From IMG/VR virus record IMGVR_UViG_3300029122_000292: DNA of 64,000 nucleotides. One strand, given 5' to 3'. Position 1 is the first letter of the stretch. Each line of letters opens with the position of its first letter. The notes under the pieces were generated by a model, which saw only the letters and a program-made list of their open reading frames with translations, was not told where the DNA came from and searched no databases. The stretch comes from a virus. The position numbers were made by a program, and so were the translations under genes. Positions 1-64,000 of the stretch are shown here, piece after piece.

Positions 1-735
1 CAGTGTTCCAAATGTGTTTGTTTCGGCAAGAGTATTGTCGTTTGTTTGATTCGGCTTCACATTGGCGGAAGTCATTAGATTCTGCAAATTGTCATTTGCT
101 TCCTTGATTTTTTTTGTATCTCCGGTAGCGTCTGCTTTTTCACAGATAAGTTCGCCCTTTGCAATGCGCTTAAACAAAGTTTCTTGTGGCACAGTTTTAC
201 ATTCTTGACGTGTGATCCAATTCTGATAGTGATCCTCAAGAAATAAATAATCCTGTTCCTCCAGACCAGCACCCCAGAATTTAATCATCTTCTGAGTGAC
301 TTTTGTGTTGCCAGTACGACCAGCAGCCAGCGCGTCCTTCTTCTCCTGATCTAACGTATCGTCATAAGACTTCCCCGCGTGCTGTCGCATATTAAGACGT
401 CCCATATATGTGTTGATTTTTGGAGAACCGGGAGTAGAGTGATCTGCAGCTTCAAGAAGTCCGTCACAGTAAAACATATCAAACAACATGGCTAATCGCT
501 TTATTGCTTCGTTCTCATCTCCGTATTTCTTTGCATAGAAGTTGAACATTTCTTCTTTGCATTCGTTGCACCACGGCAAATATCCATCGTTACCCATAAA
601 CCACTGACTCTGCGTCTTTGAGAAATTTCCCTTGCGCACATCATAGATCTTTCCGCAGCACATACATTTACCACCACTCCATGAGGCAGGGACCTTAATG
701 CGTGGCGGTTTCTTTTCAACGGCAGTTCTGGCCAT
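1..735 (-). CDS. hypothetical protein, N-terminal 245 aa of a gene that runs off the window edge; Cys-rich N-terminus
   Basis: Own reverse-strand translation from ATG 735-733 (MARTAVEKKPPRIKVPASWSGGKCMCCGK...) reads to position 1 without a stop. Absent from the ORF track, probably because no stop lies inside the window. Confidence 0.4.
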   Translation of the reverse strand, partial: MARTAVEKKPPRIKVPASWSGGKCMCCGKIYDVRKGNFSKTQSQWFMGNDGYLPWCNECKEEMFNFYAKKYGDENEAIKRLAMLFDMFYCDGLLEAADHSTPGSPKINTYMGRLNMRQHAGKSYDDTLDQEKKDALAAGRTGNTKVTQKMIKFWGAGLEEQDYLFLEDHYQNWITRQECKTVPQETLFKRIAKGELICEKADATGDTKKIKEANDNLQNLMTSANVKPNQTNDNTLAETNTFGTL

Positions 736-976
736 AGTCCTTCACCACCGTTCCGTCATCTGACATATTGTCAAAGCGATACTTGATATCATCCCACAGC
801 TTTAAGATTGCATTGAGCTTTTTTGTTTTGTGGAACTTTGTATATACAGAGCCCGTAGTTGGATGCTCGCCAATCTCTTCATAAAAAATTCCCATTGCAC
901 GAATAAAGAATGCACAACGGCGGGAATAGCAGTAGAAGTAATCGCCTCCTAAATCTTTATGAAATTTTTCTTCCAT
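716..976 (-). CDS. hypothetical protein (86 aa)
   Basis: ORF track; compact minus-strand gene order. Confidence 0.5.
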   Translation of the reverse strand: MEEKFHKDLGGDYFYCYSRRCAFFIRAMGIFYEEIGEHPTTGSVYTKFHKTKKLNAILKLWDDIKYRFDNMSDDGTVVKDYGQNCR

Positions 977-1146
977 CTTTGAATTCTGGAACCTCCTTTA
1001 CAATTTAATTTCATGGGTACAGGTATGCGAGTCGAACGCATCTGGAATTTTTCCTTGTCTCAGCTTATGAGGCTGGCCAGCACACCGGCGCTGTCACCTG
1101 CGACATATAGGGCTCGCCTTTTCGGACGAGCCGTTTATTTAACTAT

Positions 1147-1320
1147 TGTTGAATTTATCTGACAATTCTTTTAGGATCTGATAAGTCGTTTTCAATTCGC
1201 CATCATCGTTTTTAATATCGATCCCTAGTTCTTTAAGACTGGTTTCAATGTCCTTATCGGGACCAGCATAAACAGAATCGTGTTTGGAACCTGCCAAAAC
1301 AGAACAAATATCGTCCATAA
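1147..1320 (-). CDS. hypothetical small acidic protein (57 aa)
   Basis: Own translation MDDICSVLAGSKHDSVYAGPDKDIETSLKELGIDIKNDDGELKTTYQILKELSDKFNNS with GAGGAG ribosome-binding site 8 nt upstream; below the ORF-track length cutoff. Confidence 0.4.
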
Positions 1321-1380
1321 TAATTCTCCTCTACAATATAAAAACGCCCTGAGCGATTAAGCGCAGAGCGTCTAAATCTG

Positions 1381-2580
1381 TTAAATTACTATCTTTGCTG
1401 GTTTTTCAAGCTTCACATCATACAGACAGGTCAAACCATCATCAGCAATAACAGCTACGGCCTGCTGTGGGATATCATTCTTGCGAATACCAACGGCATA
1501 ACTATCAGTGCCGCATACGCAGCCGCTTTCAATAACCTTTGTCCCGTGTACAGTTGTCATTCCGTTTGTGTGGCGATGTCCGAGGAAGACCAAATCAATC
1601 GGCTGTTTCACCATCATGGTCAAATGTTCAACGACGTTAGCAGGGGAGTCTTTATCTCCATGTGCATACATCACCAGACTATTACGAGCCTTAAATCCAC
1701 CAAACGTAGGATCGAGCTTCTCTGTTTTTACTTCAATGCCAGCCAGATTCTGTAGCCGTGCCTTCATATAAAACGGAATCAGCGCTTCGAGTTCATCACC
1801 AGCGACTTGTTCGTCCTTGTTTGGGAAAACCCGTGAATGATTGCCGCTGACCGAATACACATCAATGTGTTGGCATACTTCGTACAGTTCTGCTACAAAG
1901 TTGCTTACCAACTCTGCGGCTGTCATAACCTGTTCGATACTATTTTCATTGTTCTGAACTCGAGTGTTAATATGAATATGACCATTGATAAGATCACCAA
2001 GCAACAGCACATGAATCTTTTCGGCAGCATGTCGCTCAACAATGTTAAATACTTGAGTGACATAGCTTTCTAGCCTTGCCTTTAAAATTTCCTTATCAAA
2101 CTTGTTCCATGCAGAGTCAATGCCAGCACCTGTATGTAAGTCAGATAGGCACACAATTAAGTCATGTCCGCTGCCTTCGTACTGTACAATATTCAGGAAA
2201 TCATTCTTGTCATAGGGCACAACAGCACTTGCAATCATTTCCTTGATGGATTCAGCACGCGCAATATCACGATAAACCTTATTTGTTGCCGCCCGCTCGT
2301 CTCGCATCTTGACCTGTTCTATCTTCAGCCGCTGCAACTCGTCTGCCACAGTGCTACCGCACATATGTTCAAGCGCATAGTCGTAGCCGGCCTTCCACGA
2401 CTTATATTTCTTTCGATAAGCACATTCCCCAAAATTGGAATTTGTAGCTTCGTTCAAAACTACGGCTGCTTGATCCCATGTTAATTTTCGCTCAGAGCAC
2501 GCATTGCCAATACGCATCATGTACTCGTCAAAGGATTCGTCATCCGTCTTTCTGAATTCATTCTTTTTAATTTCGTCCAT
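1381..2580 (-). CDS. calcineurin-like metallophosphoesterase (SbcD/Mre11-type or Ser/Thr phosphatase fold) with about 130-aa N-terminal extension
   Basis: Motifs GDLINGHIH, GNHSR, GHRHT typical of the metallophosphoesterase superfamily. Confidence 0.8.
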   Translation of the reverse strand: MDEIKKNEFRKTDDESFDEYMMRIGNACSERKLTWDQAAVVLNEATNSNFGECAYRKKYKSWKAGYDYALEHMCGSTVADELQRLKIEQVKMRDERAATNKVYRDIARAESIKEMIASAVVPYDKNDFLNIVQYEGSGHDLIVCLSDLHTGAGIDSAWNKFDKEILKARLESYVTQVFNIVERHAAEKIHVLLLGDLINGHIHINTRVQNNENSIEQVMTAAELVSNFVAELYEVCQHIDVYSVSGNHSRVFPNKDEQVAGDELEALIPFYMKARLQNLAGIEVKTEKLDPTFGGFKARNSLVMYAHGDKDSPANVVEHLTMMVKQPIDLVFLGHRHTNGMTTVHGTKVIESGCVCGTDSYAVGIRKNDIPQQAVAVIADDGLTCLYDVKLEKPAKIVI

Positions 2581-2588
2581 TCTATACC

Positions 2589-2786
2589 TCAGATCTCAAA
2601 ATTAGAGTTAGTGCGATGAGTGCGATTTAGTTCGCGCAACGCCTCCTCGGCTTCAACATTGCCGGGCAGCTGGGTTAAAACAGACTTGATTTCTTCCGCA
2701 TACCACTTATGAGTAGTGCGAGTAATGTGCACATTGGGGATAATCTTCCGCAGGTAAGTTGCTTCATTCTTAGTAATTTCAATCAT
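2589..2786 (-). CDS. hypothetical protein (65 aa)
   Basis: ORF track, co-oriented and tightly spaced. Confidence 0.45.
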   Translation of the reverse strand: MIEITKNEATYLRKIIPNVHITRTTHKWYAEEIKSVLTQLPGNVEAEEALRELNRTHRTNSNFEI

Positions 2787-2874
2787 ATGTATTAAATCTC
2801 CTTTTAAATTTAAAGTAGAAAGAGTTATACCCTTTCATATATTAAGAAAATAAAGTTAATTTCGTGTATCTTCG

Positions 2875-3669
2875 TCAATTCCGTTTGATTTTCGCTAACC
2901 GTGCCTTCTCTTTGTCTGTAGCACACTCTTTGCAATACAGACTGGCATTCGGTCTCTTTGCGATATACTTTTCACCACAAACAGTACAATAGCATTCTTT
3001 AGGATCAAACAATTCTCGCGCCACTTTACTGAGGTTAAGTCGGTTGTTCTCAAGTGTTACATTGAACGTGTACGCAATTACGTCATCTTTATCAAGTGCA
3101 AAATTCGGATATGTATATAAGCAGCCAATATCGTCTGTTCCAGTTCGATAGAGTAGATGATGCACGTCAGACAGTTCGTACATGCCGCGTACCGTGTTGT
3201 ATCCATCGTCCCAGTTGGACCCACCGCGATACATGATTTCGGTCTGTTCATCAAAACATTTCCCAAACCGCTTCATTTTAAAATCAGTGTCTAATGCCAC
3301 CGTGTCACTGCCATACAATCGGCAGAAGAAGATAATTCCAAGCAAGACTCTAAGTTGTGCCCAGTTGATGTGATAGCGGCGACGAGCGTCGGTGATATAA
3401 TCTAAATCTTTCTGATATAAAACAACTTGATGTACGTCAAGTATTGGTGCGTTATTTTTGCGCCCTCGGCTGAATGTTTGAATCAGATGGCTGCGATCAT
3501 AACTGACAGACTCGGGGTTTCGCATTCGTTCATAATAAATCGTGGCACATTCAATAGGGGAGAGGCTTGTCCGCTTTAATAAATTACGCAGCATCAGGTT
3601 TGACTCGTGATAGTATTTCCAATTGTCAAGAAGCATATTTTCGTTGCAATAAAATGTCGTATAAGCCAT
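2875..3669 (-). CDS. hypothetical protein with C-terminal zinc ribbon (CxxC...CxxC)
   Basis: ORF track; C-terminus CYCTVCGEKYIAKRPNASLYCKEC. Confidence 0.6.
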   Translation of the reverse strand: MAYTTFYCNENMLLDNWKYYHESNLMLRNLLKRTSLSPIECATIYYERMRNPESVSYDRSHLIQTFSRGRKNNAPILDVHQVVLYQKDLDYITDARRRYHINWAQLRVLLGIIFFCRLYGSDTVALDTDFKMKRFGKCFDEQTEIMYRGGSNWDDGYNTVRGMYELSDVHHLLYRTGTDDIGCLYTYPNFALDKDDVIAYTFNVTLENNRLNLSKVARELFDPKECYCTVCGEKYIAKRPNASLYCKECATDKEKARLAKIKRN

Positions 3670-3678
3670 TTAACCTCC

Positions 3679-3954
3679 TTACTCGATTGGTACAATATTG
3701 CCATCAATATAACGACAAAGCTGTCCATGTTCGTTATAGTATGGAGCCATATAGCTCGCTCCTGCACCACCACTAATGTAATAATACATAACTTTTGTAT
3801 CCTTGGCGTACACGATAGAAGTATTCAAAATATGATAAAAATTGTCACTATAATTGTCGGCCCAATTACCATATTGGTCTTCTTTTGTACCGCAGCCAGT
3901 CAGCAAACATCCTATCAAACAGATGGAAATCAATATAACAAAAACCCTCTTCAT
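3679..3954 (-). CDS. putative lipoprotein (91 aa)
   Basis: N-terminal signal peptide with lipobox LLTGC (MKRVFVILISICLIGCLLTGCG). Confidence 0.6.
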   Translation of the reverse strand: MKRVFVILISICLIGCLLTGCGTKEDQYGNWADNYSDNFYHILNTSIVYAKDTKVMYYYISGGAGASYMAPYYNEHGQLCRYIDGNIVPIE

Positions 3955-4211
3955 TCTGTTTTGTCCTCCCAGCCCACAGATTCATGAGCGAATTTTTGGA
4001 TACGTTGAGCTTCGTCCCAGCTAAACATCATCTCGCCGCAATTCGCACATTTCATGGCGGTAACATTTGAGGCTTCGAGTTCCTGTCCACGGCAGTGGAA
4101 TTTATATGTCAGCCCATTTGTCAGTGTCATAGTTCCGCCGCACTTGGGGCATTCCATCTGCTGCGGGGTTTCTGCGTGCTGTGGTTTCTTTTTTTTGAAC
4201 AGATTAAACAT
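3951..4211 (-). CDS. zinc-ribbon protein (86 aa)
   Basis: CPKCGG...CANCG cysteine pairs; start overlaps upstream stop. Confidence 0.55.
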   Translation of the reverse strand: MFNLFKKKKPQHAETPQQMECPKCGGTMTLTNGLTYKFHCRGQELEASNVTAMKCANCGEMMFSWDEAQRIQKFAHESVGWEDKTE

Positions 4212-4494
4212 CGATATTCACCTCTGCTGATTCTGGATAAAATTCTGGATCACCTGAAACATTTTTGCATTGTTGGATTATCTCATTAACCTTTGTTGTA
4301 TACGCAGTTTTACAATCGGCGCAATAGAATATATTAACGTTCTGAATTTTGATTTCTTGATGAGGTGTATTTTTGTTTTTGACTTTTATATCCTTTATAA
4401 CAGCAGGATATACTCTTGTTGAATAACAAAATGGACAATAAAACATATTCTTTTCAAGTTCAGCTATATTTATAAAATATTTAAAATCATTCAT
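4204..4494 (-). CDS. zinc-finger protein (96 aa)
   Basis: CPFC...CADC motif; ORF track. Confidence 0.5.
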   Translation of the reverse strand: MNDFKYFINIAELEKNMFYCPFCYSTRVYPAVIKDIKVKNKNTPHQEIKIQNVNIFYCADCKTAYTTKVNEIIQQCKNVSGDPEFYPESAEVNIDV

Positions 4495-4495
4495 A

Positions 4496-7045
4496 TCATT
4501 TCACCCTCGCCTCATAAATTTTTGGTTCAGCTAAACTATATCGTTGACCAAGGTATTCATACTTGCCATTCGGGTCGTGAACTGGTAACTGCACTGGAAC
4601 GGGTTTGATATTTTCAACTACGCCAGCACCAGCCATGTGCCACAAGAACTTTTTAAACTTGTTAGGATATTTTTCATAGCACAGCACCACTAGAATGTTA
4701 GCCAACTCACGAACATCGGGGCAGACCAGCTTGCACTTGTTACGATACACGTTATAGATTGCTTGCCAGTTGGTTTCATAGGTCTTTGCTTCTTCTTTCG
4801 TCATGATGCCTTCAAGCTCTTTACGATAGAGTTTCCAGTTTTTAGCTTTCTTTTCGAGCTCTAACTGGTTCTTGCGGTATTTATTAAAGTCCAGAAAGAT
4901 GGCTTCGATCTCATTAAATACATCCTGATCATAGCCGATTTCAGAATCGTACATTATGTGCCAATTAAAACTGCCAGCGGGCTCTTTATGCCAACGGACA
5001 CCACGCTCCCAACGCTCGAGACTCATACAAAGTAAATTCATATTGCTGTGTGCCTTGCTAAGATTATGTAAACGTGCATAGTAGGGGCCTGCATATTTCA
5101 TGAAATAGGGCGTGCTCTTAGGACCAGTACCATATTTTTGTATATTTCTGGGAATCTTATATCCACAGCCAGTTTTAGCTCTATCGATTTCCTTTCCATT
5201 TGCGACTGACAAAAGAGAAACATATTTCAAATATTCTTGTTTTGTCTTTTCAGTCTTAGGAACTTTGTTTTGATAGACAGTGCTTAAATTTGAAATCTCG
5301 CCAATTTGACTTTTAAGACCACGAAGAGTACAAGCAAATTTATTGTCAAGGGTATCAGTTTCAGCAAGAGCAGTCTTTTTGTCCTCAAGATCCAACGTAA
5401 TAGGGATATCTGTATGTACTCCGGGAATCATGGAAGGTTCATCAATAACAAGGACGAGGTCGCCGTCAAAATCGGAACCATTGAGTCGAGGTGCATTAAT
5501 GTCATAAATCGAAGTGAAACAACAATTTACAAGTCCATGAAAATATTTTTGAGTCAATTCATTATCGACGGCGCTAACAAGCAGGTGCTCTGATCTTGAT
5601 ATATGGGGGTTTCGTTCACAAATGCGGTCTCCAAGTGCAACGCCACGACGATCAAAAGTATAAATCTCACCAGCCTTTAACGCTCCAACAACAGGGAGCC
5701 CGCCAGCCCATTCCATTAGAGCAACAAGATCTGGTACCCAAAATTTAAATGTTGCATTCATCCAGAGTTTTCCACATTTAAATCCATCACGAGTTTTATC
5801 AAGTAAGGAATGGACATACTCTTTAACGCATGGCTCGTGAATCATTTCTTGATTACGTGCTAATGCAGCAATATAATGATTCAATGGATTAACATCGTCA
5901 GCCATTAATCCAAGAAAACAATCAGTGTAAAAAATATCATCACTTGTGACTTTTTCATAAAAATCTACAGACATGTCAGCGAAGTGTTTGAAATCATCGA
6001 ATTCTAGGTCTATATTTTGCAAAATTTGATAATTGCATTTTGTGGTTAAATTTTCTCGTTCAGCGCTATAATTCCATTTCGCAATAGCAAAGCAGCTTTT
6101 TGTTTTACGAAACCATTCCAAATATCTCTCCCAGTCTTTATATGTGCCGTCTTTCTTGAAATATTTATATCCTTTATAAAGGCTGACGGTAAGAATCATA
6201 AGTGGTTCACTGCCGGGAGTTACATCATATTCTTGTCCCCAAATATCTTTGATTTTTGTAACGCCACGCTCCGCATAAAATGATTCATAATCAATCTCGT
6301 GCATGCATCCTTTGATATATGGTGCGCGAATAATACAACTGTTAATATGTTCGTCAGTATTTATTTTGCGTTCAATCTGGCGCATGATTTCTGGATGACA
6401 AATACCTGCACCATCGAAGCAGTTAATAGTGATATCGGCTTTCTTTACAGCGACATCTTTTTGTGTCCAACTTCTTTTGTTGCCAGCTTTATCAATGAAT
6501 TCTGTTGTTTTATCGTATAGATATTCAACCATTTGGTCTTTAATTGTATTCTCGTAATCATCAACGATACAAATTTTAGGTTCCCATTCCGGTAAGCAAA
6601 AAGCAGACGAAAGATTCAAACCACGATAAGCATAATATTTGCTAAGAACAGTTGGCGTTTCAGAAAAATCAAGTCCCATACTAATTCGCCTATCAAGTTC
6701 TGGTGCAATATGACGTTCAACAAAGCTGAGCATGCTTTGACGAACCATACTTGCACTGCGTTCACTAAACAAATACGTTTCTCCATTGATTTTAAATCCG
6801 TGTTTCACAAGGCGTTCAAGAGCTTTTGGTTTGTTGTATCCACCTGTAGCGTCAACAAAAACAACAAATTTCTGAAACTTATCGTCATTCATAGATATCA
6901 TACGAATTTGGCGGAACATCATGTTATCTCCCTGTAACACAGTGAAATGAATAAGTTCTTCGTTAGTTAGTTTGAAATTATAATCATGAGTAATAATATA
7001 GTTAAGAGGAAATTTTAAAACGCTATATAATGGAGGAGAAAACAT
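4496..7045 (-). CDS. 849-aa protein with NGSDFDGD motif; candidate non-canonical single-subunit RNA polymerase (YonO / two-barrel type)
   Basis: Long ORF. DxDGD, the metal-binding signature of double-psi beta-barrel RNAPs (YonO has DFDGD), found as SDFDGDLVLVID. Rest of the fold cannot be verified by eye. Confidence 0.45.
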   Translation of the reverse strand: MFSPPLYSVLKFPLNYIITHDYNFKLTNEELIHFTVLQGDNMMFRQIRMISMNDDKFQKFVVFVDATGGYNKPKALERLVKHGFKINGETYLFSERSASMVRQSMLSFVERHIAPELDRRISMGLDFSETPTVLSKYYAYRGLNLSSAFCLPEWEPKICIVDDYENTIKDQMVEYLYDKTTEFIDKAGNKRSWTQKDVAVKKADITINCFDGAGICHPEIMRQIERKINTDEHINSCIIRAPYIKGCMHEIDYESFYAERGVTKIKDIWGQEYDVTPGSEPLMILTVSLYKGYKYFKKDGTYKDWERYLEWFRKTKSCFAIAKWNYSAERENLTTKCNYQILQNIDLEFDDFKHFADMSVDFYEKVTSDDIFYTDCFLGLMADDVNPLNHYIAALARNQEMIHEPCVKEYVHSLLDKTRDGFKCGKLWMNATFKFWVPDLVALMEWAGGLPVVGALKAGEIYTFDRRGVALGDRICERNPHISRSEHLLVSAVDNELTQKYFHGLVNCCFTSIYDINAPRLNGSDFDGDLVLVIDEPSMIPGVHTDIPITLDLEDKKTALAETDTLDNKFACTLRGLKSQIGEISNLSTVYQNKVPKTEKTKQEYLKYVSLLSVANGKEIDRAKTGCGYKIPRNIQKYGTGPKSTPYFMKYAGPYYARLHNLSKAHSNMNLLCMSLERWERGVRWHKEPAGSFNWHIMYDSEIGYDQDVFNEIEAIFLDFNKYRKNQLELEKKAKNWKLYRKELEGIMTKEEAKTYETNWQAIYNVYRNKCKLVCPDVRELANILVVLCYEKYPNKFKKFLWHMAGAGVVENIKPVPVQLPVHDPNGKYEYLGQRYSLAEPKIYEARVK

Positions 7046-7061
7046 CTATATCAATTCTCCT

Positions 7062-7412
7062 TTACTTTAATTTGTTTTGGAAATCGTCGTCATCGCCAGA
7101 GTCATCATCGCTGTCATCCAACTCGCTATTGCACACAACGTAGTAACAATCAATTGCACTGCTAATATAAAATACAAGAAGGGGAGTAATAACCAGCGCC
7201 ACGAATAACACTTTTCCAATAATCTGATAGGCCAAGTAGAAGATTACCAGTGTCTCAGCAGCGTGCAGTATCCAATTAAACCAGTCTTTGCTATTGATAA
7301 AAGCAGATACCGCAATAGTCAAAGGAATATTTGTACTCATCATGCCCTGCTGGCCGTCTTCGTCTTGCAGATCGTCAGACTTCTTAGGATCTTTATCCAC
7401 TGTTGCATTCAT
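7062..7412 (-). CDS. membrane protein with acidic C-terminal tail (holin-like topology)
   Basis: Two hydrophobic segments followed by DDSDDDSGDDDD. Confidence 0.5.
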   Translation of the reverse strand: MNATVDKDPKKSDDLQDEDGQQGMMSTNIPLTIAVSAFINSKDWFNWILHAAETLVIFYLAYQIIGKVLFVALVITPLLVFYISSAIDCYYVVCNSELDDSDDDSGDDDDFQNKLK

Positions 7413-7414
7413 CC

Positions 7415-7591
7415 TTACTCTTCATCATCCCACTCGCGGCGTTGCTTGTGGGATTTTTTACTATATTTAGACGCCGGAGCTTCCTGCGCTTTTTCGATCT
7501 CCTGCATAAACTGGTTTTCAATCATGCGCTGTTTGCGGGCTGCTCTCATATATGTACTCTTAGAATTCTTATCTCGTTTGCGGTCACTCAT
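7415..7591 (-). CDS. small basic protein (about 58 aa)
   Basis: ORF 7415..7636 trimmed to the internal Met (MSDRKRDKNSK...) to avoid a 53-nt overlap. Confidence 0.4.
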   Translation of the reverse strand: MSDRKRDKNSKSTYMRAARKQRMIENQFMQEIEKAQEAPASKYSKKSHKQRREWDDEE

Positions 7592-7892
7592 CGCCGTAAT
7601 CCTCCTCACTGTCGTTATCGTATTCTTCCAACCCATATAGCTTATGATATAAATATCGGGTCAAAGAAGGGGACATAGGCGTATAGTCTTCCATCCAGAG
7701 CGTATCATACAGTGAAGCATCACCAATAACTTCCTGCCAGTCCGCGTATACTTGAATCGCGTCAATGATATTTTCTACTGTGACACTATAATTACGCACC
7801 GCATCAACTACGGCGAATCCAATATTAAAAATATCCTGTTTTGAAAATTCTTCTTCTTTCATAATAGTCCTCCTTATAGAAGCGATTTGCAC
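7584..7892 (-). CDS. hypothetical acidic protein (102 aa)
   Basis: ORF track. Confidence 0.5.
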   Translation of the reverse strand: MQIASIRRTIMKEEEFSKQDIFNIGFAVVDAVRNYSVTVENIIDAIQVYADWQEVIGDASLYDTLWMEDYTPMSPSLTRYLYHKLYGLEEYDNDSEEDYGDE

Positions 7893-8095
7893 CGAAGTGG
7901 CTTCTTTAGTTTATCTAATTGGTTGTAAATATCTGCGATTTGCTCTTCTATAGTTTTTATTCTATCCCATGCGGATTCTTCTACAGGTTGTTCTTTGGGT
8001 ATGACAATAGCTGAATTTTTTGCTAAATCGCTCGATATCCAATAACCATAAGGGTTCTCCGGATTTCCAATAAAATCTAAGTCAATAACATCCAT
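7874..8095 (-). CDS. small protein with C-terminal ...RCKSLL tail
   Basis: ORF track; AGGAG ribosome-binding site upstream; member of the CxSLL-tail set. Confidence 0.6.
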   Translation of the reverse strand: MDVIDLDFIGNPENPYGYWISSDLAKNSAIVIPKEQPVEESAWDRIKTIEEQIADIYNQLDKLKKPLRCKSLL

Positions 8096-8107
8096 TTGGC
8101 GTCTCCT

Positions 8108-8335
8108 TTACAGTAAACTGTGACATACAAATGATTTCTTTTTCTTTATTTCAATACTTACTTCAGGACACCGCTCACGAAAAAAATCATATATTGCTTT
8201 ATCTGAAATGCAATCAAGTCCAACTAACTGTCCATCCGAAATTAACAATTCATCATCATAAGACCTGATACTGTCTCCGCGAGCGACCGCATCTATCAGA
8301 AGTCTTGCTCCTTCTTCTGTCCATTCAATAATCAT
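8108..8335 (-). CDS. small protein with C-terminal ...VCHSLL tail
   Basis: ORF 8108..8350 trimmed to ATG 8335 (MIIEW...). That ATG overlaps the upstream TGA (ATGA) and is preceded by AGGAG encoded within the upstream tail codons. Confidence 0.6.
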   Translation of the reverse strand: MIIEWTEEGARLLIDAVARGDSIRSYDDELLISDGQLVGLDCISDKAIYDFFRERCPEVSIEIKKKKSFVCHSLL

Positions 8336-8544
8336 AAAAGGCTCCTGCAAATAAACGATTTCGAATTTCTAATCATATACACAATTTGATCGTATATTTC
8401 TTTATCGGTTCTTCCCCAAAATCCATAGTATTCAAAATCTGGTTTAATTTTGCTTTCATCTATATCAGGTGCAAATGGATAAAGCTTTTTATATTCTCTG
8501 ACGAAACCTTTAATCATATTGAGTTCATCAATCTCATCTCTCAT
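8332..8544 (-). CDS. small protein with C-terminal ...ICRSLL tail
   Basis: ORF track; tail codons TGC AGG AGC CTT TTA TGA carry the ribosome-binding site and start of the next gene. Confidence 0.6.
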   Translation of the reverse strand: MRDEIDELNMIKGFVREYKKLYPFAPDIDESKIKPDFEYYGFWGRTDKEIYDQIVYMIRNSKSFICRSLL

Positions 8545-8948
8545 AATAGGCTCCTACATCTGAGTGGCCGTCTACTGGTTCGAATAATATCTTCCAAGCA
8601 TTCTGGCACGACAGAAAACCCTTTAAACAAATCAAACGTATTGCGGTATATTAAATCATCTATATTTATCTGTCGCATTTTATTTTCACAGATGTATCGA
8701 ACATCAGCTTCTCCATACAGCTTAGTGAATAATTTGCAATATTCAAACGACTTGGCCAATCCAAGATCTTCATCAAAGTAGAACATAGTACACTGTGCAT
8801 TCATTTTACTATAGTCAAACTTTTCACGAAATTCATCCGGCGATTTGCATATTACGATTACTTTGCGGTGTTTTTGTACAGTGTCTAAATTATCATACCA
8901 GTTACATACTGCTTGGTAGTTCTCTGGCTTTACGAATAATACTCTCAT
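8541..8948 (-). CDS. 135-aa protein with C-terminal ...RCRSLL tail
   Basis: ORF track; ATGA-type overlaps with neighbours. Confidence 0.6.
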   Translation of the reverse strand: MRVLFVKPENYQAVCNWYDNLDTVQKHRKVIVICKSPDEFREKFDYSKMNAQCTMFYFDEDLGLAKSFEYCKLFTKLYGEADVRYICENKMRQINIDDLIYRNTFDLFKGFSVVPECLEDIIRTSRRPLRCRSLL

Positions 8949-8978
8949 TGCGGTTTCCTCTGTGGCGCTGCGGCGCTC

Positions 8979-9398
8979 TTATAACAAGCTGTGGCATACT
9001 AGATTCTTTTTATTTCGTTCATGCCATGATGCTTTGATTTTTACGACATGATCTGGGGTCCACATATAGTCAAGCTCGATAGGATGTGCTAAATCCAGAT
9101 TGCTATCCTTATTAACAAGTCGGTAATAATTCATATCATTAAGCTGATCGAATTCTTTTGCAAGCCGTGTCGCTACATCACTCATGGAATTATAGGTATA
9201 TCCGGGTCCAAACCATATCTGATGAAATATTTTTGAACTATCGTCTGCTCTTAAATACCATGCTCTAAAATCACGGTACGATTTGAATGGCATGACCCAT
9301 ACCATGTTATTATCGTTTAATGGGACGTATATCCCATTTTTGGCGTTATAATTTACAGAAGTCAGCATTGCGACTCTGGCGGTTACAGTGTAATTCAT
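8979..9398 (-). CDS. 139-aa protein with C-terminal ...VCHSLL tail
   Basis: ORF track; start ATG overlaps stop of 9395..9658. Confidence 0.6.
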   Translation of the reverse strand: MNYTVTARVAMLTSVNYNAKNGIYVPLNDNNMVWVMPFKSYRDFRAWYLRADDSSKIFHQIWFGPGYTYNSMSDVATRLAKEFDQLNDMNYYRLVNKDSNLDLAHPIELDYMWTPDHVVKIKASWHERNKKNLVCHSLL

Positions 9399-9658
9399 AG
9401 TAAACTCCTACACGTGAGAGGTTTTAAATACCATGGCGTTGGTTTTGGCTCCCACTGGTTAAACAAACGTTCAAAGTAGAACCTTTCGTTTTTCTCGTCC
9501 AAGCACAATCTCACGTCGTGATAATTCACATATTTAGCGTCGGTATCGGCGAAACATTTTAAAATAGCGGACATCTCATTGTAAGTTTCTTTGAAGTAAC
9601 TGGAACGTCCCGTTTGTACGTAATCAATCGCTTCTTTTATAATTTCTTCTCGTGTCAT
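9395..9658 (-). CDS. 87-aa protein with C-terminal ...TCRSLL tail
   Basis: ORF track; tail codons TGT AGG AGT TTA CTA TGA embed AGGAG and ATG of the downstream gene. Confidence 0.6.
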   Translation of the reverse strand: MTREEIIKEAIDYVQTGRSSYFKETYNEMSAILKCFADTDAKYVNYHDVRLCLDEKNERFYFERLFNQWEPKPTPWYLKPLTCRSLL

Positions 9659-9685
9659 ACTATTGGGTTCCTCTAACTGTTGAAT

Positions 9686-10033
9686 TTATAATAGGCTATG
9701 GCAAACAAATGATTTTTTAGATTGCATTGTATACTTGCCGACTAATTGAAGATATTTTTTGTAGATTGCCTCTGCGGCGTCTCCATCAATTGTTTCTATA
9801 TGTTGTTCAGACATTATATCGACTTTGAAACGTTCTATTGATGAATCAAGTATGGAAGCTAATTCTGAATCATAATGTATGTATCTGCGGTCTACATCGA
9901 CATGAATTACAATAGAATCTATTTTTTTATTAAGTTCTTCGCTAAGCTGTTCACAGATATCCTTACTTGCGAGTTCTAGTATTTCTTTCTCATTCTTCTT
10001 GTAATTAGTCATTCCAAAAACATCTGTTATCAT
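9686..10033 (-). CDS. 115-aa protein with C-terminal ...VCHSLL tail
   Basis: ORF track. Confidence 0.6.
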   Translation of the reverse strand: MITDVFGMTNYKKNEKEILELASKDICEQLSEELNKKIDSIVIHVDVDRRYIHYDSELASILDSSIERFKVDIMSEQHIETIDGDAAEAIYKKYLQLVGKYTMQSKKSFVCHSLL

Positions 10034-10494
10034 AGCAAACTCCTACAGGTCAGTTGCACCGTTGGTCTTCCTATGGTTGGATCGTCCGCGTCCTCGATTT
10101 CTGGGTGAAACGCAACTTCGGATGGATCATATGTAGCTATAGAGCAGGCGGCAATATTACGACCTCCTATGATATGTTGCATACATAAATCAACATCGTC
10201 GATTACAACTTGTTTTGCGTTATATCCAAAGCTGGCGAGTTGGAAATCTAAGGCGTTAAAAACTCGAATAGTCAGTCGTTTTCCCTCAGTATCAACATAG
10301 ACTTCTCGCGAATCAACTCTGTATCCTCTATATGTCCATTTCCCGCAAGATGATTCGCATAAAAATATTATTGTTTTTGTCACTAGCTCCACATTAAGAG
10401 ATGTTGGTACAATAATATCACAGTCATTTTCAATTGCGTATTTACATATTTGATAGGTGCGACCACCGCCGCGTGGGGCGAATATTTTATACAT
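10030..10494 (-). CDS. 154-aa protein with P-loop-like N-terminus (APRGGGRT) and C-terminal ...TCRSLL tail
   Basis: ORF 10030..10512 trimmed to MYKIF ATG at 10494, which has AGGAGG 6 nt upstream. Confidence 0.55.
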   Translation of the reverse strand: MYKIFAPRGGGRTYQICKYAIENDCDIIVPTSLNVELVTKTIIFLCESSCGKWTYRGYRVDSREVYVDTEGKRLTIRVFNALDFQLASFGYNAKQVVIDDVDLCMQHIIGGRNIAACSIATYDPSEVAFHPEIEDADDPTIGRPTVQLTCRSLL

Positions 10495-10511
10495 GCTATG
10501 CAACCTCCTCA

Positions 10512-11267
10512 TTACGCGGCTTCTGGTTTGCGTTCAATCAATGGGAAGATCCCGTCTTTCTTTAATAAATCATAGATGAACAGACGACCTTTTTGAGTCC
10601 AATATGTGTGTACGTGGCTATGTGAGATTCCATTAGTATCTTCAGTAATAGACGTCTTAGTTACCGTGTAGCCTTGCTCGGCGTATTCTTGATAAAGCAG
10701 CCAGATACGTCCCTGCTGATATTGTATACGACGAGATCGCAGTTCCTGATTCATCTTCTGAGCGCTCCATCCATAGTCTTTAGCAATAACACTGATAGGA
10801 AGAGCATCAGGAGTCTGAAGAACCACATCATAGTAAGATGCCTTTGGCTGCATCTCTGCAAGCTGTTGTGTTTGGATAGCTACAGTTTCCTGAAGTGCTT
10901 TTACGCGAGCATTTGCGATAAGAAGAGCACGCTGCATAATCGCATCAGGAGAGTTCCACTGTTCTTCAATTTTGATAAAATACTGGCGTGCAATCTTGCC
11001 ACGTTCATTGCGCTGAATCATTGCAATTTCTTTTGCCATCGGAATAGTAAGCTGATGATCGGTTCGAGGCTTTCCTGCGAGGCCATCAGACCTATTTTCC
11101 AAAAATGGAACATAGTCTTCATTTTCTGTAAAACCGTAATCACACATTCTCTTGAACCATGTGGTGTAATTACTGTCAACATGGAGGAAATCGTAAAGTT
11201 CTCGACCGCTTACGGTTGGGCGTTCAGGATTTTCATAATTGATAGGGATTAAGTCAGTCATATTCAT
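10512..11267 (-). CDS. phage antirepressor (AntA N-terminal domain plus KilA-C-like C-terminal domain)
   Basis: N-terminal RELYDFL...TWFKR...GFTENEDY matches the AntA family. Confidence 0.7.
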   Translation of the reverse strand: MNMTDLIPINYENPERPTVSGRELYDFLHVDSNYTTWFKRMCDYGFTENEDYVPFLENRSDGLAGKPRTDHQLTIPMAKEIAMIQRNERGKIARQYFIKIEEQWNSPDAIMQRALLIANARVKALQETVAIQTQQLAEMQPKASYYDVVLQTPDALPISVIAKDYGWSAQKMNQELRSRRIQYQQGRIWLLYQEYAEQGYTVTKTSITEDTNGISHSHVHTYWTQKGRLFIYDLLKKDGIFPLIERKPEAA

Positions 11268-11710
11268 TCTCCTACTGCATGCGCAGCACTATGTAATTTG
11301 CCAAATGGTGTAATCAAATATCGATGTAGGGCTGTGTCTTCCATCTCTTTTTGTAACTGATGGAACTTAGCCATATTATCAAGATAAGAGGGAAGCACTT
11401 TTTCTACGATCTCATAGGTCAAGGCGTATATCTGCAACCATTCTTTCATCGTCATTCCACGATGCACCATAGGACGAATCATCTGCTCAATCTGGTCGCG
11501 GATATAATCAATAGAGAAAAAATCAATTTCGTGTAGTATACTCATTCTTTCTATGTAGTTCTTGAATAACTCCACTGTCTGTTCGGCTTCTGCTTCTCGG
11601 TAGCGGTCGTACAATTCTTTTGCAAGACTATCAATGGCGTCATAGTTCCATCCGTCGGTGGGAGACCAGTAGTCCGCTACTTTCAGGCCGCTTATTTTTA
11701 TTTCTATCAT
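11264..11710 (-). CDS. hypothetical protein (about 149 aa)
   Basis: ORF 11264..11911 trimmed to an internal Met so that it does not overlap the PhoH gene by 187 nt. Confidence 0.4.
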   Translation of the reverse strand: MIEIKISGLKVADYWSPTDGWNYDAIDSLAKELYDRYREAEAEQTVELFKNYIERMSILHEIDFFSIDYIRDQIEQMIRPMVHRGMTMKEWLQIYALTYEIVEKVLPSYLDNMAKFHQLQKEMEDTALHRYLITPFGKLHSAAHAVGE

Positions 11711-11723
11711 CTTGCGCGACTCC

Positions 11724-13070
11724 TCAATCGAGTAGATCGGCCAGTTTAGCGGTTTCGCTTCGTTCGCTGATTGGCATATACACAACACCAAACCGGTGCT
11801 GACCTGTGAGACGTTCGATTGCCTTCCGAAGACCGTTATTTGACTCAAATACAACATCATCAATCTGTCGCAGATCGCCATTGAGCCACAGGGCGCTATC
11901 TTCACCAACACGTCCGATTAGTAACTGAATATGCTCCTTAGTAAGATTCTCTGCTTCGCTGCAATAAATAATAGACCGTTTATAGCTTCGACCTCGAATT
12001 GGTCCCAGATGTTCCAGCTTAACCCAACCGTCAATAATGGCACGCTCAAGAGCTACATCGCCGCCAAGAGTATCGGATAGTGGTCCTGCATATGGCATCA
12101 ATTTTTCATTCGCGGTACCGGGTAAAAAACCAATCGATCTAGAATTCTTAACTTCGACAGTGTTCCGGACCCATACGATTCTGTCGTATTTGCCTTTTTC
12201 AATCAAGTCGATAGCGTGATTAACCATCAGGAAGTCCTTGCCGCTACCATACACACCAAGAAGCAGTTTGATTGTAATGTCGTCGTTCTGAAGTAGGTCA
12301 AAGGCAAGCTTTTGCTGAATGTTGAGCGGTTTGATCTTACCTGAGTATGCGGTGTTCAGGTTCTTGTATTTAATAGGTACATAGCGCGAGCCATCCCAGC
12401 GGAGTCCAGCCGTGTTACCATCAGCGTCGGCGTTTGGAATCAATACATAACCGTTTGTTGGTGTATCAACCAAGTTCTTTTGCTCGATATCTTTGGAGTA
12501 GGCCATTGCTAATGCTTCCTCGCCACCCTGATCAATGGGCACCTCTGTCCAGCCGGTGTAGTCATTGTGAGCACCGCCGTGATCAAGAGATAGTTCACAG
12601 GGCAGTTTCATAACCCGCTGCGCAAGATTGAAGCAGCTTAGGTCACTGGTAACAAAACAGAAGGAGTCAACATCAGCGGTCGTCTTGGCTACAAGTTCAT
12701 CTGCGGCCGACTTTTCAAACACTCCTGTCCTGGCATGAATCTTCTCTGCATCTTCTTTCTTTTCAATCAGCTCATTCAGATACCATCGGGCAGCAGCCAT
12801 AATCGTTCCGTCGTTGTTGTCTTTGACTGGGACATCATTCAGGATCGAGAATAGCTGATGGTAATCAATAGATACTACTGTGTACGCTGCTGGATGTTCG
12901 GCGAGCAGGCGAGTGACGGTGCGAGCCTTAGCTTTGGTGGTTTCATCCTTCTTGCCATTAGTTTTAATATCTTCCAGCTCATAGAGAGTGATGTCAGCAA
13001 TTAGAAACTGCTGTGCAAGCAGTGTGTCGGGCGGAAGATCTAGCAGAGCAGAGGTGTCATAGAATTTCAT
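11724..13070 (-). CDS. phoH: PIN-domain / PhoH-like ATPase (PhoH2/YlaK type)
   Basis: Walker A GVYGSGKDFLM plus N-terminal PIN-like domain; domain architecture common in phages. Confidence 0.8.
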   Translation of the reverse strand: MKFYDTSALLDLPPDTLLAQQFLIADITLYELEDIKTNGKKDETTKAKARTVTRLLAEHPAAYTVVSIDYHQLFSILNDVPVKDNNDGTIMAAARWYLNELIEKKEDAEKIHARTGVFEKSAADELVAKTTADVDSFCFVTSDLSCFNLAQRVMKLPCELSLDHGGAHNDYTGWTEVPIDQGGEEALAMAYSKDIEQKNLVDTPTNGYVLIPNADADGNTAGLRWDGSRYVPIKYKNLNTAYSGKIKPLNIQQKLAFDLLQNDDITIKLLLGVYGSGKDFLMVNHAIDLIEKGKYDRIVWVRNTVEVKNSRSIGFLPGTANEKLMPYAGPLSDTLGGDVALERAIIDGWVKLEHLGPIRGRSYKRSIIYCSEAENLTKEHIQLLIGRVGEDSALWLNGDLRQIDDVVFESNNGLRKAIERLTGQHRFGVVYMPISERSETAKLADLLD

Positions 13071-13076
13071 AGTGGA

Positions 13077-14790
13077 TCATTGTCCTCCTTGATAAGGATG
13101 TATTGGATATCGTTTTACGGTTAATATGTTTAAGTACTGTTTGTAAGGGCGAAATTTTGAGCTGCCAGAACATAGCGGGCGAGAAATGCTCTCAGCAGCA
13201 CAAACGGGACTTAAATATATCATGCCTATATTATACACCAAATTTTTGTTATTTGCAAGCGAAATTGCATATATTTTCCGGGGCGATACGTTGTTTTTTA
13301 GCGATGCTGCGCAGGACAGCTGCTTAATGGAGTGTTTAACGGCGTTTATGCGTGAAATGTGCGTTTTTAGTGGCATTTTTAGCGTTTTTAGGGCAAAATT
13401 TAACGTTTTTGATCAAAAAATGAGCGAAATTTGAGCGATCAGGGAAGTGAATTTTGGTCTTTATGGGATACTAGCGGGATGAAATTACGATGATAGGCGC
13501 AATTTATAACAATATAATATGATGTAAATTTGAACGATAATACGTTGTTTACCGGGTGATGCTTCGGGACGTTTTTTGGCTACGCAGCAATGTACTGTGG
13601 TATGGCGGCGTGTGGTGTTGTAGGCGACAGCTGTGCGATCTTGATGGGTGGAAATAGGGGCTGCAGAGCGGTGGTTGACATGGCTGTTGAGATTAAAATT
13701 GGGAAGTGAGGTGCTGCACAGATGGATGTAGAAATGTTGTGAGCTACGCAAGAGCTCGGGAGATTTAGGGCGTGATGGGGAGATAGAACAACTAAGCCCT
13801 TCGGGCTTCGCGCGGGCTGACCCCGGATTTTCAACCTGCCCCCCTCTTGCCCTGTCTATCATCCATTTTTTCTAGGATTCATGCGGCTTTTCGGCTAATA
13901 TGACCTTTTGTTAAAAGGTGGGATTAGGTAGTCCCTGAACACGGAATTTATACCTATTTATATATAGGCGACTTTCCATTCCGTTTTTGTGGGCGGTGGA
14001 TTTTGGTGTTTGTGCGCTTGTTGCAAAAATAAATAGATGGTCTATACTGTAGACACTCCAAGGGGAGCGGGAAACACCGGGAACGGCACCCACACCCCGG
14101 GGAGTAGTCGCACCTTGAAAATTGCAAAGTTTGGATTTTCCCATGTGGGCGGTTTATACCGCGCCGGGTATCCGGTCAAGGTTTATGCCTTGCCATTTTC
14201 AAAACATGGGTTTCCTATCTGAACAATTAGTGCGCCCAAACCCCGATGGCCAAACATTACCGGCATAATTCCCAAGAACGTGGGAGAAGTGCGGGGGGGG
14301 GCGGTGTACCTTGAAAACTGAACAAAAGGCAGAACCTAAGATAACACCACGGGGACTGTTATGCGCAAGCATAGTTTTGTAGAAAACGCCAAGGCCAGAG
14401 CTGGCGATAATAGATACAATACCAAAGATAGTACGGTTGTTTGATGGCGTAGAACCGCCTAGAGGAGAAAAAAGCTCTTGTACCACCCCTACTATAAGCT
14501 AGAATAGCGGGCAAGGGTGCAAGCAAAAGAACACCATTAGTTCCAGATGGGCAAAGTGCGCCAAGACTAACTAACGCACGATGGACAGCACACGGGCTGT
14601 ATAAGTCCGTGCCATAATGGAACACGGGCAACAGTGCAATGGCCTAGAGAAAAGCACAACCCCAAAAGCATATAAGCTGCAAGTGTAGCTTTACATAAAA
14701 GAGACGGTCATCGGTATGCACTCTCCAAAAGCGTACCGTACCAGAGCGCTAAACAATCCGGTTTAGTGCAAGTTTTTATAAGATGAGAGG
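13077..14790. other. 1.7 kb non-coding, locally GC-rich, structured region between divergent gene blocks; candidate origin/regulatory hub and/or ncRNA locus
   Basis: Only short mutually overlapping ORFs; phased (A)GCGTTTTTA(G) repeats at 13360-13430; GNRA-type hairpins such as AGCCCTTCGGGCT; G-runs. Confidence 0.4.
14017..14044 (+). promoter_or_regulatory. sigma70-like promoter TTGCAA-N16-TATACT
   Basis: Read directly from sequence inside the non-coding region. Confidence 0.35.
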
Positions 14791-14798
14791 TAACTATT

Positions 14799-15650
14799 AT
14801 GCTGAAAGTTTATGCTGATTATGACGCCATTGCTAAGGCGGGCAAGCTGAACGAACTGACCATCCCTGAACTGGTAAAGTTCTTGAATGACCAGAAAACC
14901 GTTCTGACCGCTGAGCAGTCTCAGAATGTCACCGCCACGCTCAACAAGGCAGTCGAAAATTCCAACAAGGCCGCCTGTGATGCAAAGTGTGGTGAGTTCT
15001 GCGCTATGGAACGTGCTGAAATGTGGCGTTCCTACGCTCCTAACCCATACTATCATGGCACCAAGATTACCACCGACCCCAAGACTATGGTTCTGTCCAC
15101 CCAGGATGCAAAGATGCTTATCAAGTTCAAGACCCTCGAAAAGTATTACCAGACCCTGAACGCTGTTGAAACCAACGACAAGGGAGAGCCTATGCCCAAC
15201 AAGGCGGTTTCTCTCTGCTCCAATGGCCGTTACGAAAAGCTGATTATGCTGTTCAACGGTATGCTCTCTGAGGAGACTGCAACCGAACTCAACGCGGCCA
15301 AGATGGTTCGTAGCACTAAGGTCGAGGAGACTCTCAAAGATATGGGTTTGGATTGCTTTGTCGGTCCTGTCAACAAGGGCAAGCGTCTTGCTCAGCTCCA
15401 GGCCATTTGGAACACCATGCTCCCCGAGGAACTGTCTGCAACTTGCACCGCACTGTCTTGTGACGTCAAGTATCTCAAGATTGCAGCAAACCGCGCAAAA
15501 CAGGGCTCTGTCAATGGCATTGGCGACAAGGCCATGATTGACGAGATTGTTGTCACCATCTCTAAGGGGCTGTCTTTTGATGGCAAGGCGCGTTCCTCTA
15601 AGTACGACTTTGCAAGCAAGAGCAAGTTCTTTGCCAAGGCTGAGCAGTAA
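14799..15650 (+). CDS. hypothetical protein (283 aa), GC3-rich with strong ribosome-binding site; probably highly expressed
   Basis: RBS GAGAGGTAACTATTATG; codon usage clearly differs from neighbouring AT-rich genes. Confidence 0.7.
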   Translation: MLKVYADYDAIAKAGKLNELTIPELVKFLNDQKTVLTAEQSQNVTATLNKAVENSNKAACDAKCGEFCAMERAEMWRSYAPNPYYHGTKITTDPKTMVLSTQDAKMLIKFKTLEKYYQTLNAVETNDKGEPMPNKAVSLCSNGRYEKLIMLFNGMLSEETATELNAAKMVRSTKVEETLKDMGLDCFVGPVNKGKRLAQLQAIWNTMLPEELSATCTALSCDVKYLKIAANRAKQGSVNGIGDKAMIDEIVVTISKGLSFDGKARSSKYDFASKSKFFAKAEQ

Positions 15651-15770
15651 CACACAGTAGTCGGATACCCTTTCGAGGTCGCACCGTTCAAAGCGGCCTC
15701 TTTCCAACGCAGTATGCGTAGCGTCTTAGAGTGTGGCGCATTTTGTACACTCAGAAAAGAGGTTATCACT

Positions 15771-16352
15771 ATGTCTTGTCCTTATGTCATAAGAGAAACC
15801 ATTGACGCCGACCACGTCCGTGAGCATGGGTATTACCAGCTTGACGAGATGGTTTATGACCTGACCCACGACTTTGCAAACGCAGATGTTAAGATCATCA
15901 CTCGCCCTGTGTACAATGTCGTCATGGAAAGTGGCGAAAGCCTTTCCGATGTGGACGACGAGACGGTGTTTAAGATGCTGTCTGCTGCTCTGCCTATTCG
16001 ACACATCGAAAATGCAAGGGATGGGTATATCATGTACTCTCGTCCTGAGAGCAAGCCCGCTGTCAAGGTTAAGACAGCCGATAGTATCACTCGTGCAAGC
16101 GTCACCGTTCGTGGCGTTAAACAGTATGATGAGCCTGTAATTTTGCCCATGGCGAGAGAGTGGTTTGTCGTCACTCATGCCGACATTCCTACTTGCCATT
16201 ACGGAACTGACGATGAACAGTATGCAACGAAGCGTTTCGAAAGAAGTGTTTCTAGAAAGTGGTACTATGACCCGTTCTATGACGAAGTTCGTTTGTATCA
16301 CAACGGACGTGTCATTCGTGCGGCTGTTTTGGGACACGAAATCGTTCTGTGA
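15771..16352 (+). CDS. hypothetical protein (193 aa)
   Basis: ORF 15714..16352 trimmed to the ATG preceded by AAGAGG. Confidence 0.55.
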   Translation: MSCPYVIRETIDADHVREHGYYQLDEMVYDLTHDFANADVKIITRPVYNVVMESGESLSDVDDETVFKMLSAALPIRHIENARDGYIMYSRPESKPAVKVKTADSITRASVTVRGVKQYDEPVILPMAREWFVVTHADIPTCHYGTDDEQYATKRFERSVSRKWYYDPFYDEVRLYHNGRVIRAAVLGHEIVL

Positions 16353-16503
16353 AAAAGGAGACCCGCCGGGTATGAAATCCTAAATAACATCTGCTGTCCC
16401 GGGTATGACGTTAAACTACTCACTCCCGCAAATTCAGAACGCCTTGACGTGGCGCGGGGGCTTTAAACTAAGATTCTGATAGAAAAGAGAGGTAATGCGT
16501 TAA

Positions 16504-17073
16504 ATGTTTAAAGACAGAAATGGCATAGTTATCCAGTGCGTCAATCGTAAAGGCATGACGTACAATGGGTGCAAAGTCCCGTATATGGGACTGTACGGCA
16601 CGCTCAACGGCAAGGAATTTGTTGCGGAGCCTCGTCTGAACGTGAAAACCGGAGAGATGCGACTCAAGCATCGTGACATGAAAACAAAATCCAGATGGGA
16701 CGATATCCCTGATAGGGCTATTGTTTTCCATGTTATCGAAGCGGCAAAGGTTGGATGCATCAAGCTTTACAAGTGGGAAACCAAAATGGTAAATCCCAAT
16801 CAGGACGAAATGAAAAAAGAGGCTTCTATTTGGCATAAAGAAGCTTCTAATCCTGACTGTATTAGACGTAAAAAGTATAAACTAAAATATCGTCAATCGT
16901 CTATGAGTGGCTACGGATACTCTGAACTTAGCTGCGCTCTTTACGGCGAATCCATTGAGATGAACGGAAAACAGAAAAAGCTGAACCGCTCTATGCAGAC
17001 ATATATGGATGGAACTGGCATGAGTTCTTCTTTTGATAATAGAGACAGAAGACCATTAAATCCAGCTATTTAA
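16504..17073 (+). CDS. hypothetical protein (189 aa)
   Basis: ORF track. Confidence 0.55.
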   Translation: MFKDRNGIVIQCVNRKGMTYNGCKVPYMGLYGTLNGKEFVAEPRLNVKTGEMRLKHRDMKTKSRWDDIPDRAIVFHVIEAAKVGCIKLYKWETKMVNPNQDEMKKEASIWHKEASNPDCIRRKKYKLKYRQSSMSGYGYSELSCALYGESIEMNGKQKKLNRSMQTYMDGTGMSSSFDNRDRRPLNPAI

Positions 17074-17097
17074 TCAAAAGCGGAAAGCGTTAATGAG

Positions 17098-17355
17098 TTA
17101 TTTATTGTTGCCGTGATTCCATTGACCATCTGCACCTAATTTTGGACTTGAATCATTTCCCAAATTTGAGTTTAAGCAAGTGATTTTATCGGATTGAAGC
17201 TGTTTGAGTTCTTTCGGCGTAAATCGAACTTTGATAAATGTTCCATTCTTTTTCGCAATTCCTTGCCGTTTGTTACATAAATGCTTATAACATAATCCAT
17301 CTTGAAAAACTGGGTTGTTACATTTAGGTCTATAACAAGTCAATTTCGGTTTCAT
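17098..17355 (-). CDS. small Cys-rich protein (85 aa)
   Basis: ORF track; CYRPKCNNPVFQDGLCYKH; lone minus-strand gene in the plus block. Confidence 0.45.
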   Translation of the reverse strand: MKPKLTCYRPKCNNPVFQDGLCYKHLCNKRQGIAKKNGTFIKVRFTPKELKQLQSDKITCLNSNLGNDSSPKLGADGQWNHGNNK

Positions 17356-17495
17356 AGTATCACCTCTTAGCTAGATTATAGTTTAAACTTTTAATAAAAT
17401 CAATTGGTCAACCCCAACGTCATTCGATTAAATTCGGCTGGCGTTTTCTTTTTTTACCTCTTTTCTCTGCTCCGTAAGGGGCGATACTGGGCGAT

Positions 17496-17522
17496 TCACG
17501 GTACCAGGGCAGACGAAACCGT
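17496..17522 (+). ncRNA. conserved hairpin element, copy 1 (stem CACGGU/ACCGUG, loop ACCAGGGCAGACGAA)
   Basis: One of three copies with covarying stems; see findings. Confidence 0.45.
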
Positions 17523-17565
17523 GACCAACGCGATAGCGTACACACAAGAAAGGAAGCACAGCAGT

Positions 17566-17973
17566 ATGAACGCAATCGAAAAGGTAATCTCGATGGAGTG
17601 GGGCGACATAATAGCCTTATTCCGTGAGTACAACCGCACCGCGAGCATCAACGCAAAGCCCCTAACCGCTTACATCATTTACGATGCAAGCAACTGGAAC
17701 AAGCTGATTCATGAGACCGCCCGCACGTACTCTGTCAATTCGTGGAGCAATCTTTTCTTCGATGGCAAGATTTCCACCAGCTTGTTCGGTGACTGCCTCG
17801 ATTTGTCAGAGTTTGGTGTCAGACTCGACTGGTACAACTGGAAGCGTGAGAAGTGCTACCTGTGCACCGATGGTCTGCCTGCCAACTGGAAAGAGCTGAT
17901 TCAGTCTTACAAAGACCGGATGGAAGTTCTCGCAAGCATGGCGGATGAAATTGAAACCGTTGAAGAGGTGTAA
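17566..17973 (+). CDS. hypothetical protein (135 aa)
   Basis: ORF 17404..17973 trimmed to MNAIEKV, preceded by GAAAGGAAG. Confidence 0.5.
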   Translation: MNAIEKVISMEWGDIIALFREYNRTASINAKPLTAYIIYDASNWNKLIHETARTYSVNSWSNLFFDGKISTSLFGDCLDLSEFGVRLDWYNWKREKCYLCTDGLPANWKELIQSYKDRMEVLASMADEIETVEEV

Positions 17974-18211
17974 TTCATGGCCATCATCGCAATCGAATCC
18001 GCCCTCGATGTCGCAATTATGTTTGGCGACAAAGAACTGGCGGTAATCTACGCCGAAGCCCTTGAAGAGGCTGGCGTCCACTATGAAAGCCCTGCCAAGT
18101 GCTGGGAATGACGAAAGAAGCGAAAATATTATTATAGCCTTAACTATGATTGTAGTGTGGGCTGTGGTATAATAAGGGAAGAAAACCCTTAAAGAAAGGA
18201 GAAGAAACATC

Positions 18212-18574
18212 ATGGATGCAAGAATGATTAGTTTTTGGGGTTGCGAAACTAACCCATGCGCAAACCCTGATACGGCAAATAACGGAGGGGGATACTCTCA
18301 ACCGTCCGGTGGAATCCTTGTTGCTCTCGAAAACGGTGAATATCTTATCGTCACCGTGGATGATATGTCTTGCGGCGATTTTGGCAGCAGAATCGGTTGG
18401 ACTATCGACAGTTCAGACAGTCGCAGATGGGGCGGCTGTTATGGCACCATGAACGATGCTATGGTGGATAACGAATGGACGGAAGAGTCTCTGGATTCCG
18501 TGTCTGGTGTGTACGGGATTGATGCCCGTGCAATGTTGTCGGATGCAATTTTGGCTGTGCATATTGCCGCATAA
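18212..18574 (+). CDS. hypothetical protein (120 aa)
   Basis: ORF track; AAGGAGAAG ribosome-binding site. Confidence 0.55.
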   Translation: MDARMISFWGCETNPCANPDTANNGGGYSQPSGGILVALENGEYLIVTVDDMSCGDFGSRIGWTIDSSDSRRWGGCYGTMNDAMVDNEWTEESLDSVSGVYGIDARAMLSDAILAVHIAA

Positions 18575-18596
18575 CGATAACGGAATGTTTCCGTCA

Positions 18597-18637
18597 AGAA
18601 GAGTCTTGTAAGTTAATTCTTGCAAGGCTCTTTTTTA
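18597..18637 (+). terminator. rho-independent terminator
   Basis: 12-bp stem GAGTCTTGTAAG/CTTGCAAGGCTC (with G-U pairs) followed by TTTTTTATTT. Confidence 0.6.
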
Positions 18638-18811
18638 TTTGAAAGGAGCATTATTATGGATTACTTTAGCAGTCAGACCATTTTCTTTTGTGGTATCGTT
18701 GTTGGTATTGGATTTGCCGTATCGATTCAGCTCGCAATCAAAGAGCTGTTCCACCAGCGGCGTCCCCACTAACAGCGTCTCACCAGTGCACACAGAAAGG
18801 AAGCGTATCAT

Positions 18812-19367
18812 CATGAAAGCAATTCGGAAATCCCTCCAAGGCGTAGCAGTCGTTATCGCAAGTATTTTTGCAGCGGCTACCGTATTTGCAATCCCTGTTA
18901 ATGCAGCAGAACCCTCAACCTACATCCAGTCTGGCACGATCTGGAGTGAAAGCGCCGGCGAGTATCAGGTACTCGATGATGCTGGCGAGTTGTGGGGCTT
19001 TACCGCCGGAGTTTATGACTATGTCGTTGGACAGTATGTCGAGATGACTATGTCAGACATGGGCACCCCGGACAACATCTACGACGACACTCTCATTGCC
19101 GTGTCTCCTGTATGGCGCGACTATGAAAGCGACATCGTTGGCCCCTTTGGCTACTACGTCGTTGATGGATGGATTGCAACCGATAACACAAGCTGCCTCA
19201 GCTACTGGGTGAGGGATTCTTACGGATCTTTATGGTTCTGGAACGGATTTTGCCCCAAACAGAAGGGTGAGCACGTTGTTCTCATTATGAACAGCAACGG
19301 CACACCCGACAAATTCTCAGATGATTCTATCGAGGACATCTTGTGGAGCGAAGACGAGGTAGACTGA
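18812..19367 (+). CDS. secreted protein with signal peptide (185 aa)
   Basis: MKAIRKSLQGVAVVIASIFAAATVFAIPVNAA; ribosome-binding site GAAAGGAAG. Confidence 0.6.
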
Positions 19368-19505
19368 AATGGATTCTATGAAATTTGATATGCTGTCTAT
19401 TGCGGCCGCTCTGTATGAAGGCGGCTGGCGTTCCACTATTGATGACTACGAACGGCTTGTAAGAGACTATCGCATGTCTCAGAAAGAAGAGAGGTAATCT
19501 ATATT

Positions 19506-20009
19506 ATGAATCAGTTGAAAGTACTTCAGTATGCACAGGCAGCCGCTATGGATAAGTGGTGGCTTTATGATGGGCTTGCCGACAAGTTCACTGGCGAAAA
19601 GGCTGGCGAGATGGCACGTGAAATGGCGAACAAAGTCATGAATGACGTTAAAGAAATTGGCGTCATGATTGATGCAGAAGAAAAGAGTCTCCGTGCCGAG
19701 GCTGAAAAGCAGCGCAAGCAGGAGCAGGCCGCAAAAGCACAGCAGGCGCAGCAGGCACAGCAGGAGAAAGCGCCGCAGCAACAGGAGCGCCCCACTGCCG
19801 GGCGTATCGTGGATGATGGCACGAAATGGACTGTTGCTATCCGATATAAAGATGGCAGCGAAACCGTTTCCCGATTCTCCAATGAAGATATCGCCCGTAA
19901 GGCATACGAAACAATCCGGATGCTGGATAGGGGGATTGCCGAATCGAATCTTTCCCGTATGACCTTGACCCACAAGAACAGCGTCGTGAAAGCATACGAG
20001 CGAGATTGA
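19506..20009 (+). CDS. hypothetical protein with KQ/AQ-rich low-complexity linker (167 aa)
   Basis: ORF track; GAGAGGTAA ribosome-binding site. Confidence 0.6.
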   Translation: MNQLKVLQYAQAAAMDKWWLYDGLADKFTGEKAGEMAREMANKVMNDVKEIGVMIDAEEKSLRAEAEKQRKQEQAAKAQQAQQAQQEKAPQQQERPTAGRIVDDGTKWTVAIRYKDGSETVSRFSNEDIARKAYETIRMLDRGIAESNLSRMTLTHKNSVVKAYERD

Positions 20010-20020
20010 GAGGCGCAACG

Positions 20021-20359
20021 ATGTATTTCAACTTCTTTTACGAGGACAACGCAGGGAATATCTTTGTGTTTGTCTACTATCGCGACGACCTTATCAACGT
20101 TGTGCATCTACGTGGCAATGAAAGCATCGAATCTGTGATGGATTCCTGTGATAGCGGCTGGCCGTTTGCTGATGAGTATAACCCTGAAAACTATGGCGGG
20201 TTGAGCATGACAGCGTTTCTTGACGAACTCGACATTATGGATGCGGAAGTTATCGCGGAGATCAATGGTCGCGAGCCGATTCTGTATCCCGCAGATATGG
20301 GAGCCGCAGGACGCAAGCTGTTTCAGAGTTTGATTGCGGAAAGGGGCGCAGCCGTATGA
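20021..20359 (+). CDS. hypothetical protein (112 aa)
   Basis: ORF 20006..20359 trimmed to ATG after GAGAGG. Confidence 0.5.
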   Translation: MYFNFFYEDNAGNIFVFVYYRDDLINVVHLRGNESIESVMDSCDSGWPFADEYNPENYGGLSMTAFLDELDIMDAEVIAEINGREPILYPADMGAAGRKLFQSLIAERGAAV

Positions 20360-20757
20360 TCGTCAGCGAGATCTACGAAACCATGGCGGGCGACCTCTAT
20401 GGTGTGGTTCTGAATGAGGATATCAAAATCATTCGGGTTGTCAAAATCAACGACCGCGAGCTTACCCCTGATTTTTTCCGGCGAGCAAGAATGGGATTCC
20501 TTACTGAGCATTCGTATGACCAGTTGCCCAAAGAAGAGATGTGGCGGTGTATTGAATCAAATTGCCGTCTGGTGGCGACCATCACAAACTGCCACGGATT
20601 TATCGTTCATGCAGACCACGATATGACCCGCAGCAGCCGTAAGATGTTTGGCAAGAGAGCGCGAATGAATTACGACCGCAGATACAATGGAGGCGATTAT
20701 GGTGGAACAATTCACAGTCAAGCCAACTACTGCCGCAAAGCAAACCAGTTCGCCTAA
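20356..20757 (+). CDS. hypothetical protein (133 aa)
   Basis: ORF track; ATGA overlap. Confidence 0.5.
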   Translation: MIVSEIYETMAGDLYGVVLNEDIKIIRVVKINDRELTPDFFRRARMGFLTEHSYDQLPKEEMWRCIESNCRLVATITNCHGFIVHADHDMTRSSRKMFGKRARMNYDRRYNGGDYGGTIHSQANYCRKANQFA

Positions 20758-20959
20758 AGCAATCGCAGTGTGTCCTATCTCGAATTTCGGCGGTTATGAA
20801 ATCTATGAATGTGACGATGAGCGCGTTCATGTAGGTATCAACAACGGCGATACAATCGAGGACTATGGGACACGCCAAGTCAAATATACGTCAAGCGGGC
20901 GTACGTACTTCAATCTGGGCGGACAGCGTCACTATATCGACGATTTTATCAGAGTTTAA
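20699..20959 (+). CDS. hypothetical protein (86 aa)
   Basis: ORF 20687..20959 trimmed to second ATG with GGAGG 6 nt upstream. Confidence 0.45.
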   Translation: MVEQFTVKPTTAAKQTSSPKAIAVCPISNFGGYEIYECDDERVHVGINNGDTIEDYGTRQVKYTSSGRTYFNLGGQRHYIDDFIRV

Positions 20960-20971
20960 GGAGAGCAGAAA

Positions 20972-21250
20972 ATGTCAGAATGGCAAGAGCTTTGTAGCCG
21001 CGCTATCTGGGTCACCGTTGGAATCTTTGTTGTTCCGTATGCTGGGCTTCAGATTGGCCGCGGGTTTTATTACCTAGATGAGTTCCCGCGATTCAATCGA
21101 GTCTGTCGGGGCTTGTATCGTGCGGTGAAAAATCTAGTGAGCGGCATCGTAGCTGTCTATCAGGATTGTCCGTGTGAATTCGTTCTATATACCACAGCGG
21201 TGATTGTAATCATTGCTGTTGCGATAAATAACGCGGCGGCACTCATGTAA
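20972..21250 (+). CDS. membrane protein (92 aa)
   Basis: Two hydrophobic helices. Confidence 0.5.
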   Translation: MSEWQELCSRAIWVTVGIFVVPYAGLQIGRGFYYLDEFPRFNRVCRGLYRAVKNLVSGIVAVYQDCPCEFVLYTTAVIVIIAVAINNAAALM

Positions 21251-21294
21251 GAGTACGCCACCACTACACACATCAAAAGAGAGAGGTAAGAAAA

Positions 21295-21714
21295 ATGTTG
21301 TTTTATCGTACTAAGCGTGAGGCCAACAACAAACCCATGTATCGCGGCAAGGGCAAGCGCAAGGATGAGGAAATTTGGAGTATCTACATCGCAGACGAGC
21401 TGTTCACCGAGGCCGAAGTCAAGCGGTTGAATCTGAATCTGGCTTACCTCGAACAGGTTGAAATCTCCCGGCGGCAGACACACCATCAGGGCTGTTATCG
21501 TGTGGCGAATTTTGACGCCAACATTACGGCTGTGAAACCGGTAAAGCAGGCTCCGGTCAAGATTCTTCCTAAGCAGGCCGAGATTGAAGTTGTCAAGCGT
21601 CTGAATGACCGGCGCGTATATAAGAAGCATAAGTGCCTTTGCCCCGACAATCGGCCGACGACCAAATTCGTTCGATACCATGTTGCAAATGATGCGGCGG
21701 TGGCAAACAAGTAA
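21295..21714 (+). CDS. hypothetical basic protein (139 aa)
   Basis: ORF track; GAGAGGTAAGAAAAATG. Confidence 0.55.
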   Translation: MLFYRTKREANNKPMYRGKGKRKDEEIWSIYIADELFTEAEVKRLNLNLAYLEQVEISRRQTHHQGCYRVANFDANITAVKPVKQAPVKILPKQAEIEVVKRLNDRRVYKKHKCLCPDNRPTTKFVRYHVANDAAVANK

Positions 21715-22366
21715 GAATTTCCAGCAATTTTCTACATACATAATGCGAGTCCAGATGATATTATAAACGAAGTTTTCGCAGAGGGAACTCCGGTAGTGTG
21801 AAAACGCACCGCCGGGGTTTAATGCGGCTACTGGTTCTGCAGAACTGGTACTGGTCCCAAGCCCAGAAATGCAATCGCAAGTGGCGCACATAGCGTCATG
21901 ATCGAAGCGGTTGCACAAACAGAAGGGCGCTCCACCGCACTAGTGAAATTTGATTTGATTTTGAAGCAAAGGCCACGCTGATAAATCAATGATAAAAGTA
22001 AACTAGAGGGTGTTACTTGAAGTGAGCGAAACTAAACGAAAGGAGGGTTTATAGCTTGAATTGTAAAATCAGTTACCGCTCGCTAGGAGTGGTCTTTGGT
22101 GCAAGGGTCGCGTCTTACTCCAATGAGAAAATTTTCATGGGATGGCGATACAAACTGTTTTGACGTTTAACTGAAACTTCCAAATTAAATAGAATTGACG
22201 TTGCAAGTGCTCGTTGCATCCGAGCATAAGTTCGCATCATACATACGAGTTTAGCGGTAGTCGCAAATAGGCGTAATCGACCTATAAGGTTCGCTATAAT
22301 GCGGGGCTAGGTGATTCCCGAACGGACAAGTTAAACGTATGTTAAGGATAAGAAACCGGGCGACTG

Positions 22367-22391
22367 GTGGTACCGGGGCAGACGTAACCAC
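22367..22391 (+). ncRNA. conserved hairpin element, copy 2 (stem GUGGU/ACCAC, loop ACCGGGGCAGACGUA)
   Basis: Compensatory stem changes relative to copies 1 and 3. Confidence 0.45.
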
Positions 22392-22444
22392 ATCCACCAC
22401 ATGCGTAGTAATGTAGTAAAGCAAAAAAGGAGGAAGTTGTAACA

Positions 22445-22714
22445 ATGATGGTACATATCTTAGATAATTCCTATTCCAAGCGAACCAAAGGTCAACCGTG
22501 GGTGATGTTCAATCGTTACAATGGGGATGTTTATAGCAGTCGTGAGCGTGCTATGAAAACGTTGACCGAAATGGCAAAATCGGTGAGTGCAGACTCGGAG
22601 TGCTATGACGTCGAATTTGATGCTGATGGCCGCAATCTTCATTATCGTTGGAAGAATTTGGACGGCGATGAGTTCGAACGCTATATTCAGATTGAATCAA
22701 GAGAAGTGAAATGA
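22445..22714 (+). CDS. hypothetical protein, paralog of 22730..23011
   Basis: Shared C-terminal region YDV..D.....YRWK......ER....I. Confidence 0.55.
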   Translation: MMVHILDNSYSKRTKGQPWVMFNRYNGDVYSSRERAMKTLTEMAKSVSADSECYDVEFDADGRNLHYRWKNLDGDEFERYIQIESREVK

Positions 22715-22729
22715 AAGGAGCACACACCT

Positions 22730-23011
22730 ATGAATGCACCTGTATATATCGTTGAGAATTCTTATTATATGCAGAACGATAAGTTCTCTTGGACTGAATA
22801 CGACCACAACATTCAGTCTGTACATAAGAATTTTGAGGGCGCCCTCGATGTCCTTCGTGCCATTTATAAGGAAGCAACTCAGAACCCAAATAATTACGAT
22901 GTGCTGATCGATAAAGAAGCAGCGGTTCCGTATGTGCTTTATCGCTGGAAGGGTGCAGAAAACAAACAGTACGAACGTTTCGCAGAAATTATTATTCATG
23001 ACCTGAAATGA
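22730..23011 (+). CDS. hypothetical protein, paralog of 22445..22714
   Basis: ORF track; tandem duplication. Confidence 0.55.
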   Translation: MNAPVYIVENSYYMQNDKFSWTEYDHNIQSVHKNFEGALDVLRAIYKEATQNPNNYDVLIDKEAAVPYVLYRWKGAENKQYERFAEIIIHDLK

Positions 23012-23026
23012 AAGGAGTTACGTAGT

Positions 23027-23362
23027 ATGGTTATCAACATGACTGAACTTTCTGTGGCGCAGTGGTCACTGAAGCAGCTCGATGCAGCTCGTAAGTTGTG
23101 TACGGATGGAGTTCTTCATGATGGGCCATTGCCTACAATTTCCCCTACGGACGCATCTATCAAAGTAAGACATATGGCATGGCAGATGGCCGAACAAATT
23201 GAGAAGTTGAAGCCGGAAGCAATCATCATCCAGGGTGAACCTGTTTTCGTGGCCACCTTCGTAAACAACTATCGTGACTTGCAGTGTTGCTCTCCTGATT
23301 ACGCTGAGTGTTACTCTCCTTGCTACGCTGACGGCAAGTTCGTGCAGTTCAGGAGGTTTTAA
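23027..23362 (+). CDS. hypothetical protein (111 aa)
   Basis: ORF track. Confidence 0.5.
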   Translation: MVINMTELSVAQWSLKQLDAARKLCTDGVLHDGPLPTISPTDASIKVRHMAWQMAEQIEKLKPEAIIIQGEPVFVATFVNNYRDLQCCSPDYAECYSPCYADGKFVQFRRF

Positions 23363-23388
23363 CGCTGTAGCGTGTAAGGAGTCCCTAA

Positions 23389-23591
23389 TGAAACCAGTAA
23401 GAGATAATCCTATCGAAGAAGGAATCGATGCTTTCTTTGAAGAAAAACAAAGACTCGAAGAAGAAAAGCAAAAACTCGAAAATGAAATTCGAGATTATGA
23501 ACAGAAATATTTAGATCAATATTATGATCAATTATACGAACAAGAGCTTTCCGAACTCTTGGATTTTTATAAGGAGATACTATATGAGTGA
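23389..23591 (+). CDS. coiled-coil small protein (67 aa)
   Basis: ORF 23274..23591 trimmed to MKPVRDN after AAGGAG. Confidence 0.45.
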
Positions 23592-23859
23592 TGCAGGACG
23601 TTGGAAGCTTGGTAAAGATATGCTTACCAGCGATACGATTCTCGATCCTGTCACGTTTGATGACCTGATTCTGGCTCTGAAATGCAACTACGCATATATC
23701 GGCGAAACAGCAGTCAGAACCCAGATGAAAGAAATTCTGGATCAGCGACTGGAAGATGTCAAATATCTGATCGAAAACAACATTGACGAGATCATTGCGC
23801 TGGCATCAGATGAACCGCTTGAGGACGCTGGCCACGATGATATTACACTCGAAGAATAG
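23584..23859 (+). CDS. hypothetical protein (91 aa)
   Basis: ORF 23524..23859 trimmed to MSDAGRW after GGAGAT. Confidence 0.45.
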   Translation: MSDAGRWKLGKDMLTSDTILDPVTFDDLILALKCNYAYIGETAVRTQMKEILDQRLEDVKYLIENNIDEIIALASDEPLEDAGHDDITLEE

Positions 23860-23868
23860 GAGTAAGAT

Positions 23869-24141
23869 ATGTTTGTTTTGACTGAAATTGTGGCCAATAA
23901 TGTTTCTGCATACGTTGGCAATATCCATGTATCAAACAATGTGGAAGAGCTTCAGAAAATTATGAATGCCGATTTTGACCACGATTTGAAAGAAGCAAAT
24001 GATCTTTGGATGGATTGCGGATCTAATCTCAATGATAAGCCACTGTCTATTTGTCACACATATTCTGCAAAAATCAAAACGTTAAAAGAATTCAAAAGCT
24101 GGTCGATTATGAAAGTGCAAGGGGAGGTGACGCAGTCGTGA
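23869..24141 (+). CDS. hypothetical protein (90 aa)
   Basis: ORF track. Confidence 0.5.
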   Translation: MFVLTEIVANNVSAYVGNIHVSNNVEELQKIMNADFDHDLKEANDLWMDCGSNLNDKPLSICHTYSAKIKTLKEFKSWSIMKVQGEVTQS

Positions 24142-24764
24142 AAACTGAAATCAATGGACAGCCCGCCGAACTGCTGTTCTATAACAATTGGATGTACAAC
24201 GTAGTCCGTATCCAGAACGAACTCAAGCGCATCTTTGAGAATGAAGGCGGTGAAATGGTACGGCGAGACCGTTATCAAAAGCCACTCCAGCTGCCGTCAA
24301 TTCCGACTTATGTGGTCAATCGCACGCTGAAAGAGCAAATCAAACAACTCGAAGAAAAGGTGTCATATCTGGAAACGCGCCCTATCAAATGCGTGGAGTC
24401 TTATCTTGATTACAAGAACAAACTGGAACGACTTCAGCAGATTCCAAATGAACCGATTTTAAAAACCGGCGCACATGATTTCGTCTTGGATGATATGTAT
24501 TACGGAATTCTGTTTGATGACAATATGTTTTTCGCTACATATTATGCAGTGGCGCATATTTCACACTCTGGTAATTACCGTATGGTTGCATATGATTACT
24601 TCAAAAAAATGACGACTGAGTGGAAATACGACTGCTTATATCGATATGATTGCAGTGAGACTGATATCAGAGAGATTGCTTATCAGATCTTCAATATGCT
24701 AATCAAACATAAAGCATTTCCAAAGCGCGGCAGTTCGGCTTATTTACATACAGTCACAATCTAA
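24138..24764 (+). CDS. hypothetical protein (208 aa), GTG start
   Basis: ORF 24051..24764 trimmed to GTG 24138, preceded by AAGGGGAGG and overlapping the upstream stop. Confidence 0.5.
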   Translation: MKTEINGQPAELLFYNNWMYNVVRIQNELKRIFENEGGEMVRRDRYQKPLQLPSIPTYVVNRTLKEQIKQLEEKVSYLETRPIKCVESYLDYKNKLERLQQIPNEPILKTGAHDFVLDDMYYGILFDDNMFFATYYAVAHISHSGNYRMVAYDYFKKMTTEWKYDCLYRYDCSETDIREIAYQIFNMLIKHKAFPKRGSSAYLHTVTI

Positions 24765-24782
24765 GAGGGGGTATGAAGTATA

Positions 24783-25055
24783 ATGAAATCAATCGAAGTT
24801 ACATACGATGTAGAAGTGTGGAATGGCAAAGCGTGGGAAACGGGTGAGGCTGCGACCAAATTGGAATTTATTGATGACGACACGGTTAAGGATCTTGTGA
24901 GATTCGAACACGCAGATACATCACAAATGGATTCAATCACCTATATGAAATGGCAAAAAATGGAGCAAATTCTTCGAGCAGTTGAATTTCTTCGTCGTAG
25001 ATGCTATGCTGAGCACTCTATCAAATCAATCAAGATCGTTGGAGGTGATAACTGA
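24783..25055 (+). CDS. hypothetical protein (90 aa)
   Basis: ORF track. Confidence 0.5.
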   Translation: MKSIEVTYDVEVWNGKAWETGEAATKLEFIDDDTVKDLVRFEHADTSQMDSITYMKWQKMEQILRAVEFLRRRCYAEHSIKSIKIVGGDN

Positions 25056-25471
25056 TGAAAGTATCAATCGAAGAAAAGCGTGCCGAAGCCATCAAGCGAA
25101 TGAAAGCGTTTGGATTCTTTCACGAAGCAATTGAACTGTTCGAGGCAGACGGTACACCGCTATCCAGTGAGCCGCCTTGGGGTGCATTTTACGTTCTGGA
25201 TGATAAACAGAAAGCAGCTGTTCACGAATTTGAAGAAGAGTACGGCGGACTTGTTTACAGTGTGATTCGGTCATTCCATAAGGAACTTGGCATCATTGAT
25301 AATTTGCTTTATGTCAGTGATGAAAAAGATGAATGGCCGATGGATTTGGACGACATTGAAAATATGTGTCCTTGTGTCTATGCTGTCAATTACAATACGC
25401 CAGAATTCAGCGAGTTTGGTTCGATCGGCGTGAAAATGGGTGCTGGAGCAGGGCTGATTCGCATTAGTTAA
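25055..25471 (+). CDS. hypothetical protein (138 aa)
   Basis: ORF track; ATGA overlap. Confidence 0.5.
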   Translation: MKVSIEEKRAEAIKRMKAFGFFHEAIELFEADGTPLSSEPPWGAFYVLDDKQKAAVHEFEEEYGGLVYSVIRSFHKELGIIDNLLYVSDEKDEWPMDLDDIENMCPCVYAVNYNTPEFSEFGSIGVKMGAGAGLIRIS

Positions 25472-25825
25472 ACTTCTTTAAGTGTTACTTAATTCACCCC
25501 ATACAGTTGTAAAATCTTCAAAAACCTGCGCTAACTCACTTGACTATAACATCATACCGTTGTATAATAGAAGCTGAAGAGCTATATATTTTGATCAGTT
25601 TGGGCGAATTGGTCAATATGCAACGAAATGTATATTTATTCAAATGTTCAATCATTCAATTCACAATTCAAAAAAATCAGAAACGAAATAGCGAATGGGT
25701 TTGGGCGAAGTCCAATCGCGAAGCGCCTCTGATTTGAAGCCGTGGCGAGCGATGAGCGAGTGGCGGCGAAAAAAATTTGGAAAGAGGATGAATTGAGATA
25801 ATGATGATGAGTTGTTAGTGATGTA

Positions 25826-25948
25826 AGAAAGAAGAGGATTATAGGAGATAATAGATAGAGAGTGTGAGAGGAAGGAAGAAGAGGAAGAAAGGAGAAGGAA
25901 GAGAGAAGAGAAAGAAGAGAAGAAGCGGAAGAGAAAGGAAGGGGAAAA
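25826..25948 (+). repeat. polypurine (GA-rich) tract; about 57 nt with no pyrimidine, about 120 nt almost pyrimidine-free
   Basis: GAGGAAGGAAGAAGAGGAAGAAAGGAGAAGGAAGAGAGAAGAGAAAGAAGAGAAGAAG... directly upstream of the lipoprotein gene start. Confidence 0.8.
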
Positions 25949-25953
25949 CCTTT

Positions 25954-26211
25954 ATGCGATTTCGAAAATTGTTTGCGGCGGCCGTACTGGCTTCTGCTCT
26001 GATGCTGACTGGATGCGGTGAAAAATCTGAGTCGGACGAAAATCTTCCCCGGGTCAAGTATGCCAAGGTCTACAACCCTGATGGTACGCTGTTGGTTGAA
26101 GGAGAGTATGAATCTTGCTACTATGGCAACCAGGTTGTCACGATCGAAATCGACGGTGTCAAGTATCAAACTGCCTATGTTAATGTAGTCACGATGTGGT
26201 GGTATGAATAA
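25954..26211 (+). CDS. small lipoprotein (85 aa)
   Basis: MRFRKLFAAAVLASALMLTGCGEKSE lipobox. The ORF-track N-terminal extension through the GA-tract is rejected. Confidence 0.6.
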   Translation: MRFRKLFAAAVLASALMLTGCGEKSESDENLPRVKYAKVYNPDGTLLVEGEYESCYYGNQVVTIEIDGVKYQTAYVNVVTMWWYE

Positions 26212-26239
26212 CTCCGGTAAAAGAAAGGAACGATAAATC

Positions 26240-26584
26240 GTGGAAGAAATCATAATGAAAGCCATTCCTGAGCACGGCGGAGTGTCGATGACTCGAGCCG
26301 AACAGGAAACCATTATCACGATCGGGGCGCTGGACAAGATTGCCGAGGTATGTTCTAACGATCCAATCTATTGGCGCAAGCTCGATGCTATGTGTGAAAA
26401 GTCTCCCGATGACTATAAGCTGACGAAGATTCATCGCACCAAGGACGGTTTGATTCTGTGCAAGTGGTACACAGTGCCGCGCAAACTGCTTGGGTTCAGA
26501 TCTTCACGTGTCTATACGGAAGAGCAGCGGGCACAGATTGCAGAACGATTCAAACAGTATCGAGAAGCGAAGGTCGAGCTTTGA
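26240..26584 (+). CDS. hypothetical protein (114 aa)
   Basis: ORF track (GTG start) or ATG at 26255. Confidence 0.5.
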   Translation: MEEIIMKAIPEHGGVSMTRAEQETIITIGALDKIAEVCSNDPIYWRKLDAMCEKSPDDYKLTKIHRTKDGLILCKWYTVPRKLLGFRSSRVYTEEQRAQIAERFKQYREAKVEL

Positions 26585-26847
26585 TCGCTTCCAGAATCAA
26601 TTCTTAGCCTGAAACGTCCTTATACGATAAGGGTTTCTCAGACATATAGTGATTCTGTAATGAAACTGCTATATCAGCACCAAATATGTGTCTACACCCC
26701 TTATTGCATAAGGGGGAAATGGCATAATATGAAACGAGGTGATATCGTGAAGGCATTCGATAACACATCTTAGGCGAATACACTCGTGGCAATCACCGCA
26801 AGACAGTTATCGTAAAACATCGAGATGAATACGTATTTCAGTTACGG

Positions 26848-26865
26848 CTGCCGGTTGACCGACAG
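26848..26865. promoter_or_regulatory. 18-bp imperfect palindrome CTGCCGGTTGACCGACAG (operator-like), copy A
   Basis: Half-sites CTGCCGG / CCGACAG (reverse complement CTGTCGG) separated by 4 nt; three copies in the window. Confidence 0.5.
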
Positions 26866-27289
26866 TTACGCAAAGGTAGGATGAGGTATCCCGGGGCGGA
26901 GGGGCCTGCTTTCAGCCTCTGAACGAGTCGACGGAGTCAGACCCAGAACCACTGAACGCCGAGCAAGGCGATTTGGTTGCAAAACGCCCGAAACTCAACA
27001 AAGTAGCTCATCAAAGTTCGACAGAAGCTCATCAATTGAACTCAATCAACGCGAGTTGAACGGGTACTGATCAACTTCGGGACCTTTTTAAGATCAATCT
27101 TGAGAGCTTAAAAGAGCAACAACATCATTTAGATCTCGATGAATAATAATGCATAAATATGCAGAAAGGACGAATAATATACAATGATTTATGCATAGCT
27201 AATTGAGGCGCTGCCTAACGCCTATTATAAATAAGGTAGTCGACAAAAATGACACAAAAAATATATTTAAGTTCTGTTTATAATGACAA

Positions 27290-27318
27290 TTGACGACACA
27301 GAGAAAATGTGTTATCAT
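27290..27318 (+). promoter_or_regulatory. sigma70-like promoter TTGACG-N17-TATCAT with TGn extension
   Basis: Read from sequence; 45 nt upstream of the Bro-N gene start. Confidence 0.5.
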
Positions 27319-27363
27319 CATTTCACAAACAGGACTTAAATATACATAAGGGAGGAAAAACAA

Positions 27364-28863
27364 GTGAATGAGAACGAAAACGTAGCGATGCAGCTGGCGA
27401 CCACAAGGAAGTTCGGCGAGCTTGAGATTCAGGTCTACGAGAATCCGGCGGTCGGTCACAGCAGGGTACAGGATGATTTCTGGATGACACGGGAGCAGAT
27501 TGGCACTGCATTGGAATACGATAAGCCGAATGAACGTATCGGCAAGATTCATCAACGTAACGCAGATCGTCTTGACCCACTTTCAACTTTGGTCAAAATG
27601 ACCAAGGTTGAAGGCAATAGAACGGTAAAACGTGAAATTATTTGTTACAATCTGCGTGGTGTTATGGAGATCTGCCGCTACAGCACCCAGCCTAAAGCGA
27701 ACGCCTTCATTGATTTCTGCTGGGATGTGATGGTCGCTCTGATGCAGGGCGAAACCGTATCTCTGGACAGAGGGAAGATGAGTGATGTAGAGTTGCGGCG
27801 ACAGGCACGCTTTGATGTTATGACTCAAGGCATTGAAGAACTTCGCCAGTCTCAGATTCAGCTTTGTTCTCAGATGGCCAAGATGGAAGAAAAGCGCCGG
27901 CAGGACAGGGAAGCTCTTGAGAATTTGATCCATTTCACAAAAGCAGACCTTGAGAAGGCAGAACGCATTGTGAGCAAGAACGACATCATTATCTCCACAA
28001 TTGAACAGATCAAGAAGCAGCTGGCAACGACTATCCAGCAGCCAACTTATCAGAATGGTTCTTATACTCCGCGTAAGACTTACATTCAGCCAGCAGAAAC
28101 TTCGTGGAAACATGACGTTAAGGAGATGGTGAGAAAAATCTCCCACATTGAGGGTGTGCCCCAAAAAGACATCTTTAACGGCATGTACAAAACCTTCGAG
28201 AAAGAGTTCGGATGGTCGGTATACGAAGAACGAAAGCTCTACGCGAAGAAAAAGGATATTTCGGATATTTATTCGATCCCGCTCATTGATATTGTGGAGA
28301 TGGCCAACGATAACATTCGGTCAAGTTTCTATTGCCGACTCAAGGATCGCTATGAGAACGATCTTTTTGATCCCGAGGAAGCAAAGAGGCAGCCGCATGT
28401 GAGCAAGCGAAATCCGCCGATGATCCCTGCCAGCATGATTCCTACACGGCATAAGTTTGAAGATTTTCCGAGTGTGTTGTCTCCTGAAAATCCGGGCGGC
28501 AATGATATCAAGGTTGTAGCAGAGGTTCAGGCAGTTGAAGTTGAAGCTCCAACGGTTGAAACGCCGGTGGCTGAAGCTCTGGTGGTCAAAGAACCGAAAA
28601 AGAAATACTACTACAAGCCGAGCATTACACTTCCGATCGTTGAACCCATTGCAAAAAAGCTGGGTGATAAGACGATTGGGTATTGGGTTACCTATGCAAA
28701 GATCTATGACACGATCGGCGTTGTCAAGATGGATCGTATGCGCAAGGCGTATGTACGTTCTCATAATAAGCCGCCCAAGGCTACTCCTGATATTTTCCAA
28801 CATTCTGATAAGAATATGAAAGTGTTTAAGGAAGCCGCAAAGATTGTGGCGGCAGCTATCTAA
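27364..28863 (+). CDS. Bro-N / KilA-C family antirepressor-like protein (499 aa)
   Basis: N-terminal Bro-N-like segment (FGELEIQVYEN...DFWMTREQIGTALEY...); GTG start after AGGGAGGAAAAACAA. Confidence 0.65.
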   Translation: MNENENVAMQLATTRKFGELEIQVYENPAVGHSRVQDDFWMTREQIGTALEYDKPNERIGKIHQRNADRLDPLSTLVKMTKVEGNRTVKREIICYNLRGVMEICRYSTQPKANAFIDFCWDVMVALMQGETVSLDRGKMSDVELRRQARFDVMTQGIEELRQSQIQLCSQMAKMEEKRRQDREALENLIHFTKADLEKAERIVSKNDIIISTIEQIKKQLATTIQQPTYQNGSYTPRKTYIQPAETSWKHDVKEMVRKISHIEGVPQKDIFNGMYKTFEKEFGWSVYEERKLYAKKKDISDIYSIPLIDIVEMANDNIRSSFYCRLKDRYENDLFDPEEAKRQPHVSKRNPPMIPASMIPTRHKFEDFPSVLSPENPGGNDIKVVAEVQAVEVEAPTVETPVAEALVVKEPKKKYYYKPSITLPIVEPIAKKLGDKTIGYWVTYAKIYDTIGVVKMDRMRKAYVRSHNKPPKATPDIFQHSDKNMKVFKEAAKIVAAAI

Positions 28864-29112
28864 GCTATCTACTTTCCTCCATTGTCCTTGGGACTGACAG
28901 CCGGGAAAGACCGGCATATATCCGGGTGTAGCGAAGCTGGTATCGCGCCAAATTTGGGATTTGGAGATTTCGCCCGTTCAAGTCGGGTCACTCGGACCAT
29001 GGTGCAGGGTCTTTCCTTTCTACCTGTGCCTATTGTGTGTATAAAACGGTTTCCATTAGACGAAACCGCGTGGCTGAAAATGCCGAGCAGGTACGATAAT
29101 CCTGCCTTATAT

Positions 29113-29499
29113 GGGCCCGAAAGGTTTTCGACAGGGCTATGAAAATTCACAATTCGCAGGTCGGCCATCACCTTACGAGGCAAAAAACAATAAACGCTAA
29201 CTACAATAGTTATCGCTGCGCGGCTTGATGCCGTGCCCAAAACAGCATCCTGATAGGCAGGTAAATGTTTGATGGTTCAAAGAATAAATCCCGGAACCCG
29301 ATGTAAACGGTAATAAACACCGGCGTTCTCGGACGCTAAAACCGAGTGGTGGAGTGATGTAACAAACCGTTACGTCCCTGGGTTTGCTGTGTTGGCGGCA
29401 TGAATTCCTTTCAAAAATTCTAAATGCTAACTATTGCGTAAGAAGATTGTGTACGAGTAATAGTTCTGGACGTGGGTTCGAATCCCACCGGGTCCACCA
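29113..29499 (+). ncRNA. ssrA: tmRNA (ssrA); putative tag peptide (A)NYNSYRCAA
   Basis: 5' GGGCCCG pairs with 3' CGGGTCC-A-CCA giving a G3-U70 wobble (AlaRS identity element); T-arm GGGTTCGAATCCC; internal reading frame starting GCT and ending GCG GCT TGA. Confidence 0.75.
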
Positions 29500-29862
29500 G
29501 TGGCGCAAGCCGCAAAGCTAGGTTCGATGCGACAGCGTAGTGTAGTGCGAGGTCGCTGGGGTGGCGCAATTCCACCGTGGATGCAATGCATTCATAACGC
29601 TTTGACCGAAATTGTGCGAACAGACTGCGACGGGGTAGCTCCTCGTGGAGTGAGGGTCTGGTGACAACATGAGTAGGCGATAGGATGACCTGCGAAAGTG
29701 GTCTAGTCAGTTTGGTGCCCGGACTGGCGGAGAGTGGATTTAAAAGGGCAGCCTTTGAGGATGGACTCTGGGGAAGACAAAATGTACCTAGTTGTATCTG
29801 CTGACGCGGTTAAGTCGCATTGCACATCGCCGATGCTGTTACATGGTTAAATCCTCCTCTCT

Positions 29863-29938
29863 GTGGCGTTAGTTCAGTTGGCAGAACACTTGGCTCATAA
29901 CCGAGTAGTCGTGGGTTCAAAGCCCTCACGCCGCACCA
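29863..29938 (+). tRNA. tRNA-Met (anticodon CAT)
   Basis: Manual fold: acceptor GTGGCGT/ACGCCGC, D-stem GTTC/GAAC, anticodon loop CTCATAA, T-loop TTCAAAG, encoded CCA. Confidence 0.75.
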
Positions 29939-29981
29939 TTTCGTGTACGAATATCAACAAATCAAAAAGAGGTAAATCAAA

Positions 29982-30245
29982 ATGGCTGAGAATGCAGCTA
30001 AAAATACCGAAAGATATCAATCCTATAAACTTCAATGGATGTTGGATCATGGACACACATTAGAGGAAATTTTTAGAGAACTCTACATGATTCAAAAGGA
30101 ATACTTGGAAGACGGAGAGTCATGCCCAAGCATTTGGACGTTGTTGGATCGATGGGAAAAGGATATTGGGTTTGGTGGAGAATGTTGGGCTTGCTTTGAT
30201 GAATGGCTGGAGAATGAAGGTAGAGAGGTAAATCAAAATGGCTGA
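29982..30245 (+). CDS. hypothetical protein (87 aa)
   Basis: ORF track; GAGGTAAATCAAAATG. Confidence 0.5.
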   Translation: MAENAAKNTERYQSYKLQWMLDHGHTLEEIFRELYMIQKEYLEDGESCPSIWTLLDRWEKDIGFGGECWACFDEWLENEGREVNQNG

Positions 30246-30909
30246 CAAGTATCTCAGTATCATTACAAACTTCGGCTGCCACTATAGCTGCCCTGAGTGT
30301 ATTGTCCGCAATAACAAGCTCAAGATGACACCGACAGACGAGTATTCTTCTTATATGCAGTTAGAGCATGTTCTGAAGAACGAATGTAATGACTGTAATT
30401 GGGTATCTGTGTCTGGCGGCGGTGATCCACTTTATCACTGGTGGGAACATCAGGCGTGGTGGACAGGATTCTTTTCGGTGTGTAAAGAACTTGGTCGCAA
30501 GATTGAGTTGCATACGAGCTATTATGATTTTGATCATGATGATGGAATTTTAATGTTTCCATTCGAACAGTTTGATAGAGTTGTGTATCATTTGCATTGT
30601 GCAGAGGAGCTTTATAAGATTTGTCGCCGGGGTAAAGAAATCGTTCGAGTGGTATTCGTTGTGGACGATTCTATGGACGAATACGAAGTTAGCAGGATTT
30701 CAGCTATTGTTCAAGAAAGCGACGATATCGACGAGCTTACATTCCGGCAACGCGTGGATGCAAACTATAAGCCGACCTATCATTTGCGCGGTCTCCTGCT
30801 GGCGGGGCATAAAAAGGCTTGGTGGTATGTGACACAGTGCGATTACAATACTTACTTCCACAACGGTAAACTGTACACGAAGTACACGGATATCTTTGAG
30901 AAGGAGTAA
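30238..30909 (+). CDS. small radical-SAM protein (CX3CX2C; QueE- or activase-like size)
   Basis: CHYSCPEC motif near the N-terminus; glycine-rich SVSGGGDPL segment. Confidence 0.55.
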   Translation: MADKYLSIITNFGCHYSCPECIVRNNKLKMTPTDEYSSYMQLEHVLKNECNDCNWVSVSGGGDPLYHWWEHQAWWTGFFSVCKELGRKIELHTSYYDFDHDDGILMFPFEQFDRVVYHLHCAEELYKICRRGKEIVRVVFVVDDSMDEYEVSRISAIVQESDDIDELTFRQRVDANYKPTYHLRGLLLAGHKKAWWYVTQCDYNTYFHNGKLYTKYTDIFEKE

Positions 30910-30914
30910 TTCAG

Positions 30915-31223
30915 ATGTACATTGTCGTAAGCGATTATACCAACGAAAAAGTTGACATCTACAAATCAGTAAGTTTCGATAAAGCATTTCAGGCGAGAAG
31001 CGATGCGATTGATTTTGCTGCCCGTAGCTATCAGAGCTTCTTTGACAATATGCCCAGCGATGAAGCTGCACGGTATGAAAACGCAACGCGAATTAACACT
31101 GACTCTTATGCGGATTTCTGTGGGTGTGCTTTGTGTCCGTATCCCGAGTATGCTATCGGAGCTGCGGTTGATAATGGTGAAGATAATCACATGTACTACA
31201 TGGTATTTAAGGTGGAGGAGTGA
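30915..31223 (+). CDS. hypothetical protein (102 aa)
   Basis: ORF track. Confidence 0.5.
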   Translation: MYIVVSDYTNEKVDIYKSVSFDKAFQARSDAIDFAARSYQSFFDNMPSDEAARYENATRINTDSYADFCGCALCPYPEYAIGAAVDNGEDNHMYYMVFKVEE

Positions 31224-31315
31224 TTTCATGAAGCGATACCTTGTAAGCGTTTGGATACGACAGTCTTATTCCATTTGTGGCAAAAAGCTGAGACCGGATT
31301 CTGAGGTAGTAAGTT

Positions 31316-31540
31316 ATGAAAAAACATAAAGATTTATTGCTGGCAGCCTGCGCATCGGCTGTTTCGTTTTTGAGTCTCGATGATGTTTTTGAGAAACTTC
31401 TACGGCACATCTCGCTTGTTCAAATGGCAACAGGAAACATAAGTTCTCTTTACGGACGTGTCAGCGAGTTGGCTCTTTCGGTATCTGTGGCTCTGTCGCT
31501 TGCGATTGGAGCTGTGGTATATATTTTATTCAAAAATTAA
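31316..31540 (+). CDS. small membrane protein (74 aa)
   Basis: Hydrophobic N- and C-terminal segments. Confidence 0.45.
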   Translation: MKKHKDLLLAACASAVSFLSLDDVFEKLLRHISLVQMATGNISSLYGRVSELALSVSVALSLAIGAVVYILFKN

Positions 31541-31552
31541 AAGGAGGAACGA

Positions 31553-32464
31553 ATGAAGAAGTTCAAAAAGATTTTCGTGGTTTCGTGTGCAATCGTGATG
31601 GCGTTGACCTTTACGGGGTGTACCAAGAAAGAGGTGTATACAATCGAACCTCATGAAACTGCATTTCTGATTTCACTCTCTGAGGGCGGTGGGAAACAGG
31701 CGTCCTTTGAGAGTGAGGCAATGCTCGCTGAAGCAAAGGTGGCAGCCAAACAGGTGTACATTACTTACTCGAAGCGACATCTGTCGCCGACTGACATCAT
31801 TGGTACTTGGGTACCGGATAACATGTTGGTTGTCGTCAATAGAACTCCTGTTACTCGTGAATGGTCCGAGGGCAAGGACAGTGGCACCAGCACTGTCAAC
31901 CAGTCCATCTCTGCCGAAAGCAAGGAGTCTATTGGCTTCTCTGTCGGTATGAACTGCTCTGCTCAGATCTACACTGAAAACGATGCAGTCAAGTTCCTGT
32001 ATTCCTACAACAACAAACAGCTCTCCGAGATTATGGATACTGAAATCCGTGCTCGTGTTGAAGCTGACTTTGTTGAAATGTGCGCCAAGTACACCATGAA
32101 TGAGATCCTTGAGAAGAAGGCCGAGATCATGGAGTATGTCCGCAAGGATGTGACTGAGTATTTTGCAGAACGCGGTATCACGATTACTGTCCTTGGTATG
32201 AAGGATGGCATTGAGTACGACGATGCGTCTGTTCAGGCTGCTATTAACAAGTCCTTTGTGGCTGAGCGCAATGATGAGGCGCAGGAGATTGAGAATCAGA
32301 CTAAGATTTCCAAGGCGAACGCAGAAGCCGAGGCGAATAAAATCATCTCTGAGTCTCTGACTGACCGGCTGATTCAGCAGCAGATGTATGAAAAGTGGGA
32401 TGGTAAGCTTCCTACTTATGTCGGCGGCGATGCCAGCATTCCTGTACTGAACGATATGAAGTAA
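31553..32464 (+). CDS. SPFH (band-7/prohibitin-like) domain lipoprotein (303 aa)
   Basis: Lipobox LTFTGC; Ala/Glu-rich coiled C-terminus typical of the SPFH family; GC3-rich. Confidence 0.6.
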   Translation: MKKFKKIFVVSCAIVMALTFTGCTKKEVYTIEPHETAFLISLSEGGGKQASFESEAMLAEAKVAAKQVYITYSKRHLSPTDIIGTWVPDNMLVVVNRTPVTREWSEGKDSGTSTVNQSISAESKESIGFSVGMNCSAQIYTENDAVKFLYSYNNKQLSEIMDTEIRARVEADFVEMCAKYTMNEILEKKAEIMEYVRKDVTEYFAERGITITVLGMKDGIEYDDASVQAAINKSFVAERNDEAQEIENQTKISKANAEAEANKIISESLTDRLIQQQMYEKWDGKLPTYVGGDASIPVLNDMK

Positions 32465-32553
32465 CCTCGTAGGAACGGAGACATTAAACCCGTGTCCTGA
32501 GATCAACACAAGATCTAAAAACTGTGTGGCAGCTCGGAAAGACGAGCAAGTAT

Positions 32554-32636
32554 GTTTCGGTGCTGGAATCGGCAGACAGGGGAGTCTCAAAAACTTCTGC
32601 GAAAGCATGTGGGTTCAAGTCCCATCCGAAACGCCA
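32554..32636 (+). tRNA. tRNA-Leu (anticodon CAA), type II
   Basis: Acceptor GTTTCGG/CCGAAAC, anticodon loop CTCAAAA, long variable arm, T-loop TTCAAGT, CCA. Confidence 0.7.
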
Positions 32637-32759
32637 TGGGTGAGTTGCGTCGCCCAAAAATCTCCTTTTCCTCACAAATGCTTAGTGGCTCATGAGTTCC
32701 AGACATGAATCACCGTGACTGAACAAGTCGTAGCAGGTACGCAATCCTGTTTTTGATAA

Positions 32760-32845
32760 GTCGGTATGGTGGAATAGGCGAGACACGTCTGCTTTAGGGA
32801 CAGATGCTTAAGTGCATGTGAGTTCAAATCTCACTACCGACACCA
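32760..32845 (+). tRNA. tRNA-Leu (anticodon TAG), type II
   Basis: Acceptor GTCGGTA/TACCGAC, anticodon loop TTTAGGG, variable arm ATGCTTAAGTGCAT, T-arm GTGAG-TTCAAAT-CTCAC, CCA. Confidence 0.6.
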
Positions 32846-32995
32846 ATCTCGCATGGGTAGGATCTTTAGCGGTCAGATCCGGCCGCGCCTGTGCGAGATA
32901 CCACCCCCCTGTGGGGAATGTTAAATTTTTCCATGTACGTTATTCTCGGCTCGCTCGAAAGAGTGCAGCGTGCCTTTGTAAGCCGAGTATTTTAT

Positions 32996-33064
32996 GTGGC
33001 TGTAGCTCAGATGGTAGAGCAGCAAGCTAACTGCGCGCCGTTGGTTCAAGTCCAACCAGTCACT
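32996..33064 (+). tRNA. tRNA-like gene; anticodon arm not resolved by eye
   Basis: Acceptor GTGGCTG/CAGTCAC, D-arm GCTC-AGATGGTA-GAGC, T-arm GTTGG-TTCAAGT-CCAAC. Region between the arms is too short for a standard anticodon arm plus variable loop. Confidence 0.4.
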
Positions 33065-33183
33065 CCGATGCCCGCTTATAGGGTCTCATTCCTCCTATTC
33101 GGGCTTTACCTCTTTTCTTCCTTGTTATTCCCGGCTCCATGGCGAATGCTGTGGCAATAAGGCGTAGTAAGCTGGGTTTATAT

Positions 33184-33258
33184 GCAGCGGTCGTACATCG
33201 GCTAGTATATCAGCCTTCCAAGCTGAGGAGGTGGGTTCGACTCCCATTCGCTGCTCCA
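33184..33258 (+). tRNA. tRNA-Gly (anticodon TCC)
   Basis: Acceptor GCAGCGG/TCGCTGC, anticodon stem TCAGC/GCTGA, loop CTTCCAA, T-loop TTCGACT, CCA. Confidence 0.7.
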
Positions 33259-33566
33259 TCGTGTGCGACGGTTTGAGACTCCTACATGCAAATCCAGCCG
33301 GGTAAGTCCGTCCACAACCGGTGTAGGTAGACATCTTTACTCATTAGGTCTCTAACTAAATGAGGAATAGAAAATCAGTTGTTCCAGCTAGATCGGGGAT
33401 TGGCCGTTCATTGGCAAACGACAGGCATCACACCGGTAAATGATGCTGAGCCAAATAGGAAGGGGAATAAGGTGCAAGTCGAGTAGCTGTCGGACGAATA
33501 CTCTTCAGGTAGCCAGTAAACTGGAACGTAAAACGAATGTTGGCTGTTTCTGATTTTCTTTTATAT

Positions 33567-33653
33567 GCTACCATGATGTAACTGGCAGGCATGAGGGACT
33601 TAAAATCCCTTGCTGGAAACAGCGTGCGGGTTCAAGTCCCGCTGGTAGCACCA
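33567..33653 (+). tRNA. tRNA-Leu (anticodon TAA), type II
   Basis: Acceptor GCTACCA/TGGTAGC, anticodon stem AGGGA/TCCCT, loop CTTAAAA, long variable arm, T-arm GCGGG-TTCAAGT-CCCGC, CCA. Confidence 0.75.
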
Positions 33654-33694
33654 TTGTTCGAATATCAACACATAAAAAATAGGAGCAAAACAAC

Positions 33695-33943
33695 ATGAAT
33701 ATCGTTATTGAAACTAAGGACGACAAATATGTAGCCGGTGTTTATGCTGACGAGGGAGAGAATACCGAAAACGATACGATCATTGATTGTGCTGTAAACG
33801 GGCTTCTTGCTATTATTCGTTTTTATATTCTTAAAGACGAAACCCTTACGATGGAAAACAAGAAGAATGTTGTGTCTGACCTATGCGATGAAATTAAGAA
33901 AAAGCTTTTGGAAGCAATTGAAGAGGAGAGCGCAGTCGTATGA
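33695..33943 (+). CDS. hypothetical acidic protein (82 aa)
   Basis: ORF track; AGGAGCAAAACAACATG. Confidence 0.5.
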   Translation: MNIVIETKDDKYVAGVYADEGENTENDTIIDCAVNGLLAIIRFYILKDETLTMENKKNVVSDLCDEIKKKLLEAIEEESAVV

Positions 33944-34329
33944 ATTCTATTATCAGTCCGTGGGTGTTTTATCTGATTGGCATGGCTGACACCATTCAGA
34001 TTTTGGCGCTTTTCGCTTCTATTTGTTTTGTTGCCATCTCTGGTTATTTGTGGTTTGATTGGATGAATGATTTCGCTCGTTATGGAGAAAAGGATGAAGA
34101 TGTTTTAAGAGAGCGCAAGATTGTTGTAAAGGTGTCAATTGCGGCAATTGTGAGCCTAGCGATTCTTGTCTTTACCCCTTCTTCCAAGACCTGTTATAAA
34201 ATGCTCGCCGCCAATATGTTTACAGAAAAGAATGTAACTGCTGCAACTGAATATGTCACTGACGTAATCGACTATGCAGTCGACAAAGTAAAAGAACTTG
34301 ACCCTGCAACTGAAAATGAAAGGAGCTAA
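33940..34329 (+). CDS. membrane protein (129 aa)
   Basis: Three hydrophobic segments; ATGA overlap. Confidence 0.5.
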   Translation: MNSIISPWVFYLIGMADTIQILALFASICFVAISGYLWFDWMNDFARYGEKDEDVLRERKIVVKVSIAAIVSLAILVFTPSSKTCYKMLAANMFTEKNVTAATEYVTDVIDYAVDKVKELDPATENERS

Positions 34330-34334
34330 ACATT

Positions 34335-34601
34335 ATGATCACCATGTCACATGAGGAAGTTCTTGAGACGATTCCGTTTATGTTTGTTTGCGAAACTCGG
34401 GAAGGTGCTCGTTGGAACAGTGGTACTCGCCGTAGGCTCTGGAACGAACAGTTTACCAAACAGGAACAAGCAGCGTGTGCAAGTTTGTTTAAGATGGCGC
34501 ATGAGTGGGCGCTCATTCGCGGTGTCCCTGATGTTGTTCGGATGGATCAGTCTACATATTGGCTGTGGATCAAGCTTGGCGAGTTTTGTGAAATGCTTTG
34601 A
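34335..34601 (+). CDS. hypothetical protein (88 aa)
   Basis: ORF track. Confidence 0.45.
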   Translation: MITMSHEEVLETIPFMFVCETREGARWNSGTRRRLWNEQFTKQEQAACASLFKMAHEWALIRGVPDVVRMDQSTYWLWIKLGEFCEML

Positions 34602-34616
34602 TCGCGAGGTGATGAC

Positions 34617-34874
34617 GTGAAGGTTTATGTTCTTTATGACTGTGTCGAAAATCCAGACGAGTGGGCGTTTGCTGGTGTTGAACACATTTATGCGAATCAT
34701 GCAGACGCGGTAGATCGGATGCAGGATTTGTTCTTAGAGTGTTTGAACGAACACGACATAAATAATGCAGAAAGTATGCGAGATAGCTATATTGACGATT
34801 GGGGAGCGCGTGTCGCGGACGTTCCGGCTGGTTATCGTCACACATGGACAATTACAGAGGAGACAGTTGTATGA
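34617..34874 (+). CDS. hypothetical protein (85 aa)
   Basis: ORF track. Confidence 0.45.
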   Translation: MKVYVLYDCVENPDEWAFAGVEHIYANHADAVDRMQDLFLECLNEHDINNAESMRDSYIDDWGARVADVPAGYRHTWTITEETVV

Positions 34875-35095
34875 AATACGATTTACATGTTGGGCAATTA
34901 GTTAGAATCGGCAATGAAGTGTCTGAAAACGATATGAATCGCAACAAAAGAGGGCGCATCGTAAGATTTGATAAAGATTACCCAGTTGTAGAGATGTTAG
35001 ACCCATTTACAAGTGGAGAAACAACGATTACTTGGTGCCCGCAGAGATTTTGGGAGCCGTGTCCAACAAAACTTACTTGCAAATCACTTCTGTGA
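34872..35095 (+). CDS. 74-aa SH3/KOW-like small protein with C-terminal ...TCKSLL tail
   Basis: ORF 34799..35095 trimmed to MKYDLHVGQLVRI. Paralog of 41540, 42637, 42926 and 45562. Confidence 0.55.
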
Positions 35096-35147
35096 TTTTA
35101 TTTTTTGGTCACACAAACATAACTTAAATATATAAAGGAGCGAAGAA

Positions 35148-35273
35148 ATGGTTATCAAGTATGTTGACGGCCACTATGAAATCGTATCGGCGGATAGTGG
35201 TCAGTTTATTCAGTCGGCCGATACATGGGACGAAGCTCTGGATAATATGAAGGAGCTACTACAAACCGCATAA
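35148..35273 (+). CDS. very small protein (41 aa)
   Basis: MVIKYVDGHYEIVSADSGQF... preceded by AAAGGAGCG and the CACAAAC..ACTTAAATATA motif. Confidence 0.4.
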   Translation: MVIKYVDGHYEIVSADSGQFIQSADTWDEALDNMKELLQTA

Positions 35274-35332
35274 GGTACAACGGGTGATTGCCCGTTTACA
35301 TATCAATCTTTAATTACAAAGGAGAAAACATT

Positions 35333-35755
35333 ATGAAAGCAATCGTTAAGTTCAACAATCTGTTCGTCACTTCCGCATACGATGTCGCTACCCTGAAGAA
35401 GGTCGAGAAGTTCCGTCCCGAGGCTTTGAAGCTGTATGAGGGCGAGGGCAAGGAGAAGAAGCTTGTGAGCGCCATTGCTGTTGCTTCTAAGGATGATATT
35501 AGCAAGTTCGGCGTGGCTTTTGCTCAGGATGCAGTCACTGGCGATAAGGTTGCCGTTTTGAGCCGTCCTGTTCCTGCTGGTATGAAGTCTGAGGCAGAGA
35601 TCAAGGAGTGGGTTCGCGACATGATTGGTCTGACCATTGTTCGCGGCACCAAGATCGAGGAGCAGATCGCAGCCGCTATGGAGTCCATCAATGCTGATGA
35701 GGCTGCCATGAATGCTGCAATCACTATCGATGGTGAGGACGCAGACGCCGAGTAA
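35333..35755 (+). CDS. hypothetical protein (141 aa), GC3-rich; probably abundant
   Basis: ORF 35288..35755 trimmed to MKAIVKF after AAAGGAGAAAACATT. Confidence 0.6.
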   Translation: MKAIVKFNNLFVTSAYDVATLKKVEKFRPEALKLYEGEGKEKKLVSAIAVASKDDISKFGVAFAQDAVTGDKVAVLSRPVPAGMKSEAEIKEWVRDMIGLTIVRGTKIEEQIAAAMESINADEAAMNAAITIDGEDADAE

Positions 35756-35852
35756 GAGCGCTGCTGAGGTTCCACGCCGGATGTTCCTGCGCAATACGTC
35801 CGGCATTTTAACGAGTAAACGATATTTTTCAAATTAAAAAGGAGTACATACT

Positions 35853-36092
35853 ATGATTAAGATTTGGGTTACCACTAATGACGACAAGATCGAGGACGTT
35901 GTTGCTACCAGCATGACCCCGAAGGACGTGTTCGCAAAGCATGGCGTGAACTACGCCAATGGCCAGAGCACTCTGGATGGCTGCATTCTGACGGTGGCAC
36001 AGCTGAACACTCCGCTGTCTGAGCTGGGCGTCGGCGATGAGGTGTATCTGGCCTCCATCTCCAAGCACGACAATGCGACTGGTATGAACTGA
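35853..36092 (+). CDS. 79-aa protein with possible MoaD/ThiS-like beta-grasp (ubiquitin-like) fold
   Basis: MIKIWV... N-terminus and GDEVYLASISKHDNATG near the C-terminus resemble MoaD (MIKVLFF... GDEVAFFPPVTGG). No terminal GG unless processed. Confidence 0.35.
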   Translation: MIKIWVTTNDDKIEDVVATSMTPKDVFAKHGVNYANGQSTLDGCILTVAQLNTPLSELGVGDEVYLASISKHDNATGMN

Positions 36093-36235
36093 TCGCGCTG
36101 ATCCGAAAATAAACAACTGAATTCGTTATTGGTTACAACGATATTCTAAACACTGCAGCCGCTGGCAGGCCGGTTAAAGTCTGCCTTATATGTGTCCAGT
36201 ATCTGGGCTTTTAAATTAAACAGGAGGAAATACAT

Positions 36236-37753
36236 ATGGCTTTCACAGCTTATTCCAGCAAGATCGGTTCGAGAGATTGCGACGAAGCATATCCGTTGAT
36301 TCTGAATTGCGACAATAGCAATCTCAACGATAATGTGATGTTGTCTGTACTGCGCGTACTGATCAATGATGACCGTATCAAGCATTCTATTTCGGGAGGG
36401 CATCGCATTCAGTCAATTATTGATTGCCAACAGTTCTATATGGGCGACGACGAAAAGTTCACTAAGGACATGTTCGTTCATGAAGATAACGCTTTCAATC
36501 AGATGAAATTTGGCATCATGTTTCAGACGATCGACGATAAGAAAGCAGACGCCATTATTTCTGAGTTCAAGAAGTACAATGCGGATTACGAAGCTGCCGG
36601 TTGGAAGATCATGGATGTCGCAGCTAAGTACATCGATAAGAATGGCAACGTCTATGTATATCAGAATGAAAAGAAGCAGGGTGTTGTCGTTGTTTGTGCT
36701 AAGAAGAATCTGATTCAGGCCATGCACATGGCGGCGAGTTGTTTGCCAAACCTGATGCCGTGGTTTTTCGCTGATCAGCCGCTGACTGATGATGAGAAGG
36801 CGATGCTGCGTACTCTTTATGATCAGGACAACGAAGCTTTCGGCAAATACATGGAGAAGGCATACGAGACCGGCGATTTCTATGGTAAGAAGTTGCGTGG
36901 CGCTCTGAAGGGATTTTGCAAGAAGGATTATGCAAACGAAATTACCCGGCAGGAGCGATATATTCGTGAAATCCAAGATGAAATCGAAAGAAAATATAAC
37001 GATATCCGTGAGAGAAATAAAAATCTTGAAGAAGCTCAATTTAAACTCACTATGATCATGGACCGTGCTTGCTGCACTGAGGATGACGAAGCTGCAATTG
37101 TTAATTTCCTGAAGCGCTGCAAGACGCTGGTTTATCTTGACTCCAATAGTGATCGAATCTCTATTGGTTATGTTGGCACGCTAAACGATTGTGATGAGGG
37201 CGAGTTCCGCACTTGTGTTGAGAAAAAGGCAAATAGTCGAAGCTACATTTTTCAGCGTTCGCCGTATGACACGGAACTTACGAAAGATTTCTTTGTGTCA
37301 ATTTGGAAGACCCATCGGTTCGCTATTCGCACCTACTGTGAATGGCGACTGTATTCCAGCTGCAAGGTTGAAGCAATTCGTGGTTCTGATATGCAAGGTC
37401 GCTCTGATTTGATGAAGGATCGTATTCGTCAGCCCCATATCGATCGGCATGCGTGCTATAGCGGTTATCGAGAGATGCTCAATGCGCTTAGTGTAAAACA
37501 CGATTACATTGGCGTCCTGACTACGATTATTGGTTCAAGCGCATCTATCAACTGGAAGGATGGCACCGTTGTAAGCGACCTCATGTACGATTTGTTTGAC
37601 GAATACTATATCAAAACTCGTAAGTGTATCGAGGATAACGCGGGTAATCTGTACACGGTGGCAGAAGTATTTGATATTCTCAAGAACGAAAAGGACGCAG
37701 CAGCAACAGCAGAAGCAGTAAAGAAGGAGGTCGCTAAAGATGAAGCCCATTAA
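36236..37753 (+). CDS. hypothetical protein (505 aa)
   Basis: ORF track; GGAGGAAATACATATG. Confidence 0.6.
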   Translation: MAFTAYSSKIGSRDCDEAYPLILNCDNSNLNDNVMLSVLRVLINDDRIKHSISGGHRIQSIIDCQQFYMGDDEKFTKDMFVHEDNAFNQMKFGIMFQTIDDKKADAIISEFKKYNADYEAAGWKIMDVAAKYIDKNGNVYVYQNEKKQGVVVVCAKKNLIQAMHMAASCLPNLMPWFFADQPLTDDEKAMLRTLYDQDNEAFGKYMEKAYETGDFYGKKLRGALKGFCKKDYANEITRQERYIREIQDEIERKYNDIRERNKNLEEAQFKLTMIMDRACCTEDDEAAIVNFLKRCKTLVYLDSNSDRISIGYVGTLNDCDEGEFRTCVEKKANSRSYIFQRSPYDTELTKDFFVSIWKTHRFAIRTYCEWRLYSSCKVEAIRGSDMQGRSDLMKDRIRQPHIDRHACYSGYREMLNALSVKHDYIGVLTTIIGSSASINWKDGTVVSDLMYDLFDEYYIKTRKCIEDNAGNLYTVAEVFDILKNEKDAAATAEAVKKEVAKDEAH

Positions 37754-38636
37754 TATCACGGAGCAGGTTGTAGCAGATATGGCACGTGAATTTGTTCAGG
37801 AGCTGTATAAGACCGGTAGGGTTAAGACGGATTCTTTCTCATACAAGAAGAATTTTGCGTCTGTTAAAAAGGATGCTGTCGAGGTGAATTTCACCTATGA
37901 AGCGTATTCTCAGATGTTTGCGTTGATTGATCACTTCGATTGTGAGGTTGCATGGCGCGGCATTGTGAATCGTATCGATAAGACGCATTTTCAGATTACC
38001 AAGATTCTGCTGTATCCTCAGACTGTGACTGGTACCACAGTGGACACCGATCAGGAAGAATTTTCAAAGTGGTTTCAGGCGCTGCCTGTTGAAACGATTC
38101 GCAACCTGAGATTTCAGGGACACAGCCATGTCGATTTCGGTGTAACGCCGAGCAGTCGCGATATGGAGGATCAGTGGCGATTCATTGACGGACTCAAGCC
38201 GACGAGTTATCAGATTTTTATGATTTGGAACAAGAAGCGTCAGTATAACGTTCGCGTCATTGATCTGGCCGACAATGTCATCTATGAGGGAGCCGATGTC
38301 AAGGTTACTGTTGGAGATTTTGACTCGACTCGATTTCTCGAGGATGCAGACAAAACGGTTCGAAAGCGCCCTGTATATGTCGCAAGCACAGTCGCAAATT
38401 ACGGAGCTTATGGAGCAGGCACCTATTATGGTAAAGCAGTTACGCCGCAAAAAACGTACCCGCAAACAGTTACCACGCAAACGCCAGTGCCGCAAATCAA
38501 GACGGTAACTGGCGCAGCGGCTCCGAAAGTCAAGGAAGTGTCTGAGACTCGATATCCATTGGTCAATCATTACAAGGAGAATCCAGAAGATCTTGATACG
38601 TGCTGGAATTCCAGCTGTTTTCCGTATGACAATTAA
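37740..38636 (+). CDS. JAMM/MPN+ family metallopeptidase (298 aa)
   Basis: Canonical JAMM motif HSHVDFGVTPSSRD (HxHx7Sx2D) with upstream Glu. Confidence 0.65.
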   Translation: MKPINITEQVVADMAREFVQELYKTGRVKTDSFSYKKNFASVKKDAVEVNFTYEAYSQMFALIDHFDCEVAWRGIVNRIDKTHFQITKILLYPQTVTGTTVDTDQEEFSKWFQALPVETIRNLRFQGHSHVDFGVTPSSRDMEDQWRFIDGLKPTSYQIFMIWNKKRQYNVRVIDLADNVIYEGADVKVTVGDFDSTRFLEDADKTVRKRPVYVASTVANYGAYGAGTYYGKAVTPQKTYPQTVTTQTPVPQIKTVTGAAAPKVKEVSETRYPLVNHYKENPEDLDTCWNSSCFPYDN

Positions 38637-38651
38637 AGAAAGGACTACAAA

Positions 38652-39326
38652 ATGAATCTGAGTAAGCTTGAAATGGTATTCAACCCCGATGATATCAGCG
38701 GCCAGATCCACATTATTGGTTGTGGTTCGGTTGGCTCTACTGTGGCGGAACTTCTTGCACGGTATGGTCTGAAGAATTTCACGCTGTGGGATATGGACGA
38801 GGTTGAAAGCAAGAATATCGTCAACCAGATGTTCTTCGCCAACAATATTGAAGCTCCAAAGGTCGAGGCGGTTCGCGATATTATCTGTGCCATCAATCCT
38901 GATGCCAAAGATGAAATTGTTCTGAAGCCGAATGGTTGGCAGGGTGAGATGATTCGCGGTTATGTATTCCTCGCGGTCGACAATATCGAAATTCGCAAGC
39001 AATTCATGGAGGCGAACAAGTACAATCCGAATATCAAGGGTGTGTTTGATGTCCGCACCGGGTTCCATGATGCACAGTGCTGGGCAGCAGATTGGAGTAA
39101 GGAAAAAGACCGAGAGAATTTATGGAACTCTATGAATTTCTCTCATGAAGATGCACAGGCTGGCACTCCGGTTTCTGCATGTGGCATCGTTCAAGGTCTC
39201 GCCCCGACTGTTCGTTTCGTGTGTTGTTTGGCGGTTACGAACTTTATCAATTTCGCGACTAATATCGCACCTTTGAAGAAAATGATCGTTGCAAATCCGT
39301 ACACTTTTAACGTTACGGCTGCATAA
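38652..39326 (+). CDS. ThiF/MoeB-family E1-like adenylyltransferase (224 aa)
   Basis: Rossmann motif IIGCGSVGSTVAELLARYGL followed by LWDMDEVESKNIVNQ, as in the E1/MoeB/ThiF nucleotide-binding site. Confidence 0.65.
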   Translation: MNLSKLEMVFNPDDISGQIHIIGCGSVGSTVAELLARYGLKNFTLWDMDEVESKNIVNQMFFANNIEAPKVEAVRDIICAINPDAKDEIVLKPNGWQGEMIRGYVFLAVDNIEIRKQFMEANKYNPNIKGVFDVRTGFHDAQCWAADWSKEKDRENLWNSMNFSHEDAQAGTPVSACGIVQGLAPTVRFVCCLAVTNFINFATNIAPLKKMIVANPYTFNVTAA

Positions 39327-39375
39327 AGAATAAATAAAAAAAAATCGTGATGAATTACTGTTGAAATATACAGTC

Positions 39376-39393
39376 CTGCCGGATGACCGACAG
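39376..39393. promoter_or_regulatory. 18-bp imperfect palindrome CTGCCGGATGACCGACAG, copy B, at the head of the 290-nt leader upstream of the RT
   Basis: Identical at 18/18 to copy C and 17/18 to copy A. Confidence 0.5.
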
Positions 39394-39620
39394 GTTCGTA
39401 AAGGTAAGATCATATACATCCCACCGGGAAACCGAGGCGTGTGATCGCATGCGATGTACGTCGGCTCCGCAGGTATGCTGATTCGCTGATCGAAATAATC
39501 AACGTAGACACGTGCCGGCAATGAGCTCAAAACGCAAACCCGCAGGAAGACGTCCCGTCGAAGGCACCTCCCTGAGCATACAAACCACCATTTAGATCAC
39601 GATTTAGAAGAGGTAAACAT
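39394..39620 (+). ncRNA. candidate structured ncRNA / RT-associated RNA in the non-coding region upstream of the RT
   Basis: About 230 nt with no ORF; contains the perfect 12-nt palindrome ATCGCATGCGAT and several GC hairpins. Identity as msr/msd-like RNA is inference only. Confidence 0.3.
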
Positions 39621-40856
39621 ATGTACGTTACTTATTGGAATCCGCCGAGAACAAGGCAGATTACGTTTGATGAAATCCTTAGTGGAGTCGTTGACGTGAA
39701 CCAGTTGAAATATGCTGGCGATGAAACTTCTACTCGAACTGTACAGCGTAATGGGTTGAATGATCGTCTCGTAGCAATTACAAACGTTACCAATATGATT
39801 GCACGGCTCGCGGAATTCAATCAGAAATACGCTCGTCTTGAAGCAGTACGTGACCTGTCGACGTATTACTATCACTTTGAAATTCCCAAGAAGACTGGTG
39901 GCGTTCGTCCAATTGATGCACCGAACAATGAACTGAGCGATGCGTTGGTTGAGTTGCGGACGCTGTTAAAAAGTTTCATGATTGCTGATTATCACACGGC
40001 AGCACACGCATATATCAATGGGCGCGGCACTCTGAGTGCAATTAAAAAGCATCAGGCGGGACACAGATATACAGTAAAAGATCGTGAGACTGGGAAAGAA
40101 AAGATCGTCACCTATGAAAACAACTGGGCTGTCAAGTTTGACTTTCATGGATTCTTCCCGAGCTCCACTCCTGAGTTTATCTACAGTATGTTCAGAAAGA
40201 TTTATCCGTTTTCTCTCATTATGAAGGATCGAAATGGATACAATCAGCTGACTAAAGCGATGCGCCTGTGCTTCTTGAACGGCGGTCTTCCGCAGGGAAC
40301 GCCAATCAGTCCGTGGATCACGAACGTTATGATGATCCCGTTTGATTATATGTTAAACAAGAAGCTTTCTTACAAATATACCATGAAAGACGGCATTTCT
40401 CGCACTTTTACATACACCAGATATGCAGACGATATCACCATCAGCTGCTATTTGAGTTTTGACCCGATGGAAATGCAGGATATTATCAAAGAGACGTTGG
40501 ACGCAATCAATGCTCCGTTTACTTTGAATGAAGAAAAAACGCATTATGGTAATCGGCATTCGAGCGAAAACTGGATGCTCGGTCTGATGTGGAACGCCAA
40601 TAACGATATCACAGTCGGATGGCGCAATTTTAAGGACTTCAAGAAGATGGCATCTAATTACATCATCTGCAAGAAAGAAGGGAAAACGTGGGACCTTGAA
40701 GACTTGCAGCAGTTTAATGGCAGGCTGAATTACTACCGTATGGTAGAAAAAGAATCGGTTGACACGGTGATTTCTCGGTACAACGAAAAGTATCGTGTTG
40801 ATATGATGGCAATGCTCAAAGCTGACTTAAAACCAAAAGAAGGAGTTGTTTTCTAA
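39621..40856 (+). CDS. reverse transcriptase, retron/group-II-like clade (411 aa)
   Basis: RT motifs IPKKTGGVRPI, FDFHGFFPS, GLPQGTPISP, YTRYADDITIS; N-terminal similarity to retron RTs. Confidence 0.85.
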   Translation: MYVTYWNPPRTRQITFDEILSGVVDVNQLKYAGDETSTRTVQRNGLNDRLVAITNVTNMIARLAEFNQKYARLEAVRDLSTYYYHFEIPKKTGGVRPIDAPNNELSDALVELRTLLKSFMIADYHTAAHAYINGRGTLSAIKKHQAGHRYTVKDRETGKEKIVTYENNWAVKFDFHGFFPSSTPEFIYSMFRKIYPFSLIMKDRNGYNQLTKAMRLCFLNGGLPQGTPISPWITNVMMIPFDYMLNKKLSYKYTMKDGISRTFTYTRYADDITISCYLSFDPMEMQDIIKETLDAINAPFTLNEEKTHYGNRHSSENWMLGLMWNANNDITVGWRNFKDFKKMASNYIICKKEGKTWDLEDLQQFNGRLNYYRMVEKESVDTVISRYNEKYRVDMMAMLKADLKPKEGVVF

Positions 40857-41194
40857 TGATTGAAATGATGTGTAGAGATGGCGGCACTCCAGTTGAATTG
40901 CTCGATCAAGCGGCAAGTGTCGTAGAGGAATCCATTGGGTGTCCAGTTGACCTGTTGGATATCGACGACCACAGAGCAATGGTCTATTGGGGGCCGTCTG
41001 ATGTTGCAAGCGCAATCAAGGAGCTTGGCATCAAAGAAATCGATGCAGAGGATATGAGCTTATGTGCAGATCTCTTGTGCGATTTTGAAGTGAATATTCA
41101 TCAGGCAATGCTTGAGGCCGGACACGACGCTCTACAGAGCTGTTTGGAATGTCTTGTTGATGAACTGCGAAAACAGGACAAAGAATCCAAGTAA
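40856..41194 (+). CDS. small acidic protein translationally coupled to the RT (112 aa)
   Basis: ATGA overlap with RT stop. Confidence 0.55.
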   Translation: MIEMMCRDGGTPVELLDQAASVVEESIGCPVDLLDIDDHRAMVYWGPSDVASAIKELGIKEIDAEDMSLCADLLCDFEVNIHQAMLEAGHDALQSCLECLVDELRKQDKESK

Positions 41195-41241
41195 TTATAT
41201 ATTGTAATCTCTTTTGAATATCGGGCGTTTTACGTCGCGAG

Positions 41242-41259
41242 CTGCCGGATGACCGACAG
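41242..41259. promoter_or_regulatory. 18-bp imperfect palindrome CTGCCGGATGACCGACAG, copy C
   Basis: Followed by about 280 nt of hairpin-rich non-coding sequence (for example GCTGCCTGAGTTGGCAGC). Confidence 0.5.
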
Positions 41260-41539
41260 TTATGAAGAATACCATAGCACGCTCATACGGGCTCCATGGG
41301 CTGCCTGAGTTGGCAGCCTCGCCCTCCTGAGCTATGGATCAAATTAGTTCGCAAGCACGGAGTCTCCGTTCTGCAGCCTAGATCCCAGCAGAGCTGGAGA
41401 TCGCGGCTGCAATCGCTGCGACTCATTGGCCATCAGAACATTTACTCGACAATGCTTCCGGGATCAAAGATCCCTCCAAATTATCTCGCAAATGTTCTTC
41501 CAGCCAACTGTTACTCACAATTTAGAAAAGAGATTGATT

Positions 41540-41803
41540 ATGGATTACAAATATAAAATTGGACAAAAAGTACGAATTCGGAAAGACTTGACAGCTGGTG
41601 CAGAATATCCAATGCAGAGCGGAGAAAGCTATGGTTGCAATCCGGGAGTTAATGAAGATATGGAAAGATACCGTGGTCAACTTATGACAATCGATCGCCA
41701 AACATACGGTGTTTATACGCTCTGTGAGGACAACGAATATTGGAGTTGGACTGACACGATGTTTGAGTCTCCAAAACCACTTACATGTAAAAGTCTTTTG
41801 TAA
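41540..41803 (+). CDS. 87-aa SH3/KOW-like small protein with C-terminal ...TCKSLL tail
   Basis: ORF 41426..41803 trimmed to MDYKYKIGQKVRIRKDL. Confidence 0.55.
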   Translation: MDYKYKIGQKVRIRKDLTAGAEYPMQSGESYGCNPGVNEDMERYRGQLMTIDRQTYGVYTLCEDNEYWSWTDTMFESPKPLTCKSLL

Positions 41804-41817
41804 AGGAGTGAATTTTA

Positions 41818-42633
41818 ATGGCAGAAACCGCAAAGAAAGTGGCACAAAAAACCATTCTTTTCCCAGTTGAAGATCAGCCTGCAAAACTCGTCGTTACAGA
41901 GGACGATATTGAACGAATTATTCAGCAGGCAGTTAAAAGTGCCACTGCAACGAAAAAAGCACGGAAACCTCGTCGGACGGACAGTCTTTATCTCAAGGAT
42001 GGGCGTAGAAAGCCAACCCCGGCAGATCCTATCAAGTCAAAGGAAGATTTTAAGAAAATTGTTGATTATCTTGGATCAAATGGCACTGAAGAAATTGCGC
42101 TCAGGAACAAAACACTATTCATTCTCGGCTGTTCAATTGGTGTTCGATGCGGCGATTTGTTGAAGCTTAAAACGGCTGATGTTTATTATGAGAACGCTCA
42201 TGTAAAAGATCATGTTGAGCTGATCGAACAGAAGACCGGCAAGCGAAACGTGTGTAAGATTTCTCATATGGCAAAAGAAGCTTTAAGAGAATATTATCAG
42301 GCAATTAGTTTTCGAATTGACCGCGACACGCTTCTTTTTCAGAGCAAGAAAGGTGGACAGCTTAACGTTAGATCAGTGAGCAACCTTTTGAAGAAGGCTG
42401 GTAAGGCGTGTGGTTTGAATATTGAGTTATCTACTCACACTATGCGTAAAACTTATGCTATGGCCGCGTTACAGAGTGCAGAAGGTACAGTTGATGAAGC
42501 GAACATCGTGAGTATTCTGCAAAACAAATTTAACCACAGTAATCAGCGTATTACGATGAGATATATCAAAATGGATCAAGAAAAACTTGATGAAGTCTCT
42601 GAGAATGTTTCCGACTGGTTTGAAGGAGAATAA
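41818..42633 (+). CDS. tyrosine recombinase / phage-integrase-family catalytic domain protein (271 aa)
   Basis: Arg I (GVRCGDLLKL), HxxR (THTMRKTYA) and catalytic Tyr (ITMRYIKMD). Confidence 0.7.
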   Translation: MAETAKKVAQKTILFPVEDQPAKLVVTEDDIERIIQQAVKSATATKKARKPRRTDSLYLKDGRRKPTPADPIKSKEDFKKIVDYLGSNGTEEIALRNKTLFILGCSIGVRCGDLLKLKTADVYYENAHVKDHVELIEQKTGKRNVCKISHMAKEALREYYQAISFRIDRDTLLFQSKKGGQLNVRSVSNLLKKAGKACGLNIELSTHTMRKTYAMAALQSAEGTVDEANIVSILQNKFNHSNQRITMRYIKMDQEKLDEVSENVSDWFEGE

Positions 42634-42636
42634 GCT

Positions 42637-42909
42637 ATGAATTATAGATTTAAACCCGGTGACAAAGTGACCGTTAGAAAAGATTTGGCGACATATGAAA
42701 CGTATCATATGTTATCTGGAGAAACCCCATGTGATGCCATTATTGCTACTTATTCTATGGAAAATCTTCGAGGGAAACAAGTCACAATCGAGAACTATGA
42801 TTGTTGTGGGAGTGCAATGTGTTACAGGGTAAAAGAAAGCTCCAGATATTGGGCAGATGAAATGTTTGAAGAGTCTAAAAAGCCGTTTACGTGTAAAAGT
42901 CTATTATGA
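42637..42909 (+). CDS. 90-aa SH3/KOW-like small protein with C-terminal ...TCKSLL tail
   Basis: ORF track; KPGDKVTVRKDL...WADEMFE. Confidence 0.6.
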   Translation: MNYRFKPGDKVTVRKDLATYETYHMLSGETPCDAIIATYSMENLRGKQVTIENYDCCGSAMCYRVKESSRYWADEMFEESKKPFTCKSLL

Positions 42910-42925
42910 AAAGAGGTAAGAGAAC

Positions 42926-43210
42926 GTGTCGAAAAGCAAGTACAAATATAAGAATGGAGAAGCAATTCGCGTCAGGGAAGATCTTCAATCTGGAACAGTT
43001 TATTACATGAGATCTGGTCCAGAACCGGATGCCAATGGTATTGAGACGTCATGGAGTGGACGTGGACAAGTAGGTTATCGTGGACAAATTGTACATATTT
43101 CTCACAAAGCAAACGGTCGATACAAAATTCTTGAAGACGGAAAAACATATTATTATACGGATGAAATGTTCGATCGTCCAAAGAACTTGATTTGCAAAAG
43201 TTTGTTGTGA
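42926..43210 (+). CDS. 94-aa small protein with C-terminal ...ICKSLL tail
   Basis: ORF track; GTG start after AGAGG. Confidence 0.55.
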   Translation: MSKSKYKYKNGEAIRVREDLQSGTVYYMRSGPEPDANGIETSWSGRGQVGYRGQIVHISHKANGRYKILEDGKTYYYTDEMFDRPKNLICKSLL

Positions 43211-43219
43211 GGTGATTGT

Positions 43220-43375
43220 ATGAATGAAATCTGGTGCGTGATTGAATGCAGTTCAGATGGCGAAATCTTTCAGCCTGATTTTTTCAATTCAAAGGAAGAT
43301 GCGGCTGCATTTATTGAGGAAGAGACAAAAGAATGTCTTTTCAATATGGCAGATTTACCTGGGCTGATAGAATGA
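43220..43375 (+). CDS. very small acidic protein (51 aa)
   Basis: Own translation MNEIWCVIECSSDGEIFQPDFFNSKEDAAAFIEEE...; GAGGTGATTGTATG. Confidence 0.35.
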   Translation: MNEIWCVIECSSDGEIFQPDFFNSKEDAAAFIEEETKECLFNMADLPGLIE

Positions 43376-43489
43376 CCGATATCGTTGACGGGGAACCGAT
43401 TGGAGGGGTATGGACGGATAAATACAGTTGGGTTTGGCATAGCTTTGAAGTTACTAATAAAATTGAAAAATTAAAGGAGAATAATAACA

Positions 43490-45562
43490 ATGTCTGATTT
43501 CAAGAAATTTCGTGCACTGCTGCAGAACCACTTCAATGAGATGGTGAAGGGTGAGAATCCACTGTTTATCACCGATGCAGACGAGGATGAACTGTACAAT
43601 CTGTATCTTGATAGTTTCCCGGCCGGCACAAATGAGCTGTTCCGTAAGCGGCGCGAGTATGACTGTTCCTGCTGCCGCCGTTTTGTGAAGAATATCGGCA
43701 AGCTGGTGGCGTTTGACAAGAATTATAATTTGATTTCCATCTGGGATTTCGATGCAAAGTCTGCCAAGTATCAGCCTGTTGTTGATACGCTGGCTGCCTA
43801 TGTAAAGAGCCGCGCCATTGTGAATCCGTACTTTGTCAGTCGCAATATGATCGGTTCTGGGAATATGTTCGGCACCGAGATGAACTACGAGTATGATGAA
43901 AACCACAATGATGTATATACTTGGGATCATTTCGCAGTCAAGATTCCGCAGCGTTTTATTACCAGTGGAGATGACGTGGCTACCAAGATGGCACAGTGGC
44001 GTGACTCCGCAAACGTGTTCAAGCGTTCTCTGGAAGAGCTAACCATGGAGGCTGTTGATACTGTGCTGGAGCTGATTGCTCAGAATAGTCTGTATCGCGG
44101 CAAGGAGTTTGAGCGATCTGTAAAGGAGTTTAAGCACGATAAGATTGACTATGACAAACTGTCTGTTAATGAAAAGCTTGCCTTTGTATGGCTTGCCCCT
44201 ACGTATGCTACGGCGGCGCAGCTTCGTATTCGTAACACCGCTATCGGCACCCTTCTTATCAATTTGAGCGAAGGTATGAACGTGGATGCAGCCGTTACTG
44301 CCTTCGAGAAAGTTGTTGCTCCCGCAAACTATAAGCGTCCCAAGGCGATTTTCACCAAGAAGATGTTGGAAGATGCACAGAAGACTGTCACCGAGCTGGG
44401 CTATATGAGCAGTCTGGGTCGTCGGTTTGCTACTCTGGATGATATCACCGCCAACAATATCTTGTTCTGCAACCGTGATGCTGCTTCTCGTATTGCTGGT
44501 GCTACAAATCCGTTTGAAGCAATGGCTAAGACTGTTGCGATTGATCCCAAGAAGTTTAACCGTGCAGAAGAAATTGGCATCGACAAGTTTATCAAAGACG
44601 TGCTGCCGACTGCAACTGGTTTGGAACTGTTCATGGAAAATCGTTTCGAGAAGAATATGATGTCTCTGATTGCACCGCAGGATAAGACTGCGCCGAGCAT
44701 GTTCAAGTGGCCGAATGGTTTCAGCTGGGCATATACCGGTAATGTGACTGACAGTCAGATCCGCGAGAACGTCAAGAACGCTGGTGGCAAAGTCGATGGC
44801 GTGCTGCGTTTCTCTATTCAGTGGAACGATAAGCCGGGTGAATGGGATGAAAACGATCTCGATGCCCACTGTGTTGAACCGAATGGCTTTGAGATCTATT
44901 ACGGCGACAAACGAGATTTGCGTACCGGTGGTAATCTGGACGTGGATATCATTCATCCTAATTGTAATAAGGCGGCTGTTGAGAACATCACTTGGTCTGA
45001 CATCAAGAAGATGAAGGATGGCGAGTATAACTTTTCTGTTCATTGCTTCTCTAACCGTGGCGGCAAAACCGGCTTCCGCGCAGAGATTGAATTTGATGGT
45101 CAAATCTACTCCTTTAATTATAATATTCCGCTGCGTCAGACTCAGATTGTTTCTGTTGCTACTGTTGTGTTGAAGGATGGGCAGTTTACTATTAAGGAAC
45201 ATCTCAATAGTTCTACTTCTTCCCGTGAGATCTGGGGTGTGAATTCCAATCAGTTCGTACCTGTGTCTGTGGCGATGTACTCTCCGAACTACTGGGATGA
45301 GCAGACTGGCAATGGCAACCGTCACTACTTCTTCATGCTCAAGGATTGCGTCAACCCTGAAAAGCCCAATGGTTTCTACAACGAATTCCTGAAGGCGGAA
45401 CTGCTACAGCATAAGCGTGTGTTCGAGGCTCTCGGTTCTCAGATGGCGGTTCAATCGGTGGATGACCAGCTGTCTGGTGTTGGCTTCTCTGAGACGAAGC
45501 ACGACTCCCTCATTGTCAAGGTGCAAGGCGCTACTGAGCGAGTTCTGAAAGTGGTGATTTAA
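43490..45562 (+). CDS. hypothetical protein (690 aa), GC3-rich
   Basis: ORF track; AAGGAGAATAATAACAATG; no recognisable motifs. Confidence 0.7.
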   Translation: MSDFKKFRALLQNHFNEMVKGENPLFITDADEDELYNLYLDSFPAGTNELFRKRREYDCSCCRRFVKNIGKLVAFDKNYNLISIWDFDAKSAKYQPVVDTLAAYVKSRAIVNPYFVSRNMIGSGNMFGTEMNYEYDENHNDVYTWDHFAVKIPQRFITSGDDVATKMAQWRDSANVFKRSLEELTMEAVDTVLELIAQNSLYRGKEFERSVKEFKHDKIDYDKLSVNEKLAFVWLAPTYATAAQLRIRNTAIGTLLINLSEGMNVDAAVTAFEKVVAPANYKRPKAIFTKKMLEDAQKTVTELGYMSSLGRRFATLDDITANNILFCNRDAASRIAGATNPFEAMAKTVAIDPKKFNRAEEIGIDKFIKDVLPTATGLELFMENRFEKNMMSLIAPQDKTAPSMFKWPNGFSWAYTGNVTDSQIRENVKNAGGKVDGVLRFSIQWNDKPGEWDENDLDAHCVEPNGFEIYYGDKRDLRTGGNLDVDIIHPNCNKAAVENITWSDIKKMKDGEYNFSVHCFSNRGGKTGFRAEIEFDGQIYSFNYNIPLRQTQIVSVATVVLKDGQFTIKEHLNSSTSSREIWGVNSNQFVPVSVAMYSPNYWDEQTGNGNRHYFFMLKDCVNPEKPNGFYNEFLKAELLQHKRVFEALGSQMAVQSVDDQLSGVGFSETKHDSLIVKVQGATERVLKVVI

Positions 45563-45834
45563 TGGCTCGTTACAAAGTCGGAGACAAGGTACGCTTAATC
45601 GATAATTTTGTGCAATACGAAGAGTATCATATGCGAGATCGGAATAACAATCCCGGATATACTATAACAGTCAAGTGGTCATTAGAAGAAAGAATGAAAC
45701 TTGCTGGAAAAATTGTGACGATTGCTGAAGTTGGAGAATACTACCGAATCGAAGAAGACAACCATAGTAAACATTGGACTGATGATATGTTTGTTGGCAC
45801 GGCAAAATGTCTTGTTTGTCGGTCGTTACTGTAA
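45562..45834 (+). CDS. 90-aa SH3/KOW-like small protein with C-terminal ...VCRSLL tail
   Basis: ORF track; ATGG overlap with upstream stop. Confidence 0.6.
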   Translation: MARYKVGDKVRLIDNFVQYEEYHMRDRNNNPGYTITVKWSLEERMKLAGKIVTIAEVGEYYRIEEDNHSKHWTDDMFVGTAKCLVCRSLL

Positions 45835-45854
45835 TTTTGAAAGGGGAAATTATT

Positions 45855-46238
45855 ATGGAAAAGAATCTGTTTGAAATCGCAACTCGTAATCGTTACCGCT
45901 TCACCTACAAGGGCGTCATGACTGTTGAGGATCTGTGGGACCTGAATGTTGAGGCTCTGGATGCAATTTTTAAGACTCTGAATCGTCAGAAGAAGACCGC
46001 AGACGAAGACTCTTTGCTGGCTGTTAAGAGTGCCGAAGATACTGAACTGGCAAACAAGATTGAACTGGTGAAGTATATCGTGTCTGTCAAGTTGGCTGAG
46101 TCTGAGGCACGTGTGAATGCTGCCGAGAAGAAGGCGCAGCGCGATAAGATTATGAAAATCGTGGCAAAGAAGAAGGACAAGGAACTGGAAGATATGGATG
46201 TCGAGCAGCTGATGAAGAAGCTGGAAGAGCTGAACTGA
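45855..46238 (+). CDS. hypothetical coiled-coil protein (127 aa)
   Basis: ORF 45807..46238 trimmed to MEKNLFEIA after AAAGGGGAAATTATT. Confidence 0.55.
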   Translation: MEKNLFEIATRNRYRFTYKGVMTVEDLWDLNVEALDAIFKTLNRQKKTADEDSLLAVKSAEDTELANKIELVKYIVSVKLAESEARVNAAEKKAQRDKIMKIVAKKKDKELEDMDVEQLMKKLEELN

Positions 46239-46255
46239 GAAGGGAAGTATCAAAA

Positions 46256-47359
46256 ATGAAAGTTGTTGAAAGCGCAAGCAATCTGTTCCTGTATGGCGAC
46301 GATATGAAGGCGTATGACAAGATCCCGGCGGGTACCTATGATATCCACTGTTCTGAGATGACCGGTTTCTATCTGTCCCGCCGCCCTGATATGGTCATCA
46401 ACGAAAAGGTGTATGGTGTCCAGAGTGGCAAGGTTGCCAAAGTGCTGAATTCGTTCAAAGCGTTCAATCGTAACTTGGGTGTCATCCTCAGCGGCAATAA
46501 AGGCATCGGCAAATCTCTGACCGCTAAGATGATTGCAATCGAGGCTATTAAGCAGGGCTATCCTGTCATTCTGGCTAACCGCTATATCGGCGGTATCGCA
46601 AATTTCATCGAATCCATCAATCAGGAAGTTATGATCCTGTTTGACGAGTTTGATAAGACCTTCAAGTCCCGGGACAATGAAAATCCGCAGGATACGATGC
46701 TGAGTCTGTTCGATGGCACCAGCGCGGGCAAAAAGCTCTTCGTTGTCACCTGTAACCAGCTCAATGGCCTGAACGATTATCTGGTCAACCGTCCCGGCCG
46801 CTTCCACTATCACTTCCGCTTCGATTATCCGGGCGCTGACGAGGTAGAAACCTATCTCAAAGATAAGCTCGAAGAGAAGTATTACGATCAGATCCCAGCT
46901 GTGGTCGATTTTTCTGGCAAGATCGATCTGAACTACGACTGCCTGCGGTCTATTGCTTTTGAACTGAATCTTGGCACTCCATTCGCAGAAGCCATCAAGG
47001 ATCTGAATATCATCAATATGAACGAGACCAGCTACAAGATCACTGTTTTATTCAAGGATGGTTACCGTACGTCCTGCACCAAGCGTTTTGATATGTTCAA
47101 TGGTGCACAGCGTATCTATTTTGAGATCAAACTGAAGGATGGCTTCTGGCCTGATTGCTACATCAACACCGAGGATATCCAGTATAACCCCGCCAACGGC
47201 GAGCAGTTCATTGATGGCAAGAAGGTTGATGTGGTCAATCCGTATTCTAAGAACGTAGAGGATGAAAAAGATCGCTATGAAGCCTTTGAAAAGGATAATG
47301 GCGTGGCCAAGGTCATCATTTCTCGTGCTCGTGAAAGAGACATTCACTACATGGTCTAA
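46256..47359 (+). CDS. classic AAA-family ATPase (367 aa)
   Basis: Walker A GNKGIGKS, Walker B ILFDEFD, sensor-2-like NRPGRFHYHF. Confidence 0.75.
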   Translation: MKVVESASNLFLYGDDMKAYDKIPAGTYDIHCSEMTGFYLSRRPDMVINEKVYGVQSGKVAKVLNSFKAFNRNLGVILSGNKGIGKSLTAKMIAIEAIKQGYPVILANRYIGGIANFIESINQEVMILFDEFDKTFKSRDNENPQDTMLSLFDGTSAGKKLFVVTCNQLNGLNDYLVNRPGRFHYHFRFDYPGADEVETYLKDKLEEKYYDQIPAVVDFSGKIDLNYDCLRSIAFELNLGTPFAEAIKDLNIINMNETSYKITVLFKDGYRTSCTKRFDMFNGAQRIYFEIKLKDGFWPDCYINTEDIQYNPANGEQFIDGKKVDVVNPYSKNVEDEKDRYEAFEKDNGVAKVIISRARERDIHYMV

Positions 47360-47370
47360 GGAGGCTCAAT

Positions 47371-48198
47371 ATGGTCAAAGCAAATTATTATGAAATCAGT
47401 TCTTTCCCTGATGGCACTCCGCTGATTAAGAAGGATAAAGCTATCAATTATCTCAATGCGATCAATATCGTTTGGACGTTTGAATCCATGGCAGAGCTCC
47501 CCACAGTCATTATGATCGCAAAGGACGCAAAGGATAACGGGGCAGAAGTCGAGCTGTTTATGCCGTATATTCCGAACGCTCGTATGGATCGCGTTCATAG
47601 TGACGAGGATGTGTTTACTCTCAAGTGGTTCGCAGAGGAGATCAATCGATGTGGGTTCAGCTGCGTCAACGTGTTCGATCCCCACAGTGATGTGGCTCCC
47701 GCATTGATCAATCGTTGCGAGGTACATACTCCGATTCGTGAAATCTGTCAGGCAATCGAGGAAAGCAAGCCTGATGTGGTCTATTTCCCAGATGCCGGCG
47801 CAATGAAACGGTACGAAGGAACTGTTCACTGGGCACTCGATCGTGTCGGTTGTAAGGCTTATATCATTCACGGAGACAAGAAGCGTGACTGGAAGACCGG
47901 AAAGATTCTCGGCTTGGATGTCACCGGTTATCCTCCAAAGGGTGGCAAGGTTCTGATGATTGACGATATTTGTTCTTACGGTGGCACTATGTTCTATTCG
48001 GCCAAGAAGCTGAAGGAACTGGGTGCTGGTGATATCGATATGTATATCAGCCACTGCGAGAACAGTATTCTGGATTCTGAGCGCGGCCATCTGTTTGATA
48101 ACCCGGATCTGATTCATATGGTCTATACCACGGACAGTATCTTCACTGGCCATCACGACAAGGTCACTGTATTAGAGCATCATTGGGATGAGGACTGA
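47371..48198 (+). CDS. prs: ribose-phosphate pyrophosphokinase (PRPP synthetase) family; either Prs or the Prs-like ADPR-PP synthetase (Adps) of phage NAD+ reconstitution pathways
   Basis: Type-I PRTase/PRPP-binding loop KVLMIDDICSYGGTM; size and layout of Prs. Confidence 0.7.
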   Translation: MVKANYYEISSFPDGTPLIKKDKAINYLNAINIVWTFESMAELPTVIMIAKDAKDNGAEVELFMPYIPNARMDRVHSDEDVFTLKWFAEEINRCGFSCVNVFDPHSDVAPALINRCEVHTPIREICQAIEESKPDVVYFPDAGAMKRYEGTVHWALDRVGCKAYIIHGDKKRDWKTGKILGLDVTGYPPKGGKVLMIDDICSYGGTMFYSAKKLKELGAGDIDMYISHCENSILDSERGHLFDNPDLIHMVYTTDSIFTGHHDKVTVLEHHWDED

Positions 48199-48490
48199 TA
48201 TGAAATTTAACAAAGAAGAAGTCTATAACGCTCTTGATATTCTGACTTGTCAAATCCAAGAGTCTGACGAGGTCGGATGGTGTTGTAAGCAGGAACTGAA
48301 AAATGTCCTTGACGATTACTTCAATTGAATCGAAAGCAAGAAAGTCGTAGTCGATCCAAAATATGAAAGCTATAGATGCCCAAAGTGTAATACAACGTTA
48401 ATTGGTCAATATGATCACTACTGCAGACAATGTGGTCAAAAATTGGACTGGAGGATTAACGATAAAAGTTAAGATTTAAGGAGAATTGGC

Positions 48491-48667
48491 ATGAATTACT
48501 TTGAGTATGAAAAATTCGATATCTCTGACAAAGCAGCGAAGGTGGCGGAGTGGCTCAGGGAGCACGGTGATGATTTTATCACCATTGAAGGGTTGAATCT
48601 TAACTCAAGTGGTTTGGCTGACAATCTTGAAACGTTGGCGTATGTCCTTCGTGGTAGAGTTGAATAA
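48491..48667 (+). CDS. small protein (58 aa)
   Basis: AAGGAGAATTGGCATG; ORF below the track cutoff. Confidence 0.4.
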   Translation: MNYFEYEKFDISDKAAKVAEWLREHGDDFITIEGLNLNSSGLADNLETLAYVLRGRVE

Positions 48668-48695
48668 AAGCTGAGATTTAAGGAGAGGATTTGAA

Positions 48696-50174
48696 ATGAT
48701 CAACATTAACCCAATGCTGCTGTGCGATTTCTATAAAACAACGCACAGTAAGCAGTTCCCGGCTGGCACTACTAAGCTGGTTAGTTATTTCACTCCGCGC
48801 ATGAGCCGTCTGGATGGCGTGGATGAAGTCGTTGTGTTTGGTGTTCAGGCGTTCTGCAAGAATTATCTGCAGAATTATTTTAAACGTTGGTTTTTTGATT
48901 TCCCAAAGGAGTGGGTTGTCTCAAATTATCAGCGTGTCCTGGACGCAACCATTGGCAAGGACGCTTATGATATCGATAAGATTGCTGCCCTGCATGACCT
49001 GGGCTATCTTCCTGTCGAGATCAAGGCGCTGCCAGAAGGCACTCGTTGCCCCATCCATGTGCCGTTCCTTGAGATGAGCAATACACATCCTGATTTCGCA
49101 TGGGTTCCGCAGTTCCTCGAATCTTTTATGAGTTCTGAGCTGTGGCATCCGATGATTTCTGCAACGGTCGGAACTCTGTATCGCGATATCGTGGACAAGT
49201 ATTACGATGAAACCGTGGATGATGGCGTACCGCATGCTCGTGCTCTAGGCGATTTCAGTTTCCGTGGTCAGGAGTGTATGCAGTCGGCAGTTAAGTCAAG
49301 CGCCGGTTGGTGTCTGAGTTTTCTGAATACGGCTACTGTCCCTGCGATTCCGTATCTGGAAGAAATGTATCGCTGCAATTGTGAAGAAGAGCCTGTTGCG
49401 TTTGGCGCTGTTAGCACCGAGCATAGTGTGATGTGTTCTAACTTCGCTGTCGATGGTGACGAGATTACTTTCATCCGCCGGGCACTGACTGAGCTGTATC
49501 CCAATATGAGCTTCAGCATGGTATCTGATTCCTACGACTATTGGAATCTAGTCGATAATATCCTGCCGCAGCTCAAGGATGAAATTATGGCGCACAACGG
49601 TACGATGCTGATTCGTGGCGACTCTGGTGATCCGGTCGAAATCGTCACGCAGACCGTCTATCATCTGTGGAATATCTTCGGTGGCACGGTCAACAGCAAG
49701 GGTTATAAGGTGCTCGACCCTCATGTAAAGGCTCTGTATGGCGATTCCATCACTGTGCAGCGCTGTGAAAAGATTTATGCCGAACTCAAAGCACATGGTT
49801 TCGCCTGCAACAATGTCAGTCTTGGCGTTGGTTCGTTCTCCATGCAGTGCATCGAGCAGAATGGTCAGTTGAAGCCGTTTACTCGCGATACTTTTGGCAT
49901 GGCAGTTAAGGCAACTTATGGCGTTGTCAATGGCAAGGAGATTCAGATCTTCAAAGATCCCAAGACTGATACCGACCACTTCAAGAAGAGTCTGAAGGGC
50001 ATGTGTTATGTCACTAAGGATGATTCTGGAAAGCTGGTTTGTACTGATGGTCTGATGGATCATGCTGCTCATTCGGATGGCAATCTGTTGCAGCCCGTAT
50101 TCCGTAATGGCGTGATGGTCAAGGAATACAGTTTGAAGGAAGTTCGCGACCGGCTGTGGGAAGGAAAGTTCTAA
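48696..50174 (+). CDS. nadV: nicotinamide phosphoribosyltransferase family (NadV/NAMPT, or the NAMPT-like Namat)
   Basis: Extensive similarity to NAMPT: LLCDFYKTTHSKQFP, VSDSYDYWN, IRGDSGDP, NSKGYKVLDPHVKALYGDSI. Confidence 0.8.
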   Translation: MININPMLLCDFYKTTHSKQFPAGTTKLVSYFTPRMSRLDGVDEVVVFGVQAFCKNYLQNYFKRWFFDFPKEWVVSNYQRVLDATIGKDAYDIDKIAALHDLGYLPVEIKALPEGTRCPIHVPFLEMSNTHPDFAWVPQFLESFMSSELWHPMISATVGTLYRDIVDKYYDETVDDGVPHARALGDFSFRGQECMQSAVKSSAGWCLSFLNTATVPAIPYLEEMYRCNCEEEPVAFGAVSTEHSVMCSNFAVDGDEITFIRRALTELYPNMSFSMVSDSYDYWNLVDNILPQLKDEIMAHNGTMLIRGDSGDPVEIVTQTVYHLWNIFGGTVNSKGYKVLDPHVKALYGDSITVQRCEKIYAELKAHGFACNNVSLGVGSFSMQCIEQNGQLKPFTRDTFGMAVKATYGVVNGKEIQIFKDPKTDTDHFKKSLKGMCYVTKDDSGKLVCTDGLMDHAAHSDGNLLQPVFRNGVMVKEYSLKEVRDRLWEGKF

Positions 50175-50407
50175 TGAGTGGTTCAAGAACGTGGATGGGC
50201 GAACCAGAGCTATTATACTTCATTGTTGATGGCAAAGCAGTTGCGTGTGAGTATCGAAATGAAGCTAGAAAGCTTATTCAAAATGGATTTTTCAGGAAAT
50301 ATGGGTATGGCAATGTTATAGTTGTGAATCCTACTTTTGAAAAATTCAATCTAAATAGTCCGAGAGCAGCACAGTATTTTGCAATTAAAAATTTAGATAA
50401 GAGGTGA
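50174..50407 (+). CDS. hypothetical protein (77 aa)
   Basis: ORF 50156..50407 trimmed to ATG overlapping the nadV stop. Confidence 0.4.
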   Translation: MSGSRTWMGEPELLYFIVDGKAVACEYRNEARKLIQNGFFRKYGYGNVIVVNPTFEKFNLNSPRAAQYFAIKNLDKR

Positions 50408-50411
50408 GTTC

Positions 50412-50885
50412 ATGGCCATAATTATCAAAGAGGGCAACGTATTTGATTCCGATGCCGACATTATTTGCCATCAGGTGAATTGTCAGGGTGTAATGGGGTC
50501 AGGTGTTGCTAAAGAAGTTCGCGAGCGTTATCCAGATGTATATGCTCAGCATAAGTATCTATGTGATATAAATAAGGATTATTCTGCAGGATTACTTGGA
50601 AAGGCACAAATCATTTCGGCTGACAACGCATTTTCTCGATACATCGCTAATTGTTTCGGTCAGGATAAATACGGTTATGATGGTGCTCAGTATACTTCAG
50701 TTGGTGCATTGATGGAAGCTTTTGTCTATGTAGCGGAGATTGCACGAAAGAATCACTTAAAGGTCGCTATGCCGTATAAAATCGGTTGCGTTCGTGGTGG
50801 TGCTGACTGGGAGACCGTCAAGAAGATCATTGATGTTACATTTCAAGACGTAGATGTAGAACTGTGGAAACTGGAGGGTAAATAA
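50412..50885 (+). CDS. macro-domain protein (ADP-ribose binding / hydrolase)
   Basis: N-terminal IIKEGNVFDSDADIICHQVNCQGVMGSGVAKEV typical of macro domains. Confidence 0.7.
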   Translation: MAIIIKEGNVFDSDADIICHQVNCQGVMGSGVAKEVRERYPDVYAQHKYLCDINKDYSAGLLGKAQIISADNAFSRYIANCFGQDKYGYDGAQYTSVGALMEAFVYVAEIARKNHLKVAMPYKIGCVRGGADWETVKKIIDVTFQDVDVELWKLEGK

Positions 50886-50886
50886 T

Positions 50887-51651
50887 ATGCGTAAGTATGA
50901 ATTTGATGCAGCAAAGACAAAGGATGAAATCATTACGTGGATTCGGAATTATTTCCGAAAGAATGGCCCTGATTGCAATGCTGTGATTGGTATTTCTGGC
51001 GGCAAGGATTCAAGTATCGTCGCTGCTCTGTGCTGCGAGGCGCTTGGCAATGGCCGCGTGATCGGAGTTCTGATGCCGCAGGGTGTACAGGAAGATATCG
51101 ATGTGGCGCGGGAACTGGTTGCTCATCTAGGGATCAAGTCCTTCGAGATCAATATCGCCGAGACTGTGAATACGCTGTTAGCCAATGGACGGGCAGCGGG
51201 GCTGTGTGATTCAAAGCAGGCTCGTGTAAATCTGCCGGCACGAATCCGTATGGCAACCCTGTTCATGGTGTCTCAGAGTACGAATGGGCGAGTGGCTAAC
51301 ACTTGCAACGCTTCAGAAAATTTCGTCGGGTGGCAAACTGTGGGAGGGGATGGATTTGGCCAGTTCAGTCCTCTTAGTAAGCTGACTGTTACTGAGGTAA
51401 AATCCGTTGGTCGTGAGTTGGGTCTTCCTGAAAAGTTCATCGAGAAAGCACCTGCAGATGGGCTGACTGGCAAAACCGATGAAGATAATTTCGGGTTTAC
51501 TTATGAATTCCTTGACAAATATATCCGCACTGGTGAGTTTGGTGGCGATACCGCAACTGCAGCTAAGATCGATCGGATGCATGAGGCGAATTTGTTTAAG
51601 GATTTGCCGATGCCTACGTATGACCCATCCTTGTTTAATTGGTGGGGCTAA
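50887..51651 (+). CDS. nadE: NH3-dependent NAD+ synthetase
   Basis: PP-loop GISGGKDSS and overall NadE-like layout. Confidence 0.75.
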   Translation: MRKYEFDAAKTKDEIITWIRNYFRKNGPDCNAVIGISGGKDSSIVAALCCEALGNGRVIGVLMPQGVQEDIDVARELVAHLGIKSFEINIAETVNTLLANGRAAGLCDSKQARVNLPARIRMATLFMVSQSTNGRVANTCNASENFVGWQTVGGDGFGQFSPLSKLTVTEVKSVGRELGLPEKFIEKAPADGLTGKTDEDNFGFTYEFLDKYIRTGEFGGDTATAAKIDRMHEANLFKDLPMPTYDPSLFNWWG

Positions 51652-52058
51652 TGATTTGGATCGTACTGTTTTTAAGTATGATATGGCTTCATATTTATGA
51701 CGATTATCATACACAAGGGATTCTGGCGCAATTCAAACAGAAGAAATGGTGGAAAGAAAATTATCCACAGGATCTGTACAAACACGATTGGAGGATTGCT
51801 CTATACGAACATGCTTTTCAATGGTCGTTCACCACGATGCTCCCGCTGCTTGTGTATTCTATGTGGGCATGGAAAGAAACAGGTTTATATCATGGTTTGA
51901 TATGGTGGACTGGATTGCTTGTCATAAATACAAAGGTTCATGCTGAAATAGACAATGAAAAAGCAAATAATCTGACGATCAGTTTGTTTATAGATCAGAT
52001 TCTTCACATTCTTCAGATCGGATTTACGATTATACTTTTTATGATTGGAGTGAATTAA
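51651..52058 (+). CDS. membrane protein (135 aa)
   Basis: Hydrophobic helices; ATGA overlap with nadE stop. Confidence 0.5.
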   Translation: MIWIVLFLSMIWLHIYDDYHTQGILAQFKQKKWWKENYPQDLYKHDWRIALYEHAFQWSFTTMLPLLVYSMWAWKETGLYHGLIWWTGLLVINTKVHAEIDNEKANNLTISLFIDQILHILQIGFTIILFMIGVN

Positions 52059-52631
52059 ATGGAAAAGACAAAGGTTGATGTCTTGATTGTTGTCGATATG
52101 CAGAACGATTTTGTTACTGGCGCTCTTGGCACTCCTGAAGCTCAGGCCATTGTGCCAAAGGTCGTGGAGAAGATCAAGAACTGGAATGGTCCGGTATTCT
52201 ACACGATGGACACTCATGATGAAGACTATCTTAATACTCAGGAGGGCAAACATCTTCCCATTATTCATTGCGTTGAAGGAACAGACGGATGGAAGTTGAT
52301 AAACGAAATCGGAGATGGTTTTGTCACAGACTACGATCAAATCTATCATAAGAAAACGTTTGGTAGTTATGAGTTGTTCATTGATGCAACGTTAGACGAT
52401 AATCAAAAAATCTATCAGACGTTGTTTCCTGGGAATGTTAATTCCATCACTTTGATTGGGCTTTGCACAGATATTTGCGTGATTACAAATGCGTTGCTTT
52501 TGAAAACGGCAAAGCCTGAAGTTCCTATCATTGTGGATGCAAGCTGCTGTGCCGGTGTTACTCCTGAGTCTCACAAGAATGCTTTGGCAGCCATGAAGAT
52601 GTGCCAGATTGAGATTGTAAACGAGGAATAA
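52059..52631 (+). CDS. pncA: isochorismatase-family nicotinamidase (PncA-like)
   Basis: VVDMQNDF Asp motif, catalytic Cys in LIGLCTDICV, conserved Lys; 190 aa. Confidence 0.7.
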   Translation: MEKTKVDVLIVVDMQNDFVTGALGTPEAQAIVPKVVEKIKNWNGPVFYTMDTHDEDYLNTQEGKHLPIIHCVEGTDGWKLINEIGDGFVTDYDQIYHKKTFGSYELFIDATLDDNQKIYQTLFPGNVNSITLIGLCTDICVITNALLLKTAKPEVPIIVDASCCAGVTPESHKNALAAMKMCQIEIVNEE

Positions 52632-52632
52632 A

Positions 52633-52821
52633 ATGCACTACGTTAATGAAGATATTATTTTGAGTGCTGATGGAGCAAAACGACTCCGGTATCTTTTAAG
52701 CCATCCGGACGTAGAGAACACGCAAAAGAAGTTAAAGGAGTGTATGGACTCTCTCGCTGAAATGAACTATCGAGAAAATGAGGACGGCACTGCTTCTTTT
52801 GATATTGATATTGAGGTGTAA
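52633..52821 (+). CDS. hypothetical protein (62 aa)
   Basis: ORF track. Confidence 0.4.
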   Translation: MHYVNEDIILSADGAKRLRYLLSHPDVENTQKKLKECMDSLAEMNYRENEDGTASFDIDIEV

Positions 52822-52875
52822 TCAATGGAAGAAATTATGATTTTCGGTTAATTCACAGCGGATGCCAGGTGAGTA

Positions 52876-52900
52876 GCGGTACTGGGGCAGACATAACCGC
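52876..52900 (+). ncRNA. conserved hairpin element, copy 3 (stem GCGGU/ACCGC, loop ACUGGGGCAGACAUA)
   Basis: Third copy, 43 nt upstream of the 52943 gene. Confidence 0.45.
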
Positions 52901-52942
52901 CGCCAGAATAAAACAATAAAACATATAAAGGAGCAGACGAGT

Positions 52943-53143
52943 ATGAAAAGATTGGTCGTAACTGTAAATTGTATGGCTGTTTACAATAGTTTTATTGACG
53001 TTCCTGATAGTATGAATATTGATGAAGCCATTAAATATGCGAAAGAACATCTTTCTAATATCCCTATTACAAATGGGCTCGAATATGTTTCTGATAGTGA
53101 TGAATTGGATGAAGAAAATTGTGAGTTCGAAGATGTTGAGTAA
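52943..53143 (+). CDS. small acidic protein (66 aa)
   Basis: ORF track; AAAGGAGCAGACGAGTATG. Confidence 0.5.
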   Translation: MKRLVVTVNCMAVYNSFIDVPDSMNIDEAIKYAKEHLSNIPITNGLEYVSDSDELDEENCEFEDVE

Positions 53144-53173
53144 TGAAATCATGCTTTTGTTGGAGATGATCGT

Positions 53174-53437
53174 ATGATCCTTATTAATGAAATAGATATG
53201 AAAATTAAGATCCCCGGTGGATATTTCGTATGTCTGCCAACTGGAGCCACGGACGATTATCCGGGTCTTGGCATCTTTTTCTCTAAAGACGGGAAAACAG
53301 TTGATTGGAATGACCTGATTTCAATCACTGAATACAATTCTATATTTAAAAATATCCAAACGGTTGGCTTTCGGCAAGGGCAGGAAAACTATGTCGCCGC
53401 TATTCGTTTTGAAGATGGAAATATTATTGGAGAATGA
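53174..53437 (+). CDS. hypothetical protein (87 aa)
   Basis: ORF track. Confidence 0.45.
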   Translation: MILINEIDMKIKIPGGYFVCLPTGATDDYPGLGIFFSKDGKTVDWNDLISITEYNSIFKNIQTVGFRQGQENYVAAIRFEDGNIIGE

Positions 53438-53448
53438 GGTAGAGCAAA

Positions 53449-53703
53449 ATGAATAATACAAAAATAACAAGAATTGAAACACCGGTTGGAACTCTTCGCG
53501 TCGAAGTAGGAGAAACGAATCATTCGTATTATGTTTCGGTTTCGCTTGAACAAGATAATGGAGACATTGTAGATCTTACGGATAGTGAAATTGTTAAAGA
53601 AGACAATCATGCTGAAATCACTGTATGGGCAAATCCCACTACAGACGAATGGACGAAGCAGTATTTTATTTCAGAGAATGTTTTGAAAGGAAGTGCTATA
53701 TAA
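53449..53703 (+). CDS. hypothetical protein (84 aa)
   Basis: ORF track; GAGGTAGAGCAAAATG. Confidence 0.5.
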   Translation: MNNTKITRIETPVGTLRVEVGETNHSYYVSVSLEQDNGDIVDLTDSEIVKEDNHAEITVWANPTTDEWTKQYFISENVLKGSAI

Positions 53704-53704
53704 A

Positions 53705-54253
53705 GTGAACGCGGAAAACATCAAGAACGAAGCATATCAGCTGATTGATAAATATTTCATGCCAGCAAAGGCAATCATTGTGAAGGATTTCCTTAATACA
53801 TATGGATTTTGGGACGCTCCGGCTTCCACCAAATATCACGGTAACTATCCCGGCGGCTTGGCTGAGCACAGTCTGGCGGTTGCAAAAAATCTTTTGATGT
53901 TAACAGAGAAGCTTGGTTTGAAATGGGATAATCCCGGGTCTCCATTTATTGTTGGTCTGCTACATGATGTTTGTAAGATGGATCAATACAAGCTGATTGG
54001 CACAGAAAATGGTTATCAGTATGTTTATGCGAATGATTCGATCTACAGCCATCACGGTGAAAAGTCCATTTGTATGTTGGCGAGTTATATCACCCTTACC
54101 CAAGAGGAAATCGCTTGTATCCGCTGGCACATGGGCGCATATGAGACCGATACAAACGAGTGGAAGTATTATGGCAACGCCATTGCAAAATATCCAAACG
54201 TGCTCTGGACGCACACTGCGGACATGATGGCAAGTCATATCGAAGGAGTGTAA
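53705..54253 (+). CDS. HD-domain phosphohydrolase
   Basis: H...HD motif (LAEHSLAVAKN...GLLHDVCK); GTG start at 53705 after GAAAGGAAG (the ORF track uses GTG at 53693). Confidence 0.65.
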   Translation: MNAENIKNEAYQLIDKYFMPAKAIIVKDFLNTYGFWDAPASTKYHGNYPGGLAEHSLAVAKNLLMLTEKLGLKWDNPGSPFIVGLLHDVCKMDQYKLIGTENGYQYVYANDSIYSHHGEKSICMLASYITLTQEEIACIRWHMGAYETDTNEWKYYGNAIAKYPNVLWTHTADMMASHIEGV

Positions 54254-54255
54254 AT

Positions 54256-54504
54256 ATGCTTGCATATGGAGAACTTAGCTGTCAAAGATGTGGAATTACG
54301 TGGTATGGGCCCAAATGTGGAATGAAATATTGCAAAGAGTGTCGACGAATTGTCAATAGAGAAAAGGTTGCTCGTTGTAATCAGAAAAAGCGGGCAGAAA
54401 AAGAATCCAAAGACAAAACTCGTGAAGCATTTCTGGATATTGTAAGAAAGGCCGATGCAGAAGGATTATCTTATGGGCACTATTGTTTAAAGCATGGAAT
54501 TTGA
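54256..54504 (+). CDS. zinc-ribbon protein (82 aa)
   Basis: CQRCG...CGMKYCKEC; start trimmed to MLAYG after GGAGTG. Confidence 0.5.
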   Translation: MLAYGELSCQRCGITWYGPKCGMKYCKECRRIVNREKVARCNQKKRAEKESKDKTREAFLDIVRKADAEGLSYGHYCLKHGI

Positions 54505-54512
54505 GGTGTAGT

Positions 54513-54683
54513 ATGAAATATACGGTATATGCTTCTGCAATTAGATACTATGAGACTGTCATTGAGGCAGACTCAAAAGAAGAAGCGGAAAGAATCGCAA
54601 AAATCATGTATAACGAGAATGAAATGAACGATTATGAAGACGAATTGATGTCGATCGAAGTTGATGGAGAAAATGATGAATGA
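54513..54683 (+). CDS. small acidic protein (56 aa)
   Basis: ORF 54483..54683 trimmed to MKYTVYAS after GAGGTG. Confidence 0.4.
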   Translation: MKYTVYASAIRYYETVIEADSKEEAERIAKIMYNENEMNDYEDELMSIEVDGENDE

Positions 54684-54827
54684 CATTAATGATTTATATG
54701 ATGTGATTCAGTCTGGATTAGCTCTTGCTGGACTGTCAATTATAGATTTCGATAAAGATGGAATGATTGTCCGCGACAAAATCAAAGACAATGATTATCG
54801 AATCAAAATTACAGAAGAGGTTAACTG

Positions 54828-55160
54828 ATGAAGGTAAAAAGTACGACGGCAGATATTACATACGAAATGACCGAAGATCAAATTGAGGCAGCATATCGAT
54901 ATCAGGAATTCAAATATCGAGTTGAGGACGCAAAGGGCCACATTTACGACATGTTCAATTCATGCGACTGCGATGAAGAAGCGTTCAAAGAAGAGTATGG
55001 CGTTACTTACAGTGAAATTCTGAATTGCGCAGAAGATGTTGCGGAGCAGTTTTTAGACGATTATGATTGCAACATTCCAGAAAACGATGAGTTCGATTTT
55101 ATCATCTGGGATAAGATGCGACAGCTTTGTAAGGCAAAAGAGGCTGTTGATGCCAAATAA
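54828..55160 (+). CDS. hypothetical acidic protein (110 aa)
   Basis: ORF track. Confidence 0.5.
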   Translation: MKVKSTTADITYEMTEDQIEAAYRYQEFKYRVEDAKGHIYDMFNSCDCDEEAFKEEYGVTYSEILNCAEDVAEQFLDDYDCNIPENDEFDFIIWDKMRQLCKAKEAVDAK

Positions 55161-55464
55161 ATGGAGAAACGTGCGGCTTTCAGAGATTCAAGATCGTCGA
55201 GTAAAACTTACGAGCGAAAAGAAAACTGAAATTCTGCGCAAATATCAAACTGGTGGATATTCGCTTAGAAGTTTGGCTAGAGAATACAATGTGAGTCATA
55301 AAACAATCGCGTTGATTGTGAATCCAGAATCAAAAGCAAAAAACGATCAATACATAAAGGACCACTGGATGTTTTACGCTCTCGACTCAGAATCTCAAAG
55401 ATTGGCACATCAGCGTACAGAAGAATATAAAAAACGATTATATCAAAAAGGAGAATTAAAGTAA
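55153..55464 (+). CDS. helix-turn-helix protein (resolvase/terminase-small-like HTH) (103 aa)
   Basis: EILRKYQTGGYSLRSLAREYNVSHKTIALIV. Confidence 0.5.
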   Translation, partial: PNKWRNVRLSEIQDRRVKLTSEKKTEILRKYQTGGYSLRSLAREYNVSHKTIALIVNPESKAKNDQYIKDHWMFYALDSESQRLAHQRTEEYKKRLYQKGELK

Positions 55465-56048
55465 TGGGACAGCGATTAGTTATCACAGTTCATGCTTTTG
55501 ACGAAGATATCGCTAAGATCTATTATCATTGGTCTGCATATACCACAAGTGCCCTTCAGAAGGCAAAAGACATCATCGATAACGTTGATTGGTTTAATTC
55601 TACTAGCAAGGACGAACTTATTCTTCGCATTACAAGACAGCTTGAGAAATGCGGTGGTGGAGTGAATATTCGCGACCGAGAAGCGTTCAAGAAAAAATAC
55701 CCGAATGAAACATTTAAAGATAACATCAACAGAAATTATGGTTTGATTGCAATCACGGACGACGGTATAGAAGAATTAGAGCACTGGTCGCAAGGTGATC
55801 TAACCATCGATTTCGATACGGAAAAAGTCTACAATGATGTGATGTTTACATATGAATCTGATGAAGAATTTAAGCAAGATAGATTGGATGCTGGATTTGA
55901 AGATGACGATATTGATGTGAAAAACATCAAGCAGCTTTTATTTGATCCGACCGAAGTGCATTTCTTTGCGCTCGATTCAGCAATTGAGACGTTGGATGGT
56001 TTACAGTTCTGCCGCTACTTTGGTCAGATTTATGAGTTGATTATTTGA
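55464..56048 (+). CDS. hypothetical protein (194 aa)
   Basis: ORF track; ATGG overlap. Confidence 0.55.
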   Translation: MGQRLVITVHAFDEDIAKIYYHWSAYTTSALQKAKDIIDNVDWFNSTSKDELILRITRQLEKCGGGVNIRDREAFKKKYPNETFKDNINRNYGLIAITDDGIEELEHWSQGDLTIDFDTEKVYNDVMFTYESDEEFKQDRLDAGFEDDDIDVKNIKQLLFDPTEVHFFALDSAIETLDGLQFCRYFGQIYELII

Positions 56049-56056
56049 GGTGAATT

Positions 56057-56896
56057 ATGACACACGAATGGGTGGAACAGAAAAATAAAGAATATCATGA
56101 ACAGTTTAAAGATTATCCACAGGCATTGGTAGATGAATGGAATCGAATTCCTGAATGGGCTAAGAGCGCCATTGATCGTCGTATTGCTGATGTCGAAATA
56201 AAACTGTTTGAGGCGCTTGCAAAGCTTAACGAGGAACCAGACAGTTTCGATGTACATAGATTGGTCACAGAAACGGATAGCGATTCCTTTTTTGTGAAAT
56301 GGTATATTAACCATGATATCGAAAAGGGCGCAGATTCCGATGAAGCGCTGAAGAAAATCTCGAAGGAATTTGAAAAACTGCGAGATATGGCAGAAAAATA
56401 TGAAGAATTCTTAGAATATAAAGATCGTTATCTTGAAGCAGAAGATCGTATTATGGAGTTTGATGGGGATATTATCATTACAGATCCATGTTATCTGTCT
56501 CATAATATGTCAAATGACGAGCGGAGAAAATTTGAATGTTGCGATATCGGCAGTCATGGCATTATTGGAATAGAGTCCAATACTTACTACGGTGATTGGC
56601 GTTGTACTACATTCGTGCCCGAAACGAATGTTAAACTGGGCGGATTCTGCGCAGATGCCGGTATGGTATGTGTGGCTGATTTAGTCTCCGTCTTAAAGTT
56701 TAATCCAAAATACAATGATCATCTTGAAAAGCCTTGGTGTGCAACTTGGATCAAAAATCTCAAAGGTGTTGTTCGTATCGCCATTGATGAAAACAAAGAG
56801 CGCTGGCCAGCTTATATCGTTCATGTGGTAGGGCATGGTGTCAATAAAGAAACAGGAGAGACGATCGAATTTGATACGGTGCAAACAGGGTTATGA
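56057..56896 (+). CDS. hypothetical protein (279 aa)
   Basis: ORF track; GAGGTGAATTATG. Confidence 0.55.
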   Translation: MTHEWVEQKNKEYHEQFKDYPQALVDEWNRIPEWAKSAIDRRIADVEIKLFEALAKLNEEPDSFDVHRLVTETDSDSFFVKWYINHDIEKGADSDEALKKISKEFEKLRDMAEKYEEFLEYKDRYLEAEDRIMEFDGDIIITDPCYLSHNMSNDERRKFECCDIGSHGIIGIESNTYYGDWRCTTFVPETNVKLGGFCADAGMVCVADLVSVLKFNPKYNDHLEKPWCATWIKNLKGVVRIAIDENKERWPAYIVHVVGHGVNKETGETIEFDTVQTGL

Positions 56897-57022
56897 TGAA
56901 CTATATTTTGTTATTTCAATTTATTGATTTTTGCCTTGATTGGGCATGGTTAATTGTTCCGATATGGGCATTTTGTTTTATTGCTGTGATGTTAATAATC
57001 TAAAGCGTAAAGAGGTGGTAAA

Positions 57023-57826
57023 ATGACACGAGAAGAATTACAACGTATCATTGATAGCGAACCCTATGATTTTCTACGTACTGATCCTCACCTTGGCAAG
57101 CATTTGATGTTTCTGACCATTGGCGGCAGCCATGCTTATGGAACGAATGTAGCAGGATCAGATGTTGATATTCGCGGTGTCGCTTTGAACTCCAAAGAGG
57201 ATCTACTCGGGTTGGGTGAGTTTGAACATCGTGTAGATACGATGACGGATACAACGGTATTTAGCTTCAACAAGGCTGCGAAGTTATTGTGTAGCAGGAA
57301 TCCAAACATGCTGGAACAGTTTGGTAATCCAGACGAGCTTGTTATCACTTACAGCCCGACCGCAAAGCTGTTGTTCGATAATAAGAATTTGTTTCTATCA
57401 AAGCGTGTGATTTATTCATTTGGTGGATTTGCAGGGAAGTTAATTAAAGAAGCAGATGCTAAATGGCGTGCGTACCTGTATGAAGTTGAAGTATCTGGCG
57501 TGAATCCAAATGTTAAACCGTATATTCCATGTGGAGAAAAACGTTTCAATAAGATTGTAATGAATGTGATTCGCTTATATCATATGTTGTTTGACATCTT
57601 AGAAAAAGGTGAGATCAACACTTATCGTGGGGCTGAGCACGATATTTTGATGCAGATTCGAAACGGGGACTACGACTACGAAGAGTTGCGCAAGCATACG
57701 ATTCCTATTTATGAGGCAAGACTGCAGGCAGACAAGAAAGAAACAGATCTGCCTGACCGAGTTGATATGAAACAGGTCAATGAGTTAGCCGTGACTATCA
57801 ATGAGCAGGCGCTAAAGGTGGTGTAA
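57023..57826 (+). CDS. polymerase-beta-superfamily nucleotidyltransferase (267 aa)
   Basis: GGSHAYGTNVAGSDVDIRGV fits the GS...DxD nucleotidyltransferase signature. Confidence 0.6.
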   Translation: MTREELQRIIDSEPYDFLRTDPHLGKHLMFLTIGGSHAYGTNVAGSDVDIRGVALNSKEDLLGLGEFEHRVDTMTDTTVFSFNKAAKLLCSRNPNMLEQFGNPDELVITYSPTAKLLFDNKNLFLSKRVIYSFGGFAGKLIKEADAKWRAYLYEVEVSGVNPNVKPYIPCGEKRFNKIVMNVIRLYHMLFDILEKGEINTYRGAEHDILMQIRNGDYDYEELRKHTIPIYEARLQADKKETDLPDRVDMKQVNELAVTINEQALKVV

Positions 57827-58049
57827 AATGAAAATTGAAGACTATTCGCCAGATGAATTGGCTGAAATTTTTAAGGAAGAATTAGATCGTCTTGGCATCC
57901 CATATCATTATGATCTGGACGTGGAATCGAAATTTGAACCCTTAATGCCTGATGAGCCGGTTTTGAAAGTGTAATTTATTGTACTATTAGGATGATATAA
58001 TTATAAGGAAGGAGTGCGCCCTCTTAAAGTGAGGGTGTAAAAATTGAAT

Positions 58050-58652
58050 ATGTTGAAGCTGTCAGTGTCGAACGCAAACAGCAAGATGGGTAATATTAAA
58101 TCCATCTCTATGCCACGAGTGGTTACTTGTGCGCCTGACGTGCCTTGTGCGAAGACGTGCTATGTTAGTCATTTCGATTGGCGACGAACGGTACAAAACG
58201 CATATGAAAACAACCTGAATCTTTGGTTGACAGACCCTGACAGCTTCGAACAGCAAGCAATTGCTGCAGCTTACGGGTCTTTTTATTTTAGGTGGCATGT
58301 CAGTGGAGACATTATCAGTCAGGATTATCTTGCGATGATGTGCCGCGTCGCTCGTAAGTTGCCGCATACTCACTTCCTGGCGTTCACAAAACAGTATAAA
58401 ATCGTTAACCAGTATTTGGCAGCGAAAAAGAAAATTCCCAAAAATTTACATATTTTATTTTCAGAATGGCCGGGTTATAATATGGATAACACCTATAATT
58501 TACCAGTTGCTTATGTATCGTTCAAAAATGGAGTTTGCGATGCACCGGCAGACGCAAACGAATGTGGCGGTCATTGTGAAGATTGCGCATATGCCGGCAA
58601 GAACTGTTGGGTGTTGAAAAAGGGGCAGTCTGTAGTACTGCGGGAGCATTAA
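58050..58652 (+). CDS. Cys-rich hypothetical protein (200 aa)
   Basis: ORF 58044..58652 trimmed to ATG after GAGGGTG. Confidence 0.5.
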   Translation: MLKLSVSNANSKMGNIKSISMPRVVTCAPDVPCAKTCYVSHFDWRRTVQNAYENNLNLWLTDPDSFEQQAIAAAYGSFYFRWHVSGDIISQDYLAMMCRVARKLPHTHFLAFTKQYKIVNQYLAAKKKIPKNLHILFSEWPGYNMDNTYNLPVAYVSFKNGVCDAPADANECGGHCEDCAYAGKNCWVLKKGQSVVLREH

Positions 58653-58690
58653 TCTGCAGACCCCTATTATAATAAGGTAGGAGGATGCGC

Positions 58691-59314
58691 ATGAACTGTG
58701 TTATTACAAACGGTGCGTGCTACATTAAAAGAAACAGCGAGAACTTATTGGTCGCAACGGATAGCCTTGGAGACGCATTTCTGTTTCCGGCTGAAAAAGC
58801 ACAAGCGACAATCACATGTCTACCAAAGGCATTACAGGACAAAGGATTCAAAGTAAAAAGTGTCTCAGAGATTCTTGGACGTATAGAATCGACCGTGATG
58901 GCCGAGGTTGGAAGAGCTGAACAGGAACAGTATGATGCCGGCATTCCCATCAAAGAAGGGGAGACATTACATAATCTGAAGCAGGCATTGTTGATTGTAG
59001 ACGAGACTCTTGGATCGATTCAATCATTATATGTTGATGCTTGTAAAGAGCTGAACGATGTAAGCCTCGAAATTATTGATCTTCAGCATGCCATTGAATT
59101 CGCAAAGGCGAATGCGGTTAGAAAGTGCTATCTTGAAACAGAATTGCAAAAAGCGTTGCTTAAACGACGAGAATGCAAAGATGTAAAAGTACTTATCGAG
59201 TGTGTTATGGAGTTTGACAGAGGAGATTGGGGCACAGGAAAACTGCAAAAAGTTTTTGATCGGTCTGAAAAACGGTCTTATATGCCGCGTATCCGTAATG
59301 ATTTGTTTGAATAA
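58691..59314 (+). CDS. hypothetical protein (207 aa)
   Basis: Second ATG after GGAGG. Confidence 0.5.
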   Translation: MNCVITNGACYIKRNSENLLVATDSLGDAFLFPAEKAQATITCLPKALQDKGFKVKSVSEILGRIESTVMAEVGRAEQEQYDAGIPIKEGETLHNLKQALLIVDETLGSIQSLYVDACKELNDVSLEIIDLQHAIEFAKANAVRKCYLETELQKALLKRRECKDVKVLIECVMEFDRGDWGTGKLQKVFDRSEKRSYMPRIRNDLFE

Positions 59315-59336
59315 AAAAATATAAAGGAGTCTTATC

Positions 59337-59735
59337 ATGAGTGGAGCTATTTCGTTTTTCCTTGGGTTGTTCGGTCTTGGTGCGGCTGGTGCAGTCAGCG
59401 CGGGACAGAACGCAAAAATCAAGAAGGCAGATTATCAGTATGGCGAAGAGCATGGCCTTCATGGCACCTCTGAGGTTCTGCAAATGCGGGAGCGAGTGCG
59501 TAAAGAATGGTGGAGCATCTGCGGCAAAACCTACAACGCATGTGAGCGGCCTGCATCGAGTTACGGCGACCTCAGCAGAACCCCGTGGTGCTATCTGAAA
59601 AAGCGCTGGTTCATTGATCATCTGAACAAAAAGGGCATTCCTTATGATGATCTGGTCGTGGATGATGTTACCGGCGTTACCTTCTACGAGAGCCAGAAAA
59701 GAACGTCCCAAGCCTATATGAGAAAGCTGCGGTAA
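59337..59735 (+). CDS. membrane-anchored protein (132 aa)
   Basis: N-terminal hydrophobic ISFFLGLFGLGAAGAV. Confidence 0.5.
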   Translation: MSGAISFFLGLFGLGAAGAVSAGQNAKIKKADYQYGEEHGLHGTSEVLQMRERVRKEWWSICGKTYNACERPASSYGDLSRTPWCYLKKRWFIDHLNKKGIPYDDLVVDDVTGVTFYESQKRTSQAYMRKLR

Positions 59736-59750
59736 TAGGAGAATAATTAT

Positions 59751-59969
59751 ATGAAAGCTTATGACGCATTAACTGCTGTACTTAGAACCGTTGAAGCGAA
59801 TCATGCCAAATTACGCGAAGAACCTGATTCTGACGGCGATACCCATGATAAATGGGAAGCGGAAGAAGATGTTCTGTGCGAATTGGAGGAGGCGCTTGAA
59901 GAAGCTATTGATCGATACGAAGAAGCGATGGAAGTGCGAAAGAGTTTGCGAGTTGCAATATTGAAATAA
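59751..59969 (+). CDS. small acidic helical protein (72 aa)
   Basis: ORF track. Confidence 0.45.
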   Translation: MKAYDALTAVLRTVEANHAKLREEPDSDGDTHDKWEAEEDVLCELEEALEEAIDRYEEAMEVRKSLRVAILK

Positions 59970-60082
59970 CAACCAAGAAGTTTAAATTGGGGGTTGAATA
60001 TTAAGACATAATATGGTAGAATAACAACTGAAAATAGTAATGCCGCAGAATTCAATGTGAATTTCGGTTGTATTTGGAGGTC

Positions 60083-60406
60083 ATGATGATAAAAACTTTT
60101 ACTGCGGAGGAGTTTTTTAGCTACATCCGGTCTTTTGAAAAAATGTATGTATGGTGCGGTTCGGATGGAAACAGTGGATTGTTTATTCGGACAAATCCAA
60201 AACGCGCTGCTATCATGAAAAGAAAAAATGGGTATGAGATCTCTTGCATGATCGCTCAGAAAGGAGCGATGTTTTGCGAGGAGGGCGGGCTGATACTTTA
60301 CGGCAATGAATTTCAGTGTAACATTGAAACAGATTGCGCTAGATATGAGGTGGCTGTAAAATCTGATAAGATGGCTGGACTGATGAAAATCATTTTACAA
60401 ACATAA
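60083..60406 (+). CDS. hypothetical protein (107 aa)
   Basis: ATG after GGAGG. Confidence 0.5.
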   Translation: MMIKTFTAEEFFSYIRSFEKMYVWCGSDGNSGLFIRTNPKRAAIMKRKNGYEISCMIAQKGAMFCEEGGLILYGNEFQCNIETDCARYEVAVKSDKMAGLMKIILQT

Positions 60407-60431
60407 CTTAAAAATAAAATGAATAAAAACG

Positions 60432-60460
60432 CTTGACAAGTCAGGTTTGAGGTGATATAA
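60432..60460 (+). promoter_or_regulatory. near-consensus sigma70 promoter TTGACA-N17-TATAAT with TGn extended -10
   Basis: Read from sequence; 43 nt upstream of the MazF-like gene. Confidence 0.6.
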
Positions 60461-60502
60461 TGGTACCATAGAGAACAAGCCATAGACAAGGAGGTCATAA
60501 AT

Positions 60503-60919
60503 ATGTTCGTGGCTGGAAAGAGCATCCCGAAGATTGGCGAAATCCGTTTTGGATACGCCAGTGACGATGAAAGTCGACTAAGTACTCATAAATACGTCGG
60601 CGTCCATCCGTATCTCGTTGTGTCAAACAATACTTACAATAAGACTTCTGGACAGTGCGAAGTTATTCCGTTTACCACAAAGCGGATCGGCAAGTACAAT
60701 CCAGTTCACGTTGAGTATAAGGCGGGCGAGGTAAGTGGGTTAATCAAAGATTCCACTCTAATCATTGAGGGAAGAGATACGCTGCGAAATTGCCAGCTTA
60801 GTGAACCGGTGGGCGAGTTCACGGAAGGAAACTGGGAGCGCGTTGTGGAAGCAATGAAAGTTCAGTGCCCTTTCCTAAGAAAAGAATCAGCAGATAAACC
60901 TGTTTTAACAATCGCATAA
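60503..60919 (+). CDS. MazF/PemK/Kid-family toxin-like protein (mRNA interferase fold)
   Basis: HPYLVVSNNTYNKTSGQCEVIPFTTK aligns with MazF RPAVVLSPFMYNNKTGMCLCVPCTTQ; N-terminal P.IGEI also conserved. Confidence 0.7.
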   Translation: MFVAGKSIPKIGEIRFGYASDDESRLSTHKYVGVHPYLVVSNNTYNKTSGQCEVIPFTTKRIGKYNPVHVEYKAGEVSGLIKDSTLIIEGRDTLRNCQLSEPVGEFTEGNWERVVEAMKVQCPFLRKESADKPVLTIA

Positions 60920-60994
60920 ATTATTGTCTATTGAAAAAACTCCTTACATAGTGTAAAATATTATAAAAACACCCTCACTATGTAAGGAGTGAAT

Positions 60995-62059
60995 ATGATG
61001 GACAGCACGATGTACAACTACGATCGCAAAGCTGCTTTCATGGAGTTTTATATCAACGGTGGAAGAAACGAAGACGCCGCTAGGTACAGACAAAGAGATG
61101 CAGTAACTGCGTTGAACAAGGTTGCAATTGTTGAAACAAAATACAATAAAGATTTCTGTGAATTTAAAAGCGGCTCAACAGAGATGAATGATCTTTGTGT
61201 TTTGTGGCTTAACAATTTGGCGGATACAAGAAGAGTAAGAATGACATCTATTTTAAGAGCCTATCTTAAATGGTGTTATCAAAACGATTATATCAACGCC
61301 GAACAGTATTATAGTCATGATATGACTAGTACAGTATCTAGAAGCTCAAACAAAACCGACGTCTGGTCTTCGATGTTGATTAAACAGATGGAGGTTGCAA
61401 GCGAAAACGAAACAAACTCTCTAGACTCTGACTTTATTTTTGAAGATAAAGAGTCCTTTATAGAATATGTTTCGACTGTGCTTGGTCATGAAAAATATAC
61501 GATGCCGGCAGCTTTAATGATTTTACTTTACTATCAGTTTGAATCTACAGCTGTAACGAAAATATTAAAGACAGAAGTAGATGCCGCCGGGCATACAGTG
61601 CAAAACGTTTATATCGATGACGAAACAGCATTTAATATTATTTATCGTGCAAAAGTCATTGACAGTTATAGCACAACGTTTGAAAGAAATAATAAAAATT
61701 ATGATCGAATAGAGTATTATGCTGATTCTCCGTACTTGTTAAGAAATACTTCAAGAGGAAGAAAAAAAGAACAAGAAACCGATCAGCAAGTTCCATATTC
61801 GTTCGTAAAAAAGGTTATGGAAGTGGAACGAAAAGCGAACAAAGAACTTCCAGAAGATTCTCCGTATAAAAATGTTATTATAAAGGGCGCAACAATTTCA
61901 AAATTAAAACTGTTCCACGAAATGAGAGTAGACGAAAAAAAGTACGGATTAGAATTTGTAAAAGAAAACATAATAGATGGAAAGTATGGTAATTATACAG
62001 TTCCGCAAACTGTATATAGAGAGTATTGTTTGATGGCGTCCAAAGCACGAAAAATTTAA
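60995..62059 (+). CDS. hypothetical protein (354 aa)
   Basis: ATG after AAGGAGTG. Confidence 0.55.
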   Translation: MMDSTMYNYDRKAAFMEFYINGGRNEDAARYRQRDAVTALNKVAIVETKYNKDFCEFKSGSTEMNDLCVLWLNNLADTRRVRMTSILRAYLKWCYQNDYINAEQYYSHDMTSTVSRSSNKTDVWSSMLIKQMEVASENETNSLDSDFIFEDKESFIEYVSTVLGHEKYTMPAALMILLYYQFESTAVTKILKTEVDAAGHTVQNVYIDDETAFNIIYRAKVIDSYSTTFERNNKNYDRIEYYADSPYLLRNTSRGRKKEQETDQQVPYSFVKKVMEVERKANKELPEDSPYKNVIIKGATISKLKLFHEMRVDEKKYGLEFVKENIIDGKYGNYTVPQTVYREYCLMASKARKI

Positions 62060-62068
62060 AAAGATATT

Positions 62069-62092
62069 GAGCCGAAAGGCTCTTTATCTTTC
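62069..62092 (+). terminator. rho-independent terminator GAGCCGAAAGGCTC + TTTATCTTT
   Basis: Read from sequence. Confidence 0.5.
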
Positions 62093-62139
62093 GACGCACA
62101 AACATGACTTAAATATACTTTCTGCAAGGAGGTGAGAGA

Positions 62140-62742
62140 ATGAAGAGGATGATTGCGGCGTGTATCTCAACGATTATGGTTGCGTGCGTGACTATTTCGG
62201 CTGCAGCTGATGATCCAATTGGGACATACGACAGTTGGAAGCCGGATTTAAAAGAATACACTTCACAAGTCTGCGATGAATATGGAGTCGATTATAGTTT
62301 GGCTCTTGGCGTGATATATAATGAAAGCCGATTTAAAAGCGGACTGACTCATATGAACTCAAACGGAACAACCGATTATGGGCTGATGCAAGTCAATGAG
62401 GTTAATTTCAAATATTTGAACAGGACGCTTGGCATTACATCAATGAATCAGTTGTTGGATGATAGGGTTGGAATTAGATGTGGAGTTCACTTACTCGCGT
62501 ATCATAAACACGCAACAGGGAACGATTCCGCAGCTCTCCTACGATATCAGGTGGGAGAGGGTACATATAAAAAGTATATAAAACGTGGTAAGTACACAAA
62601 TGATACTCATGGTCGGGTATGGCAGTACAGAAACATCTATTATGAATATCTGAATCAACACAATGAATCAAAATTAAATGGCTTCACGAGGAAAGATCCG
62701 ATTGAATCCATTTTAAATACGTGGGCAGAAATGCTCACTTGA
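62140..62742 (+). CDS. secreted lytic transglycosylase (SLT domain), candidate endolysin
   Basis: Signal peptide; catalytic ES and GLMQV motifs (VIYNESRFKSG...DYGLMQVNE). Confidence 0.7.
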   Translation: MKRMIAACISTIMVACVTISAAADDPIGTYDSWKPDLKEYTSQVCDEYGVDYSLALGVIYNESRFKSGLTHMNSNGTTDYGLMQVNEVNFKYLNRTLGITSMNQLLDDRVGIRCGVHLLAYHKHATGNDSAALLRYQVGEGTYKKYIKRGKYTNDTHGRVWQYRNIYYEYLNQHNESKLNGFTRKDPIESILNTWAEMLT

Positions 62743-62849
62743 CAAGCTGATGTAGCTCAGAGGCAGAGCACGGTACTTGTAATGCCGGGGTCGAGATTCC
62801 GAAATTCTCCATCAGCTCCATTTAAAAATTTCTCAGGAGGAATATAAAT

Positions 62850-63014
62850 ATGCTTACGGTCGTAATGAAGGATGGCAACATCAAAGAGTACGGATTAGGT
62901 GAATTTACTGAATACGAATGGCGGAGAGAGGTTTTTGTCGTCATAAAAGGTGCTCAGTGGATTGGAATGTTTAATTGGGATTCTGTTAAAGAAGTCCATT
63001 TTACAGAAGTTTAA
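62850..63014 (+). CDS. small protein (54 aa)
   Basis: Own translation MLTVVMKDGNIKEYGLGEFTEYEW... after CAGGAGGAATATAAAT. Confidence 0.4.
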   Translation: MLTVVMKDGNIKEYGLGEFTEYEWRREVFVVIKGAQWIGMFNWDSVKEVHFTEV

Positions 63015-63035
63015 ATATTATGAAGGAGAAGGATT

Positions 63036-63677
63036 ATGACTACTGAAACTATGACAATTCATCGCGGTCTGGCAGAGCTAAAGGTTATTGAAGATCGCAT
63101 CAACAAGCTGCTTCGTGAAGCTAAGTTTTGTGCACCAGCTAAAAAGAGCATGAAGAAGCTGGACGGTGTGGATATCGATGAGTTTAAGACAAATGCTCAG
63201 TCCGTTTTCGATAAGATCACTGCACTGATTTCAAAGCAGGCAGCACTTAAGCGGGCGATTTCTGAATCCAACGCAAAGACCTATGTTACTGTGGCCGGTA
63301 TTAATTTTACTGTTGCGATGGCAATCTGGATGAATCAGCATGGCATTGATTTCCAGAGTGCGCTGCTTAATGTGATCGATCGCCAGTACTCTAATGCCAC
63401 TGCTGTGATTGAAAACGCAAACGCTCGTCTGAGTGACCGTGCTGACTCTTTTGTGAGCTCTACAAATTCCGCTTCGGATAAGAACAACATGGACGCGGAT
63501 ACCTTGAAGGAAATCCGCCAAGACTATATTGATCGTGAGACTATGGTTTTGGTTGATGGTATCGATGTTAAAAGGGTAAAGAACGAGCTGGCTGACAAGA
63601 TCGATAAGTTTAAGGCCGAAGTCGATGCAGCACTGTCTGCCTCTAATGCCGTGACCGAGATCACGATTGAGTACTAA
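63036..63677 (+). CDS. hypothetical protein (213 aa)
   Basis: ORF track; GGAGAAGGATTATG. Confidence 0.55.
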   Translation: MTTETMTIHRGLAELKVIEDRINKLLREAKFCAPAKKSMKKLDGVDIDEFKTNAQSVFDKITALISKQAALKRAISESNAKTYVTVAGINFTVAMAIWMNQHGIDFQSALLNVIDRQYSNATAVIENANARLSDRADSFVSSTNSASDKNNMDADTLKEIRQDYIDRETMVLVDGIDVKRVKNELADKIDKFKAEVDAALSASNAVTEITIEY

Positions 63678-63868
63678 GTTGTAACACCGCAAGGTGTCTA
63701 CATAATCATTGTTTATCGAAAACGACAAACCGTAATTGTTCGCTTTTGTTTATAGGGACTTGCTTAAGCGAAATCAAAATATAAAAAGCTAACACCTATA
63801 TAAAAGTGGCCTTATAAGCCTTCATGATGAAGAACAAGTTTATATTAGATTATAAATAATACTTGATT

Positions 63869-63940
63869 TTCTGATTTGCTAAATGGTTAAAGCGACAGAC
63901 AGAAAATCTGTAATTGTAGGTTCGAATCCTGCATCAGAGA
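63869..63940 (+). tRNA. tRNA-like gene, possibly Phe (GAA), with unusual A33 and no encoded CCA
   Basis: Acceptor TTCTGAT/ATCAGAG, anticodon stem ACAGA/TCTGT, T-arm GTAGG-TTCGAAT-CCTGC. Confidence 0.4.
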
Positions 63941-64000
63941 ACAAAATCGATCAGTAAGCGGAATCAACCCAAGGGAAGATACGAGCTGATCAAATTCATC

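Follow-up and report, generated by a model that had tools for sequence, protein, structure and literature searches.

A predicted YonO-family single-chain RNA polymerase and its operon in a gut Clostridia phage similar to SPbeta

The polymerase gene and its operon

Few known relatives of cellular RNA polymerases (RNAPs) are as small as the YonO-type enzymes, and to our knowledge the biochemistry of the group is that of SPbeta YonO only. This 839-aa protein, encoded by a phage of Bacillus subtilis, is a DNA-dependent RNAP that transcribes the SPbeta late genes, and its aspartate-triad mutant (3D>3N) is inactive (Forrest et al. 2017, PMC5467207). In SPbeta the repressor MrpR binds the SPBRE operator, and the yonP-yonO promoter is among those under this control (Kohm et al. 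2023, PMC10516654).

The window analysed here is the whole 64,000-nt stretch presented from IMG/VR virus record IMGVR_UViG_3300029122_000292, and its source is a gut Clostridia phage similar to SPbeta. The minus strand carries an 849-aa ORF with an SDFDGD signature at 4496..7045, as the preliminary description had observed; the proposal made there, of a YonO-like single-subunit two-barrel RNAP, is now supported by fold search, a second-barrel motif and profile comparison to YonO. By sequence the product clearly belongs with the YonO-family single-chain RNAPs, which are miniature relatives of the cellular enzymes. What we regard as established is its homology and fold, the invariance of its catalytic motifs and the gene order shared with the SPbeta late operon.

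In a Pfam profile search the protein matched PF05183, the family that also includes YonO, with E 2.8e-14 and 53.2 bits (gathering score 23.8), over profile positions 49-559 (511/582). The yonO gene was found with the polymerase as query (tblastn E 4e-13, BLASTP E 2e-19), and a 46-sequence polymerase profile aligned with YonO in hhalign at 99.9% probability (E 1.4e-33, 678 columns). This alignment spans query residues 49-812 and YonO 78-793 and includes the C-terminal helical domain; the two proteins are thus collinear over ~680 columns, yet only 23% identical. Homologs number 313, and among those listed nearly all carry PF05183; the identical protein is indexed in 519 assembly-collection blocks with 814 member sequences. 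A search of reference genomes for close relatives returned none, and a scan with the polymerase profile gave only matches at ≤51% identity, plus one 71% fragment.

Both in SPbeta and in the window, a leftward polymerase operon lies by a divergent control region and is followed by YonJ, YonG, terminase and YonD homologs; the Pfam matches on the genes downstream of our polymerase (YonJ_N, YonG_N/C, Terminase_6N, YonD_N) keep the SPbeta order. The first recognisable SPbeta late-operon homolog 3' of the polymerase is a YonJ-like metallophosphoesterase/exonuclease (1381..2580, minus strand, PHROG 284), and the identical gene in related loci L003-L006 has Pfam matches to YonJ_N and Metallophos_2. 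This gene and several small ones separate the polymerase from the first large intergenic gap, an arrangement that departs from that of SPbeta. Two of the small ORFs (3951..4494, minus strand; 96 and 86 aa) overlap or abut the polymerase stop and are of zinc-ribbon type with sub-threshold Pfam matches only; speculatively, they are possible polymerase cofactors. The two systems differ in host (Bacillus for SPbeta, a gut Clostridia lineage here) and in the genes ahead of the polymerase, yonP alone in SPbeta versus phoH and ~15 small genes here. An HU-like yonN is a feature of SPbeta, whereas none was recognised downstream of our polymerase.

The structured RNA that precedes the late genes also differs, being the DUF3800-VIII RNA in SPbeta and a tRNA-like gene here (1016..1101, minus strand), with anticodon CAU and a long variable arm, with a hairpin immediately before it and the YonG-like and terminase genes beyond it. 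It scores 32 bits (E 2e-4) with the Rfam tRNA-Sec model, below gathering, and is called tRNA-Met(cat) by ARAGORN at a relaxed threshold. Its consensus cloverleaf has six compensatory pairs, and the gene is present in 50/50 related loci covering the region. A GC-rich conserved element after the hairpin (~1078-1106) was considered as a late promoter and rejected, being the 5' half of this tRNA-like gene. The first large intergenic gap past the polymerase contains the tRNA-like gene and no obvious promoter, and no promoter for the polymerase's own use was found.

Upstream, a consensus scan (10/12) places a sigma-A-type promoter, TTGCAA-17 nt-TATAAT with a TG extension, at 13230..13258 on the minus strand; from its position we infer that it drives the leftward operon from phoH to the polymerase. 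An equivalent, TTGNNN-17-TGTATAAT, lies upstream of phoH in all lineages. Host RNAP would start the polymerase-gene operon there.

A repeated element at early promoters and its candidate repressor

In SPbeta the corresponding operon promoter carries a MrpR-bound SPBRE; here it carries a copy of a 21-nt motif, M1, CACAAAC..ACTTAAATATA. M1 occurs seven times in the window against 0.04 expected, a 175-fold excess over chance, and is contiguous, asymmetric, intergenic and always in the orientation of the downstream gene. At the start of the operon that includes the polymerase gene, one copy (13125..13145, minus strand) lies past the sigma-A promoter and before the phoH RBS, with a divergent partner at 13199..13219 (plus); its position corresponds to that of the P_yonP SPBRE in SPbeta, and we propose, by this analogy, that it may be an SPBRE-like operator. 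The copy at 27324..27344 (plus) lies 5 nt past the -10 of TTGACG-17-TGtTATCAT and 5 nt short of the RBS, the layout of SPBRE at yopV and yonX, and that at 60396..60416 (plus) lies 16 nt upstream of TTGACA-17-TATAAT, the layout at aimR. The copy at 62097..62117 (plus) is past the terminator of the MrpR-like gene treated below and before the RBS of 62140-62742; the remaining two are at 27262..27282 (minus) and 35112..35132 (plus).

The preliminary description had connected the motif with the polymerase as its promoter, which would be a counterpart of the contiguous ~20-bp promoters of T7-type phages, and at first we favoured this too. The form, orientation and abundance of the motif would fit such a role, as would the three copies that are preceded by terminator-like hairpins and lack a strong upstream match to sigma-70. 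So would the 78 further ORFs, which show no sigma-70-family domain among the top families listed, a result on which we rejected a phage sigma factor as the M1 reader. However, M1 sites adjoin or overlap good sigma-A promoters, at early and not late genes; a search allowing ≤3 mismatches found none in the 10 kb that follow the polymerase, and the structural-gene arm has no exact copy.

Across three independent loci there are five motif types. Polymerases of the M1 and M3 lineages are 92% identical despite their different motifs, and M3 is the partner of three polymerase cores that share only 64-72% identity among themselves; the motif therefore does not track the polymerase. A polymerase "specificity segment" (alignment columns 681-760) that appeared to covary with motif type was rejected, since binned BLASTN attributed this C-terminal association to backbone linkage. 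What does covary with motif type is a MrpR-like protein.

This 356-aa protein, encoded at 60989..62059 on the plus strand, matches Pfam MrpR_N_CB over the full profile with E 8.4e-6 and 26.8 bits against a cutoff of 27, and its homologs carry PF22822. Members of the MrpR family combine a tyrosine-recombinase-like fold with a lack of recombinase activity. The N-terminus of the protein encoded here aligns with that of SPbeta MrpR in hhalign at E 1e-3, and similarity to the MrpR C-terminal domain is undetectable, so that the likeness to SPbeta MrpR is a match at the Pfam threshold confined to the N-terminal domain. An AF2 model built from four sequences (pLDDT 43) was unusable for fold search. 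The protein is hyper-divergent, with 30-38% identity between motif types, and has near-identical matches across the M3 lineages. From its sequence we consider it, as a borderline assignment, a candidate master repressor that may bind M1.

The proven repressor operator of SPbeta is closely similar to M1 in its arrangement. SPBRE (Kohm et al. 2023, PMC10516654) and M1 occur in ~7-10 copies, are asymmetric, 15-21 nt long and point the same way as the gene that follows, and lie either 4-7 nt past the -10 of a sigma-A promoter or 11-16 nt ahead of a -35; the M1 placements pair one for one with SPBRE sites in SPbeta. Both sets include the polymerase-operon promoter, and the arm that carries the element also encodes MrpR in SPbeta and, here, the protein with the putative MrpR N-terminal domain. 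Their ends are also alike (CACAAA[C/T]A...AAATAT), whereas M1, at 21 nt, has a different centre, and its binding is predicted by analogy. M1 is thus probably not the polymerase's promoter: both the lineage and the SPBRE comparisons removed that reading from first place, and we now hold it to be unlikely. More likely, judging by sequence context and the SPbeta parallel, M1 is a repressor binding site. On the 13230-13258 promoter and about six other early promoter regions it would serve as operator for the MrpR-like repressor, the pair being the counterpart of the SPBRE/MrpR system. We assign a probability of roughly 0.85 to the joint model, of a YonO-family RNAP, a host-transcribed leftward operon and M1 as the MrpR-like operator.

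Fold, catalytic residues and template

The structural model of the polymerase is confident, and global structural alignments together with motif alignments indicate that both barrels are present. S524-D-F-D-G-D529 (5459..5476, minus strand, translation verified) places the catalytic aspartate triad D525/D527/D529 in the beta-prime-like barrel; it is invariant in 46 homologs and aligns with DYDGD of QDE-1 and with DNDGD of YonO, a correction to the preliminary description, in which YonO was said to read DFDGD as our polymerase does. At the start of this barrel is R478-N-P-H481 (5603..5614, minus strand), which is invariant, aligns with YonO RSPH and, we presume, resembles the beta-prime R-x-P-x-x-H. 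The conserved Lys/Arg anticipated for a second barrel is found in R240-A-P-Y-I-K245-G246 (6308..6328, minus strand), the basic motif of the beta-like barrel, which aligns with YonO RLPWVKG and in which R240, P242, K245 and G246 are invariant in the 46-homolog alignment. Finally, D621-R-A-K624-T-G626 (5168..5185, minus strand) ends a long helix (model residues 599-625), aligns with YonO DFAKT and QDE-1 DQSKQG, and has D621, K624 and G626 invariant; by model and alignment, this is possibly a bridge-helix-like element. Our polymerase thus aligns with YonO at the aspartate triad and at the R-x-P-x-x-KG, R-x-PH and D-x-x-K-T motifs. The product would be an enzyme of ~100 kDa with two double-psi beta-barrels as its framework, resembling the beta/beta-prime core of cellular RNAPs, with D525, D527 and D529 holding the catalytic Mg2+ and the R240/K245 barrel giving basic residues.

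The best structural matches by Foldseek are the RNA-silencing RNA-dependent RNA polymerases QDE-1 and RDR2 (PDB 2j7n, 7y7p, 7w82), at 12-16% identity; crAss gp66 and Thermus-phage RNAPs were also matched, and no unrelated families. A PDB sequence search gave no match with either the polymerase or YonO, and the polymerase profile found QDE-1 alone, at E 1.2. The right-hand palm/fingers/thumb fold and the Pfam family of T7-like RNAPs (Pol A superfamily) are absent from the protein, and at 849 aa it is not of the crAss-like gp66 kind (~2000 aa or more, virion-packaged, polyprotein-like), gp66 of phage phi14:2 being ~2200 aa and packaged in the virion. The RNAPs of Thermus phages P23-45 and P74-26 are either much smaller or fused to virion proteins. 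Neither gp66 nor the Thermus-phage RNAPs (together PDB 6vr4, 8h2n, 8f5m, 8f72) belong to PF05183 by sequence.

The likeness to QDE-1 and RDR2, and the annotation of Thomasclavelia and Enterocloster phage homologs in GenBank as RNA-dependent RNA polymerases, might suggest that the protein makes dsRNA or amplifies RNA and does not transcribe DNA. We judge this very improbable: the GenBank annotations stem from the Pfam family name, and QDE-1 also takes DNA templates, according to the titles of 7y7r, 7y7s and 7y7t among the Foldseek matches. QDE-1 and RDR2 are cellular proteins of ~1000-1400 aa that use RNA or ssDNA in silencing, whereas the gene here belongs to a dsDNA tailed phage, in a late-transcription context with the same late-operon synteny as SPbeta. 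Among phage members only YonO is characterised; it depends on DNA as template, and late transcription requires it (PMC5467207).

The variable core and the apparent reach of SPbeta regulation

The polymerase core, from aa 1 to ~670, forms an island of 61-71% identity in phage backbones that are otherwise 93-99% identical, while the last ~90 residues are almost invariant; this suggests, from sequence comparison, repeated core swapping or diversifying selection. The selective pressure may come, for example, from a host defence or an inhibitor directed at the phage polymerase. One or two in-frame TAG codons occur in every polymerase gene of the amber-recoded sister lineages, and one of these codons falls where all other sampled sequences have W. 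No suppressor tRNA for these relatives was found in the tRNA-array loci. That such stops, and the unusual divergence of the first 670 residues among near-identical phages, mark a decaying or non-catalytic remnant, or a gene with another role such as replication priming, is scarcely credible, as the in-frame stops are always TAG and spread over many genes of those phages, which points to recoding and not decay, as the catalytic residues (D525, D527, G528, D529, R240, P242, K245, G246, R478-H481, D621 and K624) are all invariant over 46 sequences of 42-70% identity, and as the copy in the window is intact and its protein recurs so widely in the assemblies.

Perhaps both conflict and the control of timing centre on the polymerase in these phages, an idea that we regard as tentative and rather doubtful. 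If true, amber suppression would gate polymerase synthesis and form a translational timer for late transcription.

The polymerase described here adds an abundant and well-supported gut-phage relative to YonO, along with hundreds of family sequences, and leaves the known mechanism of the family unchanged. The regulatory logic of SPbeta, in which a master repressor acts on a scattered operator, the host transcribes the polymerase gene and the late genes lie beyond it, appears to reach from Bacillus to phages of gut Clostridia. Because the cores are interchangeable, the C-terminus is constant and there are five operator types, natural variation in this group could locate the promoter-specificity and interaction surfaces of these enzymes.

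The polymerase gene and its setting

The 849-aa ORF at 4496-7045 (minus strand) starts with ATG, is preceded by AAGGAG ~9 nt upstream, and bears SDFDGD at residues 524-529 (nt 5459-5476). DxDGD is weak evidence on its own, as a six-frame translation of the window contains it twice. A Pfam search gave a single match, PF05183 ("RdRP"), scoring 53.2 bits where the gathering score is 23.8; it aligns residues 65-652 with positions 49-559 of the 582-position profile. This family holds both the eukaryotic silencing polymerases and YonO-like proteins. PHROGs assigned the protein to phrog_8308 (function unknown; E 4.6e-92). BLASTP aligned it over 568 columns (E 2e-19) with YonO, the single-subunit RNA polymerase of prophage SPbeta, pairing SDFDGD with FDNDGD, RAPYIKG with RLPWVKG, RNPH with RSPH, and DRAKT with DFAKT. 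The triad motif of YonO is thus DNDGD, not the DFDGD that the preliminary description ascribed to it and that the window polymerase carries.

A large protein collection contained the exact polymerase sequence and 313 homologs, with PF05183 on almost every one listed. In 46 of these (42-70% identity), alignment revealed invariant residues in the beta-like barrel motif (R240, P242, K245, G246), RNPH (R478, N479, P480, H481) and the aspartate triad motif (D525, D527, G528, D529), along with D621, K624 and G626. The 46-homolog profile matched YonO in hhalign at 99.9% probability (E 1.4e-33), with 678 collinear columns extending into the C-terminal domain. An AlphaFold2 model built on the alignment (pLDDT 92, pTM 0.87) found RDR2 and QDE-1 as its best Foldseek matches in the PDB (E ~1e-20), followed by the Thermus-phage gp64 RNAP (E 1.6e-6), crAss-like gp66 and cellular beta-prime/Rpb1 subunits. 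No unrelated family competed among these matches, so the outcome named beforehand as speaking against a YonO-like enzyme did not arise; no YonO structure was present in the PDB copy searched. The PF05183 match, the BLASTP motif alignment and the hhalign match to YonO all uphold the YonO-like identity first proposed. Among GenBank phages, tblastn recovered SPbeta yonO (E 4e-13); nearer were genes of Thomasclavelia phages TR-TP1 and TR-TP2, matching over the full length at 39.5% identity, and that of Enterocloster phage PMBT24, each bearing the label "RNA-dependent RNA polymerase". No discussion of the PMBT24 homolog appears in that phage's genome paper. YonO-like PF05183 polymerases of Firmicutes prophages have been known since Iyer et al. 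2003 and Forrest et al. 2017, and it is well supported that ours is a further such enzyme, in a family already recognised.

The window is the non-structural portion of a large temperate phage, with genes running leftward to ~13.1 kb and rightward beyond. Its annotations include PhoH, Ant, an SbcD-like exonuclease, a tRNA array with tmRNA, reverse transcriptase, tyrosine integrase and NAD-salvage enzymes. Contigs with an identical polymerase encode, 3' of it, Pfam YonJ_N, YonG_N/C, Terminase_6N and YonD_N, the same gene order as in the SPbeta late operon. At 13230-13258 on the minus strand, a strong promoter of sigma-A type (TTGCAA-17 nt-TGTATAAT) is directed into the phoH-to-polymerase operon, and all related lineages have its equivalent. 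Gut Clostridia, e.g. Diplocloster, Anaerolentibacter, Lachnoclostridium and Oscillospiraceae, carry relatives at 43-51% identity in their genomes.

The M1 motif and the MrpR-like protein

The 21-nt repeat M1, CACAAACAnnACTTAAATATA, has seven copies in the window (0.04 expected), all intergenic and oriented as the gene 3' of each: 13125-13145 and 27262-27282 on the minus strand, and 13199-13219, 27324-27344, 35112-35132, 60396-60416 and 62097-62117 on the plus strand. At three independent loci the position of the element is shared among related lineages and its sequence is particular to each: one locus lies 5' of phoH, one 5' of 27364-28863, and one in the gap from 60989-62059 to 62140-62742. 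The types are M1, CACAAACAGGACTTAAATATA; M2, G[C/T]AAACAG[A/C]AG[A/T]AGTAAA; M3, CACACTTTACAATA; M4, AAAGTAAGATRTACACAG; and M5, GGTAGATAATAACAGTT.

The ORF at 60989-62059 (plus strand, 356 aa), which has M1 copies on both flanks, matched the full Pfam MrpR_N_CB profile (E 8.4e-6; 26.8 bits vs a cutoff of 27). It has E-x-x-YNKD-F and Y-x-x-W motifs in common with MrpR of SPbeta (hhalign E 1e-3, N-terminal domain only); its structure prediction was unusable (pLDDT 43). No protein diverges more between motif lineages (30-38% identity; neighbouring genes and polymerase, 57-92%), and motif type follows this one rather than the polymerase. Because motif copies flank the gene and identity is so low between motif lineages, its product is a candidate master repressor.

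MrpR is the master repressor of SPbeta and binds the 15-bp SPBRE at ~10 early promoters, including P_yonP at the head of the yonP-yonO operon (PMC10516654). Upstream of the genes named there as SPBRE-bearing we recovered a common motif, [T/A]CAAATACAAA[A/T]AATATGTAT, which we take to be SPBRE. It is asymmetric, oriented as the gene 3' of it, and lies either 4-7 nt past the -10 element, immediately 5' of the RBS (yopV, yonX), or 11-16 nt 5' of the -35 element (aimR, yonX). Both layouts are also found for M1, at 27324 and 60396, and the ends of the two motifs are alike.

The preliminary description had instead suggested that the polymerase would account for this promoter-like CACAAAC.. motif, but M1 as the promoter of the polymerase now seems improbable. 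Polymerases fall into three clades, each 92-94% identical within, bearing M1 and M3, M3 and M4, or M2 and M3; with M3 in all three, motif type does not follow polymerase sequence. An apparent tie between polymerase alignment columns 681-760 and M3 was rejected as backbone linkage: M3 phages share 93-99% identity on either side of the polymerase gene, and 61-71% in its first ~2 kb. The 10 kb 3' of the polymerase has no M1 copies at up to three mismatches, and a 136-kb relative has no exact ones in its structural arm. No sigma-factor domain was found among the matches listed for the 78 other ORFs. Given the covarying MrpR-like protein and the precedent of placement in SPbeta, M1 is better read as a predicted SPBRE-like operator (probability about 0.7).

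A tRNA-like gene and other features

The largest gap 3' of the polymerase (976-1139, minus strand) contains a hairpin and then a sequence kept in 50/50 related loci covering the region. As a late promoter this sequence was rejected, since Rfam, ARAGORN and cloverleaf covariation identify a tRNA-like gene (1016-1101, minus strand), previously unannotated, that precedes the YonG-like and terminase genes. It has anticodon CAU, a long variable arm, and a CCA-ending sequence beyond the acceptor stem. The full-length Rfam tRNA-Sec model fits it with 32 bits (E 2e-4), under the gathering score; ARAGORN calls tRNA-Met(cat) at a relaxed threshold and nothing at default settings. Six of the 21 pairs in the consensus cloverleaf show compensatory double changes (anticodon and T stems). 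In SPbeta, by contrast, the gap with P_YonO (yonN-yonK) contains a DUF3800-VIII RNA (L001:7033-7098, plus strand; Rfam, 47.5 bits vs a cutoff of 40.2), which is probably what Forrest et al. called an "unannotated ncRNA".

Elsewhere, tRNAs lie at 28922-33653, 62746-62820 and 63868-63942; ARAGORN and Rfam call eight each, the Rfam set including 32996-33064, absent from ARAGORN. Inside the array is a phage tmRNA (29113-29499, plus strand; Rfam 96 bits; tag ANYNSYRCAA). A type P5 twister ribozyme is at 21777-21866 (plus strand; Rfam 47.1 bits vs a gathering score of 37.6). A reverse transcriptase (39621-40856; PHROG polymerase/RT) and adjoining tyrosine integrase (41818-42633), both on the plus strand, were also found, and the former could belong to a diversity-generating retroelement or retron. 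The NAD-salvage cluster (47371-51651, plus strand) encodes ribose-phosphate pyrophosphokinase, nicotinamide phosphoribosyltransferase and NAD synthetase, and batch scanning of other ORFs gave Isochorismatase, Macro, HD, ThiF and PemK/MazF domains. This set may counter defences that act by depleting NAD.

Variation among relatives and a proposed course of events

The catalytic two-thirds of the polymerase gene (residues 1-670; ~5040-7045, minus strand) form an island of 61-71% DNA identity between phages that are 93-99% identical on either side of it (sister lineages L048, L056 and L077), while the last ~90 residues are almost invariant across all lineages. This suggests a core under recombination or diversifying selection. 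In these M3-motif sisters phoH, polymerase, YonG-like, terminase, portal and other genes contain in-frame TAG; as no other stop is found in frame and many genes are involved, the sequences indicate amber recoding. The window's lineage has no in-frame TAG, and its long ORFs end in TAG once in 67 (TAA 46, TGA 20). No suppressor tRNA for the recoded lineages was found in the loci with tRNA arrays. Some relatives (L122, L095, L284, L286, L293; proteins P0054, P0068, P0102, P0111) have a polymerase gene ~0.5-1 kb longer, or one predicted as an N-terminal fragment of 527-540 aa, suggesting inserted elements (intron, intein, homing endonuclease) or split genes. In the tRNA arrays of relatives L180, L133, L182, L135 and L146, calls of tRNA-Ile(tat) and tRNA-Met(cat) are present at an unusual length of 91-92 nt, perhaps owing to introns or to long variable arms.

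The analysis shows homology, invariant catalytic residues, fold and synteny, and we infer the following steps of a mechanism. Upon induction the MrpR-like repressor would leave its M1 operators, host sigma-A RNA polymerase would then transcribe the phoH-to-polymerase operon, and the new polymerase would next transcribe the packaging and structural genes 3' of it, much as YonO transcribes the SPbeta late genes (PMC5467207). The amber recoding, the hypervariable core and the tRNA-like gene, together with a probable repressor-operator system of SPbeta type in gut phages, may outweigh the gene assignment itself in interest.

Follow-up and report, generated by a model that had tools for sequence, protein, structure and literature searches.

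A strictly C-terminal peptide motif with lineage-specific dialects on small proteins of a gut phage, a putative address or docking tag

Introduction

The capsid-targeting sequence (CTS) of phage T4 is a short terminal peptide common to the otherwise unrelated small proteins IPI, IPII and IPIII and to Alt, which are encoded in a hypervariable locus. It gives its carriers one destination, and the cargo includes anti-defence proteins. The CTS is N-terminal, is cleaved by the prohead protease, acts through the scaffolding core and is found on the products of late genes. The phage analysed here resembles T4 in that one short terminal peptide is the sole shared part of unrelated small proteins; however, this peptide lies at the extreme C-terminus, has no evident cleavage site and is carried by proteins that, judged from gene position, look early or middle.

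The targeting peptides of encapsulins are short, C-terminal and shell-specific and bind through hydrophobic and ionic contacts, one of them reading PLTVGSLRRGG (PMC7925596). In family-1 encapsulins, a peptide of 7-12 residues stands at the extreme C-terminus of unrelated cargo, after a flexible linker, as appears to be the case here; shell-specific variants of it bind a shell with the HK97 fold (PMC7925596). The native M. xanthus peptide PLTVGSLRR resembles the KPLTCKSLL of this phage, but encapsulin peptides have a conserved G-S-L core, whereas the tails described here have S-L only. Furthermore, encapsulin cargo genes adjoin the shell gene, while the carriers here sit 6-45 kb from the capsid gene, and a phage head must also hold DNA.

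The arbitrium system (AimP/RRNPP) belongs to the same phage group, aimP being annotated in SPbeta, and it also has lineage-specific 'dialects' of an extreme C-terminal peptide. However, AimP is a single secreted pro-peptide of ~43 aa, whereas each genome here encodes 11-20 or more cytoplasmic, globular carriers, none of which has a signal sequence.

Results

We analysed a window of 64,000 nucleotides, the whole stretch of DNA taken from the virus record IMGVR_UViG_3300029122_000292; the phage behind it is common in the human gut. A preliminary description had reported 13 ORFs ending in C[KRH]SLL, and the ORF translations of the window bear this out. Eight of them are consecutive genes on the minus strand (7874..10512). 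The first (7874..8095, 73 aa) ends in KKPLRCKSLL, has an acidic body (pI 4.1) and belongs to no Pfam or PHROG family. It is followed by 8108..8350 (80 aa, or 75 aa from the ATG at 8335; KKSFVCHSLL) and 8332..8544 (70 aa; SKSFICRSLL), whose tail codons AGG AGC .. TTA TGA also supply the following gene with its Shine-Dalgarno site and ATG. The remaining five are 8541..8948 (135 aa; RRPLRCRSLL), 8979..9398 (139 aa; KKNLVCHSLL), 9395..9658 (87 aa; LKPLTCRSLL), 9686..10033 (115 aa; KKSFVCHSLL) and 10030..10512 (160 aa, or 154 aa from the ATG at 10494; TVQLTCRSLL). Five further carriers lie on the plus strand: 34871..35095 (74 aa; PTKLTCKSLL), 41540..41803 (87 aa; PKPLTCKSLL), 42637..42909 (90 aa; KKPFTCKSLL), 42926..43210 (94 aa; PKNLICKSLL) and 45562..45834 (90 aa; AKCLVCRSLL). 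The first of these had been given a start at 34872, which misses the reading frame by one base; its ATG lies at 34871.

All 13 six-frame matches to C[KRH]SLL in the window stand immediately before a stop codon, and none is internal. The expected count is 0.001 from composition and 0.035 from shuffling. Furthermore, apart from the 13 carriers no window ORF of 40 aa or more ends in SLL. As had been noted, the plus-strand copies write the same residues with different codons; across 609 distinct tails of relatives, Ser is encoded by AGT, AGC, TCA, TCG, TCT and TCC and Leu by all six of its codons, so the claim that selection acts on the peptide and not on a DNA repeat holds. The residue preference reported upstream was roughly recovered, with K at -9 in 57%, P at -8 in 43% and L or F at -7 in 96%. 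Comparison of close relatives shows five invariant final residues and variable positions -6 to -12. No family defined by this tail is described in Pfam or PHROG, and full-text motif searches gave nothing relevant. These results collectively demonstrate that the tail is a strictly C-terminal, peptide-selected short motif.

The bodies of the carriers had been described as unrelated, which is correct in part. Four plus-strand carriers (41540, a phrog_7488 member, 42637, 42926 and 45562) are paralogues with an SH3-like body (BLASTP 2e-10 to 2e-20), a family that also has a distant member in 34871. The minus-strand proteins 8108, 8332 and 9686 show weak similarity (about 5e-5), and the remaining minus-strand proteins share the tail only. 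In an AF2 model of 42637..42909, residues 1-80 form a beta-barrel with pLDDT >90 and the tail (residues 81-90) has pLDDT 56; the model thus shows the tail as a flexible appendage on a folded body.

Among ~170 related phage loci, we found 635 distinct tail carriers of 45-201 aa in 24 body families. For the SH3-like family, 116 of the 120 top database homologues have retained the tail, and homologues of carriers outside the clade are without it. The family of 10030..10512, for example, consists elsewhere of tailless proteins of 123-134 aa, and its homologues in tail-carrying phages have an extension of ~25 aa that ends in the dialect of their own phage. The tail has therefore been gained modularly by unrelated families that lack it elsewhere.

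Three dialects were distinguished: A (Φ-x-C-[KRH]-S-L-L), B (E-C-x-C-[ED]-S-L-L) and C (Φ-x-F-[KRH]-S-L-L), the S-L-L-COOH end being invariant across them. Dialect C was found in one phage, where all 12 tails (7 + 5) have Phe and none has Cys. All of the ~130 loci are pure for one dialect, and in ~51 contigs sampled at two regions ~36 kb apart, paired by contig name, the dialects agree in every case. Seven body families occur with at least two dialects, each member matching its phage: relatives of 8541..8948 carry A or B tails and those of 9686..10033 carry A, B or C tails. Tails are thus uniform genome-wide within each phage, and orthologues switch dialect with the phage. In other clades, the tails are acidic-hydrophobic and without Cys (e.g. 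DLEEFI, ELLDLLS and EFAxLIF); in SPbeta and TR-TP1 the head genes are laid out as they are here, and shared tails are absent. The observation of the preliminary description, including the motif and the selection on the peptide, is therefore confirmed and is larger in extent than first noted; the dialects, the modular gain and the plus-strand paralogy had all been missed.

Alleles at least 95% identical occur in A and B phages for the RNA polymerase, PhoH, terminase, a scaffold-like 170-aa protein, a 690-aa protein, an AAA protein and Band7, and the lineages therefore recombine and share hosts. Genes flanking the capsid gene cross dialects freely, unlike the capsid alleles, whose clusters are dialect-pure with 15 fully separating columns (residues 193-306). 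In addition, A1 and A2 phages have the same tail dialect and capsid proteins that are 90-92% identical, although the proteins of their ubiquitin-like modules are only 39-53% identical. In this screen, which covered ~42 kb of a roughly 150-kb genome, alleles of an exonuclease, of 545-aa, 71-aa and 171-aa proteins and of a 70-aa basic protein were also dialect-pure.

Discussion

We propose that the tail serves as an address or docking tag of a kind not described before, its most plausible reader being a single partner encoded by the phage. In this view it would be a C-terminal short linear motif that stands alone at the end of a flexible linker. If one trans-acting partner read all the tags of one genome and co-evolved with them, both the uniformity in each phage and the differences among lineages would be explained; such a single reader is probable. 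Near-identical alleles of other genes pass between phages whose tags differ, which favours, by a small margin, a reader encoded by the phage itself; if recognition were limited to the constant S-L-L end, however, the shared alleles would exclude nothing.

Among the roles suggested earlier, a common docking or packaging signal best fits the present evidence. The leading candidate partner would be the inner face of the procapsid, formed by the YonB-like capsid protein; the tag would bring small effectors into the head, from which they would be delivered together with the DNA, in a manner resembling the T4 CTS and the encapsulin peptides. By analogy with these systems, we regard this full chain, capsid loading included, as possible but tentative. 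The capsid protein is identified by its name in a source, by PF27364 and by synteny with SPbeta yonB, and its AF2 model is poor (pLDDT 39). Its co-segregation with dialect could be plain clade structure, several other genes being equally dialect-pure. Tail carriers are absent from the head-gene block, and the head-gene layout is shared by SPbeta and TR-TP1, which have no shared tails; both points count against capsid loading. In SPbeta, late-operon transcription by the YonO polymerase begins downstream of yonO (PMC5467207). Here the 8-gene tail array is found upstream of the polymerase gene, the other carriers being in an accessory island; from these positions relative to the SPbeta late-operon start, the carriers look early or middle rather than late, which would count against capsid loading.

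The position, flexibility, modularity and dialects of the tail would equally suit docking on another shared hub, be it a phage protein encoded in the ~100 kb beyond the screened part or a hub of the host, for instance a PDZ-type binder or the sliding clamp, or self-assembly of the carriers through their tails; we consider this rather doubtful. The -S-L-L end, which does not vary among the three dialects, conforms to the class I rule for ligands of PDZ-type binders ([ST]-x-Φ-COOH), and the tails of other clades resemble hub-binding motifs. However, the window showed no gene for a PDZ, TPR or clamp protein, the Gln of the sliding-clamp motif is absent from the tail, a host hub leaves dialects among recombining phages unexplained, and self-association is unfavourable for tails with a charge of +2 to +5.

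A docking box for the Ubl-X-JAB-E1 module (35853..39326), which would bring the carriers there as conjugation targets or as variable receptors for substrates, is an unlikely role for the tail. In many lineages tail genes lie on either side of this operon (four lie between JAB and E1 in locus L089), but this link is partly ascertainment, since the loci were largely fetched through E1. The module is present in every tail-carrying phage sampled at both regions and its alleles never cross dialects, yet it also occurs in relatives without a detectable shared tail (L018/L019, L231-L247), and two module types within dialect A are as divergent as A from B, with the same tails. Moreover, it has its own small Ubl-like substrate, whose conserved …K-x-D-N-A C-terminus precedes a short, variable stretch such as a JAB peptidase removes. 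The carriers are fast-turnover arrays of small binding-type domains, and the likeness to F-box and SOCS-box proteins, a large, fast-evolving set of small binding modules with one common docking element through which they attach to a shared ligase core, is heightened by the ubiquitin-like conjugation operon among them. In contrast, each of those boxes folds as a domain of 40-50 aa, whereas the tail has 7-10 residues; no E2 or E3 was recognised here, unlike in those systems, and module type does not track dialect.

C-terminal degrons of similar length, such as ssrA-LAA and the MuA tail, are well established, and the tail could be a tag for timed degradation, by which a protease or adaptor would remove early accessory proteins later or keep them low in lysogens. 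Its modelled exposure and flexibility, its non-polar -LL end and the early look of the carriers, by analogy with SPbeta, speak for this, and bacterial C-terminal degrons are likewise exposed, non-polar ends with a free carboxylate, read by a common machine; even so, we judge it improbable. An ssrA-type degron is host-set and uniform, and phages with common hosts would be expected to have a single tail if a protease of the host read it; the differences among A, B and C thus weaken the earlier suggestion of a host degron. The tail is conserved over 8-10 positions, with its charge reversed between dialects, and is more specific than known degrons. Within the 64-kb window, no protease or adaptor was found, and alleles of the sole AAA+ gene nearby are 97% identical across dialects. 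The phage's own tmRNA tag, ANYNSYRCAA, is unlike the tail and constant across dialects.

Chemistry at the Cys (a thiolactone ring, lipidation or metal binding) is very improbable. A ThiF-family E1 at 38652..39326 could adenylate the C-terminal Leu for attack by the Cys at -5, giving a five-residue ring; staphylococcal AIP rings have the same spacing, with Cys plus four residues and two hydrophobic end positions, and Cys stands at -5 in 459 of the 480 ORFs ending in [ST]-L-[LIV]. However, the Phe of dialect C argues against Cys-centred chemistry and weakens the earlier idea of modification there, the E1 already has a dedicated Ubl-like substrate, its module occurs without tails, and the tails of other clades are entirely without Cys. 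A functionless by-product of overlapping translation signals (a ribosome-binding site), of a DNA repeat or of gene conversion at cassette junctions is scarcely credible and is largely refuted by the codon data. In its favour, the tail-gene arrays are tightly packed, AGGAG with an ATGA start/stop overlap is embedded in 49/199 dialect A tails, an AGG codon for Arg at -4 is nearly confined to such tails (49/50), and L089 (GAG GAG) and L025 (AAA GGA G) show analogous embedding, but a Shine-Dalgarno site is absent from 75% of the dialect A tails and from all 410 of dialect B, Ser moves between its TCN and AGY codons, all six Leu codons are in use, the peptide is retained even where a long spacer comes after it, and a ribosome-binding-site constraint is unable to fix C, S, L and L.

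Taken together, the address or docking tag remains our preferred reading, by which the phage would append one such tag to a changeable set of small accessory proteins.

The tail in the window

By its gene content, the source of the window is assigned to the SPbeta group, as a temperate phage from human gut metagenomes with a genome of about 150 kb. A YonO-type single-subunit RNA polymerase (4496..7045) and antirepressor and PhoH genes point to this group, and an SPbeta-like block with the exonuclease, terminase, portal, 545-aa, 170-aa and capsid protein genes lies just outside the window, downstream. The phage carries eight or nine tRNA genes, and its capsid-protein cluster turned up on 974 contigs.

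Six-frame translation of the window showed that C-[K/R/H]-S-L-L (hereafter the tail) ends exactly 13 ORFs, as the preliminary description had claimed: eight consecutive ORFs on the minus strand (7874..10512) and five on the plus strand (ending at 35095, 41803, 42909, 43210 and 45834). The plus-strand coordinates proposed earlier also held, except that the start placed at 34872 was one base off frame and should be 34871. The pentapeptide is found 13 times in any frame of the window, always directly before a stop codon (TAA or TGA), while only 0.035 terminal copies are expected from shuffled sequence and 0.001 from composition. The proposal that selection acts on the peptide and not on a DNA repeat was borne out by the window DNA, in which the tail serine is written TCG, TCA, AGT or AGC and the leucines CTT, CTA, CTG, TTA or TTG. 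Comparison of the carrier N-termini in the window found no relatedness. However, the statement that the carriers (the genes ending in the tail) are unrelated was too broad: those starting at 41540, 42637, 42926 and 45562 are paralogues (E 2e-10 to 2e-20), the one at 34871 is a distant relative and three minus-strand genes are weakly similar, whereas the remaining minus-strand genes have the tail alone in common. None of the 13 carriers matched a Pfam family, and the SH3-like paralogues match phrog_7488, a family without known function. Literature searches for the tail motif, and for C-terminal signals that target phage proteins to the capsid, returned nothing relevant; neither the tail nor such a signal in tailed phages is described by any Pfam or PHROG family or searchable paper.

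The tail as a flexible, modular appendage

An AlphaFold (AF2) model of the carrier at 42637..42909 (+), built from 60 homologues, folds residues 1-80 into a small SH3-like beta-barrel (pLDDT above 90), with low confidence for the last ten residues (pLDDT 56); a Foldseek search of this model against the PDB gave generic SH3-like matches only. In this SH3-like family, C[KRH]SLL ends 116 of the 120 best database homologues. Among thirteen near-identical phages, carrier family members were gained or lost, and the last five residues were invariant while positions -6 to -12, counted from the C-terminus, varied. A full-library search with the body of the 10030..10512 (-) carrier recovered some homologues of 123-134 aa that stop without a tail, and homologues in tail-carrying phages that have a linker of ~25 residues and then the tail (…LTCRSLL, …LQCRSLL, …NECYCESLL, …SECVCDSLI or …GECYCETLL). 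The fetched loci together contained 635 distinct carriers, which have 45-201 aa (median 91) and belong to 24 body families; no tail was found on a large or annotated protein.

The version of the tail is a property of the genome

We fetched 77 relatives via the exonuclease gene and about 65 via the gene of a ThiF-family E1, and their tails fell into three lineage-specific versions, or dialects. Dialect A, that of the window phage, reads [K]-[P/S/Q]-[L/F]-x-C-[K/R/H]-S-L-L (199 distinct proteins), dialect B reads N-E-[C/Y]-x-C-[E/D]-S-L-[L/V/I] (410) and dialect C reads Φ-x-F-[R/K/H/E]-S-L-L (14). The S-L-L end (rarely T-L-L, S-L-V or S-L-I) is present in all of them, and position -4 is K/R/H in A, E/D in B and R/K/E/H in C. 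Gly at -4 was seen only in a few dialect B tails (e.g. CMCGSLL) and is nowhere the common residue; the commonest residues at -5 and -4 do not include Gln, which was met at -4 in isolated dialect B tails only.

All fetched A, B and C loci were dialect-pure, and about 51 contigs sampled at two regions, some 36 kb apart, had the same dialect at both, as judged by contig-name matching. In addition, seven body families were seen with two or three dialects, each time with that of the phage in whose genome they lie. Genome-wide purity, together with families that switch dialect with the phage, makes the tail version a property of the genome and not of the protein family. Dialect C occurs in one phage only (contig IMGVR_UViG_3300045988_127729, loci L124 and L229), where Phe takes the position that is Cys in 459 other tails. 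This holds for all 12 tails of the phage, 7 in the polymerase region and 5 in the E1 region, and it presents a natural single-residue dialect switch. The principle of a common terminal targeting peptide is already known. New here are a C-terminal version of it in temperate phages of the gut, carriers from at least 24 families, the strict genome-wide dialects and the wholesale Cys-to-Phe switch.

Two conserved non-carrier genes always follow the tail array (7415..7636 and 7584..7862, both -). One of the two products has 92 aa and is very acidic (…EEDYGDE), the other has 70-73 aa and is highly charged (…WDDEE). The C-terminal part of the latter is dialect-specific, with A and B fully separated at 12 of 70 columns.

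A co-evolving reader is the favoured explanation

Phages of dialects A and B have 95-100% identical alleles of the RNA polymerase, PhoH, the terminase, the scaffold-like 170-aa protein, a 144-aa head-block protein, the 690-aa phrog_1735 protein, AAA, Band7 and others, which indicates that they recombine and therefore have common hosts. Since phages with common hosts differ in dialect, a host receptor explains the tails poorly, and the reader, a hypothetical trans-acting partner that recognises the tail, is on balance probably encoded by the phage. That all tails of a phage serve one reader and co-evolve with it, as a putative address tag, is a somewhat firmer proposition, which we consider quite probable.

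The RNA polymerase, scaffold-like protein, terminase, PhoH, AAA, 690-aa and Band7 proteins were set aside as poor candidates for the reader because their alleles are common to A and B. The 690-aa protein (43490..45562, +), which lies among the tail genes and is 89-96% conserved across dialects, has a full-length match to phrog_1735 (E 4e-258) and no known function; its orthologue in the L014/L015 relatives is labelled DUF8224. A dialect-allele screen, which covered roughly 42 kb of the about 150 kb genome, identified dialect-pure alleles of the capsid protein (331 aa; 15 columns separate the dialects fully, all in residues 193-306), a 171-177 aa protein adjoining the capsid gene, a 71-aa and a 70-aa protein, the 545-aa protein and the exonuclease (weakly), and the whole module from the ubiquitin-like (Ubl) gene to the integrase. 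Two observations make the capsid protein stand out among these. The direct neighbours of its gene cross dialects freely, and two divergent A sublineages have capsid proteins that are 90-92% identical and Ubl modules as far apart as A is from B. The co-segregation of capsid and dialect is an association, not proof.

Among specific roles, the loading of small effectors into the procapsid appears the most likely, as a tentative suggestion. Likewise, we propose with reserve that the tail is a private 'postcode' of the lineage, a tag of 7-10 residues addressed to one phage-encoded receptor, possibly the procapsid interior. A small protein that gains its lineage's C-terminal tag would be handed to this single receptor, and if the receptor is the procapsid interior, the cargo would be co-injected with the DNA. 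New effectors could be freely plugged in by acquiring the tag, and co-evolution of tag and receptor would make the cargo sets of sister lineages mutually incompatible.

The closest precedents for such a tag differ from the tail in several respects. In phage T4, unrelated internal proteins encoded in a hypervariable locus likewise have one short terminal peptide in common, the capsid-targeting sequence; however, it is N-terminal and is cut by the prohead protease at an L/I-x-E site, whereas the tail is strictly C-terminal. Encapsulin C-terminal targeting peptides are short, flexible and shell-specific and bind through hydrophobic and ionic contacts, as in PLTVGSLRRGG of M. xanthus (PMC7925596). 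Like those of family 1, the tail is short, stands at the extreme C-terminus after a flexible linker and is borne by unrelated proteins, but it has only S-L of their G-S-L core (PMC7925596). Family-1 peptides bind the luminal face of an HK97-fold shell protein; for the tail, the link to the capsid consists in the co-segregation of capsid alleles with dialect. Moreover, encapsulin cargo genes adjoin the shell gene, whereas no carrier was found within the 10 kb head-gene block here and the carrier arrays are located some 6-10 kb upstream of this block and at a distance of about 45 kb. Gene order also speaks against capsid loading: in SPbeta, the YonO polymerase begins transcription of the late operon downstream of yonO (PMC5467207), while the carrier array is found upstream of the polymerase gene, a position that points to early or middle expression.

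Docking of the tail on some other hub, one outside the sampled part of the genome, is less likely than a destination in the procapsid. It is improbable that the tail is a degron, since ssrA/ClpX-type C-degrons are read by a host protease and a host-read tag should be uniform among phages of one host, yet dialects A, B and C occur in phages with 95-100% identical alleles.

The ubiquitin-like operon has a substrate of its own

An operon at 35853..40856 (+) encodes a Ubl-like protein, protein X, a JAB/JAMM peptidase (37740..38636, +; motif HSHVDFGVTPSSRD) and a ThiF-family E1 (38652..39326, +), followed by a spacer and a reverse transcriptase (RT), and is conserved in hundreds of Clostridia-phage contigs. 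Its first product, the Ubl-like protein, has 75-87 aa and a conserved C-terminus …K-x-D-N-A followed by 0-4 variable residues (79 aa in the window, ending in …KHDNA plus TGMN); such an ending with a short variable extension is, at the level of sequence, the hallmark of a JAB-processed ubiquitin-like modifier. Protein X (505 aa) has an invariant PNPHID..C motif and no detectable homologue, and its profile gave coiled-coil noise only against PDB sequences. The 294-nt spacer after E1 has terminal inverted repeats (AUCGUGAU…AUCACGAU) and precedes a retron-type RT (PADLOC RT_II-A, 2e-37). The operon is a possible ubiquitin-like system, as yet undescribed, with a link to a retron.

The JAB and E1 genes lie amid the carriers, and E1 was our first lead for an enzyme acting on the tail. 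It was rejected because the operon has its own Ubl-like substrate and occurs in relatives that lack shared tails, and also because Phe replaces Cys in the C phage. The modelled carrier is an SH3-like barrel ending in Leu-Leu and not a beta-grasp protein with a small-residue C-terminus beside E1, as expected of a Ubl or ThiS/MoaD-type substrate; the separate 75-87 aa protein ending in …DNA plus extension fills that role. A tail that serves as a docking box for the Ubl machinery is likewise a poor prospect, since the operon with its own substrate is found without shared tails and comes in two versions, 39-53% identical, within dialect A.

Explanations at the DNA, translation and chemical levels

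The all-Phe C phage conflicts with any chemistry centred on the Cys, be it thiolactone formation, prenylation, acylation or an obligatory metal site. AgrD/AIP thiolactone peptides depend on a Cys (or Ser) placed five residues from the ring end, and AgrB takes off their C-terminal leaving group, whereas 12 of 12 tails in the C phage have Phe for Cys and the proteins end at the would-be ring, with no leaving group. Similarly, the Cys of a CaaX prenylation box stands exactly four residues from the C-terminus, while the tail Cys is at -5 and replaceable by Phe. S-L-L fits the class I PDZ ligand pattern [S/T]-x-Φ-COOH in all dialects, and no PDZ domain was found among about 55 scanned window proteins. 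The tail does not fit the beta-clamp motif QL[SD]LF, with its leading Gln and hydrophobic residues at 4 and 5.

At four sites on the minus strand (8332..8349, 8541..8558, 9395..9412 and 10030..10047), the ATG of the next gene overlaps the stop (ATGA) and the Arg-Ser codons AGG AGY of the tail are also the Shine-Dalgarno sequence of that gene, a case of dual coding. Across relatives, Arg at -4 is written AGG in 50 tails, 49 of them with an ATGA start/stop overlap. However, only 49 of 199 A tails combine the Shine-Dalgarno sequence with this overlap and none of 410 B tails embeds such a site, so that a ribosome-binding site or gene overlap was dismissed as the cause of the tail. A DNA-level repeat (attC-like site, DGR variable region or junction repeat) was excluded by free synonymous codon use, including TCN to AGY exchange at Ser. 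Stop-codon recoding also failed, as reading through TAG or TGA merges no genes and TAG is merely rare genome-wide.

A tmRNA (29113..29499, +; Rfam RF00023, 96 bits) lies within a tRNA cluster (Pro, Met, three Leu, Gly), and its predicted tag, ANYNSYRCAA, is unusual in having Cys. The L014/L015 relatives have ANNNSYRCAA, and the near-identical L001 and L002 are without the gene. A link between this tag and the tail was rejected, since both tag versions are unlike the tail and independent of dialect.

Other features of the window

In about 13 kb of the window (13500..27000), the ORFs are all short and overlap on both strands; the 9 longest ones gave no Pfam match, and stop-codon recoding does not yield long ORFs there. 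A type-P5 twister ribozyme (21777..21866, +; Rfam RF02684, 47 bits against a gathering score of 37.6) sits in this poorly coding stretch. The genes at 46256..52631 (+) encode an AAA/nSTAND3 ATPase, a PRPP-synthetase-like protein (phrog_619), a NAMPT-like protein, a Macro domain, an NAD synthase and an isochorismatase-family (nicotinamidase-like) protein, and likely form an NAD-restoring counter-defence island. A promoter and terminator scan performed no better than on shuffles.

Private tails in other clades

More distant clades, reached via E1, showed the same phenomenon with quite different tails, borne by small, mostly SH3-like proteins in phages that have the E1 operon. Examples were (I/L)(D/N)(L/I)EE(F/I)I (…DLEEFI) in 11 genes of locus L089 (1513..9984), …E(L/M)xLLS (…ELLDLLS) in L030 (7576..12132) and likewise in L033, SFDDLLKGAxx in L025 (13744..20454), EFAxLIF in L060 (4251..5097) and SISD(F/L)I (…SISDLI) in L086 (9945..13082). 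Internal 7-mers, used as a control, gave 0.01 cluster members per locus. In L100 (3576..19354), the proteins ending in …WLKWLKSExxE may be plain paralogues, as their similarity reaches well upstream of the tail. Shared tails were found neither in SPbeta nor in Thomasclavelia phage TR-TP1, so that no established model phage has the system. The different tails of other clades suggest that private shared tails may be a general, overlooked phenomenon.

If the tail is an address label, it would pick out the whole small accessory protein set of the phage, at least 24 families that are all of unknown function, and the carriers are predicted to share a destination or fate. Because co-evolution of peptide and receptor could be traced through A, B and the single-step Cys-to-Phe change, the reader should be identifiable by comparative genomics, for which the all-Phe C phage is especially well suited. 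A portable tag of ~10 residues that loads the phage head or recruits proteins to a phage enzyme would be useful for phage engineering, and the phage that carries this system is very common in the human gut.

Follow-up and report, generated by a model that had tools for sequence, protein, structure and literature searches.

Stop/start overlaps of the form ATGA, with the Shine-Dalgarno sequence lying in the upstream gene, commonly couple translation in bacterial and phage operons, including the trp genes and many phage late operons. Short terminal peptides have likewise been described. The internal proteins of phage T4 carry an N-terminal capsid-targeting sequence that has been shown to load them into the head and that the prohead protease cuts off. 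The ssrA tag is a degron with two readers, SspB and ClpX, and class I PDZ-binding motifs have the form x-S/T-x-hydrophobic-COOH, as in the DSLL end of the beta-2 adrenergic receptor.

In the locus analyzed here, a 64-kb stretch of phage DNA (the window), many unrelated small proteins end alike, in C-x-S-L-L; the carriers of such ends are human-gut phages of approximately 145 kb. We found no prior description of this tag. As in typical ATGA coupling, stop and start share 4 nt, and the final codons of the upstream ORF contain AGGAG, placed 6 nt ahead of the start. Here, however, the Shine-Dalgarno codons double as positions -4 and -3 of the tag, AGG-AGY is chosen only at overlaps, and relatives with a different version of the tag (the acid dialect, see below) overlap without any Shine-Dalgarno sequence. 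As with the T4 internal proteins, a short terminal peptide is the sole common part of unrelated small proteins from polymorphic loci, but the tag is C-terminal, no cleavage of it is known, and its genes look early. It resembles ssrA-type degrons in its place at the extreme C-terminus, its disorder, its non-polar last residues, and its division into an invariant end and an upstream stretch that would be read separately; it differs in being encoded in the gene rather than added co-translationally, and its sequence is different and unrelated to the phage's own tmRNA tag. Like class I PDZ motifs, it has Ser at P-2, Leu at P0, a variable P-3, and beta-strand alternation, but P-1 is an invariant Leu, and Asn, Thr, or Ile takes P-2 in some dialects; no PDZ domain was found in the window. 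Finally, the locus shares with prokaryotic ubiquitin-like systems (CBASS Cap2/Cap3, Bil) a linked ThiF/E1 enzyme, a JAMM peptidase, a candidate ubiquitin-like protein, and a possible E2/RWD-like protein, although the tails end in Leu-Leu and not in Gly or Ala, and one tail-bearing contig (L148) lacks the module.

Tailed genes and their junctions

The initial annotation described a tandem array of CxSLL-tailed genes, in which the ribosome-binding site and start codon of the next gene are written inside the tail codons. Both parts were borne out: all 8 consecutive minus-strand ORFs in 10512..7874 end in C[RHK]SLL and a stop (Table 1), and 4 of them spell the tail TGY-AGG-AGY-YTN-YTA-TGA. The pattern TGYAGGAGYYTNYTATGA matches the window exactly 4 times, always on the minus strand (10047-10030, 9412-9395, 8558-8541, and 8349-8332), and at all 4 junctions AGGAG lies 6 nt 5' of an ATG that overlaps the stop as ATGA. 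The next ORF has no earlier start codon than this ATG or, at 8335, no earlier ATG; gene 7 starts there and not at TTG 8350. The 3 CHSLL genes and the single CKSLL gene end in TAA, and their spacers of 27, 30, 12, and 11 nt each hold their own GAGGA, AGGAG, or GGAGG, as had been claimed for the CHSLL genes. The description of eight tightly coupled genes therefore goes too far, as only 4 of the 8 junctions overlap, the other 4 being 11- to 30-nt spacers with a Shine-Dalgarno sequence. For gene 1, ATG 10494 (154 aa), behind GAGGAGG, is a more probable start than ATG 10512.

Such ends are far from chance expectation. Among the 613 window ORFs that are 45 aa or longer, 13 end in C.SLL, whereas composition predicts 0.015 and 200 shuffles gave 0.005 on average. 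The dual-coded junction pattern, found 4 times in the window, did not occur in 100 dinucleotide-preserving shuffles.

Table 1. Tailed genes of the window, their junctions, and neighboring features
Feature	Position	Strand	Length; end	Junction or remark
Tailed gene 1	10030..10512	-	160 aa from ATG 10512; QLTCRSLL	AGGAG 10044-10040; stop overlaps gene 2 ATG 10033-10031
Tailed gene 2	9686..10033	-	115 aa; SFVCHSLL-TAA	27-nt spacer with AGAGGAA before gene 3 start
Tailed gene 3	9395..9658	-	87 aa; PLTCRSLL	AGGAG 9409-9405; ATGA overlap with gene 4 (ATG 9398-9396)
Tailed gene 4	8979..9398	-	139 aa; NLVCHSLL-TAA	30-nt spacer with GAGGAAA
Tailed gene 5	8541..8948	-	135 aa; PLRCRSLL	AGGAG 8555-8551; ATGA overlap with gene 6 (ATG 8544-8542)
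Tailed gene 6	8332..8544	-	70 aa; SFICRSLL	AGGAG 8346-8342; ATGA overlap with gene 7 (ATG 8335-8333)
Tailed gene 7	8108..8335	-	75 aa from ATG 8335; SFVCHSLL-TAA	AGGAG directly after stop; 12-nt spacer
Tailed gene 8	7874..8095	-	73 aa; PLRCKSLL-TAA	GGAGG directly after stop; 11-nt spacer to ATG 7862 of tail-less gene
Same-strand gene string past array	4496..7862	-		3 tail-less small genes and RNA polymerase
Tail-less small genes	7862-7584, 7636-7415, 7412-7062	-		
YonO-like single-subunit RNA polymerase	7045-4496	-		DFDGD motif; Pfam RdRP 2.8e-14
Antirepressor	11267-10512	-		Upstream of array
PIN-PhoH	13070-11724	-		Upstream of array
Tailed gene	34868..35095	+	KLTCKSLL-TGA	No coupled downstream gene
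Dialect-linked block	35288..42633	+		Alleles divide strictly by tail dialect
155-aa protein	within 35288..42633	+	155 aa	
Candidate ubiquitin-like protein	35853-36092	+	79 aa	
505-aa protein	36236-37753	+	505 aa	Weak RWD/UBC-like fold matches
JAMM/JAB peptidase	37740-38636	+		
ThiF/E1 enzyme	38652-39326	+		
Retron-type reverse transcriptase (RT)	39621-40856	+		
112-aa protein	within 35288..42633	+	112 aa	
Tailed SH3-like paralogue	41540..41803	+	PLTCKSLL-TAA	Followed by AGGAG
Tyrosine recombinase	41818-42633	+		Among plus-strand tailed genes
Tailed SH3-like paralogue	42637..42909	+	90 aa; PFTCKSLL	
Tailed SH3-like paralogue	42926..43210	+	94 aa; NLICKSLL	
Tailed SH3-like paralogue	45562..45834	+	90 aa; CLVCRSLL	R-S = CGG-TCG; no overlap

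Eight of the 13 tails lie on the minus strand and 5 on the plus strand. None of the 5 plus-strand tails (ends 35095, 41803, 42909, 43210, and 45834) contains AGG-AGY, and the gene ending at 45834 serves as the control for the AGG-AGY rule. Relatives of the SH3-like domain number 2,647; they are mostly multi-domain and tail-less, and none of them carries an internal C.SLL at a domain boundary; in the tail-less homologue P0052, the C-terminus differs from that of the tailed proteins. These comparisons mark the tag as an add-on. An AlphaFold model of the 42637..42909 product gives residues 1-80 a block-mean pLDDT of 89-98, and its last 10 residues, with a pLDDT of 55 and no secondary structure, are modeled as a flexible extension.

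In tblastn searches, the RNA polymerase showed 23% identity to SPbeta yonO and 39% to its counterpart in Thomasclavelia phage TR-TP1, a cultured relative without such tails. The phage probably infects a member of the Bacillota. The sole good sigma-70-like match on the minus strand (13258-13230, TTGCAA-17-TATAAT) precedes the PIN-PhoH and antirepressor genes; promoter-like sites are no more numerous than expected by chance, and the match hints that the array may belong to a unit read by the host polymerase, i.e., an early one.

Codon spelling of the tail

The codon tally covered the window and about 200 related loci, with 562 distinct tail contexts in all. Ser was written AGT (187), TCT (127), TCA (98), TCG (73), and AGC (71), Cys was written TGT (313) and TGC (233), and all six Leu codons were used. 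As a DNA or RNA element would not tolerate the use of all synonymous options, the tally shows that the tag is conserved as a peptide and not as DNA, in agreement with the peptide selection proposed in the initial annotation. Even core positions tolerate change, however, since 41 loci are fixed for ECVCRPLL, with Pro in place of Ser.

Spelling was compared with overlap in 201 distinct contexts. Of 39 AGG-AGY spellings, 38 preceded an ATGA and the remaining one a GTGA, against an overlap in 2 of 11 cases with other R-S spellings, counts that overstate the number of independent events because the contexts are phylogenetically related. No overlap ever followed AGG-TCG, AGA-TCG, or CGG-TCG, nor a His codon. 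AGG makes up 4% of the Arg codons in 20 long window genes, from which AGG-AGY would be expected for 1.8% of R-S pairs. As AGG-AGY occurs almost only at overlaps and AGG is otherwise the rarest Arg codon, the dual-coding interpretation holds; the random codon choice across relatives that had been named as evidence against it was not seen. On the other hand, 124 of the 163 open ATGA/GTGA overlaps in relatives (acid dialect; GAA-TCN or GAG-AGY) have no embedded Shine-Dalgarno sequence, suggesting that an embedded AGGAG may add little to coupling. By these counts, it is an option open to the basic dialect, not a requirement.

Families and dialects

After removal of the tail, 270 distinct proteins fell into 18 families, which shows that the tag is present on at least 18 otherwise unrelated families of small proteins. 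No Pfam match was obtained for 10 of the 13 tailed window proteins (the 8 array genes and 2 plus-strand paralogues). In the core of the tag, position -5 is hydrophobic or Cys, -4 is free, -3 is small and polar (Ser here), and the last two residues are Leu-Leu with a free carboxylate, while residues -10 to -6 differ from one phage lineage to the next. At least 5 lineage-specific dialects were recognized: KKP[LF]xC[KRH]SLL, NEC[VYI]C[ED]SLL, G[VI]xFxSLL, PFxCxNLL (seen in a syntenic 145-kb contig), and Cx[TI]LL. Motif profiles were built for the basic, acid, and Phe dialects.

The dialect was essentially pure in 89 contigs, and in all 39 comparable contigs it agreed between the two tail-bearing regions, about 35 kb apart. 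Orthologues of genes 1 and 5 were found in both dialects, and orthologues that are 76% identical end in QLTCRSLL in one genome and in ECVCASLL in the other. These comparisons show that the tagged genes within one genome all change their tails together. This is not simply the result of two isolated lineages, as alleles of neighboring core genes cross dialects, with maximum between-dialect identities of 99.6% for the RNA polymerase, 95% for the 690-aa protein (43490-45562), and 98.8% for NAMPT. The pattern points to one co-evolving reader acting in trans.

Candidate readers and the fate of tagged proteins

Although no reader of the tag was identified, the block 35288..42633 is a candidate location, since its alleles split strictly by dialect. 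The non-tail genes dividing in this way are accessory genes only (35288-42633 and homologues of 24783-25471), and their strict split could reflect linkage rather than function.

Several readings of the tails were weighed. That the 3' ends form a DNA or RNA element (a cassette boundary, an attC-like recombination site, or an RNA processing or coupling signal), with the peptide incidental, would fit the same-strand arrays of tailed small ORFs, the tyrosine recombinase gene among the plus-strand tailed genes, and the variable array content of relatives. However, every synonymous codon is used, including the Ser AGY/TCN switch and six Leu codons, only about 9 of 18 bases are fixed, AGGAG and overlap are both absent from 9 of the 13 window tails, and the dialects differ by amino-acid pattern without a shared nucleotide core. 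Synonymous codon use and the dialect patterns already largely refute this reading, which we regard as extremely improbable. Hardly more probable are communication peptides, in which octapeptides would be freed by proteolysis after lysis in the manner of arbitrium AimP, Phr, or XIP. Those peptides are likewise cleaved off precursor C-termini, pheromones of the XIP/SHP type have the size and hydrophobicity of the tails, lineage-specific dialects are a hallmark of peptide signaling, and the phage is distantly SPbeta-like through its YonO-type polymerase; against this, the carriers are folded proteins of 70-200 aa without a secretion signal, no TPR/RRNPP-type receptor was found in the window, and there is no evidence of lysogeny. 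A degradation tag, whose Leu-Leu end would be taken by a host AAA+ protease (ClpXP, ClpCP, FtsH, or Lon) and whose upstream residues by a phage adaptor, much as ClpX and SspB divide the ssrA tag between them, is a possible though tentative reading. It is in line with a flexible, non-polar extreme C-terminus, with the division into an invariant end and a variable upstream stretch, and with a gene string that is probably early, between the sigma-70-like site and the phage RNA polymerase gene. Yet the 64-kb window yielded no protease or adaptor, and the tails neither resemble nor co-vary with the phage tmRNA tag AN[YN]NSYRCAA, a tag that many relatives lack and that does not differ between the basic, acid, and Phe dialects.

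It is unlikely, but not strikingly so, that the tail is a recognition element of the phage ubiquitin-like system, with the tagged proteins conjugated, trimmed, or recruited as its substrates or cargo. This module adjoins the plus-strand tailed genes, is present in 48 of 53 tail-bearing loci, and has alleles that never cross dialects (at most 48-73% between-dialect identity vs 95-99% for flanking core genes). Its ThiF protein matches Pfam (7.4e-21) and the CBASS E1-E2 models of PADLOC, no dialect group of the 690-aa-gene loci (basic, acid, or Phe) departs from the JAMM motif E..HxHx7Sx2D, and the 79-aa protein ends in a conserved K-x-D-N-A and 1-4 variable residues, as in a ubiquitin-like precursor. 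That same protein is, however, the natural E1 substrate, and bulky Leu-Leu ends are unlike known E1 substrates. Moreover, L148, a contig of the acid dialect, has seven tails but none of the 505-aa, JAB, ThiF, and RT genes, L153 and L160 bear tails with no module within 10 kb, and other accessory genes are dialect-linked too, so that linkage alone may explain the association. Somewhat less probable again is a virion-loading signal, comparable to the T4 capsid-targeting sequence or to the cargo-loading peptides of encapsulins, by which tagged proteins would be packed in the head and injected along with the DNA as ready-made anti-defense or takeover factors. A short terminal peptide common to hypervariable small proteins in polymorphic loci would suit such a role, a capsid, scaffold, or portal reader encoded by the phage would explain the dialects, and the RNA polymerase gene, with which the late structural region begins in relatives, comes directly after the array. 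Against this, the arrays share their surroundings with antirepressor, PhoH, and anti-defense genes, all preceded by a host-type promoter-like site, no dialect-linked allele occurs in the first 10 kb past the RNA polymerase gene, TR-TP1 lacks the tails, and the tail is C-terminal, without a recognizable protease site or Gly-Ser-Leu cargo motif.

Taken as a whole, the locus is probably best explained as a compact string of accessory genes with a peptide address tag that is dual-coded at overlaps. Each product of these small genes ends in the short flexible tag, which would be recognized in trans by a single factor evolving along with it. The hydrophobic alternation at -7, -5, and -1 and the need for a free C-terminus suggest that the tag may bind as an added beta-strand with its carboxylate held, as in ligands of PDZ-type or degron-type readers. 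Because position -4 is free and Ser can be AGY, R-S is written AGG-AGY wherever the next gene starts on the stop, placing a full AGGAG 6 nt before the overlapping start; where -4 is His or Lys, the gene ends in TAA with a Shine-Dalgarno sequence directly after it. The tag and the coupling signal are thus two independent constraints in the same 18 bases.

The larger result, beyond the dual-coded junctions, is the tag itself. More speculatively, it would set a common fate for early accessory proteins, of which recruitment to the dialect-linked ubiquitin-like/E1/JAB module would be the second likeliest and timed removal via a phage-encoded adaptor the most likely. If the tag is indeed a degradation tag, the early accessory proteins of these phages would share a common, timed lifetime.

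Unrelated small proteins sharing a C-terminal peptide

In all eight minus-strand ORFs of the array (genes 1 to 8), the codons for C-[R/H/K]-S-L-L immediately precede the stop, and five further tailed genes are found on the plus strand. Together these make up 13 of the 613 ORFs of at least 45 aa in the window, against an expectation of 0.015. When the last nine residues were removed from 270 distinct tailed proteins, taken from the window and from related loci around the YonO-like polymerase gene, the remainders fell into 18 families with no detectable mutual similarity. Ten of the 13 tailed proteins of the window were scanned against Pfam without a match, and a PHROGs scan of two of them returned no function.

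The initial annotation had proposed that the tail is selected as a peptide, and the codons bear this out. We tallied every ORF ending in the motif in the window and in about 200 related loci, giving 562 distinct contexts of 105 nt. Serine was encoded by AGT (187), TCT (127), TCA (98), TCG (73), AGC (71), and TCC (6), cysteine by TGT (313) and TGC (233), and the leucines at positions -2 and -1 (counted from the C-terminus) by all six leucine codons, while the stop was TGA in 300 cases and TAA in 261. Such full synonymous diversity at conserved residues is explained only by constraint at the protein level. A DNA repeat or an integron-like attC cassette boundary was rejected for the same reason, as the nucleotides themselves are not conserved.

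The tag is a flexible, appended extension. One tailed family of 90-aa proteins has four clear copies in the window, to which a fifth, plus-strand tailed gene aligns weakly. Its AlphaFold model shows a generic SH3-like barrel, for which the PDB gave no significant match; block-mean pLDDT is 89-98 over residues 1-80, and the last ten residues have a pLDDT of 55 and no secondary structure. A profile of this domain collected 2,647 relatives, which are mostly tail-less and in many cases tandem multi-domain proteins; tails occur on single-domain versions of 85-95 aa. Among the homologs P0066-P0213, tail-less proteins of 200-1100 aa often carry 2-6 tandem copies. No internal C.SLL was present at the domain boundaries of the multi-domain relatives, ruling out a polyprotein cleavage site. 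The homolog P0052 continues into another C-terminus after the same ...WTDEMFEE domain end. The low-confidence end of the model, the tail-less homologs, and the different C-terminus of P0052 together identify the tail as an appended, exposed tag.

Coordinates of the features described, with the contig named where it is not the window
Feature	Position	Strand	Remark
Tailed array, genes 1-8	10512-7874	-	C-[R/H/K]-S-L-L ends
Stops of the four dual-coded tails	10030, 9395, 8541, 8332	-	TGY-AGG-AGY-YTN-YTA-TGA
ATGA stop/start overlaps	10033, 9398, 8544, 8335	-	Shine-Dalgarno inside upstream ORF
Gene 1, probable start	10494	-	behind GAGGAGG; rather than 10512
Gene 7, start	8335	-	ATG
Further tailed genes, ends	35095, 41803, 42909, 43210, 45834	+	five genes
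Fifth, weakly aligning member of 90-aa family	34868-35095	+	tailed
Antirepressor gene	11267-10512		adjoins array
Sigma-70-like match	13258-13230	-	upstream of array
YonO-like polymerase	7045-4496	-	DFDGD motif
Twister-P5 ribozyme	21777-21866	+	47.1 bits
Gene with dialect-linked homologs	24783-25471		
tmRNA	29113-29499	+	Rfam, 96.1 bits
tRNA cluster	32554-33653	+	
tRNA	32996-33064		found by Rfam, missed by ARAGORN
Block with alleles that never cross dialects	35288-42633		
Ubiquitin-like module	35853-40856	+	five genes
690-aa protein	43490-45562	+	PHROG 1735
NAD-salvage/ADP-ribose cluster	48696-52631	+	
L148, site of natural deletion	8632-9725		IMGVR_UViG_3300045988_142958
L065, gene 5 ortholog, end	6648		-3 Ser to Pro

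A translation signal written into the tail

Four of the eight tails are spelled TGY-AGG-AGY-YTN-YTA-TGA, an 18-base string that occurs 4 times in the window and 0 times in 100 shuffles. At each of these junctions, the arginine and serine codons form an AGGAG that is followed by a 6-nt spacer and by an ATG overlapping the upstream stop codon as ATGA. This ATG is the first of the downstream ORF, whose frame opens merely 3-11 codons upstream. The three genes ending in CHSLL and the one ending in CKSLL stop with TAA and are followed by spacers of 27, 30, 12, and 11 nt, each of which has its own GAGGA, AGGAG, or GGAGG. The array had initially been described as an operon of eight tightly coupled genes, with the ribosome-binding site of the His variants placed after the stop. 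The latter holds as described; overlap is found at four junctions, while the other four are very short spacers bearing a Shine-Dalgarno sequence.

The superposition of peptide and coupling signal had also been claimed, and the relatives uphold it as a non-random choice of codons. Among 201 distinct contexts near the polymerase gene, 39 spell arginine-serine as AGG-AGY; the overlap that follows is ATGA in 38 of these and GTGA in one, while no overlap ever followed AGG-TCG, AGA-TCG, CGG-TCG, or a His codon. As AGG is the rarest arginine codon, at 4% in 20 long genes of the window, AGG-AGY would be expected for just 1.8% of arginine-serine pairs; it is used only with overlaps. On the plus strand of the window, CRSLL is spelled CGG-TCG, and a spacer follows. 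The tag leaves position -4 free, which is filled by K, R, H, E, D, N, and other residues, and its serine at -3 can be written as AGY; where the stop codon overlaps the next start, the tag can therefore accommodate a full Shine-Dalgarno sequence.

An embedded Shine-Dalgarno sequence is not the sole solution for overlapping starts, however: 124 of the 163 open overlaps in relatives, in the acid dialect described below, have none. At non-overlapping junctions of relatives, it usually lies directly after or across the stop, mostly 11-14 nt before the start. Ordinary ATGA coupling, in which the upstream gene carries the Shine-Dalgarno sequence, uses the same device; the unusual part here is its placement within a conserved peptide motif. 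The dual-coded junction is a clean natural example of a free motif position being used to carry a translation signal.

On one side, the array is bordered by an antirepressor gene, and on the other by three tail-less small genes and then the polymerase gene (Pfam RdRP, 2.8e-14). A PIN-PhoH gene lies upstream of the array, as does the strand's sole good sigma-70-like match, which is weak evidence for a promoter.

Genome-wide dialects of the tag

The relatives come from human-gut viromes, as contigs of 145-150 kb. The nearest cultured phages have Thomasclavelia ramosa (polymerase 39% identical) and Enterocloster as hosts, and YonO of SPbeta is 23% identical. No enriched C-terminal ending was found in the Thomasclavelia phage TR-TP1. 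Two scans of GTDB genomes revealed no prophage copy, the sole close match being a 4.7 kb contig binned with a Peptococcaceae MAG.

Across these relatives, the tag exists in lineage-specific versions, or dialects. The window itself carries a basic dialect, K-K-[PSQ]-[LF]-x-C-[KRH]-S-L-L. Others are an acid dialect, [ND]-E-C-[VYIC]-C-[ED]-S-L-L, a Phe dialect, G-[VILF]-x-F-x-S-L-L, an Asn dialect on a syntenic 145 kb contig, P-F-x-C-x-N-L-L, and a Thr/Ile dialect, C-x-[T/I]-L-L. All of them end in a free Leu-Leu, preceded by a small polar residue at -3, and have either cysteine or a hydrophobic residue at both -5 and -7, an alternation of the kind that a β-strand would show. The terminal Leu-Leu-COOH is 94-99% conserved. 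Phenylalanine occupies -5 in all tails of the Phe dialect, and two tails of the related locus L204 have serine there. In 41 acid-dialect loci (within L003-L072, for example L065), the gene 5 ortholog ends in EC(Y)VCRPLL, a fixed variant (ECVCRPLL) in which proline replaces the serine at -3.

The tags within a genome share one dialect. In 39 of the 39 contigs that have both the polymerase-side array and the region of the 690-aa gene, which lie about 35 kb apart on opposite strands, the same dialect was found in both, and the dialect is essentially pure over 89 contigs. Core genes are shared more widely. Polymerase alleles fall into classes of 99, 92, 70, and 63% identity that are common to several dialects, with a maximum between-dialect identity of 99.6%, and the corresponding maxima are 95% for the 690-aa protein and 98.8% for NAMPT. 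This sharing indicates that the tags change in step rather than merely marking two isolated lineages. Orthologs of gene 1 with 76% identical domains end in ...GRPTLQLTCRSLL in one genome and in ...NNTECVCASLL in another; such different tails on close orthologs, along with the tail-less homolog that has a different C-terminus, suggest that the tag is probably modular. Such coordinated change of a short peptide across many unrelated proteins bears the signature of co-evolution with a single shared reader.

Several other features were observed in these genomes. The four polymerase allele classes have been exchanged among phages irrespective of tail dialect. The tmRNA of the window (tag ANYNSYRCAA) is flanked by tRNA-Pro and tRNA-Met, and a tmRNA with a nearly identical tag is present in some basic, acid, and Phe relatives and missing from others. 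The window carries a tRNA cluster, and in every relative examined (L169-L195) there are three tRNA-Leu (CAA, UAG, UAA), tRNA-Gly, tRNA-Pro, and tRNA-Met or tRNA-Ile; among the Leu-Leu codons of the tails, TTA, CTA, and TTG are heavily used. The twister-P5 ribozyme (gathering score 37.6) lies in a stretch of roughly 13.1-22 kb with a higher G+C content (0.44-0.49) and few convincing long ORFs. The NAD-salvage/ADP-ribose cluster encodes NAMPT, a macro domain protein, NAD synthase, and an isochorismatase-family (nicotinamidase-like) protein; it is 94-99% conserved in most relatives and probably counters NAD-depleting host defenses. The 690-aa protein, with DUF8224 in its homologs, and the product of the next gene (127 aa) share 80-92% identity with another phage backbone that is entirely without tails, suggesting that the two genes form a unit that is either mobile or conserved very widely.

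Candidate readers and fates of the tagged proteins

A single trans-acting reader would recognize both the free C-terminus and the upstream residues that differ between lineages. A link with tmRNA was rejected: its tag (AN[YN]NSYRCAA) does not differ between the basic, acid, and Phe dialects, and many tail-bearing relatives lack a tmRNA. The polymerase was rejected because its alleles cross dialects at near-identity, and within 10 kb on either side of its gene no non-tail family divided by dialect. Thiolactone formation, lipidation, or other chemistry on the cysteine was likewise discarded, since the Phe dialect and the serines of L204 show that the cysteine is not essential.

What remains as a candidate is the block at 35288-42633, in which alleles never cross dialects, while those of the genes immediately following it do so freely. 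It contains a ubiquitin-like module that is conserved in the clade and strongly diverged between dialect groups, with maximum between-dialect identities of 48% for a 79-aa candidate ubiquitin-like protein, 52% for a 505-aa protein, 53.5% for a JAMM peptidase, 73% for a ThiF/E1 protein, and 68% for a retron-type reverse transcriptase. By its matches (Pfam, 7.4e-21; PADLOC E1-E2 model, 1.6e-15; PDB relatives UBA5, MoeB, MccB, and Cap2), the ThiF protein is a clear E1. The JAMM motif E...HxHx7Sx2D is invariant as EVAW.G and FQGHSHV.....PS..D in 38 distinct sequences of the basic, acid, and Phe groups from loci around the 690-aa gene; the protein had a PADLOC JAB match of merely E = 0.0034 and no sequence match in Pfam or the PDB. 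The 79-aa protein ends in a conserved K-x-D-N-A followed by 1-4 variable residues, so that its C-terminus resembles that of a putative ubiquitin-like precursor, and the 505-aa protein gave weak RWD/UBC-like fold matches.

What the reader does with its clients can be ranked only speculatively. Timed removal through a two-part degron is a tentative first choice: the extreme C-terminus is exposed, disordered in the model, and ends in the non-polar Leu-Leu, but it neither resembles nor co-varies with the phage's own tmRNA tag. Somewhat less probable is recruitment to the ubiquitin-like module, in favor of which stands the strict partition of its alleles by dialect, a genetic association. Against it stands L148, an acid-dialect locus in which a natural deletion of about 6.5 kb has removed the genes for the 505-aa protein, JAMM, ThiF, and the reverse transcriptase, as well as a 112-aa gene and a recombinase gene; the 155-aa gene, the ubiquitin-like gene, and seven tailed genes were kept. 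Two further loci, L153 and L160, have tails and no module within 10 kb. Homologs of another gene (24783-25471) are also linked to dialect, so the association with the module may reflect linkage alone. The 26-27 loci around the 690-aa gene that lack a tail array lie on a different genome backbone, making their gene content uninformative as a control.

Loading into virions appears less probable still. One short terminal peptide on 18 unrelated families, in arrays whose content varies between relatives, would fit such a role, but the tag sits at the C-terminal extreme with no conserved cleavage motif upstream. T4 capsid-targeting sequences of internal proteins, by comparison, are N-terminal and have a prohead-protease cleavage site. 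The rest of the probability goes to other outcomes, peptide signaling included. Broader in scope, and in our estimation improbable, is a private protein-addressing system, in which 15-25 fast-changing small effectors would carry the genome-encoded C-terminal tag for one phage-encoded receptor of drifting specificity, with the ubiquitin-like/RWD-E2-like/JAMM/E1 module as best candidate. Drift of the receptor's specificity would then change all tags of a genome together and give rise to the dialects, of which there are at least five.

Several kinds of short terminal tag are known to commit unrelated proteins to one shared fate, among them the T4 capsid-targeting sequence, encapsulin cargo peptides, ssrA-type degrons, and PDZ ligands. 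The tag described here would be akin in its working to the T4 sequence, the ssrA-type degron, and the PDZ ligand, yet it lacks defining features of the first two and in some dialects departs from the third. Encapsulin cargo peptides (LTVGSLRR type) have a Gly-Ser-Leu core followed by basic residues, whereas the tails end in S-L-L-COOH, with no glycine and nothing after Leu-Leu. Class I PDZ ligands ([S/T]-x-hydrophobic-COOH) match the Ser dialects, but the Asn and Ile dialects depart from them, and none of the 40 window proteins scanned against Pfam, drawn from 64 kb of a genome of about 145 kb, matched a PDZ domain. AgrD/AIP thiolactone peptides have a chemically indispensable cysteine, five residues from the C-terminus of the ring, and a charged C-terminal extension cut by AgrB; here, -5 can be phenylalanine or serine, the stop codon directly follows the tail, and the scan of window proteins revealed none resembling AgrB. 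The β-clamp motif QL[SD]LF has glutamine at its first position and a hydrophobic residue at its second, where the tails have cysteine or phenylalanine and a variable, usually charged residue. Searches of the literature for the motif strings and for comparable phage C-terminal motifs found no relevant description. The tag is probably a terminal address tag, with dialects that change in step across each genome.

The tag lends itself unusually well to study: it marks a whole class of small phage proteins that could otherwise not be annotated, and its dialects amount to a co-variation experiment, run by nature, that could point to the reader. Should the ubiquitin-like module be that reader, it would be a phage ubiquitin-like system that recognizes its clients through a C-terminal, degron-like motif. 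The reader, if found, could supply a set of orthogonal peptide tags, and would explain how the accessory-protein arsenal of a large gut phage is controlled or directed.
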